Positions 1 through 64,000 of a DNA stretch of 64,000 bases are shown piece by piece. Below the pieces are notes generated by a model, which saw only the letters and a program-made list of their open reading frames with translations, was not told the origin of the DNA and searched no databases. Location of the stretch: assembly GCF_020745735.1 (NCBI RefSeq), contig NC_083422.1, positions 25,792,001 through 25,856,000 on the forward strand, in the 5' to 3' direction. The translations under genes and the position numbers were made by a program. Each line of letters begins with the position of its first letter. The stretch's first letter is position 1. This DNA comes from Hemiscyllium ocellatum (lineage: Eukaryota).

Positions 1-1045
1 AGTCATACAAATAAAAATAATTGGCAAAGGAGTAATTGCCATAGTACCACTGTTCTTTCAATTTCATTAGCATGATTTAAAATAGAGCTGTTAAAATTTT
101 CACCCTTTTTTGACTATCCTTTGTCCTCCATATGCAAACTAAACAAAATAACAATACTTATTTTTCATTCCAAGTGAAACTGCACTCAGTTCAAGTCAGA
201 ACTATAAATGCATTTGAATGTTATAATTAGACTTAGCCCAAGTTAGTTTCCACTTAAAATTTATTAAACAGTCATTTGCTACCCTTTAAATTAGGTCGAG
301 AAAAAGGTTGTATCAGGCATTAATATAAACCTTTCTGCAGCACATTATTGGTCTGAAAACTAACTGAAGTTTATCAACCACTCCCTAATCAATTAAATTT
401 AAGCAGCTGCTGTGAAGTGTAAAAGCAACTTAACCATTCTTTTGATAATATGAGGTATTTGCAGCTGTTTTTCTTCAAACAATGCTTGTTTCTGCACGGT
501 ACAAGTAATTGCTTCAAGTGGCAAACGTGAAGAGAGGGTTTGGGACCGTGTTCCCTCCACATCATTTCACTGTTTAAAATTTCTTAGCATGTCCATGCTG
601 AATTCTCCTGGCGCAGAGGTTACAAATTTGCCAGTTACAGCTGCCACAAGGAAATCTATTTCTCACTAAGTGTTATATTTTTGGTGAGATTTTTGTGCAT
701 TGTAAAATGAAGCATGGCAGAGATCAAATTTGGGCCAGATTTTCCAGGCATTGTCACTGAGCTAATTTATTATTTATGCAATGAAAGGGCTCCACATTTC
801 TGACAGGAGATTCTGATCAGGGCTCCTTCAGAAATGTAGAACTGTTCTTTCACTCCAGATCCCTCGGAGTGCCAGACAGTTGTGAAAAGATAGGAGAAAG
901 TGAGGACTGCAGATGCTGGAGATCACCTCATCTTCATTCCCCTACGCTCTCGGATTAACGAGTTCAACATGCGGCGAGACATCGAACAATTCTTCCGCCA
1001 CCTTCGCCTCCGCGCCTACTTCTTCAACCAGGATTCTCGCCCACC

Positions 1046-1944
1046 CTCTGACACCCCTTCTCCCGCCTCCAACACACCCCACACCGTGCTGGCCTCTTAC
1101 CCGCCCTCGATCTCTTCATAGCCAACTGCCGCCGCGACATTAACCGCCTCAACCTCTCCACCCCTCTCACCCTCTCCAACCTCTCACCCTTGGAACATGC
1201 AGCCCTGCAATCCCTCCATTCCAACCCGAACCTCACTATCAAATGTGCAGACAAGGGAGGCGCGGTAGTAGTTTGGTGCACCGACCTTTACACTACTGAG
1301 GCTAAATGCCAGCTCGCGCACACCTCCTCCTACTGTCCCCTTGACCATGACCCCACCTCCCACCAACAAACCATTAACTCTCAGACCATCCATAACCTCA
1401 TCACGTCAGAGGATCTCCCATCCACTGCCTCCAACCTCATAGTCCCACAACCCCGCACCGCGCGTTTCTACCTCCTGCCCAAAATGCACTTGCATGGGCC
1501 CCAGCTATGCCTGCCTCTTCGTAGGATATGTGGAACAGTCCATCTTCTGCAGCTACACTGGCACCACCCCCCCACCTTTTCCTCCACTACATCGATGATT
1601 GTATCGGCGCTGCCTCATGCTCCCACGAGGAGGTTGAACAGTTCATCCACTTTACCAACACCTTCCACCCTGACCTCAAATTTACCTGGACCATCTCAGA
1701 CTCCTCCCTCACCTTCCTAGACCTTTCCATTTCTATCTCGGGTGACTCTGACACCCCTTCTCCCGCCTCCAACACACCCCACACCGTGCTGGCCTCTTAC
1801 CCGCCCTCGATCTCTTCATAGCCAACTGCCGCCGCAACATTAACCGCCTCAACCTCTCCACCCCTCTCGCCCTCTCCAACCTCTCACCCTTGGAACATGC
1901 AGCCCTCCAATCCCTCCGTTCCAACCCCAACCTCACGATCAAAT
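1046..1944 (+). repeat. 199-bp direct duplication inside the PLE (1046-1244 = 1746-1944)
   Basis: Direct alignment at offset 700; about 6 mismatches counted by eye. Confidence 0.9.
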
Positions 1945-3037
1945 TATCATTTACTACAAACCGACCGACTTCCACAGCTACCTAGACTACACCTCCTCCC
2001 ACCCTGCCCCCTGTAAAAATGCCATCCCATACTCCCAATTCGTTCGGCTCCGCCGCATCTGCTCCCAGGAGGCCCATTTCCAATACCGTACAACCCAAAT
2101 GGCTTTCTTCTTCAGAGATGGCAATTCCCCCCCAGACGTGATCAATAATGCCCTCCACTGCAACTTCCCACTCCTCCGCCCTTGAGCCCCGCCTCTCCAA
2201 TCACCACCAGGACAGAACCCGACTGGTCCTCACCTACCACCCCACCAACCTCCACATACATCGTATCATCCGTCGTCATTTCCGCCACCTCCAAACGGAC
2301 CCCACCACCAGAGATATATTTCCCTCCCCTCTCCTATCAGCGTTCCGAAAAGACCACTCCCTCCATGACTCCCTCGTCAGGACCACACCCCCCACCAATC
2401 TAACCTCCAATCCTGGCACCTTCCCCTGCAACCGCAAGAAATGCAAAACCTGCGCCCACACCTCCCCCCTTACTTCCCTCCAAGGCCCCAAGGGATCCTT
2501 CCATATCTGTCACAAATTCACCTGCACCTCCACACACATCATTTACTGCATCTGCTGCACCCGATGTGGCCTCCTCTATATTGGGGAGACAGGCCGCCTA
2601 CTAGCGGAACGTTTCAGAAAAAACCTCTGGGACACCCGGACCAACCAACCCAACCACTCTATGGCTCAACACTTCAACTCCCCCTCCCACTCCACCAAGG
2701 ACATGCAGGTCCTTGGACTCCTCCATCACCAGACCATAGCAACACGACGGCTGGAGGAAAAGCGCCTCATCTTCCGCCTAGGAACCCTCCAACCACAAGG
2801 GATGAACCTAGATTTCTCCAGTTTCCTCATTTCCCCTCCCCCCGACTCTCAGTCAAATCCCTCGAACTCAGCACCGCCTTCCTAACCTGCAATCTTCTAC
2901 CTGACCTCTCCGCCCCCACCACCACTCTGGCCTATCACCCTCATCTTGACCTCCTTCCACCTTTTGCATTTCCAACACCCCTCCCCCAAGTCCCTCCTCT
3001 CTACCTTTTATCTTAGCCTGCTGGACACACTTTCCTC

Positions 3038-3073
3038 ATTCCTGAAGAAGGGCTCATGCCTGAAACGTCGATT
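3038..3073 (+). ncRNA. Minimal type I hammerhead ribozyme motif (PLE pseudo-LTR)
   Basis: CTGAAGA-aGGGC-tcat-GCCT-GAAA-CGTC; conserved core boxes, stem II and GUC cleavage triplet. Confidence 0.8.
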
Positions 3074-3829
3074 CTCCTGCTCTTTGGATGCTGCCTGACC
3101 TGCTGCGCTTTTCCAGCAACACATTTTCAGCTCAGTTGTGAAAAGATGACCAGGCCATTTTTTCTCATAATTTCCATTTGCGGTCTTCTGTGACATAAAG
3201 GTCCAACATCACACACAGGTCCTGTGAAAGGGTAAGTACATAAGATGAATGTGTGAGATGTGGGTGTCAGGAGGCCAGTGTGCCAGGTGATTACCTGAAG
3301 TTGGCAAGAAGGCCACGTAAGTGATAAAGTTTAAGGTCAGTTGGGATGCCAAATGCAATGGTGAGAGTAGTGAGTGTTGGGTCTTGTGACAAAGGGTCTT
3401 GGATTTCAGGGGAGACAAGACTTCAGGTCCAATGGTGGAGATTGTTACATCCTTAGGGGAAAGGGAGATAAATTTAGGTTCTGGAGGATCAGATTTTTGG
3501 GAGAGGTGTAATTGGGGTCGGATGTGGTGATAAGTTAGGGTCAGTTTAAACTAGCAGTTAAACTAGATTTTTAATAGTTTAACTTTTCCTGAGTAACTTT
3601 TTACTTAATGCAGCAAAACCTTCCAAATTCTGAGTTATATAGATACTTCAGGAGGGTTCTGGGTGTAGCAAAATCAATTTCCCAGGCAATTGCCTGAACA
3701 CCTGCTATGCTGGGGATTCTGCAGGGGTCCCATGCCTGGCCACCTTAACCGCTGTCTGAAATGGTCTATCGAGCTGCTACAAAGCTGATAGAAAGTGGGG
3801 GGTGGGGGGGCACCTGGCTTATTCCTTGA

Positions 3830-3930
3830 TATAGGACATGGAGATGGCAAACATAGCCTGTTGACCTTGCAAAGTCATCAATATCTGTGGGCTTGTGACA
3901 AAATTGGGTGAGCTGTAAGATAGACTAGTG
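3830..3930 (+). mobile_element. L2/CR1-clade LINE fragment (start of APE endonuclease), continues at 8362
   Basis: NICGLVTKLGEL here resumes at 8362 as LVKLQPESVIVMESNLTDNVP; actagt is present at both junctions (3924-3929, 8363-8368). Confidence 0.5.
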
Positions 3931-4044
3931 TATCTATAAAACAAGAGAGGAAAAGGCCATTCAGCCCCTTGATCCTGCTCAACTATTCAATAAGACCATG
4001 GTTGATCTTATTGCAACTTCAAATCCACATCCCCCACCGCTCCC

Positions 4045-4045
<1 letters not shown>

Positions 4046-4081
<36 letters not shown>
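4046..4081. repeat. Poly(C) tract of about 36 nt (poly-G on minus strand)
   Basis: Uninterrupted C run read directly. Confidence 0.95.
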
Positions 4082-4082
<1 letters not shown>

Positions 4083-4580
4083 CCATCCCTGATAACTTTC
4101 CAGCCCCTAACTTAACGGAAATTGCTCTACCTCTACTGTATAAATATTCTAGGACTCTGCTTCTATCATTTTTCAGGGAGAGGAATCCAAGGAACATCAA
4201 TTTTCTGAGAGAAGAAAAATCTCATCTCTGTTTCAAATGGGCAATCCCTAATGTTTAAACAGTGGCCTGCACCTCTGGGCTGCCCCAGAAAAGGAAGCAT
4301 ACTTGGTACGTCTGCTGTCAATATCCTTCAGGATTATTTATGTTTCAATAAAATCACCCCTTACTCTTCTAAATTCCAACCGATGCAAGCCTAGCCTGTC
4401 TAACTGTTTCTCATAAGATATCATGCCCATTCCAAATAATACTTTATTAAACATTCTCTGCCGTCAGTGCATTGACATCATTTCTTAAATACCATGAGCA
4501 ATTCTGTGCATTGTGCTCCAGACCTGAAAATGTGTTTCTGGAAAAGCGCAGCAGGTCAGGCAGCATCCAAGGAGCAGGAG

Positions 4581-4616
4581 AATCGATGTTTCGGGCATGA
4601 GCTCTTCTTCAGGAAT
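4581..4616 (-). ncRNA. Minimal hammerhead motif, mutated stems
   Basis: Reverse complement reads attc-CTGAAGA-agagc-tcat-gccc-GAAA-catc-gatt. Confidence 0.65.
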
Positions 4617-7600
4617 GAGCAAGGTGTGCCAAGCAGGCTAAGATAAAAGGTAGGGAGGAGGGACTTGGGGGAAGGGCGTTGGAAATGCGATAGGTGGAAG
4701 GAGGTAAAGGTGAGGGTGATAGGCTGAAGTGAGGGTGGGGGCGGAGAGGTCAGGTAGAAGACTGCAAGTTAGGAAGGTGGTGCTAAGTTCGAGGGTTGGG
4801 ACTGAGACAAGGTGGGGGGAGGGGAAATTAGGAAACTGGAGAAATCTGAGTTCATCCCTTGTGGTTGGAGGGTTCCTAGGCGGAAGATGAGGTGCTCTTC
4901 CTCCAGCCGTCGTGTTGCTATGGTCTGGCGATGGAGGAGTCCAAGGACCTGCATGTCCTTGGTGGAGTGGGAGGGGGAGTTGAAGTGTTGAGCCACAGAG
5001 TGGTTGGGTTGGTTGGTCCGGGTGTCCCAGAGGTGTTCTCTGAAACGTTCCGCAAGTAGGTGGCCTGTCTCCTGAATATAGAGGAGGCCACATCGGGTGC
5101 AGCGAATGCAGTAAATGATGTGTGTGGAGGTGCAGGTTATTTTGTGGCAGATATGGAAGGATCCCTTGGGGCCTTGAAGGGAAGTAAGGGAGGAGGTGTG
5201 GGGGCAAGTTTTGCATTTCTTGCAGTTGCAGGGGAAGGTGCTGGGAGTGGAGGTTAGGTTAGTGGGGTGTGTGGACCTGACGAGGGAGTCACGGAGGGAG
5301 TGGTCTTTTTGGAACGCTGATAGGGGAGGGGAGGGAAATATATCCTTGGTGGTGGGGTCCGTTTGGCGGAAATGACGACGGACGATACAATGTATGTGGA
5401 GGTTGGTGGGGTGGTAGGTGAGGACCAGTGAGGTTCTGTTCTGGTGGCAATTGGAGGGGCGGGGCTCAAGGGTGGAGGAGTGGGAAGTGGAGGAGATGTG
5501 GTGGAGAGCATCGTCAATCACATCTGGGGGAAAATTGTGGTCTTTGAAGAAGGAGGCCATTTGGGCTGTACGGTATTGGAACTGGTCCTCCTGGGAGCAG
5601 ATGCGGCAGTGACAAAGGAATTGGGAATATGAGATGGCATTTTTACAGGGGGCAGGGTGGGAGGAGGTGTAGTCTAGGTAGCTGTGGGAGCCAATCAGTT
5701 TATAGTAAGTGTCCATGTTGATTTGGTTGCCCGAGATAGAAATGGAGAGGTCTGGGAAGGGGAGGGAGGAGTCTGATACGGTCCAGGTAAATTTGAGGTC
5801 GGGGTGGAAGGTTGGTAAAGTGGATGAACTGTTCAACCTCCTCGTGGGAGCACGAGGCAGCGCCGATACAGTCATCGATGTAGCGGAGGAAAAGGTAGGG
5901 GGGGTGGTGCCAGTGTAGCTGCGGAAGATGGGCTGTTCCACATATCCTACAAAGAGGCAGGCATAGCTGGGGCCCATGCAGGTGCCCATGGCTACTCCTT
6001 TGGTTTGGAGGAAGTGGGAGGATTGGAAAGAGACATCGTTCAGAGTGAGGACTAGGAGGGTCCTATTTCTACCTCCCGTTTCTACCTCCTGCCCAAAATC
6101 CACAAACTTGACTGCCCTGGCCGACCCATTGTCTCAGCCTGCTCCTGCCCCACAGAACTCATCTCTGCATACCTCGACAAGGTCCTGTCCCCCTTAGTCC
6201 AAGAACTCCCCACCTACGTTCGGGACACTACCCATGCCCTCCAATCCCTCCATGATTTTTGCTTCCCCAGTCAACAACGCCTTATCTTCACCATGGACAT
6301 CCAGTCCCTGTACACCTCATCGCCCATCATGAAGGACTCAAAGCCCTCCACTACTTCCTTTCCCGCTGTACCAACCAGTACCCTTCCACTGACACCCTCC
6401 TTCGACTGACTGAACTGGTCCTCACTCTGAACAACCTCTCTTTCCAATCCTCCCACTTCCTCCAAACCAAAGGAGTAGCCATGGGCACCCACATGGGCCT
6501 CAGCTATGCCAGCCTCTTCGTAGGATATGTGGAACAGCCCATCTTCCGCAGCTACACTGGCACCACCCCCCACCTTTTCCTCCGTTACATCGATGACTGT
6601 ATCGGCGCTGCCTCGTGCTCCCATGAGGAGGTTGAACAGTTTATCCACTTTACCAACACCTTCCACCCCGACCTCAAATTTACCTGGACCGTCTCAGACT
6701 CCTCCCTCCCCTTCCCAGACCTCTCCATTTCTATCTCGGGCGACCAAATCAACATGGACATTTACTATAAACCGACCGATTCCCACAGCTACCTAGACTA
6801 CACCTCCTCCCACCCTGCCCCCTGTAAAAATGCCATTCCATATTCCCAATTCCTTCGTCTCCACCGTATCTGCTCCCAGGAGGACCAGTTCCAATACCGT
6901 ACAACCCAGATGGCCTCCTTCTTCAAAGACCGCAATTTCCCCCCAGACGTGATCGATGATGCCCTCCACCGCATCTCCTCTACTTCCCGCTCCTCCGCCC
7001 TCAAGCCCCACCCCTCCAATCGCCATCAGGACAGAACCCTACTAGTCCTCACCTACCACCCCACCAACCTCCATACACATCGTATCGTCCATCATCATTT
7101 CCGCCACCTCCAAACAGACCCCACCACCAAGGATACATTTCCCTTCCCTCCCCTATCAGCGTTTCAAAAAGACCACACCCTCCGTGACTCCCTCGTCAGG
7201 TCCACACCTCCCATCAACCCAACCTCCAATCCCGGCACCTTCCCCTGCAACTGCAAGACATGCAAAATTTGTGCCCACATCTCCCCCCTTACTTCCCTCC
7301 AAGTCCCCAAGGGATCCTTCCATATCTGCCACAAATTAACCTGCACCTCCACACACATTATTTACTGCATCCACTGCACCCGAAGTGGCCTCCTCTATAT
7401 TGGGGAGACAGGCTGCCTACTTGCGGAACGCCCGGGGACACCCAGACCAACCAACCCAACCACCCCATGGCTTAACACTTCAACTCCCCCTTCCACTCCA
7501 CCAAGGACATGCAGGTCCTTGGACTCCTCCATCGCCAGACCATAGCAACATGACGGCTGGAGGAAGAGCACCTCATCTTCAGCCTAGGAACCCTCCAACT

Positions 7601-7836
7601 GCAAGGGATTTCTCCAGTTTCCTCATTTCCCCTCTCCCCACCTTGTCTCAGTCCCAACCCTCGAACTCAGCACCGCCTTCCTAACCTGTAATCTTCTTCC
7701 TGACCTCTCCGCCCCCACCCCCACTCTGGCCTATCACCCTCACCTTTACCTCCTTCCACCTATCACATTTCCAATGCCCCTACCCCAAGTCCCTCCTCCC
7801 TACCTTTTATCTTAGCCTGCTTGACACACCTTGCTC

Positions 7837-7872
7837 ATTCCTGAAGAAGGGCTCATGCCCGAAACGTTGATT
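7837..7872 (+). ncRNA. Minimal hammerhead motif
   Basis: CTGAAGA-aGGGC-tcat-GCCC-GAAA-CGTT-ga. Confidence 0.78.
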
Positions 7873-8349
7873 CTCCTGCTCCTTGGATGCTGCCTGACCT
7901 GCTGTGCTTTTCCAGCAACACATTTTCAGCTCTGATCTCCAGCATCCTCACTTTCTCATTGTACTCCAGATGCCAGTTTACTGGTACCCTGTTTTATTGA
8001 AGCATAACCTCCCTATTTTCATGTTCAGCTCATCTTGTGATAAATGAAAACATTCTGTTAGATTACTTAATTATTCACTGTAGCCGCACACTAACCATTT
8101 GTGATTCATACATGACAATATGTACATCTCAGATCTCTCACCATTTAGGTTCATTTTGTTCTTCTTGCCAAATGGACAGTTTTATATATTCCCACATTGT
8201 ACTCCATTTTCCACATCTTTGCCCACTTAAACTATCAATATCTTCTTGTATCCTTGGGTCTTCTTCACAACTTGCTTCCTTACCAATCTTTGTGTCAGCA
8301 ACAAATCTGGCAACAATACCTCCCATCCCTTCAAGTCAGATTCTAGGAT

Positions 8350-8940
8350 TGATCACAGTTGCACTAGTCAAGCTACAGCCTGAGTCAGTCATAGTTATGG
8401 AATCAAACCTTACAGACAATGTCCCATACACCACCATCACTATCTCAGGCGATATCCTGTCCCACTGCCAGGAGGAAACACCAGAGTTGATGGCACATTG
8501 ATCTACAGTTGGACACCAACCAGTGCAAGTGTCACGGATGACGCATGTACATCCACCTCCTGAGCTCTTCAGCATCACAGTTGCCAGTCGACAACTAATT
8601 TGTTTCCCTCCACATAACATCAAAAAACAGCCGAAGGCACTGAAACTAAGGCTAAAGCCCCTGACAATGTTCCAGCAAGAGTACTAAAGACGTGTGCTCT
8701 AGGACAAGTTACATCCCTCGCCAAGTTGTTCCAGTGCAGCTGTAGCATTGTGGGGGTGGGGAGTGGGGTTCGGTGGAGAAAGCCCAAGTATGTCTTGTGC
8801 ACAAAGCAGGATTACTGCTCTATCAGTGTACTCTTGATCACAGTGATAGAAAGATTTGTTGGCAATGCTAGCAAGCAGCACTGACAAAGTAATAGCCTGC
8901 TCACTGATGCTCAGCGTAGTTTTTGCAGTGCCACTCAATA
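8350..8940 (+). mobile_element. L2/CR1-clade LINE ORF2 remnant (EN and pre-RT, internally deleted)
   Basis: QPESVIVMESNLTDNVP...TISG, and later KAKAPDNVPARVLKTCA (KAxGPDxIP motif). Confidence 0.55.
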
Positions 8941-9439
8941 TTTGAAACTACCACATGTTTGCACAGATTATCTGATGCTTGCGAGACAAACCCCACAAAA
9001 TGGATTCATGATAATTGAGAAAAATGCCATTAAACAAATCAAGGTGAAATTGATGAACACGAATGAACAAAGACTCAGTAATCATGCTTTCAAATGTTCC
9101 ACATTAAACAACAAGATGAATAAGTTTTTCTTTAATCATGAGAATGTTAGTCTGTGCATCACTAACTTTCCCCATATCCAGGGAATGGAAACCCTGAAGG
9201 TCAATGCAACTAATCTGCATTTTTCTCCGAGAGAAGCGGACACAATAATGGAATTCCTAAAACACAGGTCTCAGGACATCTTCAAATTTCTCTGTAATTA
9301 AAACAGAATTTATCATATTCAGCTGAATCATAAAGGGACTGAACACCAGAATGCAAAACTGAAAACACTGATTGAAAACTCCACTGTAACAAAAACAGAA
9401 CTTGACTTATTGAGTTACTGTAAGCCAGTCTCTACTGAT

Positions 9440-9830
9440 GGTTTCACCTTGTTCATTAGAGTTTCAGAAGATGCCATGTCACTGCACAGTTAAACATTCC
9501 TACACTTTGGAAATATGGCAATAATTTCTACTGTACTGCCTCTGTCTCGGAAAAAAATCAGTGATGCATTAAAAAGCATGAGTCACTTCCTGAACATGAT
9601 ACTACATTAAACTCTGAACAATAATCTCTACTGGAAGCTCAGAAGAACCCTATGGCAATTTATATTAAAAGAAGCTGTAACTTTCACTGCCGCTATCACA
9701 GCAGTTGAATTTTCTGAATCAGCATCGACTTTTGGAGCAATCAACTCACAGATCTTAATGACCTTGCTGCTCAGCTTGAACCTCTGTACATGCTGCTTTT
9801 GCAAGATATCACAGTAATTCATCCTCAGCT
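9440..9830 (-). pseudogene. PIF/Harbinger transposase fossil (N-terminal HTH region)
   Basis: QRFKLSSKVIKICELIAPKV...STAVIAAVKVTASFN, followed after frameshifts by VQEVTHAF and IFPK. Resembles the HARBI1-like pattern RFR..LC.LL....TALPVAVKVT.AL.F / V.EVT.AL / FP.V.G.IDC. Confidence 0.6.
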
Positions 9831-10305
9831 TATAATTTGTACTATCAAGATATTAACTCATTTAATTCAGCCCCTCCTGCATTGTTAAACCTGTTGAATC
9901 TCCTACCATGTTTTGGAAAAATCAATTACTCGAGCTAACCTAACCAGAGTGGCAAAAAGGTGCCGGTGGAAAGCTGAACATATTTTGAATAACTGATCAC
10001 GGTGAATAATTATAAGATGGGGTACACAAATTTCTGAGATTAATATAAAGTAGATGTGTTTCAACAGTTTGAATTTAAGAAAAAAATTATTTTTTTGTTT
10101 GATTTATATCTTGGTGCAGACTCAAATGGTAACCTTTCTTGAGAATAAGACATCAAAGGTGAAGCATGCCTCTTATCAGTATCAGCAAAGGGCCTAGTGC
10201 TTGTTTTAGCCATGGCTAATAGATGTTTCTTGCTTCACTTCACCCAATAGGCAGATAATGCATTTCCAGCTTGAAATGTGCCCATGCATCCTGTCTGTCA
10301 CATTA

Positions 10306-10618
10306 TCATAGAATCCATACAGTGTGAAAACAGACCATTGGCCCAATAGTCCACATAACCCTCTGAAGAGTATCCCACACAGACTCATTCCCCTACCCTA
10401 TTACTCTACATTTCCCCTGACTAATGCACCTAACCTACACATCCCTGAACACTTTAGCACTGCCAATTCACATAACCTGCACATCTTTGGATGGTGGAAG
10501 GAAACCCACACAGACATGGGGAGAATATGCAAACTCCACACAGTCACCCAAGGCTAGAATTGAACCCAGGTCCCTTGCACTGTGAGGCAGCAGTGCTAAC
10601 CAGTGAGCCACTTGCCAC
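10306..10618 (-). mobile_element. tRNA-derived SINE (shark HE1-like)
   Basis: Minus-strand A box (tggctcactgg) and B box (ggttcaattc), shared core, CR1-like tctatga tail. Confidence 0.8.
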
Positions 10619-13600
10619 AATTAGGTCACCATGGCTTGGCTAATGCCAGAAAATGGGTGTTGCACGGACCAACTTTGTTGCCATGTCTAAATGCATACTC
10701 AATGGTTGGAATATAGAATAGTTGAGGTAGGAGAAGCAAAGAGGGGAGAAGAAAAACATTCAAGGTACTTATAGTATATTCATGCTGGATAATGTGACAT
10801 TTTTCTACACCAAAGGTGTTCAGGGTAGTGGCCATTATCTCTCTCATATATAATAGTATCACTCTTGCACAATGTGTCTTACTAGCATGTGGCACATCAC
10901 ATGATTCCCACACAATACCCAACTGAATTGTAGGTTCAGTTTTAACATTCTGACGTGTTTATGGCTGGGGAGACTGGCAGTACATTGGGAACTGCAGAAG
11001 GTTCAGCAGAACATCGGCCAGTGGCTTGTTAATGCAGCTACATTATTTGCAGGTGATTTGTGGGAATTTTCCGAACCAATTACAATGAGTGGGCATGACA
11101 ATGACCTGTCACAGTCTCCTGAGGTATTTAAGGAAACCACATGGGATTTAAAATTGAAACGTGCTCAATATCTTGACTCACATGGGGATACAATGGAGCA
11201 TGGCAGTACCGTGCTTCTGGGCATGAATCTATTCTCTCTGGATGGCAGGATAAAGGCTGTCTCTGGAAGTAAGCAGGATTAGTGGCAAGTGGCTGAAGGG
11301 GTCAGCAGCAAGTGCCATGTTCCCAAATACAGGATCAGGAGACATTCAGTAATCTATTAATGGCAGGGAAGGTAAGGTGACATGGCACATTCACCTAAGT
11401 CCTGGTTTGGATCTAATCCGACATTCCTTTCCCAATCCTCCTCCTGACCTGCATCCCCCATATAAACACAACTTGCTGGTGCACCCACTCCTCTCTGTCT
11501 AGACTTGTCTTCAATTTGCCCCTGAACCACTGACACTGAAAACTGTGTGAAATTATTCCTCACAAATTTTGTCCATCCATTTCCATCCTTTCATGTCCCA
11601 AACTAAACTAGTGACACTGAAAACAAGCTGAAACTGTCGCTCATAAATGTTGTCCTTACGTTTCCATCCTTTGAACACATTCCATTTCTCACACCCATGG
11701 TCTTTTCATTCTCTCCTTGCACCTGACTAGAGTACAGAATAGCAGGGAGTGGTGTAGAAGTAGAGTTGATTCTCTGCTGTACTCCACTTTGGACAAGTGT
11801 AGAGGAGCTGCTAGAGGTAAGCCCAGGCTCCACGTGCGTGGCCATCGGAAGCACGTGAGTGGCCATTGGCCAATTGAGATTGCATGGCATTGATGTAAAT
11901 AACACTCAGTAAAATAGCATTATAATCCCTTACAAATATTTCAAAATATGATTGGCTTCACAATACTGCAGTCAGAAGCATCTGAAAAATCAGAGACTCA
12001 AACATGCAAAATCTTCTTATTTACCCCTGTATTAATAGTGATGTCAAAAATCCAAATCTTCCTTTTCTCTTCCCAACTTTTATAGAGAGCAGTTTGCACA
12101 AGACCTGGATACTCATTTCAGGTTGAAAATAGACAAAATAAGGTGCTGATCACACTATTAAAAAAAACATTTATTGTCAAAATGGAAATGCTAATTTCTG
12201 GCACAATGCAATGTTGAAGACCTAGAGAATAATGAACCACTGCAAAAGTTTGAATTGCACCCCCAAACAAAAGGCAAAACAAGTAAAAGAAATAAAGTGC
12301 AGTATCATTTTGAAGAGGCAAAGCTCTCAGTAGCTGTCTGGAAAGGCACTGAGAGACCTGTAGTAGCTCCTTCAGGCAGTCCTGCCAAGCATCATGCCAA
12401 TCAAACACTAGCCAGAGAGGGGAGAAATCCTGCCCAGCGAGAGCTCCTGGACAATCAGAACCCAACAGATCCAGCATTTGGCAGGGCCATGGTGGAAGAT
12501 GTGACTGCTACTGGAAGCATATACAGTATTGTGGAGAATCAAGGTGAAAGATAAGGAGTTGTGCAGCAGGGTGCTGCAATATTCTGGCATTAGGGATTGC
12601 AGGAAAAGAGTATGCAGGATCAGAAGCAATGACCTATAGCTAGTCCCTTGAATAAGCACCGAATGCTTCCGATCAAGAGAACCAGCTCTCAGCCCACACA
12701 CATATGCTTACAACATGGCAACAAGCTCACTATCTCTGGGGTCTTTGTAACATGCATGGGTTGGGTCTTTTAAGTCATCCATATAATTACTGAATTGGCT
12801 GCAGGTCAGGAAGGTCAACCATGGACCTTCCAACACTGAACTTCATGGCAACTGAGCAAAAGGGATTTGGCTTTTTAAATAGCTTTTCCACCTCCAAGCC
12901 TGTCCTGCCGGGAGTTTGAGATTCCAGTCAAAGAGATAACAGGGCAGCTGTATGAACATCGATCATTCACTGACCCGAGAAAGGAGGGCACCTCTACTTG
13001 TTATTAGAAAATCATCTTTTGCTCTAAAAGAACTTGAACGTGCTTGTTGCTGAGAATAAAACAAGCCAGTACAACTACCTATTTTTTAAAAAATCACACT
13101 TAACTTCAGAACACATTGCAAAAATGGTTCCCAACAAATTACTGTCATTCCATTTACATAATAGAGATTTTCTACTTCTAATTTAAACAGAAATGCCCAG
13201 TAGATAATATTAAGACAACCTTGTTTTTAATATCCATCATAAAGTATGGAAGCCACACAACATTTTAATTCATTTCACCCAGATTGGACTCATGAAACAT
13301 TAATGATTTTGGGCATGACAATTTCTCATGATATCTACTTTGCAAGAACTGACGATTACTTCTGAAGGTTTGGTTATGATCATTTTTTGGCTTCAGAACA
13401 TTCAGGCATTTCATAATTTATCAAAAAACTACATAATGCATATGACCTGAATGTAAAAGATCCAGTTGTCTTACCAATCAAATATCTCCTTCAGATTTAT
13501 TACCTTGAATTTATATCATGGTTAAATGATCGGTAAAACAGTTCACAAATAATGTAATGCTTTGGGCCCGTTGTCTATATTTTTTTAAAAAAAGAGAAAC

Positions 13601-13621
13601 TTATTTTCTATGCTTCTATTA

Positions 13622-13745
13622 GAGCTAAAGGGATCAAAGGGTATGGGGTGAAAGCGGGAACAGGGCCAATATCTTGGATGATCAACCATAATTGTACTGA
13701 ACGACAGTGCAGGTTCAAAGGGATGAATGGCCTACTCCTATTTCC
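13622..13745 (+). mobile_element. CR1 3' terminal fragment (old subfamily)
   Basis: atcaaagggtatgggg...gaatggcctactccta, typical of a CR1 3' UTR. Confidence 0.55.
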
Positions 13746-14422
13746 CACATTTCTAATTGAAGAGTAAAGGCCCATAGTTGAAGACTCCCGTGAGTTTAAA
13801 AGCAGAATGAGAGAATGAAATAAATGGAGAAGTAATACACTTGCCTTTATATGTCATCTTTTACATCCCCTGAAAATTCTAATGTGCTCTCTAGCCAATC
13901 AATGAAATGTTGTTTTATAGGCAATTGCAAATGTTAACCTAAGCACAGCTGGGTTCCACAAGTAGCATCGGACAAACATATAATTTAAGAGGAGTGGACC
14001 ATTCTGCCTCTCCTGCTGCTCTGACGTTTGATAACATCTGATCTAATTATGGCTACTATTTTCCTCTCCCAGCCCCCACACCACCCACCTACCCCTTCCC
14101 ACCCCCAGTCAGTCAGTAATGTATATACCTCAGCTTTCATCAGTCAGTAATCTATTTAACTCAGCCTTACAAATATCCAATAGCCCCACCTCCAGTGCTC
14201 TTTGAGGAACAGAAACCCATAGGCTAGCAATCTTTGGAGGAATAAAAAACCTCATTTCTATCTTAGAAGTGTGACCCCTTTATTTTTAAAATATGCCCCT
14301 TAAGTTTTAGTCTCTCTCATAAGCATAAAATCCTTTCAGCATCCACCTGTATGTCCTTCAGGATTTTGTATATGTTTCAAATGATCACCTCTCATTCTTG
14401 CGAGCTCTAATGGATATAAACC

Positions 14423-14516
14423 ATTTCTGATGAAGGGTTGAAACGTTGATTTTCCTGCTTTTCCGGCACCACACTCTCCACTTTAATCTTCAGCATCTGT
14501 AGTCCTCACTTTTACT
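14423..14516 (+). mobile_element. Degraded mini-PLE 3' end (hammerhead with deleted stem II, plus tail)
   Basis: ctgatgaagggtt-gaaacgttgattttcctgc...cagcatctgtagtcctcactttt. Confidence 0.65.
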
Positions 14517-14679
14517 GAGTTAATATGCCCAAACTGCCCAATCTTTCTTCATAAGACAATCATTTCCACCCAAGAATCAGCTGAATGAAGCTCTTTGGAC
14601 TGTCTTCAGTGTCTTTTAATCAATTGAGATAAATTACCAGTTAAGCCATTGGTGATGTTGGTGGGGGATATGTGATGAC

Positions 14680-14902
14680 AGCTGAAAATGTGTTGCTGGT
14701 TAAAGCACAGCAGGTCAGGCAGCATCCAAGGAACAGGAAATTCGACGTTTCGGGCATAAGCTCTTCATTTTCTGATGAAGGGCTTGTGCCCGAAACGTCG
14801 AATTTCCTGTTCCTTGGATGCTGCCTGACCTGCTGTGCTTTAACCAGCAACACATTTTCAGCTCTGATCTCCAGCATCTGCAGACCTCACTTTTTTCTCG
14901 AA
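14680..14902. mobile_element. Palindromic mini-PLE: 89-bp inverted arms (14680-14768 / 14775-14863) plus 3' tail
   Basis: Arms differ at 2 positions; 6-nt loop. TSD gatatgtgatgacag at 14667-14681 and 14903-14917 (last 2 nt overlap the element end). Confidence 0.93.
14769..14803 (+). ncRNA. Minimal type I hammerhead ribozyme, intact core
   Basis: ttt-CTGATGA-aGGGC-ttgt-GCCC-GAAA-CGTC-gaa. Confidence 0.85.
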
Positions 14903-15199
14903 GATATGTGATGACAGGAAAACTGTTCTATTCCATTTTGAATATTACTGCGGTAAAGTTTACACCAAGGTGAGAATGCTGAGAGGGCCGCGTTCTAATG
15001 TCAAAATATGGCATTTCCAACAATGCAGCACTCCGACACTTAAGTGGGAAGTGCACTAAAAGCATTCCAGTTGATTTGGATAATGGAAAGTTTGCGTTTT
15101 AAATTTCTGAGAAGTTTTTTATTTATTATGTTGATGGAAATTAAAAAGTAAAGTATTACTGTTTAGTTCTCCACACTAAAACATTGTCTTGCTTTCTCA

Positions 15200-17010
15200 C
15201 TGCTCATTTAGATTTCAAAAGGCAAACCATGTTTGACTAACTTGATTTGAGTTCCTTGTGATGAAACACATGGACAAGGTGGAAAAAGGTTGCATGATTG
15301 ATGTTGAGTATTTGGATTTTCAACAAGTATTTGTTACAATATCACATACTAGATTTGACAGCAAAAATGAAGCCCAAAAGATTAAAAGGAAGCAAGTGTG
15401 AAGATGCAGAAATGGCGAAAGGATACACAGAATGTAGTAGTGAACAATTCTGGTCTGACTGGAAGAAATTTATGCAATGGTATCACCCAAAGGTTAATGT
15501 GAGCTCTTCTCAATCTATATTCATGACATAGACTATGAGGCATATGGCAAAATTTCAAGGTTGCAGCTGAATTGAAACTTAGAGATCTAGCAAACAGGAA
15601 ATAGGGCAATGGTCCTGATTGAAGTCAGAAACCCTAATCTGAACCTGGCTGGATAAAAGAGAAAAACACTTACTGCCTCCAATAAGGCCTCCAATAGCAG
15701 GTGGTGATGGTGAGAGAGGGGAACAAACAGGGAAGATCAAGCAATTGTGCAGACCCTCTCTGAGGGAAAGGGTGTCTTTGGCAAAAAGACGCCACATGGA
15801 GAAATGGTCAGATAGAAGATTTCCCCAATCAAACATGAACCACAGGCTTAATTCCTGTAAATACTGTTCAACCAGGTTCACCATAATTTCTCTCCATGCT
15901 TGTTTCAACCTGATGCCAATGAAATAAAGAATCATTGTTTAAAGATCTTTGGGCTGTTTGTGTGTTTACAATCCATGTTACATTTCCTTTGAAGGAATTA
16001 TCCATGTAAAAATCTAGGCCAGAAGCCTTCCCAACTGAACTTAGTAACTATTAAATTGAGGTCTCTGAAGTCTCCAACTGAAATTGGGACTTCTTTGGAA
16101 GTTTCCAAGACATCTGCATAATCTTAGCATGCAACTTCTATCCATGTTACTGCAACGACTATTTACTTAACAGAAGATCTGTCCCAAAATAAACAATAAG
16201 GAGAATTGTCTGTCTTCAGGACAACAGAGGCAGTGAATTTGGCAAATAAATTATTGGTGATGTTTATACAAAGACATGTGAAGTGATTTGTTTTAGTTGA
16301 AAGGATAAGGAAAAGCCATGTTAATTAAACAATATACATTTAGAAACAATACAAGAATATCAAGTCTTATGTTTGTACTGGTACAAATTTGGGAATCTTG
16401 TTAGAAAGGCATCCAGGATCTTTGCCTTTAATAAGTTGAGGCTTACTCAATGATAACTGAAGGGGCCAATCTATAAGAGTCAGGTTCTGCCATTAGCGCC
16501 ATCAGAGGTGTTGTGCATAATTCTGGACCCAACACATTAGAATGGAAGTCAAGATGGCTTCAGAATGATGGAAAGGAGAATTACAAGTTGGTCACTGATG
16601 ATAAATTACTTCTGTCATATGGAGCAACTTTAGAAACTGTATTGTTCTCCTTGAGAAAGAGAAGTCTAATAGGAATTTTGATAAAGGTGTTTGTTATCTT
16701 GAAGGGCTTGATGTTGAGGAAATAAGGGAAAACAGTTTTCAGCAAGCAGAGGACATAGACTCCATGTCGTTGACAAAGAAGCAAAGGGACATGAGGAATA
16801 AAATATCACTTGGAATGTTATTAAGATCTAAAATACATTATTTGATAAGATGAAGCAAATTCAATAATAACTTCCAAAGGAAAATCGCAAAGATTGAAGG
16901 GACAACATTTGTTGAGCTACAGAGAGATACAGGATGGAACTAACAGGGCAGCTCTTTCAAAAGGCGGTACATGGTAGCTCCCCCCTGTTCTCTACTGCTC
17001 TATTATGCTA
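15200..17010 (+). mobile_element. Highly degraded CR1 RT/3' fragments (about 15200-15600 and 16200-17010)
   Basis: Remnants of CLTNLIEF (tgtttgactaacttgatttgag), LDF.K and LFSLRKRSLIG.LIKVF.ILKG motifs. Confidence 0.5.
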
Positions 17011-17229
17011 TTAAATACTGCCACCCTGGAATGCAGTGTTTCTGAGTTGAACATCAGAGCCCTAATTTCTTATCTGGCTGATCTGTTATGAGGTACCTCT
17101 GACTCTTACCGTTATTCTTAATGTATGTTTTTATTTCTTTTTCCTTTTTGCATTGTATTTTGCTCTCATTTCTCTCCTTCCCATTATTTGTTGATATTTT
17201 AACCTGGACATGGGCAATAGGTCAGTCTA

Positions 17230-18700
17230 CAGTTTAACAGAATTTATATGTACACAAGAAGGCCAACCAGCCCATTCTGTCTATGCCAGTTCTCCATATG
17301 AGGGACTACCAAATAGTTTTCTCCTGCCTTTTCTTCAGAGCTCCAAATATTCATATTTTAGGATAACAATCCAATTCCCTCTTAAATATCTTAAAAAATC
17401 TCCTGGGCAATGCATTCCTGATCTTAACAACTTGCCAGATGGAAAAGATTTTTCTCAAGTTGGCATTCCTTCTTTTGCCAATTATTTTGAAAGCACATCC
17501 CCTTGTTCTTGATCCTTCCATTATTTCACTGTCTACTCCGTCCTGTCCGCTCATAATTTTGAATCTTTGGTTAGATGAGCAGGATTTTCTATGTCTAGTG
17601 ATTCACGGGACAAACAAAGTGCATTCCTTTGTCTGTTTCCATCACAAGCTAGATTTTCCTGGATCAGCTTGCCAATCTGTCACCAAAGGGAAGGGGTACT
17701 ATGTCACATCATGCATGACTGACTAGGAGACTCCTGCTCTTATTATCTGCAATGGGTATATTGGAAATATTTACAGGTTGATAATCAACCCATGTTGGCC
17801 CATTTGTTCTACATGACTGAAGCTCCGCATGAATCTTTTCTGCACTCTCTCTCTCGAGCCTTTTGCATCTTTTCTCCAAACATTCCAGTTGAGGCCACAC
17901 CGGTGTTCTGCACATGTTTAACATAACCTCCTTGCTTTTGGGCTCTATTTCCCTGTTAATAAAGCCCAAGACATTGTATGTTTTATTAACCATGCTCTCA
18001 ACATTTTCTATCGTCTTCAATGATTTATGCACATGTCCATCTCGATGCCGCTGCCCCTGTGCACCATTTAGAAATGAACCCTTCATGTACTACTCATGCT
18101 CTACTCCGTGTATTATCTACCAAAATTAACAGCTTCACATTTCTAGCTATTGCACTTAATTAGCCATTTGCCCTTTTTACCAGCGTGTCCATGTCCTTTT
18201 GAAACTTTACAATATCTTCCTCATAGTCAATAATATTTCTGGATTTTGGATGATTTACAAATTTTGAAGTTGTGTTCATGAAGATCAAAGTCATTTATGT
18301 TCCTCGGGAAAAAAAACTGTATACCTCGAACATGAACTCTATAATTTCACACTTCTTGTCCAGAAACATTAACCACTGCTCTTTCACCCAGCCAATTCCA
18401 TATTTCATGTTGCTTGTATCCTTTTAATCCCATGTGGGACGAGTTAGCCCAAAATTCTGATGTGCAGCACTTCATTAAATGCCTTCTGGAAAGCCACACT
18501 GACAAAATCACCCTCACCATCATTCTCTGTTACCCCTGTAAAAAAACTCTAAGAAATAAGTTAAACAAGATTTGCCCTTAGGAAATTTGCACTGGTCTTT
18601 ATTAATGTGTATTTGCTTAATTTTGTCCCAATTATCATTTCTAGAAACATTCACATCACCAAGGGTAACTTAGCTGGTCTGCAGTTGTTAGACTTATCTT
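17230..18700 (-). mobile_element. Degraded CR1 fragments
   Basis: Minus-strand ORFs contain GSRTRG.AFKI...FSIWQVVKIRNALP and LGFINREIEPKSKEVMLNMCRTPVWPQLE. Confidence 0.65.
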
Positions 18701-18747
18701 TATATTAGTCAGTTTTGAGAAGATATGCCTTATATTATTGAGTGAAC

Positions 18748-18952
18748 CATAGTCCTACCAAACCATCAGGTCTCTCATTTGAGAGAGACGAGTGGTGGTG
18801 GTCTAACATTAGGGTCACCATGCCTCAGGCAAGGAGAAAAGTTGAAAAGAAGGATCCTCCATGGTAACCTCAGTGTGTGTGTGTGAGAATTGAGTCTATG
18901 TTGTTGGCAGCATTCCATTTTGTCAATCAGCCATCCAGCCAGCTGGGCTAAA
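18748..18952 (-). mobile_element. Second tRNA-like SINE family (copy 1; copy 2 at about 53875-54060)
   Basis: Two dispersed copies share agggtcac.atgcctcag...ttga.aag...catgg...agccatccagcca.ctg.gctaa; A-box-like head on minus strand. Confidence 0.55.
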
Positions 18953-19341
18953 TAAATTTCATTGATGCCATAACAGGATTTGAATTGTGAGATATAGCAA
19001 AATCAGTACAATGTACTAGCATGGATTTTAAAAAATCCAACTATGGTTTTTTGCTAAAAGTGAATGAAATGTGTCAACTGGTGCTTAATTTTTCAAAAGA
19101 AAAATCATCAATTAAATGGATACTGATCTGCTTAATTGCCCAAATGATTATTGCATTTGTCTTGGAAATATTGTATTATGCTTTCTATTCTTGTTAGTTG
19201 AAAGGGGAGAGTGCATGTTACTATTTTTCACTTCAGTCAGAATTAAAAGTAGTTTTGCAACATCAGTCATAAAAAGCTAGTGATAATTTGTTAATACACA
19301 TTTTCTCCCATGTTGATTTGCAACATAAATATGGATAATTA

Positions 19342-20541
19342 CCCAGGACCTGATGAGGTGTACCTTAGACTTCAGTAAGGTGTTCGACAAGGTTCCCCAT
19401 GGGAGACTGGTTAGTAAGGTTAGATCTCATGGAATGCAGGGAAAATTAACATTTGGATACAGAACTGGCTCAAAAGTAGAAGGCAGAAGGTGGTGATGGA
19501 GGGTTGTTTTTCAGATTGGAGGACTGTGACCAGGGGAGTATCACAAGGGTCAGTGCTGGCCCACTACTTTTCGTAATTTATATAAATGATTTGGCTGTAA
19601 GCATAAGAGGTATGGTTAGTAAGTTTGCAGATGACATCAAAATTGGAGGTGTATTGGACAGTGAAGAAGGTTACCTCAGATTATAATGGGATCTTGACCA
19701 GATGGGCCAGTGGGCTGAGAAGTGGCAGAATTGAGTTTAATTTAAATTTCAGGTGATGCATTTTGGTAAAGAAAATCTTAGCAGGACATATACCCTTGAT
19801 GGTAAGATCCTAGGGAGTGTTGCTGAATATAGAGATCTTGGAGTGCAGGCTCATAGCTCCTTGAAAGTGGAGTCGCAGTTAAAAGTGAAGAAGGCATTTA
19901 GTATGCTTTCCTTTATTGGTCAGAGTATTTAGTACAGGAGTTGGGAGGTCATGTTGCAGCTGGATAGGACATTGGTTAGGCCACTTTTGGAATACTGCGT
20001 GCAATTCTGGTCTCCTTCCTATCGGAAAGATGTTGTGAAACTTGAAAGGGTTCAGAAAAGATTTACAAGGATGTTGCCTGGGTTGGAGGATTTGAGCCAA
20101 AGGGTGGAGAGGCTGAATAGGCTGGGGCTGTTTTCCCTGGAGCATCGGAGGCTGAGGGGTAACCTTGTAGAAGGGTTTATAAAATCATGAGGGGTATGGG
20201 TAGGATAATTAGACAAAGTCTTTTCCCTTGAGTGGGGGAGTCGAGAATTAGAGGGCATAGGTTTAGGGTGAGGGGAGAAAGATATAAAGAGACCTAAGGG
20301 GCAACATTTTCATGCAGAGAGTTGTATGTGTTTGAAATGAGCTGCCAGAGGATATAGTGGAGGCTGGTACAATTGCAACATTTAAGAGGCATTTGGATGG
20401 GTATATGAATAGGAAAGGTTTGGGGGGATATGGGCCGGGTGCTGGCAGGTGGGACTAGTTTGGGTTGGGATATCCGGTCGGCATGGATGAGTTGGACTGA
20501 AGGGTCTGCTTCCATGCTGTACATCCCTTTGACTCTATGAC
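19342..20541 (+). mobile_element. Young CR1 (HER1-like) LINE, 5'-truncated, with stops and frameshifts
   Basis: KFADD.KIGG and LVRPLLEYCVQFWSP motifs; (gactctat)-type 3' end. Confidence 0.92.
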
Positions 20542-22407
20542 GCTGTGTGAACTGGTAATTCCAGATTTGCTGAACTCAAGCAAATAGTCAAGTGGAGATG
20601 ATACTGATTTGATTGTCAGTTTGTCAAAGGATATAAAAACTGTGGCACCCAGTACTGGATATACAAAGACATTATCTATAATTAATTATGCTCTTTGGTA
20701 TATGTAAAAAGCACAAAATGGGATTGCACTCTAAAATATTTGCTAATTTAGCTCTTTATTAGGTGGAACTGTAAACTTAAAACACCATATAATATGGAAC
20801 TCTAAACATTTACTGGGGATGTTTGTGGCAGAATTACTTATATCATAATTATACTAATAAACTACCACATTAAAAGTAAGTACATTGTGTACTGATTCAA
20901 CAAAGCAAAGCTGTCAAATTCTAGGCTAATGCAATGCTCTCCCAAGGCTGCACTTTAAACCCTGTGGGCTATATCCCAAATACAAACTTCTAAGATTAAG
21001 CACAGCATTCCTGAGAGATACAGGGATCAAAGACATGGCTACAGTTATTATAGTTAAATCATTTTCTTTCTGTGCCTCTGTCTGTAGATACCTGTCCACT
21101 GTTAAAATGATCAATGTTTTTTAATGTGCAATCCCTTGGATTTTTCACATTAAATAACACTTAAGTTGTCTGGATCTCGTCGAATGTTATCAATCTTCTC
21201 TGCACTGTTCACCTGGTCACACAGCCCAGCATCATCTGTAAATCTGTTCACATATTTCTGCCAGTACAAAGCTGGTGCAATTTTGATCAGCATCTTCACT
21301 CAGCGCTTGACAACACATTATTACTTATTTAAAACCAGTTTAAAATCGATTATGGTACATGTGGAATTGATTGTATTTATGAGTTCCCCTGTAACCTAAA
21401 ACACAGAATAGAGTATCACTTTATGAAAATTCTTCAAACTGGGAAGCAAAGAACATAATTTGAATTTTGTTTTTGCTTAAAGCTTATACTATAAAGAAAA
21501 AAAACTCCAAGATTTTTCCAGAGCCGCAAACACAAGATTTATTTTCCTCTCATTTTCACTAGAAGTTTTTAAATCTTCACTACTTTTTAGGATTCTGGTC
21601 ACTATTGGTACTTCCCCAAGTATCCATTATTTATGTAACATTTGAGATGCCAGATCCTATTCTCACTTGATGTATACTTCTAAGTTGGGGGCACCAATTT
21701 GAGGTGCAAACTAAGAAATTTGATTAGCTAACGCAGGACAGTTGAGACCAATTGTAGTATCTCAGATGCTTCTTCGGCTGAGATCAATTTTGCAGAGACT
21801 GAATAACAAAGCTGGGACCGTTCTGGTCTGAATCCCTTACCTATTTCCTGAATAAACTTGCTATCCATCAGGTGAATCAATGAAATACGGTACAAAAGAA
21901 TGAACATTGTGAAAGATTGTGCAATACATTCAAAGTTTTTTTCAAAACACAAGGGAGTGTTGCACAAATCAGTGCCTGGGTTACACAGACAAGCTGACAA
22001 GTCACAATAATTGTGCGAAATTCAATTACACAAAGTTTAAATGAAAACAATTAAACTTTTGCTTTTAGAATCAAGTGAATGGCTAACTTTCTGAAAGAGG
22101 TGTAACACAGTGACAAGTCTAGTCCATAAGCCAAAAATTAATCTGAAATATAGAGACCTAGACGCAGCTGAAATATTTAAAAAGAGGATTAGTTCTTATT
22201 GTCAGAAGAACTTATGAAACTGGTCAGATAAAAATATACCAAAGATAACACATAAATTGAATAGTCGAAACAGACTGAGGATAATGGAGGCTAGAACAAT
22301 AAACCTTTCACCCTGCAGCCCAGCAGTTCCCCCACCCCACCCATCCAGATTTGCATAGGAGACTTATCCAAACCAAATTAAATCATGACATACACTTAAA
22401 ACAATAG

Positions 22408-22705
22408 TAGATTAGATTAGACTTACAGTGTGGAAACAGGCCCTTCGGCCCAACAAGTCCACACCGACTCGCCGAAGTGCAACCCACCCATACCCCTACA
22501 TTTACCCCTTACCTAACACTACGGGCAATTTAGCATGGCCAATTCACCTGACCCGCACATCTTTGGACTGTGGGAGGAAACCGGAGCACCCGGAGGAAAC
22601 CCACGCAGACACGGGGAGAATGTGCAAACTCCACACAGTCAGTCGCCTGAGTCGGGAATTGAACCCGGGTCTCAGGCGCTGTGAGGCAGCAGTGCTAACC
22701 ACTGC
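22408..22705 (-). mobile_element. HE1-like tRNA SINE, young, with (tctaa)n tail
   Basis: B box ggttcaattcc; CpGs retained; homologous to the other copies. Confidence 0.85.
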
Positions 22706-22956
22706 AGTAAAAGGGAAATTTCTTTCAACCAACAAATAAAATAGAAATGTTCTAACAGATAGCAAAGAAAAGCAGGAATAGTGAATATCGTACAAGATGT
22801 TTTTTTTCCAAAACAATGCAATAGCATATAAAACAGTAATTGTTGCCTTGGAATTCGAGGAAATCACCTCCAACACCTAAAATACCTCAAAAAAAGGAGC
22901 AGCTCTTACAGTCAGCAATTTTTTCTGTCCTCCATCTTGGATTACCCAGAATCGAG

Positions 22957-24497
22957 AACTCTATGGGAAGCTAGAGAAGTGATTGTTGGGCCTCTTGCTG
23001 AGACATTTGTATCATAGATAGTCACAGGTGAGGTGCCAGAAGACTGGAGGCTGGCAAACATGGTGCCACTGTTTAAGAAGGGCGGTAAAGACAAGCAAGG
23101 GAACTATAGACCTGTGAGCCTGACCTCGGTGGTGGGCAAGTTGTTGGAGGGAATCCTGAGGGACAGGATGTACATGTATTTGGAAAGGCAAGGACTGATT
23201 TGGGATAGTCAACATGGCTTTGTGCATGGGAAATCATGTCTCACAAACTTGATTGAGTTTTTTGAAGAAGTAACAAAGAAGATTGATGAGGGCAGAGCAG
23301 TAGATGTGATCTATATGGACTTCAGTAAGGCATTTGACAAGGTTCCCCATGGGAGACTGATTAGCAAGGTTAGATCTCATGCAATACAGGGAGAACTAGC
23401 CATTTGGATACAGAACTGGCTCAAAGGTAGAAGACAAAGGGTGGTGGTGAAGAGTTGTTTTTCAGACTGGAGGCCTGTGACCAGTGGAGTGCCACAAGGA
23501 TCAGTGCTGGGTCCTCTACTTTTTGTCATTTACATATATGATTTGGATGAAAGCATAAGAGGTACAGTTAGTAAGTTTGCAGATGACACCAAAATTGGAG
23601 GTGTAGTGGACAGCGAAGAGGGTTACCTCAGATTACAACAGGATCTAGACCAGATGGGCCAATGGGCTGAGAAGTGGCAGATGAAGTTTAATTCAGATAA
23701 ATGCGAGGTGCTGCATTTTGGGAAAGCAAATCTTAGCAAGACTTATACATTTAATGGTAAGGTCCTAGGGAGTGTTGCTAAACTAAGAGACCTTGGAGTG
23801 CAGGTTCATAGCTCCCTGAAAATGGAGTCACAGGTAGATAGGATAGTGAAGAAGGCGTTTGGTATGCTTTCCTTTATTGGTCAGAGTATTGAGTACAGGA
23901 GTTGGGAGGTCATGTTGCGACTGTACAGGACATTGGTTAGGCTACTGTTGCAATATTGCGTGCAATTCTGGTCTCCTTCCTATCGGAAAGATGTGTGAAA
24001 CTTGAAAGGGTTCAGAAAAAATTTACAAGGATGTTGCTAGGGTTGGAGGATCTGAGCTAGAGGGAGAGGCTGAACAGGCTGTTTTCCCTAGAGCTTTGGA
24101 GGCTGAGGGGTAACCTTGTAGAGGTTTACAAAATTATAAGGGGCATGGATAGGATAATTAGACAAAGTCTTTTCCCTGGGGTAGGGGAGTCCAGAACTAG
24201 AGGGCGTAGCTTTAGGGTGAGAGGGGAAAGATATAAAAGAGACCTAAGGGGCAACGTTTTCACGCAGAGGGTGGTACATGTATGGAATGAGCTGCCAAAG
24301 GATGTGGTGGAGGCTGGTACAATTGCAAAATTTAAGAGGCATTTGAATGGGTATATGAATAGGAAGGGTTTGGAGGGATATGGGCCAGGTGCTGGCAGGT
24401 GGGACTAGATTGGGTTAGGACATCTGGTCGGCAGGGATGTGTTGGACCGAAGTGTCTGTTTCCTTGCTGTACATCTCTATGAATCTATGACTCTATG
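22957..24497 (+). mobile_element. Young CR1 (HER1-like) LINE, 5'-truncated; RT domain open over 321 aa
   Basis: [34 protein letters not shown] motifs; tail ctctatga repeats. Confidence 0.95.
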
Positions 24498-24807
24498 TTC
24501 TTTGCTTTATGTCAAAGGTCACATTGGAGATAGTTCACTGTGGAATGAAATCTTCAAGGTATTTAGAAACAATGCATTTGCAATTCCATTAAACAACCAC
24601 ATACAGGAAAGTGCAACTTGGGGTATTACAAGTGTTTATATAATATATATAAGAGCCAAGTGAGCAGATTTAAGTTATGTTTAACATTATTTAGCAAACA
24701 AACACAAAGAGTTGCTAAGTTTTTCCTACAGCCTTCAGAAAACAAAGGTAATTACATTAAGACGTTATATTTCAGCAACTGAAACAAACTAGTGAATGGG
24801 TGTTTAA

Positions 24808-25123
24808 ATTAGATTCCCTGTAGTATCATTCGGTCCAACAAGTCCACACCAACCCTTCAAAGAGTAACCCACATAAATCCGTTCCCCTACCCTATATTTA
24901 CTTCTGACAAATGCACCTAACTCTATGGGCAATTTAGCATGGCCAATTCACCTGATCTGCACATCTTTGGATTGTGGGAGGAAACCAGAGTACCCTGAGG
25001 AAACCCAGGCAGACACGGGAGAATGTGCAAAACTCCACACAGACAGTCACCTGAGGCAGGAAATGAAACCAGGTCCCTTGCGCTGTGAGATAGCAGTGCT
25101 AACCACTGAGCCACCATGCCACC
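24808..25123 (-). mobile_element. HE1-like tRNA SINE
   Basis: A box tggctcagtgg and conserved core on minus strand. Confidence 0.85.
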
Positions 25124-27714
25124 CACTGAATTGTCCATAGAGCTATAGCTAGGGCTTGTGTACAAAAATAGTCTGAAAAAGAAAGCCAAAAGTACTAAAA
25201 TGAAAGCATAAAGAAGCTCAAAAATATAACAACATAAGTCAAAATGATGTTATAGTTGTGTTTTCACTTTGCAAATTTGAAGTTCATCATTAGATCATTG
25301 GTTTTCCTCTTTTCTGTGAAGCTACTGACTATTCTTCAGGGTGGAATCTCTGATTACTCCATAGCTATTGACCAGCTCAGATCCCAAAGGCAAGGGCATT
25401 TGGTATTGATGCTAAGTGCCTGTCTACTTATGGTATAATGACCTCATTACCCCACTTGTTATGGGTAATGCCGAGTTGATGTTAGTAGCTGACAAGTCAA
25501 ATCCCTTACAGGAACCTAATTGGATAGGTCCATAATTTTTAAAAAATATGTTGTTAACCAAATAATATTTTTAATAAAACATAGGCATGAAATATTACTA
25601 AGTTATTTTTAATAAAAATAAACAAAAATGTATTAATTACAGAAATGAAAATAAACAAGAAAAAGCTCCACTCTATTCCCGTTTAACACAGATTCAATTT
25701 TCTCTTTAAACACACAGAAGAAGTAATGCAAGCAGCCTTTCTAGATTAAATAGAAATAACGGCTTTGTATCCAAATTAGTGCATCCTGGTAAAGCTTACA
25801 AATGTGGCTATAATTCAAAGAACATCTAGCGCTGCATTTCCAAAAATACCACATATAGCTTATTTCCAAGTAAAACGGACTTCTCAATCTTTAAGATATT
25901 GAAGGTCTTGAACTTCAACTCATTTGCTGGAACTGTAAATACCTCCCTCTTAATCATTACAATAATGTTCCTGACTCAGCTTTCTTCCAGTGCTATGCGA
26001 TCCAATATAGTTTTAATTCCTTTTAGGAAAAAAACAACTTAACTTCTTTTCCACTAACTTTCTCAATATCACAGACTGGAATGAATAATAACTTCCTATT
26101 TGAAGATAATTTCATTGCTTTAAACTCATCAGGAATACTGTTTAACACATGTAACTCCATCAAAAAATGTCTCAGAACTTTGGAGCTTAATACATGCATC
26201 TCTCTTGAACGGATTCCCAGCAATTGAAAGTCAGAGTCTGGAAAGTTCTCCCACTAAGCCCTCTGGGTAACCTCTTGCTTGGAATTATTAGTATTATAGT
26301 TTTTAAAGGATAATGCTTAACTACAAACACATACACAAACCCATATGTTTAACTTAGAATTCCAATAAATAAAACATGCAATAAACGGCATTAAAGTCCA
26401 TCTCAGAGGTTCACTACCACAGCACCTCAGGTTTGCGGCAGCAGGGAAACACTGGTCTGGTACCTTGCTTCAATGCAGCACCACCAAAGGAGCTGGGTTA
26501 AAGCATTTAAAAGCTCATACCAAACTTCAAAATGTGCCCATATTGAATACAAGTTAACTTTGGCAAGCTTGGCCTCAACTGTAGCTTGAGCATGATGTGA
26601 AGTAGCCACTTGATGTTATCCTTCCTTTTGAATTTGATTATAAAACTTTTGCTCATCTTTAAAAAGACAGATGAATCACCAGTTTCAAAGACAGAGAGCC
26701 GTGGGAGCCAGATAAATATGTTTCTGTGAAATTATAAGAGAAAAATATAACAGCTGATGCATCTGTTGTCCACAGTGTAGGTTCTACCACATTTTGAATA
26801 TGTGCTCATGTGTAACAGCAATCACAGAGTAACATGTCTTTTCCTCTGGTGTTAGCATGGTTAGAAAACAGAAATAAATGACAAAATGGGAAGAATTGGG
26901 AATATGTACATCGATCATTCATGCACTCCAGATTTTCTGCTTTCTCAATGACCAGGATAGCTTGAATTTAACATTGCATGAGTTATTTTTAAAGAAAACA
27001 TCAATCTGATTTCTCTCCTACATGAGTGAAGTTCTTTCCTGAGTAGAATGGTTACGTTCCATAGAAATTAAGTTGGGCACAATGAAGGTTTTTTTTCTGA
27101 AGATATTATTGTGTTGCCTTTTCAAATTTAAGCAGAAATATTTATTCCAGAAGAAAGCATTAAGAAATAATACATTATTATGTGACAGTTTAATGCATAC
27201 AGATTTAAAATGCACCTCACCAGTAAACACATTTTAAAAGATAAATGAAATTTCATACTAATAGACACTAATAATTTGTTAATTCACATTTGAATACATC
27301 ATTAGAAAGAGATTATACTGTAATTATCTTTAAATTTGCCTTTGGAAAGTCAATGCTTGTGTATCCAACTTCACTATAACAGTAAACTCTTCTTTTCTTC
27401 TAAAATACAACTTTTTCTCAATCTACTTTATTGAGGAAGGAAGAACTTATACTTTTATAGAGGCTTTTAAGTCATCAATGTCCTGAAGTACTTTACAGCT
27501 AAGCAATTCAACTCTGAAGTACAGTCAGAGTTCAATTAACAAATAAAGTAGACAGTTGTTTTTAAGTTATATCCTAATATCTTCAGTAATTCAAAATAGA
27601 TCTGAAGTGTGGTGCCATATTATGCTTTTCAATGTTTTATTAAATACAAGTGACAATAATTCAATTAATCAATTATCAAGTAACAAAGTTCCACAGACAA
27701 CAATTTAATTATTT

Positions 27715-28520
27715 TTGTTCATGGAATGTGAAAGGTTCTGGCTAGGCCAACATTTTTGCTTATACTTAATTGTCCTAGAAAAAATTATGGTGAGCTGCCT
27801 TCTTTAACTGCTGCAGTTCGTACGGTGTGGGAACACCTACATTGTTGTTAGGAAGGGAAATGCAGGAATTTGTCCCCACAGCAATGAAGGAATGGCGTAA
27901 CTGTTCCACATCAGAATGGTGCATCTGAGAAGGGAAATTGTTGGTGATGGTATTTCATACATTTGGTACCTTCATCCTACTCGGAGGTAGAGGTTGTGGT
28001 TTTGGAAAGTGCACTGGAAGGAGCTTGGCTAAGCTGCTGTGGTGCATCATTTGAACAGTATGCACTGGTGCCACTATACGTCAGTGCTGAATGGTATGAA
28101 TGTTAAAATTATACATTTAACAAGCTGTTTGGAATAGTGTTGAAATGCTTGACTGTTCTTGGTACTGCATCCATCCAAACATGTGGAAGCTATTCATTCA
28201 CACTGCTGACTTGTGCCTTGTGGACACGCTTTGGAAAGATATGAGGTGCATTATTCATTACATAATTTCCAGCTTCGATACCTGCTGTAGGAGCCACAGT
28301 ATTTGTAGTGAGTTGAGTTCCGTTTCTGATCACTGTTAAACCTCAGGATGTTGGTAGTGACAGTAGTGTCATTGCCTATCCTGAGAATATGGTTAGTTTC
28401 GCTCTTGTTTGAGGTGTTTACTACCTGGCACTTAGATGGTGAAGATGTAATTCGTCACTTGTCAGCCCAAGCCTGAATGTTATCCAGTTCTTGTAGCACA
28501 TGGACAGGAACAGTTTCAAT
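27715..28520 (-). mobile_element. Old L2/CR1-clade LINE 3' part
   Basis: 3' end motif (ggc.agcatttat.../ggtgagctgccttctt.aac.gctgcag) shared with copies at 30130, 33930 and 45050. Confidence 0.55.
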
Positions 28521-31029
28521 TCTATTAACTTACATTTTTGATTAATGTCTTATAAATGTACCAACATAAAACGTAAACTGCTCAGTGAGAAGTTTCATCG
28601 TGAGCAGAAGAATCAGATTTTCAGCCAGGCAGTGTAGATATCATTTTGCCTTCAGAATCAGTTGCTTATCTGAAACTGGCAAATCCATCACACATATAAT
28701 CGTAATCAAATGACATCAGTTTAGGAGTTAACTTTTAAACATTTTTAGGTTTAGTATACTGTTTCTCAAACAGCAAGTCACTTTAGGTATTACTGTATTT
28801 GTAAAGGATTAGTTATTTTTACTTTTTGTTAAGTAAAACTTATTTTGTTGTCAAGTAAAACTTGGTTAATGCCATTAAAATGTTCTGCAATTATTGTAAT
28901 TGTTCTACATTTTGTTCAAAGCAGCCAATTTTAGGCTTCATATCCATTGTTTTATATTGGTCTTGTATCCACTAGAATTGTAAAGAACTATGTAATTTCA
29001 AAATAGCTTGTAGCTTTTTATAATTCCAACCCTCAGTACATTGTGGAATATCCACGGAGGGATTTGAAATATATACAGAGTATTTGATCTCACTGCCCGT
29101 CAGAAGGAATGGCACAAGTGAGGTGGAGGTGACCATTTAAAGTGGCTGAGGTGGAGTGGAAGGATAAATGTTATCAGGCCATTTCTGCTCTTGACCATCT
29201 TTATGTATGTTAATTTAGACATGGTGCTATCACTGGAGACCACCAACTGGACTGTACTTTTATATCACTATTGTGACATTTTAAATTTTGAGATTACGTA
29301 GACTAAATGGGACTGGCATTGGGATCAAAATCTCAACTGCAGAACCCTGATGGCAGAACCCTAACATCAGAAAATCCAGAGCAGGGATTAGATTTTACAC
29401 ATTCGATTGGATAAGGTTGGAGGGGGCAGCAGCCTACGCCAGATTGGAGCAGCTAACGTTGCCTCCATGATGTGGCACCCAAATGCATACCTACCTGCTG
29501 CCACAGAAGCGAGCTCTCCCATTGGGGTTGCTGGTTTGCAGCTGGAAGAAGACACCTACTACCCTTAATAGAGCAAACAATTAGCAGGGGATTCCTGGAG
29601 GGTGAACAAGTGACGAGGGCAGATTCAGTCTCCATCAGACTCCTGTGTAGGCACAACATGGGATCCCATTGGAAGAGCCAACCCTAGAATCCTCTGCTGC
29701 ATGACCAGGACAGCAGAAACCCTGAATCCCTGAAAGTAAAATCTGATGGCAGAACCCTGATTGCAGGACCTTGACCAAACTTCATAGCGCCTCGACTGCA
29801 GAATCCCCAATAAGCTGCTTTGTTCTGATTGATGTTGAGTTTCTTCACAATTGTTGGAGTTTCACTCATACAGCTGAGTAGGAAATATTCCATCACACTT
29901 TTGATTTGTTGCTTGCAAATGGTGGAGAGTCTTTGAGGGGTCAGATGAGTCACTCACTATAGAATTCCTAACCTCTGATGTGTTCTTTTAGCCCCTGAGC
30001 ATATATGACTGACCCAGTTTGGTTTCAGGGAGTCAGTGATGGTAATGCCACTGAATATCAAGGGGAGGTTGTCCGATTTTCTTTTGTTCAGATGGCCATT
30101 TCCAGGCAGTTATGTTCTTACTTATTCACCTCTTGAGATGTGGGCATCACTGACTGAGTCAGCATTTATTACCCATCCCTAGTTGACCTTGAGAAGGTGG
30201 TGGTAAGCTGTCATTTGTCATTTATCATTCGGAGCCTGAGTGTTTTCCAGATATTTCTGTTGCTTAAGGGCATGGATTACTTCAGTATCTGAGTAGTTGA
30301 GAATGGTGCTGAAAACTGTGCATTCATGAGAGAACATCTTCATTTCTGACCTTGTGATGGCTGATGTTCATTGATGGAGCAACTGAAGATTGTCATACCT
30401 AGGACACTACCCTGAAGATCTTCTACAGCAATGTCCTGTTGCTGAGATGATTAATGTCTAGCAACCGCAACTATCTCCCTTTATCCTACGTACGACTCCA
30501 ACCAAAGGCTGAGTCAGCCTGACAGAATGCAAACTGAGTATCAGTATGCAGATTACTGCTGAATAAATGCCATCTACTAGTACTAGTGCCAATCCCTTCT
30601 ATTACTGTGCTGGTGACAGACAACAGACTGATAGGCTATCTATGTGGCTGGATTGATTTTGACTTGCTTTTTATATTCAGGACATATTTAAGACATTTCC
30701 ACATTGTCAGGTCGATGCCAATGTTTTAGCTGTGCTAGAGCAACTTGGTTAGAGGTATGGCTAGTTCTGGAACACAAGTCTTCAGTATGACTGATGAAGA
30801 GCTTACAGCTTTTGCAGTAAGCAGTACCTTTTATGTATTGCTTAATATTATGTGGAGTGAAATGAATTAGTTAAAGGCCGGCATTTGTGTTGTTGGGGAC
30901 TTCAGGAGGAGACTAAAATCAATCATGCGCTAGGTACTACTAGCAAAAGATGGATGCAAAGGCATCACTCTTGTCATTTGCAGTGATGTTCTGGGCTCTC
31001 GAATCATTAAGGATTGTTAAAAAAAAATT

Positions 31030-31260
31030 GTGGGATGTAATGCATCACTGGCTATGCCAGCATTTATTTCCCATCCCTAACTGCCCAGAAGGTAGATAAA
31101 TGTCAATCACATTTCTGTGGGTCTGGAGTCACATGAAGGAAAGACCAGGTGAGGATGGAAGACCTCCTTCCCAAAAGGATATTAATAAGCCAGGTGGATT
31201 TTCCCAACAATCCACAGTGGGGACACAGTCACCATTAGACTAACCTTTCATTCCAGAATG
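31030..31260 (-). mobile_element. SINE fragment sharing its 3' end with the L2/CR1-clade LINE
   Basis: gccagcatttatttcccatccctaa terminus matches the LINE 3' end, but the internal sequence differs. Confidence 0.5.
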
Positions 31261-31264
31261 TTAT

Positions 31265-31581
31265 ATCATAGAATTCCTACAGTGTGGAAGCAGACCCTTC
31301 AGCCTAACAAGACCACACCCAACTTCTGAAGAGTAATTCACTCAGACCTATTTCCCTATCCTATATTTACCCCTAATTAATGCACCTAACTTACACATCC
31401 CTGTACACTATGAACAATTTAGTATAGCCAATTCACCTAACCTGCACATCTTTGGATTGTGGGAGCAAACCCATACAGACACTGGGAGAATGTGTAAATT
31501 CCACACAGACAGTTACCTGAGGCTGGAATTGAACCCGTGTCCTTGGCATTGTGAGGCAGCACTGAGTCACTGTGCCGCCCT
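31265..31581 (-). mobile_element. HE1-like tRNA SINE
   Basis: Same core, B box ggttcaattcc, CR1-type tail. Confidence 0.82.
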
Positions 31582-33919
31582 ATTCAATTCTCAACATCTG
31601 CCATTTGAATCCCAGTATATTCTGGAATCCTATCCAGTGACATTAACACTTACCTCCCTTTAATGGGGATTTTAGTGAAAGTTCCTTCTGCAGTTAGTGT
31701 TTAATTGTTCACTTATACCAATTGTAAATGGTGTAGAATTTTCACCAGCCCCATTGGTTGCAGGATTGTTGACCTCTCTCTATTGCACACTGTATGCAAA
31801 TAGTCCTATGTTGTAGCTCTTCTTCAGTTGACACCTCACTTTTAGGTATACCTGGTATTGTCAGCAGTATGCCCTCCTACACTCTTCATCATAGTCAATG
31901 GGTTAATTCCCCTAGCTTGATGGTAATTCCCCTAGCTGCCTCTGGCTACAGATTTTCATTGAGGAAAATTATTCTGCTGATAATCCACAGTGCCTTGCAG
32001 ATGCCCAGTTTTGCGTTGCTAGATCAGATCAAAACATATCCCATTTAGTTCTGTGCAACACAGCACATCTACTGAGTTCACTGTTCAAGTGCTAATTAAA
32101 GTTATTCTGTGAATGAATGAAAAGAGAAAACTAACATTCAGCTCATCCAACTTGTAATGTAAAGAAACCCCAACTTAGTGCAACTTATTTCAAAGTCATT
32201 TACTTCCTCAAAACTCCTTTTAGACTTACAGTGCAGACAATACATACTGTGCTAGTGACAATTTTTTTCCACAATTGATAGGCATTTATGATGACATTAT
32301 CTTAATGTTCTATTCAAGATTTCTCTGGAAAACCAGAACCAATATAAAGCCAGTTGAAATGGAAATAATAAAATGATCAAAGCTGCATTGAGGCAGAAAG
32401 AATTTGCATTCCAATTGAATTTGTGTTTTTTTTTCTGCAACAGTTTCTTACAATATCAATACATTTGCAAAGTTTGTAGCATCGGAAATGCAGCAGTCAA
32501 TTTAGACCTGCAAAAGTATAAGGTAATGAAAAAGTAATCTTTTCTTCATTGTATTATTTGATGAACAGGTGTTGGTCTGGACGTCGGGGAGAAATCGTTT
32601 GTTCTTCCTTTGGTTTAATGTCTAATTTAAAAGATGGCTGTTCCTCATCAGTACTGCAGTGGCAACCTAGATTGTGAGGACTCTACAGCACAGCTTACAT
32701 CCACAACATCTTGACTCAGAGGCAAAAGAACTTCTGACAAAAGTCAAGGTGAACATATTTATATGCTGATAAAAGGAAAGCATTGGTTTTTAAATGACTA
32801 CAAACTAACATTAAGATACACTTTATGTAAAATACATCAACAGAAGTGAACTATTTCCTTTGACGTAGTTTTATATGTCCTGATGGCTATCAATAATGGC
32901 TGTAAGTTACAAAAATTATAAAATGTATTTGTTGAAATATAAAGATACTAATGATGGAGTGTGTGCATTGGTATTCCGACTACCTTGCAATGATTTTACA
33001 GCAACAAAAGTCTATCAGATATGCTGTTAAGGTGTATGTGCTTTTTAACCTTGGCCACATTAAAATGCAGTGGATTGCTATAGGTTTGTGATGGCAATTT
33101 ATTCTTTTTCTGAGAATTCCCAATGCTGTAAAATGTTACCTTTCATTAAGACAAAAACAAGAAAACAGAATTTGATTAGGATCAAAAAAGAGATTTTGTA
33201 GGTAAGAATCCATCTCAAAGGGGAAACTAATTGGATTCAACACCAAAAGACCTTTCTTTGTAAGCAATGAACAATATGAAAAAGGTAGATATTTGAAATA
33301 GTAAATATATATGTATATATCATAAAAAGGTAGACCACAATTCTATCCTGTGCAACATGATGGATATTTGGAAAAACAGTGGAATTAGGGTTAATAGAAT
33401 TTGTGACACTCTATTTAAAGAAAATTCTTCACATAAATTGAAACAAAAAATGTAAAATGAAATGGTGAAATGTGAAACAGTGAAGGTATGATTGAAACCA
33501 ACTATTACTTTCACTATGCATTTGAAACAATAGCAATGGCAGAAGAATGACCTGAGAAAGGATTTTAATAAACTGGCAAATTGAATGTTAAAAGAATAAA
33601 CAGGCTATCCAAGAACAAAATAAGAAGAAGATATTGGAAATTCAGACAATTTATTACATATAACACAAATATAGCTAGACTTTTAATCATTGGAAAAATA
33701 TAATGCAATGGCTCTGAAAATCTGCTACTAGTGCAACTGATGATTTTATGACACACCAGTGAATGAATATGTGCCATCATAGTTGTAAACTACCCCAACT
33801 ATTCTGCTTAAACTCATTGGAACAATTATTAATAACCAATGCAGCTTTGTTCTAGTATAATAAGCAAATCTAAATGGGAATCAGCCAACAATACCAAACT
33901 ATGGTTATATTTTGTTTTT

Positions 33920-34420
33920 TCATTCATGAAAGGGATGTCAGCATTGTTGACAATGCCAGCATTTATTACCCATGCTGAATTACCATACTGAATGGTGGTG
34001 GTGAGTTGCCATTCTTGAGCTCTGGGTGTAAGTATACCCAGAGTGGTATTTGTGAAGGAGTTCCAGAAAACTGGCCCAGCAGCGAAGGAATGACAATAGA
34101 GCTCAAATCAGGATTGTGCATAACTTGGAGGGAAACTCCCAGGAGGTGATTGCTGCAGTGAATCTTGTAGATAACACACACTGCTGTCAAAATCAATATG
34201 CATTAAAGTTGGCTGTTGGAAGTATTGAATTTTAAAGTGGTGGATAGGATGCCGAACAAATAGACTGCTTTTCCCTGGCTGAAATTGAGATTCAGGAATG
34301 TTTTTGGAGCCGCACTCATCCAGGCAAGAGGGGAGTACTCCATCACATTCCTGCCTTGAGGACGATGGACAAGGCAATGACATGTCAGATGGTGCATTAC
34401 CTGAAATTCCTAATCTCTAA
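33920..34420 (-). mobile_element. L2/CR1-clade LINE 3' fragment
   Basis: RNVMEYSPLAWMSAAPKT motif plus shared 3' end. Confidence 0.65.
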
Positions 34421-35402
34421 CCATAGGATGCCTTTGAGGCATACTGTTTTAATCAAAGACAAGGGTAGTTTAGCTGGTGTTTTGATTCCTCAACAGTGGT
34501 GAATACTTCAGATGTCCTTTGAATTTTCAGTGTTCTACAGTTTATTTTTAATCAAATGCCACTGCCAATTCTTCCTTCTTGAAAAACCAAGACAATAATT
34601 TCTCCAGTTGGTTCCAGTCAAAAATCCATCATCTAAAGCAGTTTCCAGAAATTCAGTTGTTTTGTGTATTTCAAAATATGAATTCCATTGTTGCAAGCTT
34701 GATAATTATAGGTGTCTTTTATCTTCATATAACACAGAAGTAAAAATCAAATAGTGGATGAGGAGTTCTGACTGGGTAGACTAGTTTTCATGTGCTTTGA
34801 GAAAAATTGTAATTGGAGCTTAGACAATTTTGTTTATTCCACACTGGGTTCATAACGCTTGGCTAACCTGAATAGTCAATTGATTGCTGTTGCCCTTTTA
34901 AGTCAACATTTTCTTCTTTCGCAAAACCATCTCTGTCCACTTAAGTTTCGGACATTAAAATCCGGTGATGCAATTCAGAAGTCGTCACATTTTACCACTA
35001 TTGTGACACTCGTAGCAGTTAAATTGGTGCAGTTGTGTCTGAGGTGAGAAGTTGTCTTTGATGAACTCTGCAACTCAAGTGAGGGAAGCAAGAAAATAGC
35101 AGCTTGCATGGAGGGTAGGGCCAACAGGAACAAGTCAGGGGCTGAGACGGTGGCATCTTGGGTCTTGATCTGGGCTTTGAAGAATGGAAGAGGGATAACA
35201 GGGACGACAGAGACTGGCATTGAGGGGAGGGGCATTTGATTTGACAGGGGTGTAGGCTCATGAGGCGCATTTTTCAAAGGGAATGTCACAGGACCTAATC
35301 TTGTTACAAGGTCGGGGTAATGGAGCAGAGGAAGAATCCCCATGTGGAGTGAGGCCAGTTGGGGTGAGTGAAAGTTGAAGTGTAATTTACTTTTCGACTC
35401 TT

Positions 35403-35590
35403 CGACTCTGATCCCTGGCATCTGCAGTCCTCACTTTCTCCTAGTTGATGTATCCTTAAGCAAAGATTTGGAATGGGAATCACAACAACAGCAGGAGGAA
35501 AACAGACACTCTATGTTTTATAAAATATGCAAAAGACTAGTGGAAAAATTACAGCAACAAACATATAGTCACCCTAGCAAGAGCAATACA
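35403..35590 (+). repeat. About 188-bp direct duplication (copy at 37097-37284) comprising PLE tail plus downstream flank
   Basis: Ungapped alignment at offset 1694, roughly 88-90% identical by eye. Confidence 0.88.
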
Positions 35591-35726
35591 CCGTAACCAT
35601 CCACGTAAAATGTAAAGGTCACTGGAGAAACTGAACAAGTCATTACTTAGTGGCTGGATGAACAAATCCCATGGACACAGATTTCCATGTTTGCCTTGTT
35701 CACACAATTCACTTGGTAGAATAGCT

Positions 35727-36619
35727 AAGGTACACAGGAAAGCCACTCACACAGACCAAGTCCTGAACTACGAGAGCAACCACCCCAACACACACAAAAG
35801 AAGTTGCATCAAGACACTGTTCAAAAGGGCCACAACACACTGCAGTACACCCGAACTACAAAAAGAGGAAGAAGAACACCTATACAATGTATTCGCCAAA
35901 AACGAATTTCATCAATAGATGCCTAAGGGAAAGACAATGAAATGAGGACATGCCACAACCCAAAGGACTAGCCACACTACCATACATCAAAAACATTTCT
36001 GAACTGACAGCTAGACTACTGCGATCACTAGGACTCATAACAGCACACAAATCAACAGCCACTCTCAGACAACCACTCACCAGGACGAAGGTGAGATACC
36101 CAGCATGAGCAAAACCAATGTAGTGTACAAAATCCCATGCAAGGACTGCACAAAACACTACATAGGACAAACAGGAAGACAGCTAATGATCCGCATCCAT
36201 GAACATCAACTAGCCACGAAACGACATGACCAGCTATCCTTAGTAGCCACACACTCTGATGACAAGCAACATGAGTTTAACTGGGACAACACTACAATTA
36301 TAGGACAAGCCAAACAGAGAACAGCCAGGGAATTCCTAGAGGCATGGCACTCATCCACAGATTCAATCAATAAGCACATTGACCTGGACTCAATATACCG
36401 GCCACTGCAGCGGTCAGCTGGACCTGACGACCAGAAGCAGCAGATACAAATCACTATAAATGCAGGAGGAAACATCACAGAAGTGCTTCACAGGAGGCTC
36501 CAAAGCACTGAGGATGTCACCTAGACAGGGGACGAAACGTCTGCAACACAAATTCCCAGCTCAGCGAACAGAACCACAACAACGAGCACCCAAGCTACAA
36601 ATCTTCTCCCAAACTTTGA
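35727..36619 (+). mobile_element. Poseidon/Penelope-clade PLE, 5'-truncated (RT thumb + GIY-YIG + 3' end)
   Basis: VHRKATHTDQVLNYESNHP; NVVYKIPCKDCTKHYIGQTGR...HEH; REFLEAWHS; frameshifted. Confidence 0.92.
36505..36544 (+). ncRNA. Minimal type I hammerhead ribozyme, intact
   Basis: GCA-CTGAGGA-tGTCaCC-tagaca-GGgGAC-GAAA-CGTC-TGC; 3-bp stem I (GCA/TGC). Confidence 0.85.
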
Positions 36620-36744
36620 AGATCTTGTTTCTCACACCTTGGGAGCTCACAGCCTCCTAAGTTTTTCAAAGAGCCTGCGCAGAATGATGATTGAATTGTC
36701 TGATCCTAGAGTTTGCAAATTGAGTAGGGGTGAGGTATAAGGAT

Positions 36745-36883
36745 GCTGCAAATGTGTTGCTGGTCAAAGCACAGCAGGCCAGGCAGCATCTCAGGAATAG
36801 AGAATTCGACATTTCGAGCATAAGCCCTTCATCAGAAATTTGCAGCTGTGATCTCCAGCATCTGCAGACCTCACTTTTTACCC
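36745..36883. mobile_element. Asymmetric mini-PLE: minus arm with hammerhead (36804-36838), about 9-bp plus arm and tail
   Basis: TSD tgaggtataaggat(g) at 36731-36744 and 36884-36897; reverse complement reads CTGATGA-aGGGC-ttat-GCTC-GAAA-tgtc. Confidence 0.88.
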
Positions 36884-36992
36884 TGAGGTATAAGGATGGT
36901 TGGAGATATAAAGATGAAGTAATCCAAAGACGTGCTATATGATTCTGAACAAGTAATTCTGGGGAATTACACTTGTGATGTACCCTGAAGGG

Positions 36993-37136
36993 GGAGAAAG
37001 TGAGGGCTGCTGATGAATGGCTAATGCCCAAATCATTGATTACCCTGCTCCTTGGAGACTGCTTGACCTGCTGTGCTTTTCCAGCACCACATTCTTTGAC
37101 TCTGATCTCCAGCATCTGCAGTCCTCACTTTCTCCT
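36993..37136 (+). mobile_element. Degraded mini-PLE (partial inverted tail, decayed hammerhead, tail)
   Basis: ggagaaagtgagggctg / ctgatgaatggctaatgccc... / ctgatctccagcatctgcagtcctcactttctcct. Confidence 0.75.
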
Positions 37137-37399
37137 AGTTGATGTATCCTTGAGCAAAGATCTGGAATGGGAATCATAACAACAGCAGGAGGAAAACAGA
37201 CCTTCTATGTTTTATAAAATATGCAACAGACCTGTGGGAAAATTACAGTAACAAGCATATAGTCACCCCAGCAATAGCAATACATAGGAACATGTAAAGA
37301 ACATTTGCTTCCAAAGTAATGCATCAGTACTTGTTCTTTCCAAGCACAATCTCACACTGTAATAAGCTGTCAAAAAAAAACACTCACTATCCATTGACT

Positions 37400-37810
37400 T
37401 GAAATCATCAAGAGCCATCTCTAAATCATTGCCATTTGTAAGTTGTTCAACATCAGGACTAACCCGTCATCAGTGCACACTGGTAAAGCTCGCACAAGCC
37501 ATAGATATGTTGGAAGATTACAGATGTTTAGTTTATGATGCTGACACAACTAAAGCAGAAGAGGATTCTGGTGACAAAGGCCATTCCCTCCAGACCACGT
37601 TGATAAGACTAGTGTGGCAACTTTGTAGCACAACACAAAAACACAAAATAACCTAATAATCCACAAGAACCATCTTCAGACAGACCCCTAGTATGTTACA
37701 GATGCACATCTGAAGCCTTGAGATTTTCACAGCAGCACTGCAATACGACCACTCAAGGTATTATGGATAGTCGGGGAATATTGTACAATGCACAACTTGG
37801 TCATGCAATG
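37400..37810 (+). pseudogene. PIF/Harbinger transposase fossil (catalytic C-terminal region)
   Basis: GDKGHSLQT, then STRTIFRQT.SMLQM...ALQY and CTMHNL. Matches the HARBI1-like order GD.GYPL / TR..IE...G.LK.RF..L....LQY / C.LHN. Confidence 0.65.
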
Positions 37811-37949
37811 CTGTAAATCCTGCATCAGGATGATGTGGAGTTGCAGCCCTCTTCCTCAGATGAGGATGAATGAGATGAATGTTAGGAAGAGGAGATGATT
37901 GCTTAGGAGCCTTAATTGAGATACAAAGCAGGAATAACTACAATCGTTC

Positions 37950-38042
37950 ACAAGAACGGTCACTGGACTCAAAATGTTAACTGTTTTCTTTCTACAGATG
38001 CTGCCAGACCTGCTGAGTTTCTGCAGCAATTTGTTTTTTTGC
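37950..38042 (+). mobile_element. Old PLE-type 3' end (another subfamily; minus-strand copy at 47920-48012)
   Basis: acagatgctgccagacctgctgagtttctgcag is shared with 47920-48012, which retains a hammerhead core. Confidence 0.55.
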
Positions 38043-38429
38043 TACAGCTCATCTAGAGGTAGGATGGTGCATTGAAGCTCAGTTTTGCAGGAATACTCAG
38101 GATCTTCAAATAGTAGATGGTCGTTCTGCAGTGTGACTGAACTTGTGCAAGTGGTATTTAGGATATTACTTGATGTGGGGATCACCAATCAATACCAGGA
38201 GTTTTCTGGTTCCTGGAATCAACCCACTTTTCTCTATCGGTTGCACTTCTCCTGACACCAGGGATTTCACAGCTTCAGGAACCCAGACACAGGCAACACT
38301 GTCACTTGCAACTCTAACTAGTGACCCCTGCAAATTAACTCAAGCTTTTAAACTGTCCGTTTGCAGGGGGGCAAGTATTCTAAACATAGCCTTGGCAGTA
38401 ACCCCCTAGAAACTCAATCTAACAGAAAT

Positions 38430-38945
38430 TTATAAGTTACTGTCAGCCATGGTCTGTTTTCAAAGGCTGAACAGTTTGTACATTTACTGTCTCAGATGCA
38501 TTTTCAGTGTCTCTTGAGAGGTCAAAATCATCAACTCACAGCTCTTGGAGGTTTCAAATTCCATCAGTGTTCCCTCAATGCTGAGCCCATGGTGCCTGTA
38601 CAGACTTGACCACGTCTCTCTGATTGATGGTAGCTGTATACTCAAAAACTTTCTATACAATGAACTGGCCACTGGGTCATGACTTCCTGTATGTCCACAT
38701 GGCTGCAACAGGGATACCTGAAAACGAAATAAAGTCACTAACATTGACACACACAATGTGTCAGGAAAGACTGTGGTTCTCAGATTTACTGTTTGGAAGA
38801 GGTGAGCAGAAATGGAAAGCTTAGCTAGAAGTCCCAAAGAGAACAAGTTAGTGATTACTGAACATTCTACCGTCTTCCTCTGCAGCAAGTGTGGCAGAGA
38901 CTGTAGTGACAGAGTGGTGCTCCTGAGCTACACAAGATGATGTTT
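38430..38945 (+). mobile_element. RTE-clade LINE 3' remnant
   Basis: C-terminal CSKCGRDC...LLSYTR motif resembles the RTE/BovB terminal CCHC region; preceded by RWLGHD. Confidence 0.5.
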
Positions 38946-39759
38946 AACAGAAAGTCAATGATCACCATCAGTATATTCTCCACATCCACTGTTTCCACAC
39001 TTCATGAACCTGATGATCCCCATTGTGCACAATGGGCAAATGAGGGGTGAACATCCTCAAGAGTAAATCGCAGAATTACGGTCAATCTTTTCACCCTCTC
39101 TTTGTTCTTCCATTCCTCTATTCTGCATCTCACCCTCTTGTGACTCTTCTTCCTGTGCATGTGCTCATCCCACCGCTACACTTTGTCACTGCCATGGATG
39201 GGTCTTCCTCTTCTGGCCTGCTGCCAAGCACATCAGGGGCTGGACGTTCCACAATGATGTTCACAGTTTGGGCATCTGAGGATTGGGAATGCGTTCCCGT
39301 GCTGGAAAACTCTCTCCAACATTCACCGAGGAACTGGGGCAGCGGCTGCAATGGGTGAGGTTTTCTTCAAGTGGGACAATGACATGTTGAACTCTCCACC
39401 TGATCTGATGCTCAGTCACCTCCATTTCCCTGGTCAGTTTCCCAAACTTTAGGAAACTCATGTCGCTCCAGAAATATTTGGATTGACTGTGAGATATGTC
39501 AATTAGAGAGCCCAACCACTCTGCCCATTGTCTCCTCTTCTTCTTCCAGAGCTGGTTAACTTCCTACTGGGACTGAAAACCAAGTGAGGAGATGGTGAGT
39601 GAAGAAGCAGATTTTATACAAATTGTATCCCATAATATCCACACCAATCTTCAGGAAGTTTGACTATCCTGTGGGCAATCAGGGGTGGAAATATCCCAAG
39701 TGCCTGGTGAGAAGCTCCAGCTGAGAGAGCTATTTACTTGATGCTTTGTGATGATTGTC

Positions 39760-40618
39760 TTGGTGGCATAGTAGACAGTGAAGAAGGTTTTCTAAGATTA
39801 CGAAGAGATCTTGATAAATTGGGTCAACAGGCTGAAAAATGGCAAATGGATAAATGCGAGGTATTGCATTTTGGTACATCAAAGAAGGGTAGAGTTTATA
39901 CAATTAATGGTAGGGCCTTATGTAGGGTTGTAGAACAGTGGGACCAAGGGGTGCAAGAACATAATTGTTTTAAGTTTGTGTCACATATAGACAGGATGGT
40001 TAAAAAGGCATTTGGCACGCTTGCCTTCATTGCTCAGTCCTTTGAGAAAAGGAGTTGGGACGTAATGCTGAGGACATTGCTGAGGCCTCTTCTGGAATAT
40101 CGTGTCCAGTTCTGTTTGCCCAGTTATAGGAAGGATATTATTAAGCTGGAGAGGGATCAGAAGACATTTACCAGGATGTTGCTGGGGGTGGAAGGTTTGA
40201 GTTATAAAGAAAGGCTGGATAGGCTGGGATATTTTTCACTGGAGCACAGGAAGCTGACAGGTGAACTGAAAGAAGTTTATAAAATAATGAGAGGTATAGA
40301 TAGATTTGGTGGTAGTTGTCTTTTCCCTAAGATGGGGAATTTCAAGATGAGGTACATTTTTAAGGTGAAAGGAGAGAGATTTAAATAAGACGTAGAGGCA
40401 ATTTCTTTTTACAGAGGGTGGTTCGCATGCAGAATGAATTTCCTGAGGAAGTGGTAGATGCGGGTACAATTACGACACTTAAAAGACATTTGGGTGGTTA
40501 CATGAACAGGAAAGGACCTGGAGCAGGCAGGTGGAACTAGTTTAGTTTGGGATTATGTTCAGCATGGACTGGTTGGTCTGAAGGGTCTGTTTCCATGCTG
40601 TATGACTCTATGACTCCA
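39760..40618 (+). mobile_element. CR1 LINE 3' fragment (second subfamily)
   Basis: GGIVDSEEG...DKCEVLHFG...LRPLLEY; tail tatgactctatgactc. Confidence 0.9.
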
Positions 40619-41049
40619 TTACCTGGGATAAGCTCATATATGAGAAATGGTCACGTCTGAAGCACCTACTTGCCTATTCTTCCATTGATGGCACAGGTTC
40701 ACCTGTTTGTTTCTATCAGAATCTGCTTTCTGTACCACTGAGAATTGTAAGAGATAATGTCTGTCTCGTGCACATACTCATCACCAAAGACTGTCAGCCA
40801 GAAGAACTGATGTGCGATTGCATTCTCATCATGAACAAAGTCTCAGAATATGCTGCATCATTTCAGGTCTTTGTGTTAATGTGAGGTAGTTTAATTGTCC
40901 TTGTGAATTATAATTTCAGCTCAGGCATTCTCCTTGACATTGAGTAAAATGGAAGTGGCAGCATCTTCCCATTGATTAGAGACAACCAAATCAACACACA
41001 CATGAAGACACACAGCCACTCACCACAGTCTACCAAGTGTCAACAAAAT

Positions 41050-41380
41050 ACTGTGCAATTTTTAGCCTTTATTGCAAGAGGATTTGAGTACAAGTAGTGA
41101 AGTCTAGCCTCAATTATATAGGTGCTTGTTTAGATCACATCTAGAGTACAATGTGTATTTGTGGTCTCTTTATCTCAGGAAGGATATCATTTCTTTAGAG
41201 GGAGTGCAACAAAGGCCACCAGACTTGTCCCCAGGATGGTGAGATAGACCTGTGAAGAGAGAGATTGGGCAAACTAGGCCATAGTTTCAAAGAATGGGAG
41301 GTGATCTCACTGATACACAATACTTACAGAGTCAGACAGAGTGGATGCAGGTAGATATTTTCCCTGGTTATGGCAGCTTG
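41050..41380 (+). mobile_element. Degraded CR1 fragment
   Basis: gcctttattgcaagaggatttgagtac...catctagagtac (AFIARGFEY / HLEY). Confidence 0.6.
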
Positions 41381-43629
41381 AATGAGATACACTCTAATGT
41401 TTTCTTGACAATCTGCCTGCTTCTCTTCTTCTGACTGATGGTCACCCATTCCTTCCCTGACTGCACTTGCTTAAGCTTCAGGGTAACCATATCTATGAGA
41501 TATTCACATTACTCTCTGTCTCATGGATGCACTGCAGTCGCTGATGTTCACGCTCTAAACCAGGCATGCAAGCTGATCAAAAACGTGGCATCTCCTGCAG
41601 ACATGGCCATACAGACTGCAGCAGCATCGAAGATTTCTCATAACTGACAGGACTGAGCTTCCCTACCATTGTTTTAGTATAAATGTAATTAGTCTAAATT
41701 TAAAACAAGTAAAAGGTTAATTAAGTTTTCTATTAAAAAGCTAGAACTCATTCAACAACGCAGCTTTAAAATGAACAAAAGTAATTTAGCCTGTAGCTAT
41801 CAATTCATTCACTGCTTTGTATTGATGCCATTTTCACCAGCTTTTTTCAATTCCAGTGAAATTCCTGTTTGGGTTTAGCTGATGGTCCACCTTAGCTCCC
41901 CCTTCAAGCTTTCATTGGGAAGCTCTTCTGTTGCGGTTCACCACTCAGATCACTCTGAAGTGATGCTCTGGCTGGCTCCCCTTTGAGTGAAATTAGACAA
42001 CAAGACTAGAAAAATCCTACTCTTACTTATGTTCTGAGTCCCACTCAAGTCCACTCTCCCAGACCCTTCACACAAATGCTGATTTTTTCTTTGCTCCCTC
42101 CTTTGAACCTGCTTCACAGTGTTATTGCTGTGCAAATGACTTCCATCCCACCTCACAGTTAGCATAACTGCTGCACACTCCTCTCAGCCTCTTGCATGAA
42201 CAATTGAGTGTTGTGAAGCTCCTACTATCAGAAAAGATCAGAAAAAACAGCTTATTGCCCATCCCATTTGAAGAATGCATACCCCTATCCTAAAATGTAG
42301 GGCTGCTCTGCAAAATCTTCCCCACTTACATATGAAGACTTTATTCAGATTAGATTGCCAATCCATCATTTAATCAGCACCAGATCAACAACATAAGTAT
42401 GATTTGTTTCAATATTTACATGCCTTCGCCTCTGACTCCATCAACTACTCTGCTGCCATTTCATGTTAAAGATAGCATTAGGAAATCTTGGTTTCCTATT
42501 CTGTCCTAAAATAAGCATTTTATACCAAATCAGCATTAGACAGAAGTGGAGCTTGAATTGTAAAATTAGGGGAGTGGCTTATCTATTTTTGTTTTGCCTG
42601 GTTAGCGCACTGATGATTAATCACAACTGTACTCTATGTTCCTCAAATAACTTGGCCTGCTGTCCACGGTCTGAAATTTATTATTTTCAGTTGCTCTAGT
42701 AATTCATCAGGAAGGAGCCCATTCACAAAATGAGCTACTTCATCCTCCAGGTTAGTAAGCTGATCAAATATAACACTTGTTAATTATAACAATTCTAATA
42801 AGATAATCACAATTTCAAATCGGATTATATATAATAGTGTAATTTAAATTATTAGTTATTTTGGTATTCACACACACAGATATTAAGGATCCTCTAGGCA
42901 TTGTTAGAGTCGTGATTTAACAAATAAATATCATACACTGTCCAGAAAGTTGCCTGCCTCAGGGGAACAAATTTTATTTCATTAATCAATCATCAGGAAA
43001 AACACATAGTTAGGTATTGATCGCAAGCTTCTTCTTAATTGAGAACAATTTCTCAAACAGATATCCTACAAATGGGATCAGAGAACTGGAAAAAATGCAG
43101 CTGCTGTATCAGTACCTAAATAAGTAGAGAATGACAATAGGAGAATTTCACATTTTGCCACAATTTTTCCTCAAAAATTCCACAAGATAATAAGTCAACA
43201 TTTTTCTTAGCGAAATAGAGTCGGTTGTCTCTATTTTACAGTGTAATTATGAAGTCACTTATGAGATCAGAACCATCAAGAATGTGATTTCTATGGTTGT
43301 ATGTTAGTAATAAACAATAGCAGACATTCAGTGTATATTAATGATTCTTTAACACTTCCCAAGCAGTTAATTGACAGCTTGTGTGTTAAAACCATAAATG
43401 CTCTCAAACCCAGCTGTGAAATGCATTTTGATGAATTTGACTGATTGACAAAATTCTGACATATCTGAAACTTCAGTCATGTTGACACAATCCACAGGAG
43501 TAGAGTACAGTCCCAAATACAATCGCAATGAATTAAAACTCGATAACCCAAAACCACAGTTGTGAATAAGTTATCAGTCATTGCTGCCAAGAATAGGAAA
43601 TCTAATGAAAGGGTGCTTTTGATAAACCA

Positions 43630-44205
43630 AAGAAACATACAGCCAGAGAGATTTGCTAGAGGTGCTCAGGAGGAGTGGGACCCAGAGAAATAGTGAGGAA
43701 AGAGATCAATATGAGACTGGTACAGTTGGGAAAGGGAGCAAGTCAGTCAAGACAGGAAGGAACGAAGCAGAGAACAGGGCAGGACTGATAAATTTAACTG
43801 CATTTTTTAAAACGCAAGAGCCCTAACAGGGAAGGCAGAAGAACTCAGGGCATGGTTAGAAACATGGGACAGGAATATCATATCAATTACAGAAACATGG
43901 CTCAGGGATGGTAGCTTAATGTTCCTGGATACAAATGTGAAAGGAAGGATAGAAGGGGGAAGGCAAGAGAGGAGGGGAAGTGGCGTTTTTGATAAGGGAT
44001 AACATGACTGCTGTACGTAGGGAGGATATCACTGAGAATAAATCCAGGGAATTTATTTGGATGGAACTGAGAAATAAGAAGGGGATGATCACCTTATTGG
44101 GATTGGGATATAGATCCCCTAATTGTCAGCGGGAAATTGAGAAACAAATTTGCAATGAGATCTCAGTTATCTGTAATAATCGGTGGTTATGGTAGGGATT
44201 TTAAA
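43630..44205 (+). mobile_element. CR1 5' ORF2 fragment (APE endonuclease)
   Basis: NARAL, ITETWL, VAFLI, IWMELRNKKG, YRSPN and GDF motifs. Confidence 0.8.
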
Positions 44206-44206
44206 T

Positions 44207-44275
44207 TGAAAAATGTGTTGCTGGAAAAGTGCAGCAGGTCAGGCAGCTTTCAAGGAGCAGGAGAATTGATGTTTC
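44207..44275 (-). mobile_element. Tail-less Neptune-like PLE end fragment
   Basis: aaaatgtgttgctggaaaagtgcagcaggtcaggcagc...gtttc, homologous to 4525-4592. Confidence 0.8.
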
Positions 44276-44281
44276 TTTGTA

Positions 44282-45035
44282 GGTCAGATCTTAAATGACA
44301 ATGAGATGGAGTTCAAGAAGGAGACTGAGTGTTTAGCAGCATGGCATGAAGACAACAATCCCTCCTTCAACGTTAGCAAAATGAAGGAGCTGGTCATTGA
44401 CTTCAAGAAGTGGAGTGGTCGACATTCCCCTCTTTACATCAATGGTGCTCAGCAATACGTCTTGGTCCACATACATTGACACCAAAAGGCAGCAATGCCT
44501 CTACTTCCTCAGAAGGTTCAAGAAATTCGGCACACCCATAAAGACTCTGACAAGTTTTTATAAATGCACCATAGAAAGCATCCTATCTGGATGCATCACA
44601 GCATGGTATGGCAACTGCTCTTCCCAAGACTGAAAGAAACTACGTTTGTGAACACAGCCCAGTCCATCATACGAACCATTCTCCCATCCACTGACTTCGT
44701 CCATACTTCCCATATTGGGAGAGCAACAAACATAACCCGGACCCTTCCCAGCCCAGTTATACTTTCTTCCAATCTCTTCCATCAGGCAGAAATTACAAGA
44801 GTTTGAAAACACATGTAAACAATTTCAAAAACATCTTCTTCCCGACTATTATCAGACTTTCGAATGGACTTCTTTCATATTAATGTTGATCTCTCTCTCT
44901 ATATCTTCTTGACAGCTGTAATATTCTATCAGTTCTGTTACTCTGATGCACTTGTATAGAACAATCTGTTTGTGAAGCACATACAACAATACTTTTCTCA
45001 CTGTACCTCGGCACATATACCAGTAATAAATCAAA
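44282..45035 (+). mobile_element. Rex1/Babar-like LINE 3' fragment
   Basis: K.KELVIDFKK; QQCLYFLRRFKKFG...FYKCTIESILSGCITAWYGNC. Confidence 0.75.
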
Positions 45036-45044
45036 TACCATATT

Positions 45045-45582
45045 CATTCATGTGATGTGGGCATTGCTGGCTAGACAACATTTATTGTCAATCTCTAGTT
45101 ACCCTTGAGAAGGTGACAGCATGATGCCTTCTTGAACCGCTGCAGCCCAGTGCTGCAGAGAGATCCACAATGCCATTAAGGAGGAATTCCAGGAATTTGT
45201 TCCAGCAACAATAAAGGAACTATATATTTCCAAGTCAGGATGGTGAGTGGCTTGAAGAGGAACTTTCAGGTGTTCGCATATGTCTACTGTCCATATTCTT
45301 CTGGATGGAAGTGGTTGTGTGTTTGGAATGTCCTGTCTAAGGATCTTTGCTGAATTTCTGGAATGTATCTTGTAGATAATATACATTGCTGCTTCTGAGC
45401 TTTGGTGGAGGAAATGGATGTTTGTGCCAATGAAATGGGCTGCTTTGTCCTGGATGGTGCCACGAGTCTTGAGTGTTGTTGGAACTGCACCCATCAGGCA
45501 AGTGGGCAGTTTTCTATCACACTCCAGACTTTTGCCAGAGATAACATGGACAGGCTTTGGAAAGTCAGTAGGCAAGTTACAG
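45045..45582 (-). mobile_element. L2/CR1-clade LINE 3' fragment
   Basis: MGAVPTTLKT..TIQDKAAHFIG motif; shared 3' end. Confidence 0.65.
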
Positions 45583-45597
45583 ACAAAAACGTCAGGG

Positions 45598-45720
45598 CTA
45601 ATGAAGAGCTTATGCCCGAAACATCTATTCTCCTGCTCCTCGGATGCTGCCTGACCTGCTGTCCTCTTCCAGCATCATACTCTCGACTCTGATCTCCAGC
45701 ATTTGCAGTCTTCACTTTCT
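45598..45720 (+). mobile_element. Mini-PLE 3' end starting at a decayed hammerhead core, with tail
   Basis: ctaatga-agagc-ttat-gccc-gaaa-catc ... ctgatctccagcatttgcagtcttcactttct. Confidence 0.8.
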
Positions 45721-47683
45721 AATAGGAAGTTGAAGTGTCAACATTATCATAACATCAAAACATTGGATATGAATCTGCAACACAGAAATGAGTTACTGTT
45801 TAAAATCTATGCCAAACTATTGACCTGATGCAGAGAAATGTCAGCAATGATATACCAAAGAAGGCTAACATCATTAACTCAGTCCACAGGAAGCTATGAT
45901 TGGCTTATTTGGGAACAACTTTTCATAGAAAGCTTTAAGAGAATGGTTATGTAGTGGCTGAGCAGAATTCCTGGGCTATATTCCAAAAGGACTGGGTTGA
46001 TGTACTGGAAGGATAAGATCAAATGGACGAGAGGGCTTTTTGTTCCCCCCGAGCCAAGCTACTATTGGATCATACTTGATGAATCATAGACTCCAGGCTA
46101 TTAACAGGTGCACAATGTTCTTGGCCATATAGGTGAAGATTTTCAATACAACTGCATCCATTGTGGTGGAGTTAGCAATATGTAAATACTATGGCTATCT
46201 CCTCATTCATGTAAATAGAGCATATGTCCCAGTTCAACAGTGCAGTTATCTGGCTATATGTTCAAAGGGGACCTAAGAGCATGTAAGGTTAGCATGACGT
46301 AAAGCTTGCTTCCAACACTTAAAGGCATCCTGCCCCTCTTAAAAGGAAGGTTCACTGAATAATAGAAGATTGTTGCTAATTAATACTGATGCAAATGCGA
46401 ACAAAGAATATGAAACATTAGCCTCAGGAAATCCCATTCCCCCAGCCCTCACATGTGACACTGGAAACTTTCGTGGCTGAGAAAGACCATGTTTCCACGA
46501 GGGGTCAGGGGGCCCTCAGCATAATCTTTTGAACGGAATGGGGGGGGAGGTCAAAGGGTGATCAATACTAATGCTGAGGGACTGGCAGCAGGGCTGAAAG
46601 GTGTACACTTACCTCACACAGATGGCCAAGGTTAGTGAACGTATCTTTACAGCATTTAGTCTGTATATTTTTACAGACATCTATGCAGACATAACCCCTA
46701 CTGCTAATATGAACAGCAAAGCACTATTGTAGCAGCAGTGGTCAATGAGGACGAACTGGTTCTGTGCTAAATGCACAAAATTATATTTGAGGCATATTGT
46801 CGGTGCAGATTTAATGGGCCGAAGAGCCCCTTCTCAGCTGTATGATTCTATGGAGAGACCTCAGGATAGCCACTTTCCAACAAATGAAACGTAAGAAATC
46901 ATTTGGACTTCTTGTATGTAAAAGGAGAAAGCAAAAGTATGTGGCATTCTAGTGTTTGGAGAAAGCATAGATTCTGCAAATGATCTTGACTGTTGACATG
47001 TTTTGGTTAACACAGGAACAGGTTGTCAGTATTTATGCCAACATAATTCTGTGTCATCATATTGCTCTGGTAGAGTCACAGCCAGCGATGTTGTTGAAAG
47101 TGCTGGGCTTGCACCAATCTGTTATTATTGATAAATCCAATCACAGATAAAGGCAGATGTATTTTCGTATTCTCTGGGGCTTTCTGGTTGGTTATGCTGT
47201 TTCCTATCATTTGTACTTTACCAACAAGATAAATATACAGTAGCAACAAATGTCTGCAATTAACAGTTTCAAGTTACAACAAAAGCAAATGCAATGGTTA
47301 AAACAAAAACTAAACAAACATTAACATAAAATTGCAAGATTGAATTAAATAAATTCACGTTTAATCATGGTATGTATTACAGAATACTGTGGAATTGTGC
47401 GTTTGTCGTCTGAAGGAAAACAATTTGCAGTAATCCTCGAAGACCTTTGTAGCAGACATATTGAAGAAAAGGGTAAGATTCATGAACCACTCACAGAGAT
47501 CTTCACAATGCAAGTGAACTGGTTCATCACAACCACCCCAGTCAGCCTGATCACTGCACATAACCATTCCTCTGTCCTACCAAGAAAACTAACCCTGTTA
47601 CAGTAGAAACAGGAACAAATGAATGAAAAGCAGAAGTGGGCCATTCAGCCCTTCAAACCTTAATTGCCATTCAACAAGATCAT

Positions 47684-47819
47684 CAGGAGGCTGGAAGAGC
47701 ACAGCAAGCCAGGCAGCATCAGGAGGTGGAGGACTCAATGTTTTGGGTGTAACGGTTATACCCACCAGCCTCCTGCTTGTCTACCTTATATTCCAGCATC
47801 TGCAGTTTTTTTTGTCTCT
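47684..47819. mobile_element. Older asymmetric mini-PLE (distinct subfamily): minus arm, 11-bp inverted overlap and tail
   Basis: caggaggctgg / ccagcctcctg inverted pair; tail ttccagcatctgcagtttt; degenerate TSD attcaacaagatcat (47669-47683) vs attcaagaaaatcgt (47820-47834). Confidence 0.65.
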
Positions 47820-47974
47820 ATTCAAGAAAATCGTGGCTGACCTACTTGGGTTTTGTAGTCCACATTTCCATGTACCCTAATAACCTTGGATTCCTTTGCA
47901 TAACAACAATCTACCCACAAACAGAGTATCCTGCAGAAACTTAGCAGGTCTGGGAGCATCTGTGAGAGAACCAG

Positions 47975-48012
47975 AGCTAACATTTCGAGTTCAGTTGAAC
48001 TGTTCTTCAGTA
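47975..48012 (-). ncRNA. Hammerhead-like motif in an old PLE end
   Basis: Reverse complement reads CTGAAGA-ac-AGTTCA-ac-TGAACT-c-GAAA-tgtt. Confidence 0.55.
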
Positions 48013-48877
48013 TACTGAGTTATTAACTTATTTTAGTTGTGCACCCCATTTGTTCTCTAAACTCCCCTGGTACATTCCTGACCTTGTTCCACAATAACCT
48101 CTCCATATGGCTGTAACATTCATGTTCAGTCAGAAAGATCTAACTATTTAACTCTGCTTCTAAATATTGCTATAAAACTTCTGAATCTTCACATCTGTTA
48201 TACTCTACACTTTCAGATCTGTCTAAAAGCACACCTCACTTTACTATGCATGCAAAGAATTTGGACAAATAACAAATAAACCAATGCAAATGCAGCTTTT
48301 ACTTTATTAAATCATGTTTTCTATGCTTTTATTTTTATTGCTAGCATTTATTTTGTAATATATTCTCAGTGGTTAACTCTCACATTTCTTTGAACTGGAA
48401 GAAAATATCCATCAAATCATATGTTGTACGATCATAGAATCCATATATTTTTAAACTCACCAGCAAGAAAGGGCTAGCTTAAATGAGGAAAATCCAGGAA
48501 AATTATATTGAATCAAACAAGAATCAAACAATAAACAGTTTTCAATTTGAACATTGTACTCTGAAATCTTTACTAAGATATTTTGTGAAGTGGAGAGGGG
48601 AGATTAATCTCTTTTGCATTTTTGACACAATATAACCTACACCGTAATCTGATGGAAGTGTGTGTTTGTTCAACATTTTTAGGCAGGTGTTATGTCAGTA
48701 AATGCATAAAGATATTAATTTTAAAAACTATTCATTTTTACACTGGATCCTGATGAACTGTTAGGATGACTGTCAATGAGTTCAGAGCCCTTGGCAACTT
48801 CGATACAGACTATCAAGCTTCTAGAATTTTCTAAATTATATTGGTTACGGACATCCCCTTGAATGAAATTGCTGACC

Positions 48878-49091
48878 CTAGATTAGTGGTACTGGAAGAG
48901 CACAGGAGTTCAGGCAGCATCCGAGGAGCAGTAAAATCGACATTTCGGGCAAAAGTCTTTCATCAGGAATGAAGGGCTTTTGCCCGAAACGTTGATTTTA
49001 CTGCTCCTCAGACGCTGCCTGAACTGTTGTGCTCTTCCAGCACCACTAATCCAGAATCTGGTTTCCAGCATCTGCAGTCATTGTTTTTCCC
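48878..49091. mobile_element. Palindromic mini-PLE (different subfamily): 86-bp arms (48878-48963 / 48969-49054) plus tail; hammerhead core on minus strand at 48935-48970
   Basis: Perfect 14-bp TSD tgaaattgctgacc at 48864-48877 and 49092-49105. Confidence 0.9.
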
Positions 49092-49200
49092 TGAAATTGC
49101 TGACCAGCAGTCCAAATGAAATTTCACATCGAAGTTTGCTTTGAATCACAGACAGTAGGCTCCGAGACATTGTCTTCAGGTTTACAATATGACAAAGGAT

Positions 49201-49550
49201 AGGGCAGCACAGTGGCTCAGTGGTTAGCACTGCTACCTCTCAGCATCAAGGAGGCAGTTTAATTCCAGCCTCAGGTGACTGTCTGTGTGGAGATTGCACA
49301 TTCTCCCTGGATCTGCATGGGTTTCCTCTGGATGCTCCAGTTTCTCAGTCCAAACAAAATGCAGGTTAAGTGGATTGGCTGTGCTAAATTGCCCATAGTG
49401 TCTGGGGATGTGCAGACTAGATCAGTTAGCCATAGGAAATACAGAAATATAGGGATAGGGTGTAGGGGTGTGTCCAGATGGGATGCTCTTTGGAGGGTTG
49501 GTGCGGACTCGATGGGTTGAATGGTCTGCTTCCACACTGGGAGTCCATGA
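49201..49550 (+). mobile_element. HE1-like tRNA SINE
   Basis: A box tggctcagtgg at 49213-49223, degenerate B box, core, CR1-like tail. Confidence 0.85.
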
Positions 49551-49979
49551 AGATAGTTATTGAAATCAGGATTCATAAGTTAAATGTAAAAGACCATCAC
49601 TCATCTTCTGTGGAATATCAATGGCTTGCTAAAAGACTACCATCATCCTTCTATTGTGCATCAATAGCTATTTAGCATGCAATTGAAACTGGTTCTCTGA
49701 TACAGAAATCTTTTATCCAAAAAACCAGAAGACGACACTGGCACTACAGTAACTGCAGAGAAAGTCTGTGCCACCTTTATCCATCAAGTATTGTGAGGCT
49801 TACACGCATTTTTTTCAAAAGCTTGATTCCAAATATTCTGATATTTCACACACAAAGAACCTGAACCTTCTGATACAACAACATAAGAGTCTCTCGACAT
49901 GATCTGCTTTCACTTTGAAGCAACCCCACAGTTAATCCAGATCTGATGCAACAGTGCAAATCAAATCAATAACAATGCC

Positions 49980-51025
49980 ATACAGGAGGAATTTCTGAAG
50001 AGTGCATGAGATGTTTTTTTTTGGATCAATACATTGAGGAACCAACTAGAGAATGGGCCATCGTCAACTAGCTATTGCATCCCAAGAAAGGAAAAATTGA
50101 CAAACTGGGTGTGCAAGGTCCCTTGGGGAAGAGTGACCAAAATATAACATAATTCTTCATTAGGGTAGAGTGTCACATAGTTTACTCTGGATCTAGAGGA
50201 TGGAATCTAAATAAAAGAAACTAGAGTACCTGGTTTGAGGTATGAATTGGCTATGATAAATTGGGGAATGTTACTCAAAGGGCTAATGGTGGATAGGCAA
50301 TGGCAGACATTTGAAGAGTGCTTGAAGGAACTGCATCAATTGTTTATTCTTGTCTGGCATAAAACAAAACAGGAAAGTTGGCCTGACAAGCATAGAGTCC
50401 CAATAGTGTGGAAGCAGCCTACTCAGTCCATTATCTCCACGATTATTCCTCTGAAAAACAGTCTACCCAGACCCACCGCCCTATCCTATCCCTGTAACCT
50501 TACATTCCCCATGGCAAATCCACCTAACCTACATATCTATAGACACTACAAGGCAATTTAGCACAGCTAACCTAAGCTGTACATCTTTGGACTGTGGGAG
50601 GAAACTGGAGCACCCAGAGGAAACCCACACAGACGTGGGGAGAATGTGCAAACTCCACACAGAGAATGGAATCGAACCCAGGTCCTGGGTGCTGTGACGC
50701 GGTATTGTTAGCCACTAAGCCACCATGCTACCAATGGGTAACAAGGAAAATTAGGAATAGTATTTGATCCAAGGAAGGGGCAAATAAACTGACGCAAATA
50801 AACCCCAGCTGACCTAAGGGACCGGGAGCAGATTTCAGTAAAAGAGGACAAGGGGATTTATTAAGGGGGAGAAAAAATAAGTTTATGGGCAGCATACAAA
50901 TCAATTGTAAAAGCTTCTGTAGGTATGTGAAAAGAAAATACATTAATGAATGTAAATGTAGGCCCTTTATAATCAGAAATAGGAAAAGTTGTAATGGGAT
51001 TTAAAGAGATAGCAGATCATTTAAA
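49980..51025 (+). mobile_element. Old CR1 ORF2 fragment interrupted by a SINE at 50390-50730
   Basis: DQYIEEPTRE, LGKSD, MRYELAMINWG..QWQTF, and KSFCRYVKRK after the SINE. Confidence 0.65.
50390..50730 (-). mobile_element. HE1-like tRNA SINE
   Basis: A/B boxes (ggttcgattcc), core, tail gactctatg. Confidence 0.85.
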
Positions 51026-51028
51026 TAG

Positions 51029-53528
51029 ATAGAGTCATAGAGTCATAGAGATGTACAGCATGGAAACAGACCCTTCGGTCCAAACCATCCACGCCGACCA
51101 GATATCCCAACCCAATCTAGTCCCATATGCCAGTACCCGGACCATATCCCTCCATACCCATCCAAATGCCTCTTAAGTGTTGCAATTGTACCAGCCTCCA
51201 CCACATCCTCTGGCAGCTCATTCCATATACGTACCACCCTCTGCGTGAAAAAGTTGCCCCTTAGGTCTCTTTTATATCTTTCCCCTCTCACCCTAAACCT
51301 ATGCCCTCTAGTTCTGGACTCCCAACCCCAGGGAAAAGACTTGGTCTATTTATCCTATCCATGCCCCTCATAATTTTGTAAACTTCTATAAAGTCACCCC
51401 TCAACCTCCGAAGCTCCAGGGAAAACAGCCCCAGCCTGTTCAGCCTCTCCCTGTAGCTCAGATCCTCCAACCCTGGCAACATCCTTGTAAATCTTTTCTG
51501 AACCCTTTCAAGTTTCACAACACCTTTCCGATAGGAAGGAGACCAGAATTGTATGCAATATTCCAACAGTGGCCTAATCAATGTCCTGTACAGCTGCAAC
51601 ATGACCTCCCAACTCCTGTACTCAATACTCTGACCAATAAAGGAAAGGATACCAAACGCCTTCTTCACTATCCTATCTACCTGAGACTCCACTTTCAAGG
51701 AGCTATGAAACTGCACTCCAAGGTCTCTTTGTTCAGCAGCACTCCCTAGGACCTTACCATTAAGTGTATAAGTCCTGATCTGATTTGTTTTCCCAAAATG
51801 CAGCACCTCGCACTTATCTGAATTAAACTCCATCTGCTACTTCTCAGGCCATTGGCCCATCTGGTCAAGATCCTGTTGTAACCTGAGGTAACCCTCTTCA
51901 CTGTCCACCTCCAATTTTGGTATCATCTGCAAACTTACTAACTGTACCTTTTATGCTCACATCCAAATCATTTATGTAAATGACAAAAAGTAGAGGGCCC
52001 AGCACCGATCCTTGTGGCACTCCACTGGTCACAGGCCTCCAGTCTGAAAAACAACCCTCCACCACCACCCTCTGTCTTCTACCTTTGAGCCAGTTCTGTA
52101 TCCAAATGGCTAGTTCTCCCTGTATTCCATGAGATCTAATCGTGCTAATCAGTCTCCCATGGGGAACCTTTCGAATGCCTTCCTGAAGTCCATATAGATC
52201 ACATCTACTGCTCTGCCCTCATCAATCTTCTTTGTTACTTCTTCAAAAAATTCAATCAAGTTTGTGAGACATGATTTCCCATGCACAAAGCCATGTTGAC
52301 TATCCCTAACCAGTCCTTGCCTTTCCAAATACATGTAAATCCTGTCCCTCAGGATTCCCTCCAACAACTTGCCCATCACCGAGGTCAGGCTCACTGGTCT
52401 ATAATTCCATGGCGTGTCTTTACCGCCCTTCTTAAACAGTTTGCCAACCTCCAGTCTTCCAGCACCTCACCTGTGACTATCGATGATACAAATATCTCAG
52501 CAAGAGGCCCAGCAATCACTTCTCTAGCTTCCCACAGAGTTCTCGGGTACACCTGATCAGGTCCTGGGGATTTATTCACTTCCTCCTCTGTAATCTGGAC
52601 ATTTTGCAAGATGTCACCATCTATTTCCCTACAATCTATATCTTCTATATCCTTTTCTACAGTAAATACTGATGCAAAATATTCATTTAGTATCTCCCCC
52701 ATTTTCTGTGGCTCCACACAAAGGCCGCCTTGCTGATCTTTGAGGGGCACTATTCTGTCCCTAGTTACCCTTTTGTCCTTAATATATTTGTAAAAACCCT
52801 TTGGATTCTCCTTAATTCTATTTGCCAACACTATCTCATGTCCTCGTTTTGCCCTCCTGATTTCCCTCTTAAGCAAACTCTTACTTTCTTTATACTCTTC
52901 TAAGGATTCACTCGATCTATCCTGTCTATACCTGACATAAACTTCCTTCTTTTTCTTAACTAAACCTTCAATTCCTTTCGTCATCCAACATTCCCTATAC
53001 CTACCAGCCTTCCCTTTCACCCTGACAGGAATATACTTTCTCTGGATTTTTGTTATCTCATTTCTGAAGGCTCCCATTTTCCAGCTGTCCCTTTACCTCT
53101 GCCTCCAATCAGCTTTCGAAAGTTCTTGCCAAATACCGTCAAAATTGGCCTTTCTCCAATTTCAGAACTTCAACTTTTAGATCTGGTCTATCCTTTTCCA
53201 ATACTATTTCAAACCAAATAGAATTATGGTCGCTGGTCCCAAACTGCTCCCCCACTGACGCCTCAGTCACCTGACCTGCCTTATTTCCCAAGAGTAGGTC
53301 AAGTTTTGCACTTTCTCTAGTAGGTGCATCTACATACGGAATAAGAAAATTGTCTTGTACACACTTAAGAAATTCCTCTCCATCTAAACCTTTAACACTA
53401 TGGCAGTCCCAGTCAATGTTTGGAAAGTTAAAATCCCCTCCATAACTACCTTAATATTCTTACAGATAGCTGAGATCTCCTTACAAGTTTGTTTCTCAAT
53501 TTCCCTCTGACTGTTGGGGGCGTCTGTA
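51029..53528 (-). mobile_element. Young CR1 (HER1-like) LINE, 2.5 kb (part of EN plus RT), frameshifted
   Basis: ORFs 52391-53077, 52149-52394, 51288-51833 and 51043-51291 are CR1 ORF2 pieces; (gactctat)n tail at 51029-51050. Confidence 0.95.
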
Positions 53529-55199
53529 TTTTGATTCTGCATTCACAAAGGAGGGCACAAATAATATCCCAAAAATACTGTGGCACAGAATTCGATCACA
53601 ATACTGGCTGGCACTTTGTAGTCACTGGACATACTTTATAAAATTGTTCAAGAGTCAATTTGATGTGTTACGGAGAGGTAGTGAATTAAAAGGCAAATAT
53701 TTTTCAGCAACCTCTTCAGAGATATGGGGACACATGTCTGGAGCAGAGACCTGAACCTGAACTCTCTGACTCAGAGATGGACGCTACCATGGCAATTTGG
53801 CGGCAAATTATTGGTTCCAATCCATGAAAAAAGGCAAGCATTTTCAAACTCAAAAGTTTCTACCATGGCAAAGATACTACCATCTCAGAGGATGACAGGG
53901 CTGTTCTCTTAGAGACAAACAACAGGAGACCAGCTTAATCTGAGGGTCACAATGCCTCAGATGAGGGGTAAGTTTGAGAAGATGGGAACTTCATGGAACC
54001 CATGCAATTGGCATCATTCTGCAATGCAAACTAGCCATCCAGCCAACTGAGCTAACCAACTCCCATATTAACATCAGATGATAAGATTAAATATCAAACT
54101 GTTTTAAATGAAATATCTTCACAAGTAAGTCCCAATTTACAATATTTAAAAAGATGGAAAATGAAATAGGGTGGATAGATACACCAGAACTACCTAAGTA
54201 AACAAATGGGGAGTGCACTTTTAGACACACTGACATGGTCGTGTTCATAAAGTAATAAACACCTGATTTGACGTGCATATCTAGTCATGTTTTACTTATT
54301 GATCTCAGAAGGATTGCTAGGATCTGGTCCCTCTTTTGCATGCTCTGGGTTTATTATGCCATGAACGTAGGGATTATTTCTTGGTCTTAACTGTGTTTGA
54401 CATTGTTGCGTGCCTTCAGAATGAGTTTCACGGGGAAAGAAAATTCAAAAGGACATGTTCACGTTAACTGTTGATTTGGGATGGTGAACACATTTTGGAG
54501 GCCAGAGCTAAGTGTGGATCACAAAGCAAAGGCTTCATTGGGTGACCAACAAGAGCATTACATGAAGCCCAAGCGGCAGGAGTGGAAGGGAAACACAAGG
54601 GCTACAGCAATCATCAGGGCAGCAGCTGACAGTTGGTGGTATTTGTCTTCAGTTTTTCCACACTCTACGGCAAGGCGGTGACTTTGAAAAACAGCATCTT
54701 TCTTATTTTTTGCCAGAAACATTTAAGTCTCCTTTGTCTGTTGTGCAATGCCATCTCTCACTATGCAGTCACCCCTTCTTACATGTCAGGGTGTGAACAC
54801 AGTCAGAGACCCCACATTACACTAACATATTTGTGCTGCAGCAACCAATATTGTGAAGTGGGTCCTTAAGTAGGCTGATTGTACACCTTACTAGTGTGGA
54901 TTGTTTTCACTGCTGCAAGTTCACCTCCAGGGAAAATGCCAGGAGGTGAGACACATCAGGTGCTCATAAAAAGTTTTTCAATCAATTTTTAAGTCTCCCT
55001 GACTCCTGCACTCAGGGCTGAGAAAATCCTGCCCTCATGTCAGCACCAAGTCCTCCTAAAGTAAGAAAAAATTAGCTGCAGGAAGAATTAGCTGCAAAAG
55101 AAACCTTCATAATCATAGACCCAATCAAAATCTACTTAGTCACCTTAGACCACCACCAAATGGTAGGTATGATAGTTTCTCCACACACACTGGTACAAT

Positions 55200-55760
55200 T
55201 GTCTCAGTTCCTCCATACTAGTCTTAATTCTGAAATTGCTTCTCCAATGTGCAGCCTTGAATAAACTAAAATTTCTTCCAATTAAACACTGGAAATCCAT
55301 CGTCTTTGATCCTATCACAAATTCTGCTCACAAATTAAGGTGCCTACAGTCTCAAAGTTGGTGTTCCAGTTGATTGATAGCTGAGCTTCCAATTCATACC
55401 CTCTATATCATTAAGACTGATCTTTAAATCCATCTCTATAAGTCAACATCACAGATTTGCACTCTCTCAGCCCATCTGTTGTTGAACTCCTCATCAAAGC
55501 TTTTCTTACCTCAAGATTAAACTATTCTAATATTCTCTTAGTTAACTTCTCATTTTCTATCCTCAAGAAATGTGAACTTATCCGTGACATTGCTTCTCAT
55601 ATTTTAAACACACTAAGTTCCTTTACAGACATCATGATGTGCTTACTGACCAATACTGACTTCTGGTCAGCCAAAACCTCGATGTTCAAACCCCTCCCTG
55701 AATTTACCCATCCCAATCTCTATAATCTTCTCCATAATGAATGAGCATTCCTCAATCCTG
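55200..55760 (+). mobile_element. Ancient L2 LINE 3' remnant
   Basis: VELLIKAFLTSRLNYSNILL resembles the L2 motif L.HA.V.SRLDYCN.LL. Confidence 0.55.
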
Positions 55761-58340
55761 CATCTTGTGAACATTTAACTCCAGAGTAACATAGAAAGCT
55801 AGCTTGTGGTATAAAAGCAGATAGTAAGAATTTCTACAAGTATTTAATTCGGAAAAGAGTAACTCGAGCTAATGCTGGTCTTCTAGAGAGGAAGGCAAGG
55901 AAATGCTGGAAATGTTGAAGAGTTTTTTGGGCTTGGATTCACTGTGGAAAATGACACAAAGATGTCTCAAAAATCAATTGGTGAAAGAGAGAGGGGAACT
56001 TAAAACATCAGGAAATACAGTTGATGGGAAAACCTACAGTCTTAAAGACTGCCTCGCCAGATCAGAGGAGCTTTAAAAAGTAGTGAAGTGATAGTTCATG
56101 CTTTGTTTACAATCTTCAATTCTTTCTTAAATTGTGTGTTTATGTATACAGTGACAGAGGACTAGAGAACAATACCCTGTTTATAGAAGAGTAGATGGAT
56201 ATGCATTATATTCAGACAAACTGCTCATTAGTTCTGGCCACCTTTATACTTTTACTGATTGATTTTCAATTTTGCACAGGGGAAGTTGAAATAAACAGCC
56301 AAATAGTAATGTTGGCATTTCAAATGTCAATAGCCATTTGTTTAGATGTTTGCTAACCAACCTGTTCAGACATGTATTATATACCTCTGGAGCAGGTGGG
56401 ACTTGAACTTGGGCCTCCTAGCTCAGCTGGAGAGAGATTGCTATTGCACCACAAGAGCCATTAGCCATCTGTTTAAAGAACTGAGCTGAATTACACTTTT
56501 CTGATAAGCATTATTGAGCAATCTGATTTCAAACATGCTGTCTGTTGGAAGAGATTGATTTGGCACCTCTCTGTCACTGACAGCTATTGTGGCTATAAAA
56601 ACATAGTAATAACCAAGGTTTTCACTGGTAGAAAAGTTGGCAATTGTAATGATGCTAATACTTGCAGCATTTGCTGTTATTACTGTGCAATACTGTTCCA
56701 AGGTGTGGCATTTGCAATGTAAAGGGGGGAAGAAAGTCACAAACTGCAGTTTGAGATACCCTGATCTGCTAAAAGAGTGCATTGCTGCATTCTCCAAAGA
56801 TGCAGTCAGCACTGACATCTGTAACCCGATGTGAACTTCGACCTTTACCTTCTGTTCTCTTGTAAATAATATGAAAAGGTTGAAAAGTATGAATTCAACT
56901 GAGATTTAACGGCTCAGAATTTCATCCGCAAGTCAGGTGTATAGAGCTGAGAAAATTGCTGGCTTTGCAAACTATCTTTTAGAAATGTTGATCTGAATGT
57001 CCGGTTTACCGTCCTGGGTGAGTTCTATTTGAAGTTTGAGTGGGGAACCCCAGAAATAGTGAGGTAGATGTTGGGTGGAGGCAGGCTGGGTAGATTGCAG
57101 AGCTCTGGCATGTGTCCAAAGTTTACACTGAAAGAATAACATATAAAATATCCCTCAAGTCTTCACCCCAAATACTCACCATTTCCATCTACAACACTTT
57201 GCCATTACACCTACCATGTCAACTCATCCAGTATCTACTATTCCCAGATTGCAGGACCTATGTAATGATGAGTTAAAATAAGACTCTACAAAGTAAAGTT
57301 TTATGTATCTATGCAGCCGCCACAATATTGAGGAACCATGCTCATTAATTAAAAAAAACTACATTTACATTTCTTCAACTATTTAGTGTCTTGTAACAAC
57401 AAACATTTCATTCAAGTGTAATATCCAATCTAACGAGGACGGACTCATATCCCCACTTTAAAGAGTCTCCAACCTCTTACATCTGCCAAACGAACTGAGA
57501 ATGATTGGCACCCGACTGTGTATGATTGTGTAATAAGTAAAGCAGCACTAATCCAGTAAAGAGAATGCTCAGACCTATATCAACAGACAAAGTAAGATTC
57601 TAACAACATTTTCTTTCAAAACACTCCAGACACTTTTTTCTATTCCAAAGATAACAAGGGTAGAACTTATAAATGCCTTAACATTTTCTTTTGACAATTG
57701 CTTTTGATAAGTTTGACAGTTACTTTTGGCACTTTTGAGAGTTGATTTTGACTAATCTGTTGACAGTTCCAATCAGCTTGACAGTAAATGTGTTTTTCCA
57801 CTTTTGAGGCCCACTCATGCCTACTTTTCATAATTTAACTGAGTATTTCATCTCTTCAAAAGGTCACCTGAATTCTCCAAGAAGTGCCCTGGACGATATC
57901 CAAATGAATACCTTACTTCTCCAAAACATATTGTGACATCTAAAGAGATGCACCGAATTCAAAGCTGCTCTTTACATGTCTACTTGGCACACTTTGTGTT
58001 TCACACCCATTAACTGCCAAAATCTGATGAGTGGAGGTAGCTCCTGGTTTAAATGGCTAGCTGCCTTGGTGAAATGTATCCCATATGGCTCCACATCATG
58101 GTGAAAACCCAGGTTCATGTTTTGTACTTAAAATATAATCAAGTTTTTATAGTGTATTAAATAATGATTAGTACTGAAAATATTAGTTTTTGGAACTGTG
58201 GGGTATCACTCCCTGCATTGTATAGTCTAAAAAAAAAGCATACATTTTAAAATAACAATTTATTTTTAGGTTGATGACATTTCAACTTCAACCACAGTCC
58301 ATAGTGAATGACCAGACCATTATTCCATTCTTTGTTATAT

Positions 58341-58765
58341 TGGATGTAGGTTTGCTCGCTGAGCTGGAAGGGTCATTTCCAGACATTTTGTTACCCTACT
58401 AGGTAACATCTTCAGTGGGCCTCAGACAAAACAATGCTGAAAATTCCTGCTTTCTCTTTATATGTTTGGGTTTCTTTGGGTTGGTGACATCATTTCCTGT
58501 GGTGAAGTCATTTCCTGTTCCTTTTCTCAGGGGTGATAGATGGGGCCTAACTCGGTGTGTTTGTTGATAAAGTTCCGGTTGGAATGCCATGCTTCCAGGA
58601 ATTCTCGTGCGAGTCTTTGTTTGGCTTGTCCTAGGATGGATGTGTTGGTCCAGTCAAAGTGGTGTCCTTCCTCAGCTATATGTGAGGGTATTAGTGAGAG
58701 AGGGTCACCAACTAGCCACAAAAAGACATGATCCTCAATCTGAGCTACAAATCTTCTAAAAAGTT
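58341..58765 (-). mobile_element. Poseidon-clade PLE fragment: minus arm 58341-58710, short plus piece and tail 58710-58765; decayed hammerhead at 58379-58418 (-)
   Basis: HHFDWTNTSILGQAKQRLAREFLEAWHS; 10-bp TSD tttgttatat at 58331-58340 and 58766-58775; tail gctacaaatcttct as at 36594. Confidence 0.85.
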
Positions 58766-58823
58766 TTTGTTATATACTCTATTGTATTCTTTGTTCTGTG
58801 AATAAAATCTGAACGCTAATCGA

Positions 58824-60644
58824 TGGCAAATAGAATTAAGAAGAATGCAAAGGGTTTTTACAAATACATAAAGGACAAAAGTGTAACTAGGGAGAGGATA
58901 GGGCCCCTCAAAGATCAGCAAGGTGGCCTTTGTGTCGAGCCGCAGAAAATGGGGGAGATACTAAACGAGTATTTTGCATCAGTACTTAATGTGGAAAAGG
59001 ATATGGAAGATATAGAAAGTAGGGAAATAGATGGTGACACCTTGCAAAATATCTACATTACAGAGGAGGAAGTGCTGGATGTTTTGAAATGCATAAAGAT
59101 GGAGAAATCCCCAGGACCTGATCAGGTGTACCCGAGAACTTTGTGGGAAGCCAGGGAAGTGATTGCTGGGCCTCTTGCTGAGATATTTGTATCATCGATA
59201 GTCACAGGTAAGGTGCTGGAAGACTGGAGGTTGGCTAACAAGGTGCCACTCTTTAAGTAGGGTAGTAAGGACAAGCCAGGGAACTATAGGCCAGTGAGCC
59301 TGATGTCGATTTTGGGTAAGTTGTTGGAGGGAATTCTGAGGGACAGGATATACATGTATTTGGAAAGGCAAGGACTGATTAGGGACAGTCAACATGGCTT
59401 TGTGCTTGGGAAATTATGTCTCACAAACTTGATTGAGTTTTTTGAAGAAGTAACAAAGAAGATTGATGAGGACAGAGTGGTAGATGTGATCTATATGGAT
59501 TTTAGGAATGCTTTCGATAAGGTTCCCCATGGTAGATTGGTTAGCAAGGTTAGATCTCACAGAATACAGGGCGAACTAGCCATTTGGATACAGAACTGGC
59601 TCAAAGGTAGAAGACAGAGGGTGGTGGTGGAGGGTTGTTTTTCAGACTGGAGGCCTGTGACCAGTGGAGTGCCACAAGGATCAGTGCTGGGTCCCCATTT
59701 ATATAAAAGATTTGGATGCGAGCATAAGAAGTATCGTTTGTAAGTTTGCAGGTGACACCAAAATTGGAGGTGTAGTGGACAACGAAGTAGGTTACCTTAG
59801 GTTACAACAGGATCTTGATCAGATGGGCCAATGGGCTGAGAAGTGGCAGGTGGAATTAAGTTCCGATAAATGCAAGGTGCTGCAGTTTGGGAAAGCAAAC
59901 CTTAGCAGGATTTATACATTTAATGCTAAGGTCCTAGAGGGTGTTGCTGAACAAAGATACCTTGGAGTGTAGTTTCACATCTCTTTGAAAGTAGAGTTGT
60001 GGGTAGATAGGATAGTGAAGAAGGCATTTGGTATGCGTTCCTTTATTGGTCAGAGTATTGAGTATAGGAGTTGGGAGGTCATGTTGCAGTTGTACAGGAT
60101 GTTGGTTAGGCCACATTTGGAATATTGTGTGTGGTTCTGCTCTACTTCCTATCAGAAAGATGTTGTAAAACATGAAAGGAGTCAGAAAAGATTTACAAGG
60201 ATGTTGCCAGGGTTGGAGGATTTGAGCTACAGGGGCAGGTTGAGTATGCTGGGGCTGTTTTCCCTGGAGCATCGGAGGCTGACGGGTGACCTTATAGAGG
60301 TTTATAAAATTATGAGGGGCATGGATAGGATAAATAGACAAAGTCTTTTCCCTGGGGTCAGGGAGTTCAGAATTAGAGGGAAAAGATATAAAAGGGACCT
60401 AAGGGGGAACTTTTTCACGCAGAGGGTGATACGTGTGTGGAATGAGCTGCCAGGGGAAGTGGTGGAGGCTGGTACAATTGCAACATTTAAAAGGCATTTG
60501 GATGGGTATATGAATAGGAAGGGTTTGGAGAGATATGGGCCGGGTGCTGGCAGGTGGGACTAGTTTAGGCTGGGATACCTGGTCGGCATGGACGGATTGG
60601 ACCGAAGAATCTGTTTCCATGCTGTACATCTCTATGACTCTATG
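58824..60644 (+). mobile_element. Young CR1 (HER1-like) LINE, 5'-truncated, several stops
   Basis: KSPGPDQVYPR, QHGF and [10 protein letters not shown] motifs; ctctatga tail. Confidence 0.95.
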
Positions 60645-61989
60645 GTACATTTTACTTCCTACTTTGCTGTTGGTGAGAACTCTTCCAACTGATTCGCTGC
60701 TCAGCTTGTTTGATAAGTTCACTGTTCTGGCATTCCAGATCTGCTGCTAGAATCAAACTGACATTGTCAAAGGGAAACCTGAAGCTAAAGAGTCTGTTCA
60801 ATCTCTGTGGAGAGTGTTCTTCAAGATCAGCAACATGATTGCCTTCATTCCATCTGCAAAATGCAGTTCTGACATTCTGGATACTGGTATTAGGGGTCTC
60901 GAAAGGGTTTAGTGAAGTGGCAAGCAAGAGGATTCCCAGCATCCATTGGATCCTTGTTAAAGCAACATTGCAAGTTGTTTAGCATACCTGTATTAGAGGA
61001 GTAACAAAGGCAGCCATATGTTCTTCAAGATTCATATGATTAGGCCAAATCTTAACCTTTTTTTAGGTCTAGTGATGCAGTGCTGACATCCCTACCTCTG
61101 GGCCAGTAGTTCAAGTGCTGTCTCAGGACTTGATCGCCACACAAGGTATATTCATAATGTGTCTAAACAAATTGATCAACAATGTATAAATCCTTCCAAT
61201 ATGCCATGGCAGGTTGTAAGAAAAGAAAATTTCCAGCTCAATCAAAACTATGTGGTAGCAGAAGCACAGCTGTCTTCCCACATTAAAAGACTCTATACAG
61301 AGGTTCTGGCCATGAGTAAGTATCATTTGTAATGACTAACACACACAGAAACACCTTTTTCACCAACTGGATTAAGTGCCATTGAAAATGTGATGTGAAG
61401 AATGTTTGTCATTCTATTAGAGTATGAGCAGAGGAAGGCACCAATGAAACATAATATTCAACCTGTTTAATTGATTCAGTCGGCTTGCTAGAACTAAAAG
61501 TAATACCTCAGTTGTGCGTTCTGCCTTTTAAAAAAAAACTTAATTTACTGTTAATCTACCAGGTGAGGAGTCAACCATACTGTAGAGGATTACATACTGG
61601 GCAAAAAAAAAATCAACTGTTAATAATATGATCCATCTTATTTAAAATGACAGGAAATTTTCCTTTATACAAGATACATTAATGTAGCTATTTTGTGTAA
61701 AGAAAATGTCCATTTAACATGATTAACTGTTTCTTTAAGGAAGCTATTACTTTTGGTCAATACCTCACCAGATGTCAGTGTCCACTTTCTCAAAGAGGAA
61801 TTTAATCACAAATTGAAGAATCTAGAAATATTGCTCTGATTTCATGTCAGCCTCAGAGTGTGATGGGATGTGATTAGTTCCAGGACAGGTTTATTTTGAA
61901 TCCAAAAATAGTAAATAAAAAGTTTTTCCAAATAAGGTGGACAACAATTTCTAGATTGCTGATGTATCTGGGCATTTTGGCACCATGGG

Positions 61990-62442
61990 TAATTGAATTG
62001 AACCGAATTGAATTTATTGTAATGGGTACCGAGGCACAGTGAAAAGCTTTGTCTTGCGAGCAATACAGGCAGTTTGCATAGTTAAATAGCATAGATAAGT
62101 AAATAATGGGTCAACAGTGGCAAAAACAAAAACACAGGTACAGGCGAATGTAACAGTTTGTGAGTCCACTCAATATTCTAACAACAGTAGGTTAGACACC
62201 AGCTGGTGTGTGTATGTGTTCAGGCTTCTGTATCTTCTCCCTGATGGTAGAGGCTGTAGAAAAGCATTGCTAGGGTGGGATGGATCTTTGAGAATGCTGG
62301 CAGCCTTTCCTTGACAGCCGGCCTGGTAGATGGATTCTATAAATGGGAGGTTGGCCTTTGTGGTTGTCCGGGCCAAGTTCACCACTCTCTGTAACCATTT
62401 CTGATCTTGAATGGTATAGTTGCCATACCAGGTAGTGATAAC
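61990..62442 (-). mobile_element. Rex1/Babar-like LINE 3' fragment
   Basis: KAASILKDPSHP...LPSGRRYRSL motif; aataaa plus (ttcaa)n tail. Confidence 0.75.
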
Positions 62443-63099
62443 GAAAATACTATCCTTTTCTGAGCAATACCTGGCTTCAATCTTGGGTTAAAAGTTCTGA
62501 ATTTTAGTTATGCAAATGGAATACTAGGGATAAGCATAATTAGAATGGACAAACCAGTGAGGAAGCTAATATTCTTTTTTTTTGAAATTATCACCACATA
62601 TTAGGAAAGCTTATTTCTTGTTGTAAAGGTACACTTAACTCTAAGCACATCTTTAATAGGATTTAGCATTCCAACAACCCACAATAAAATCTTAATTTTT
62701 TTGCGAGAAGTTATATTGATCCAGCTAATGGTGATTTGTTACAAATCACTGAGAACTAAATATTTGTTCCTTCAATGTACAACTCAAGGTAATCGAGCAA
62801 GTCTAGGTTAAAAAAGAAACTATAAGTCTCATACAGCTGATCAAAATTTCCCTTCTCCCTCTTCCACTTTGGAGTCAGGATTTACTATCCAAATTGATAT
62901 AGTGCTAACTCATGTTTTAGCTTTTATATCAAATTGCCTTTCAAATAGTAAAATAGAAATCTAATTTAGTTGCTACATCTCAGAAGTAGTTTTAATTAGC
63001 TTTCTGCCTGAAACTGGAAGAAAGGTTATGTTGAAAGTAAATGGTGAAAAAGATATAAATCTTTTGGAATTGCTATTTCATCCTACATTTCGTACTAAC

Positions 63100-63382
63100 A
63101 TCACAGAATCATCATCCCTAAGTGTAGAAGTAGGCGATTTGACCCAACAAGACCACATTAACTTTCTCCCTGCATTTCCCATGTCTAACTCACCTAGCCC
63201 TGCATACTATAGGCAATTTAGTATGGCCAATCCACCTAACCCGCACAACATTGGACTGTGGAGGAAATCCATGCAGACATAGAGACAACGTGCAAACATC
63301 ACGCAGCCCGAGGCTGGAATTGAACCCAAGCCCCAGACACAATGTGGCAGCAGTACTAACCACTGAGTCACCATGCTGCCCT
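63100..63382 (-). mobile_element. HE1-like tRNA SINE (older)
   Basis: B box ggttcaattcc and conserved core. Confidence 0.75.
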
Positions 63383-64000
63383 AAAGCCATAATGAGTAAC
63401 ATTTTAATTCCACAAGGTAAAACTTTGGCAAATATTTATTTCAAAGTCTCCATTTCATGAAACCTCTTTAAAATTACTTTTCCTCTGATGTCCTGTGCTG
63501 TATACTCTTTCCCACAAACATGTGAACAGTTTTCTTTCCTTGGGTCTGAATTTTATGGGGTGAGGTTTTTCTGCCCATCTGCTGGAAGAGAAGTAGCCAG
63601 GCTGACAAATGTTCAACAAAGCCTCCAGCTGCAGCCATAAAGCACTCTGAGTGACCTCAGTGGGAGCATGAACTGCTCTTGAGAACTGCCATCATAGTTG
63701 GCCAGCAACTCCGGTAGTCCTAAAGGTGTCAGAATTTAGTAACTGGTGTTGCTGTGATGTCAAATAGGCACTTTAATGAAATAGAGAAAGGATGTGCTCT
63801 ATTTGTGCTTATTCCAGTTGTCACTGCACAGCACTAATGCTGCTGAGAAGGGGGCCATATTTTACCCTCCCCCAATTTGGATGTGTTTAGGGAAGGATAG
63901 GATTAACTATGGCATCTGGATCTCTAAAGTCCAGAGTTTTGCACAAGGAGGAATTGGCCAGCCTGGGGAGTAGATTGAGAGATATGGTGGGATGGGCGGG

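Follow-up and report, generated by a model that had tools for sequence, protein, structure and literature searches.

Inverted insertions in the window

The window, the whole 64-kb stretch of shark DNA analysed here, contains seven inverted insertions of Penelope-like elements (PLEs) that are bounded by TSDs and are numbered L1 to L7. X denotes the fixed stop of the tail-less arm and T denotes the end of the tail on the partner arm. The features of these loci are as follows.

877-891: L1 left TSD, CAGTTGTGAAAAGAT, 15/15 identical to 3133-3147
892-925, minus strand: L1 T-primed arm, the 34-nt tail only, reverse complement, with zero overlap with the other arm (nhmmer profile positions 94-123)
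926-3132, plus strand: L1 X-primed arm, a 5'-truncated, internally rearranged Neptune-type PLE body (RT YIDD, CX4CxxC linker, GIY-YIG), ending at ...TTTTCAGCT without tail
3133-3147: L1 right TSD (script comparison)
4509-4522: L2 left TSD, 13/14 match to 7957-7970
4523-6052, minus strand: L2 tail-less arm, ~1530 nt, outer end ...CACATTTTCAG(g)
6053-6077: L2 junction filler, ~25 nt, before the longer arm
6078-7929, plus strand: L2 longer arm, ~1850 nt
7930-7956, plus strand: L2 tail of 27 nt, internally deleted in comparison with other copies
14682-14768, minus strand: L3 tail-less arm; TSDs GATATGTGATGACAG at 14667-14681 and 14903-14917, 15/15
14772-14902, plus strand: L3 second arm (14772-14861) and tail (14862-14902), from alignment and nhmmer
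36746-36835, minus strand: L4 tail-less arm, which runs from X as far as the CUGAUGA box; TSDs at 36731-36745 and 36884-36898, 15/15
36836-36883, plus strand: L4 T-primed arm, 10 nt before X and the 38-nt tail, from alignment and nhmmer
47684-47753, minus strand: L5 tail-less arm, end ...CCAGCCTCCTG; TSDs at 47669-47683 and 47820-47834, 12/15 (the weakest)
47756-47819, plus strand: L5 T-primed part, made up of a palindromic return of 9 nt (47756-47764), the 11 nt that precede X (47765-47775) and 44 nt of tail (47776-47819)
48878-48967, minus strand: L6 tail-less arm; TSDs at 48864-48877 and 49092-49105, 14/14
48968-49091, plus strand: L6 second arm to 49054 and 37-nt tail (49055-49091)
58331-58340 and 58766-58775: L7 TSDs, TTTGTTATAT, 10/10
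58341-58705, minus strand: L7 Poseidon-type tail-less arm (EN C-terminus, min-hammerhead), end ...AAACCTACATCCA
58706-58765, plus strand: L7 T-primed part, a ~27-nt ORF piece (HQLATKRHD) fused directly to a ~33-nt tail

A sequence-only reading had proposed these seven loci as TSD-bounded inverted insertions with their 3' ends outward. This was borne out, as the TSDs directly adjoin both ends at each of the seven loci and the 3' ends of both arms face outward in all of them. The TSD matches, taken from sequence reads and a script over the 64-kb window, have fixed-register chance probabilities of 1e-8 to 1e-4, and the TSDs surround the composite insertions rather than single arms. The coordinates of that reading hold in general, with those of L3 and L4 shifted by 1-2 nt where bases shared by TSD and arm can be assigned either way. 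Its description of one end at a homologous internal point and the other with an extra tail was also confirmed. At all seven loci one arm stops at X, and the partner extends 27-44 nt beyond it to T with a conserved CCAGCATCTGCAG motif. The tail-less ends of L1, L2, L3 and L4 and of a solo arm (E, below), the five group-1 arms, fall together in one alignment column, ...CACATTTTCAG plus 0-2 nt, and those of L5, L6 and L7 fall in the homologous column of their own subfamily, that is, in three other families. At the L5 tail-less end (47684) other copies run on into the tail, and the opposite-strand joint there (47684/47776) has 11 shared letters.

The graded series of inverted overlaps was measured as that reading gave it, with 0 nt in L1 and L7, ~10 in L4, 11 in L5, ~87-90 in L6 and L3 and ~1530 in L2. 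The partner arms of L3 are 97.6% identical and those of L6 are 87.7% identical, and in both pairs each arm is the best match of the other. A private TTTGCAG variant is common to both arms of L4. The two arms of L2 differ in length (~1530 vs ~1850 nt), and the ORF piece of L7 is the RNA segment immediately 5' of the inner end of the other arm. Most insertions in the window are tiny (136-223 bp) and have no ORF, within a full range of 136 bp to 3.4 kb.

Family identity of the elements

The elements are, as judged from motifs and alignment, several Neptune-type subfamilies and one Penelope/Poseidon-type family of endonuclease-containing (EN+) PLEs. In EN+ PLEs a single ORF encodes an RT and, at its C-terminus, a GIY-YIG endonuclease with two Cys placed between GIY and YIG (CCHH motif). 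In the ORFs at 2148-2885 and 6259-7545 the sequences ...YIDDCIGA... and ...IIYCICCTRCGLLYIGETGR...H..H mark an RT followed by a CCHH-type GIY-YIG. Pfam RVT_1 and GIY-YIG matches were weak and below cut-off for these decayed copies, whereas intact homologues have PF00078 and PF01541, and RVT_1 plus GIY-YIG homologues are present in Chiloscyllium, Rhincodon and Stegostoma. Neptune or Nematis elements are distinguished by a CX2-5CxxC Zn-finger-like linker upstream of GIY-YIG (PMC8557442). By this motif criterion L1 (PCNRKKCKTC) and L2 (PCNCKTCKIC / PCNCKKCKTC) are Neptune or Nematis. The copy at 35950-36524, to which L7 aligns, has no such linker upstream of VVYKIPCKDC and by the same criterion fits the Penelope/Poseidon clade. 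The Poseidon-type ORF (36105-36524) reads VVYKIPCKDCTKHYIGQTGR..IHEH.

The min-hammerhead core CUGANGA-N10-18-GAAAYRU occurs seven times in the window compared to 0.2 expected, always within arms. The predicted core reads CUGAUGA-AGGGCUUGUGCCC-GAAAC-GUC and has no helix III, like the min-hammerheads of PMC4209133. Rfam hammerhead models gave no score on the min-hammerhead motif of the window, and no arm in the window ends at the GUC cleavage site. The insertions themselves have the hallmarks of PLE insertion, namely TSDs of 10-15 bp, 5' truncation, an inverted neighbour copy and a tail of 27-44 nt at one end.

Other PLE termini in the window

A census of the whole 64-kb window using nhmmer with the PLE termini gave ~18 matches. 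The seven loci of the sequence-only reading are all real, but that list was selective, and the census adds A, B, C, E, F and G.

14422-14513, plus strand: A, a solo arm with tail, inverted partner not seen
35401-35437: B, a duplicated copy of the end of C
35600-36612, plus strand: Poseidon-type copy with a tail, which defines the L7-family tail (ACGAGCACCCAAGCTACAAATCTTCTCCCAAA after X')
36990-37136, plus strand: C, T at both ends, degenerate TSD (~12/13)
44207-44275, minus strand: E, a solo tail-less arm with its end at X
45598-45720, plus strand: F, a solo arm with tail, with 21 unexplained nt between a possible TSD and the arm
47931-48010: G, probably a solo X arm

C consists of the last 20 nt of the tail reverse-complemented (36990-37009, minus strand), followed by an arm with X and the full tail (37010-37136). 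With C there are eight inverted insertions in the window, and all copies are 5'-truncated. A stereotyped tail / no-tail rule had been claimed. It stands for seven of the eight inverted insertions, which have a tail at one end only, and fails for C and for the solo X and T arms. Pairing of X with T is thus not obligatory.

Probable priming from both target strands

For this geometry to arise, cDNA has to be primed on both target strands within one event, because the 3' ends point outward, one TSD surrounds the composite and the partner arms belong to the same subfamily. The proposal that both target nicks prime cDNA is supported on the same grounds and matches published work. Frangieh et al. 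(2024, Mob DNA 15:12) found that the protein of Poseidon_Ac (PAc) from Anolis carolinensis nicks and extends both target strands in vitro, and that reverse transcription begins at two adjacent fixed RNA sites with no target homology, the ~34 nt between them being the genomic tail (PMC11167929). In the window the end points likewise lie at two discrete positions. X and T ends occur on left or right sides of insertions and on both solo and paired arms. They are found again in at least four subfamilies of Neptune type and one family of Poseidon type, which upholds the idea of a fixed internal point common to several subfamilies and two clades. A start at the RNA 3' end was also claimed and finds no support, as both published starts are internal to the RNA template (PMC11167929) and nothing in the window marks T as an RNA end.

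The insertions are very probably ordinary integration products of EN+ PLEs that use two start sites on both strands. The GIY-YIG endonuclease would cut staggered nicks 10-15 bp apart that later become the TSD, and both freed 3' ends would serve as primers for reverse transcription, consistent with the nicking and extension of both strands by PAc (PMC11167929). Reverse transcription would begin at one of two fixed RNA sites, as with the two start sites of PAc (PMC11167929), with the X site just after ...CACAUUUUCAG and the T site 27-44 nt downstream. The two antisense cDNAs on opposite target ends may then be joined by template switching or repair, giving an inverted (head-to-head) insert with X and/or T as its outer ends.

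There are some differences from the PAc system. On the tandem PAc transcript both starts fall within the ORF, in its 5' part, whereas X and T of the shark Neptune-type elements lie ~250 nt past the ORF stop (at L1 the ORF ends at ~2885 and X is at 3132). In common with the window, where no arm ends at the GUC cleavage site, a hammerhead motif lies near the PAc starts and is not used to set insertion ends (PMC11167929). The PAc paper (PMC11167929) does not report start pairing within single genomic insertions or T-primed arms that stop at X.

Possible pairing of the start sites on one RNA

Inverted insertions are X/T in 7/8 cases (binomial P(>=7/8) = 0.035 for independent choice per end with p = 0.5), though these are eight events from one window, picked by a reader already aware of the pattern. 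This suggests that a single event tends to combine one X start with one T start. In vitro, no difference between strands was seen in PAc start-site use (PMC11167929), which is compatible with pairing and gives no support for it.

Four of the seven T-primed arms stop 0 (L1), 0 (L7), 10 (L4) or 11 nt (L5) past X. The shortest X-primed arm is ~70 nt, and at L1 the RNA 3' region is split between the two arms to within 1 nt. The T-primed arms that stop 0-11 nt past X are a hint of collision on a single RNA, and in a subset of events both cDNAs may have been made on one RNA, with the T-primed cDNA halting at or just past X.

In L2, L3 and L6 both arms are copies of the same RNA segment, and therefore two templates or strand displacement are needed at these loci. 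On a single RNA such same-segment arms are impossible without strand displacement or reuse.

A tentative and somewhat unlikely joint reading is that X and T form an obligate pair, in which the subunits of an RT-EN dimer sit ~35 nt apart on one RNA and each primes one target strand, and the T-primed polymerase, on meeting the X-primed product, either halts or displaces it. The abutting arms of L1 and L7, or the 10-11 nt overlap of L4 and L5, would result from halting, and the full palindromes of L3, L6 and L2 from displacement. If true, tail length would be the footprint of the dimer and the size series would have a physical cause.

Alternative explanations

L3 and L6 could instead be copies of palindromic non-autonomous masters (arm-arm-tail) that were transcribed and reverse-transcribed as a unit from T, with the tail-less end as the RNA 5' end. 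The centres of L3 and L6 do lie at the same place, the CUGAUGA box, and RNA polymerase read-through of existing palindromes is plausible. However, this box is a general 5' stop point and not the mark of a palindromic master, because the solo arms A and F and also C begin there. Additionally, the X end is found on solo arm E and on kilobase-long arms, the 97.6% identity of the L3 arms is as expected of identity at insertion, and a palindromic master gives no account of the unequal arms in L1, L2, L4, L5 and L7 (for example 2207 vs 34 nt and 1530 vs 1850 nt). This origin is considered improbable. The near-equal arms of L3 and L6 would also fit snap-back self-priming, in which one cDNA folds and copies itself and the tail asymmetry comes from endonuclease resolution (Arkhipova 2013, Craig 2021). 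The 9-nt palindromic return at the L5 junction and the GGTCACC near-palindrome at the L7 junction fit as well, and palindromes at inverted junctions are discussed in the literature. But a snap-back copy would carry the tail on both sides or enter the flank, the equal arms it predicts are not those of L1, L2, L4, L5 and L7, and a tail-less end abutting the TSD at one fixed nucleotide is left unexplained. The 2024 biochemistry offers a direct alternative with two start sites on both strands, and snap-back is regarded as highly unlikely.

PLE termini are dense in the window, with ~18 matches in 64 kb, and inverted repeats are known to trouble assemblies, so two independent adjacent insertions in opposite orientation, chance or an assembly artefact should be considered. 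However, perfect 14-15-bp TSDs lie round composites and not round single arms, and partner arms have subfamily and private variants in common. For two other samples of the same organism, public contigs with the unique flanks extend 27-33 nt into L5 and L6, though they end inside the repeats and do not span a whole insertion. These explanations are hardly credible.

Comparison with other elements

The architecture read here as dual priming from two start sites is already known, since the literature describes a one-end tail on inverted insertions of PLEs and a pair of RT start sites. In Arkhipova 2013 (PMC3846280) and Craig et al. 2021 (PMC8557442 Fig. 2) inverted insertions are shown with a tail on one side only, and the generic PLE architecture comprises pLTRs, a 5'-truncated copy in inverted orientation and, at one end, a tail of 30-40 bp (PMC3846280; PMC8557442). 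The shark insertions resemble these in the inverted 5'-truncated neighbour copy, variable TSDs (8-15 bp), one-end tail, junction palindromes and terminal-repeat hammerheads. They differ in being mostly 136-223 bp and ORF-less, and no direct (tandem) pLTR arrangement is present in the window.

The window offers clean in-vivo shark examples, in two clades, of the 2024 in-vitro prediction of two starts with both strands primed. To our knowledge, no class of eukaryotic retrotransposons is less well understood than PLEs. The potentially new part of this study is only quantitative, namely the apparent X/T anti-correlation per event, the pile-up of T-primed arms 0-11 nt past X and the short arms that stop at the hammerhead core. 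If confirmed genome-wide, these patterns would limit the possible models for the coordination and joining of the two cDNAs.

A likeness to the twin priming of L1 elements had also been suggested. In twin priming, which Ostertag and Kazazian reportedly described in 2001, the second nick in the target also serves to prime cDNA on the RNA of the element, giving an inversion within one TSD-bounded insertion. The internal priming site of L1 elements is variable and is chosen via microhomology, and the segments are adjacent on one RNA and do not overlap. The shark insertions share second-nick priming inside one TSD, and the breakpoints of locus L7 are complementary. The likeness holds at L7, the only locus with adjacent breakpoints on one RNA, and fails at L2, L3 and L6, where the same RNA segment was copied twice. 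Twin priming of this type was rejected for the set as a whole, as priming occurs at a fixed site, flank-to-tail microhomology is not consistent (0-4 nt) and the arms of L2, L3 and L6 overlap by 87-1530 nt.

Cervera and de la Pena 2014 described, in metazoan genomes, dual min-hammerheads that lie 100-700 bp from each other on opposite strands (PMC4209133). L3 and L6 are exactly such pairs, with CUGAUGA-stem II-GAAAC-GUC, no helix III and one motif per strand; the TSDs and tail asymmetry of dual-hammerhead pairs were not analysed in that study. For annotation, it should be noted that a single PLE event can resemble two inverted fragments, a hairpin or a miRNA-like precursor.

Boundaries and orientation of the inverted insertions

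Sequence reading of the seven Penelope-like element (PLE) insertions L1-L7 showed that a direct repeat of target sequence, the target-site duplication (TSD), adjoins the element at both sides in 7/7 loci, and that every insert consists of two oppositely oriented parts with their 3' ends facing outward. With TSDs abutting both sides and outward 3' ends, the inverted architecture described at these loci by the sequence-only reading is real, and its graded series of inverted overlaps was also right (0, about 10, 11, about 87-90 and about 1530 nt).

Inverted, TSD-bounded PLE insertions, with matching bases in the two TSD copies
892-3132, L1, Neptune-type, 15/15
4523-7956, L2, Neptune-type, 13/14
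14682-14902, L3, Neptune-type, 15/15
36746-36883, L4, Neptune-type, 15/15
47684-47819, L5, Neptune-type, 12/15
48878-49091, L6, Neptune-type, 14/14
58341-58765, L7, Poseidon-type, 10/10

If the two parts had arrived as independent adjacent insertions, single arms with their own TSDs would be expected, but the TSD encloses the composite and never a single arm. Arm-arm identity is 97.6% in L3 and 87.7% in L6, partners are mutual best matches among 11 arms, and both L4 arms have the private variant TTTGCAG. The two L2 arms match each other (93.9%) no better than they match L1 (93.8-95.1%), which fits an older insertion of the same subfamily. An origin from independent adjacent insertions is effectively excluded. 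L5 and L6 are probably older than a species split, since contigs of two related species run from unique flank into both L5 (47684-47711) and L6 (48878-48903), though for 25-27 nt only, below the 31-letter bridging criterion; flank divergence at both loci in these species is about 4-5%.

Identity of the elements

The nearest protein relatives of the retroelement ORFs in the window are from Chiloscyllium punctatum, Rhincodon typus and Stegostoma tigrinum. L1 and L2 code for a reverse transcriptase (RT; YIDD) and a GIY-YIG nuclease that has cysteines between its GIY and YIG motifs, along with a CX4CxxC linker. PMC8557442 defines this configuration as Neptune/Nematis. A copy at 35950-36524, together with L7, which aligns to it, is without the linker, as in Penelope/Poseidon. 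Pfam searches of the decayed ORFs gave RVT_1 and GIY-YIG at sub-threshold scores only.

The arms hold a sequence motif corresponding to the minimal hammerhead core CUGAUGA-stem II-GAAAC-GUC with helix III absent (7 found vs 0.2 expected), and a core of this form has been published for metazoan PLEs (PMC4209133). Rfam returned no hammerhead family match, either for the whole window at the gathering threshold or for L3 and the Poseidon-type 3' end at E<=10. With several Rfam miRNA models the L3 palindrome (14720-14822) scored as a hairpin of generic miRNA-like type, the best at 37 bits vs a gathering score of 104, and PLE fold-backs of this kind risk being mis-annotated as miRNA precursors.

Fixed end points of the two arms

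When all arms were aligned in the sense direction, L1, L2, L3, L4 and the solo arm E (44207-44275) shared a single column for their tail-less ends, ...CACATTTTCAG plus 0-2 nt, referred to here as X. The tail-less ends of L5 (...CCAGCCTCCTG), L6 (...ACTAATCYAG) and L7 (...AAACCTACATCCA) each fall in the homologous column of their own subfamily. The partner arm runs 27-44 nt further to the end of the tail, T, which is slightly fuzzier than X, and the tail motif CCAGCATCTGCAG is kept across Neptune-type subfamilies. When public contigs were aligned to L5, other genomic copies ran on past 47684 into reverse-complemented tail, and therefore the left end of L5 is truly tail-less relative to its family. 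Blastx had suggested that sense-strand ORF sequence, not reverse-complemented tail, lies at the left end of L1; this was rejected because homology in the alignment begins only at 927 (LIFIPLR) and the upstream part is spurious.

Hundreds of contigs over 14893-14925 gave the consensus tail end ...CACTTTCTCCT followed by AT-rich sequence, in line with the AT-rich targets that PLE endonucleases are reported to prefer. Contigs on 44100-49200 and 14800-14925 showed the T end as consensus CTCCT and then AT-rich flank; X ends were absent among the matches listed, where clipping at subfamily differences dominated. Summed word depth of the tail was about half that of the conserved core, depth not being equal to copy number. 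Microhomology between target and RNA at X was inconsistent (0-4 nt) in the alignment of arms and flanks. In RNA fold prediction, pairing of the conserved tail motif with CUGCUGUGCU or GAUGCUG, both upstream of it, would place X in a loop; the fold around X and T had no covariation and a stability not above shuffles (z = -1.2).

Possible pairing of X and T

An nhmmer profile of the arms, which picks up every Neptune-type terminus in the window, added the following to the seven loci.

Further termini in the census
14422-14513, A, solo tailed arm
35401-35437, B, duplicated copy of the end of C
36990-37136, C, insertion with T at both ends: the final 20 nt of tail in reverse complement, followed by a complete arm with X and tail
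44207-44275, E, solo tail-less arm
45598-45720, F, solo tailed arm
47931-48010, G, probably a solo tail-less arm

Among inverted TSD-bounded insertions the ends are X/T in seven, T/T in one and X/X in none. Under independent choice of start (p = 0.5), at least 7/8 mixed ends has P = 0.035, in a single window chosen by a reader already aware of the pattern. This is suggestive of X/T pairing within one event.

Relation to published PLE integration

For this geometry both target 3' ends must have primed cDNA on element RNA. Purified Poseidon protein from Anolis (PAc) cleaved and extended both strands, its reverse transcription started at two adjacent RNA-internal sites without target homology, its tail of roughly 34 nt is the sequence between the two start sites, and hammerhead cleavage was dispensable (Frangieh et al. 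2024, PMC11167929). Arkhipova 2013 (PMC3846280) had reported, for inverted PLE terminal repeats (pLTRs), a tail on one of the pair and palindromes at the inverted junction. Craig et al. 2021 (PMC8557442) likewise showed inverted insertions with a tail at a single end. The sequence-only reading had proposed twin priming from both target strands, one start lying at the RNA 3' end and one at a fixed internal site. Geometry and the PAc biochemistry support the priming itself, but since both-strand extension and two start sites were already published, the proposal is essentially the published model; the interpretation is mostly right yet not new. Its one specific addition, T as the RNA 3' end, runs against the published internal initiation. 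What is left is a modest, testable refinement consisting of X/T pairing and collision at X.

The lengths of the T-primed arms, which bear on collision, are bimodal. In L1 this arm is the tail alone, and the RNA 3' region is split between the arms to within one nucleotide. In L7 the tail is directly joined to an ORF piece of about 27 nt, which on the RNA lies just 5' of the inner end of the other arm. The L4 arm extends 10 nt past X and that of L5 11 nt, followed by a 9-nt palindromic return, while no X-primed arm is below about 70 nt. In these four insertions one RNA may have served both polymerases, with the T-primed one colliding with the X-started product. T-primed stops near X would be the expected outcome of such a single-RNA collision, and this may go beyond the literature. 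In L2, L3 and L6 one segment has been copied twice, which requires a second RNA or strand displacement.

The inner (5') ends of all eight short arms (both of L3, both of L6, and those of L4, C, F and A) lie no more than about 6 nt from the CUGAUGA box, which is some 90 nt upstream of X (14769-14775, 36833-36837, 37008-37012, 45598-45602, 48964-48970 and 14425-14430), and 0/8 coincide with the GUC where cleavage is predicted. The clustering suggests that reverse transcription preferentially stops or switches template at the hammerhead core, or else that the template RNA was short. Starts at the box account for the equal arms of L3 and L6, and snap-back is not needed.

Other features of the window

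A 192-bp direct duplication with 91% identity (35399-35590 and 37093-37284) comprises the last ~40 nt of C (X and tail) and ~150 nt of its right flank. Between the duplicates, which are not a simple TSD, lie the Poseidon-type copy, L4 and the 5' portion of C; candidate origins are segmental duplication, capture during PLE integration and assembly error. The L1 body is rearranged, with a ~190-nt segment (residues ~138-204 of homologue P0004) present twice (1047-1243 and 1747-1943) and a deletion at 1488 that removes residues ~286-415, a pattern resembling template switching inside the element.

A stretch of 21 nt (45577-45597; ACAGACAAAAACGTCAGGGCT) separates the start of the solo arm F from a possible TSD copy (AGTAGGCAAGTT vs AATAGGAAGTT); it includes AAACGTC, the hammerhead 3' core as far as the position where cleavage is predicted. 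A third family that carries the hammerhead is more diverged (CTGAAGA...CGAAATGTTA...CAGATGCTGCCAGACCTGCTGAGTTTCTGCAG) and is represented at 37967-38035 (+) and 47931-48010 (-). The copy at 47931 stops at ...TTTCTGCAG and the copy at 37967 extends past that point; tailed and tail-less ends may exist in this family too.
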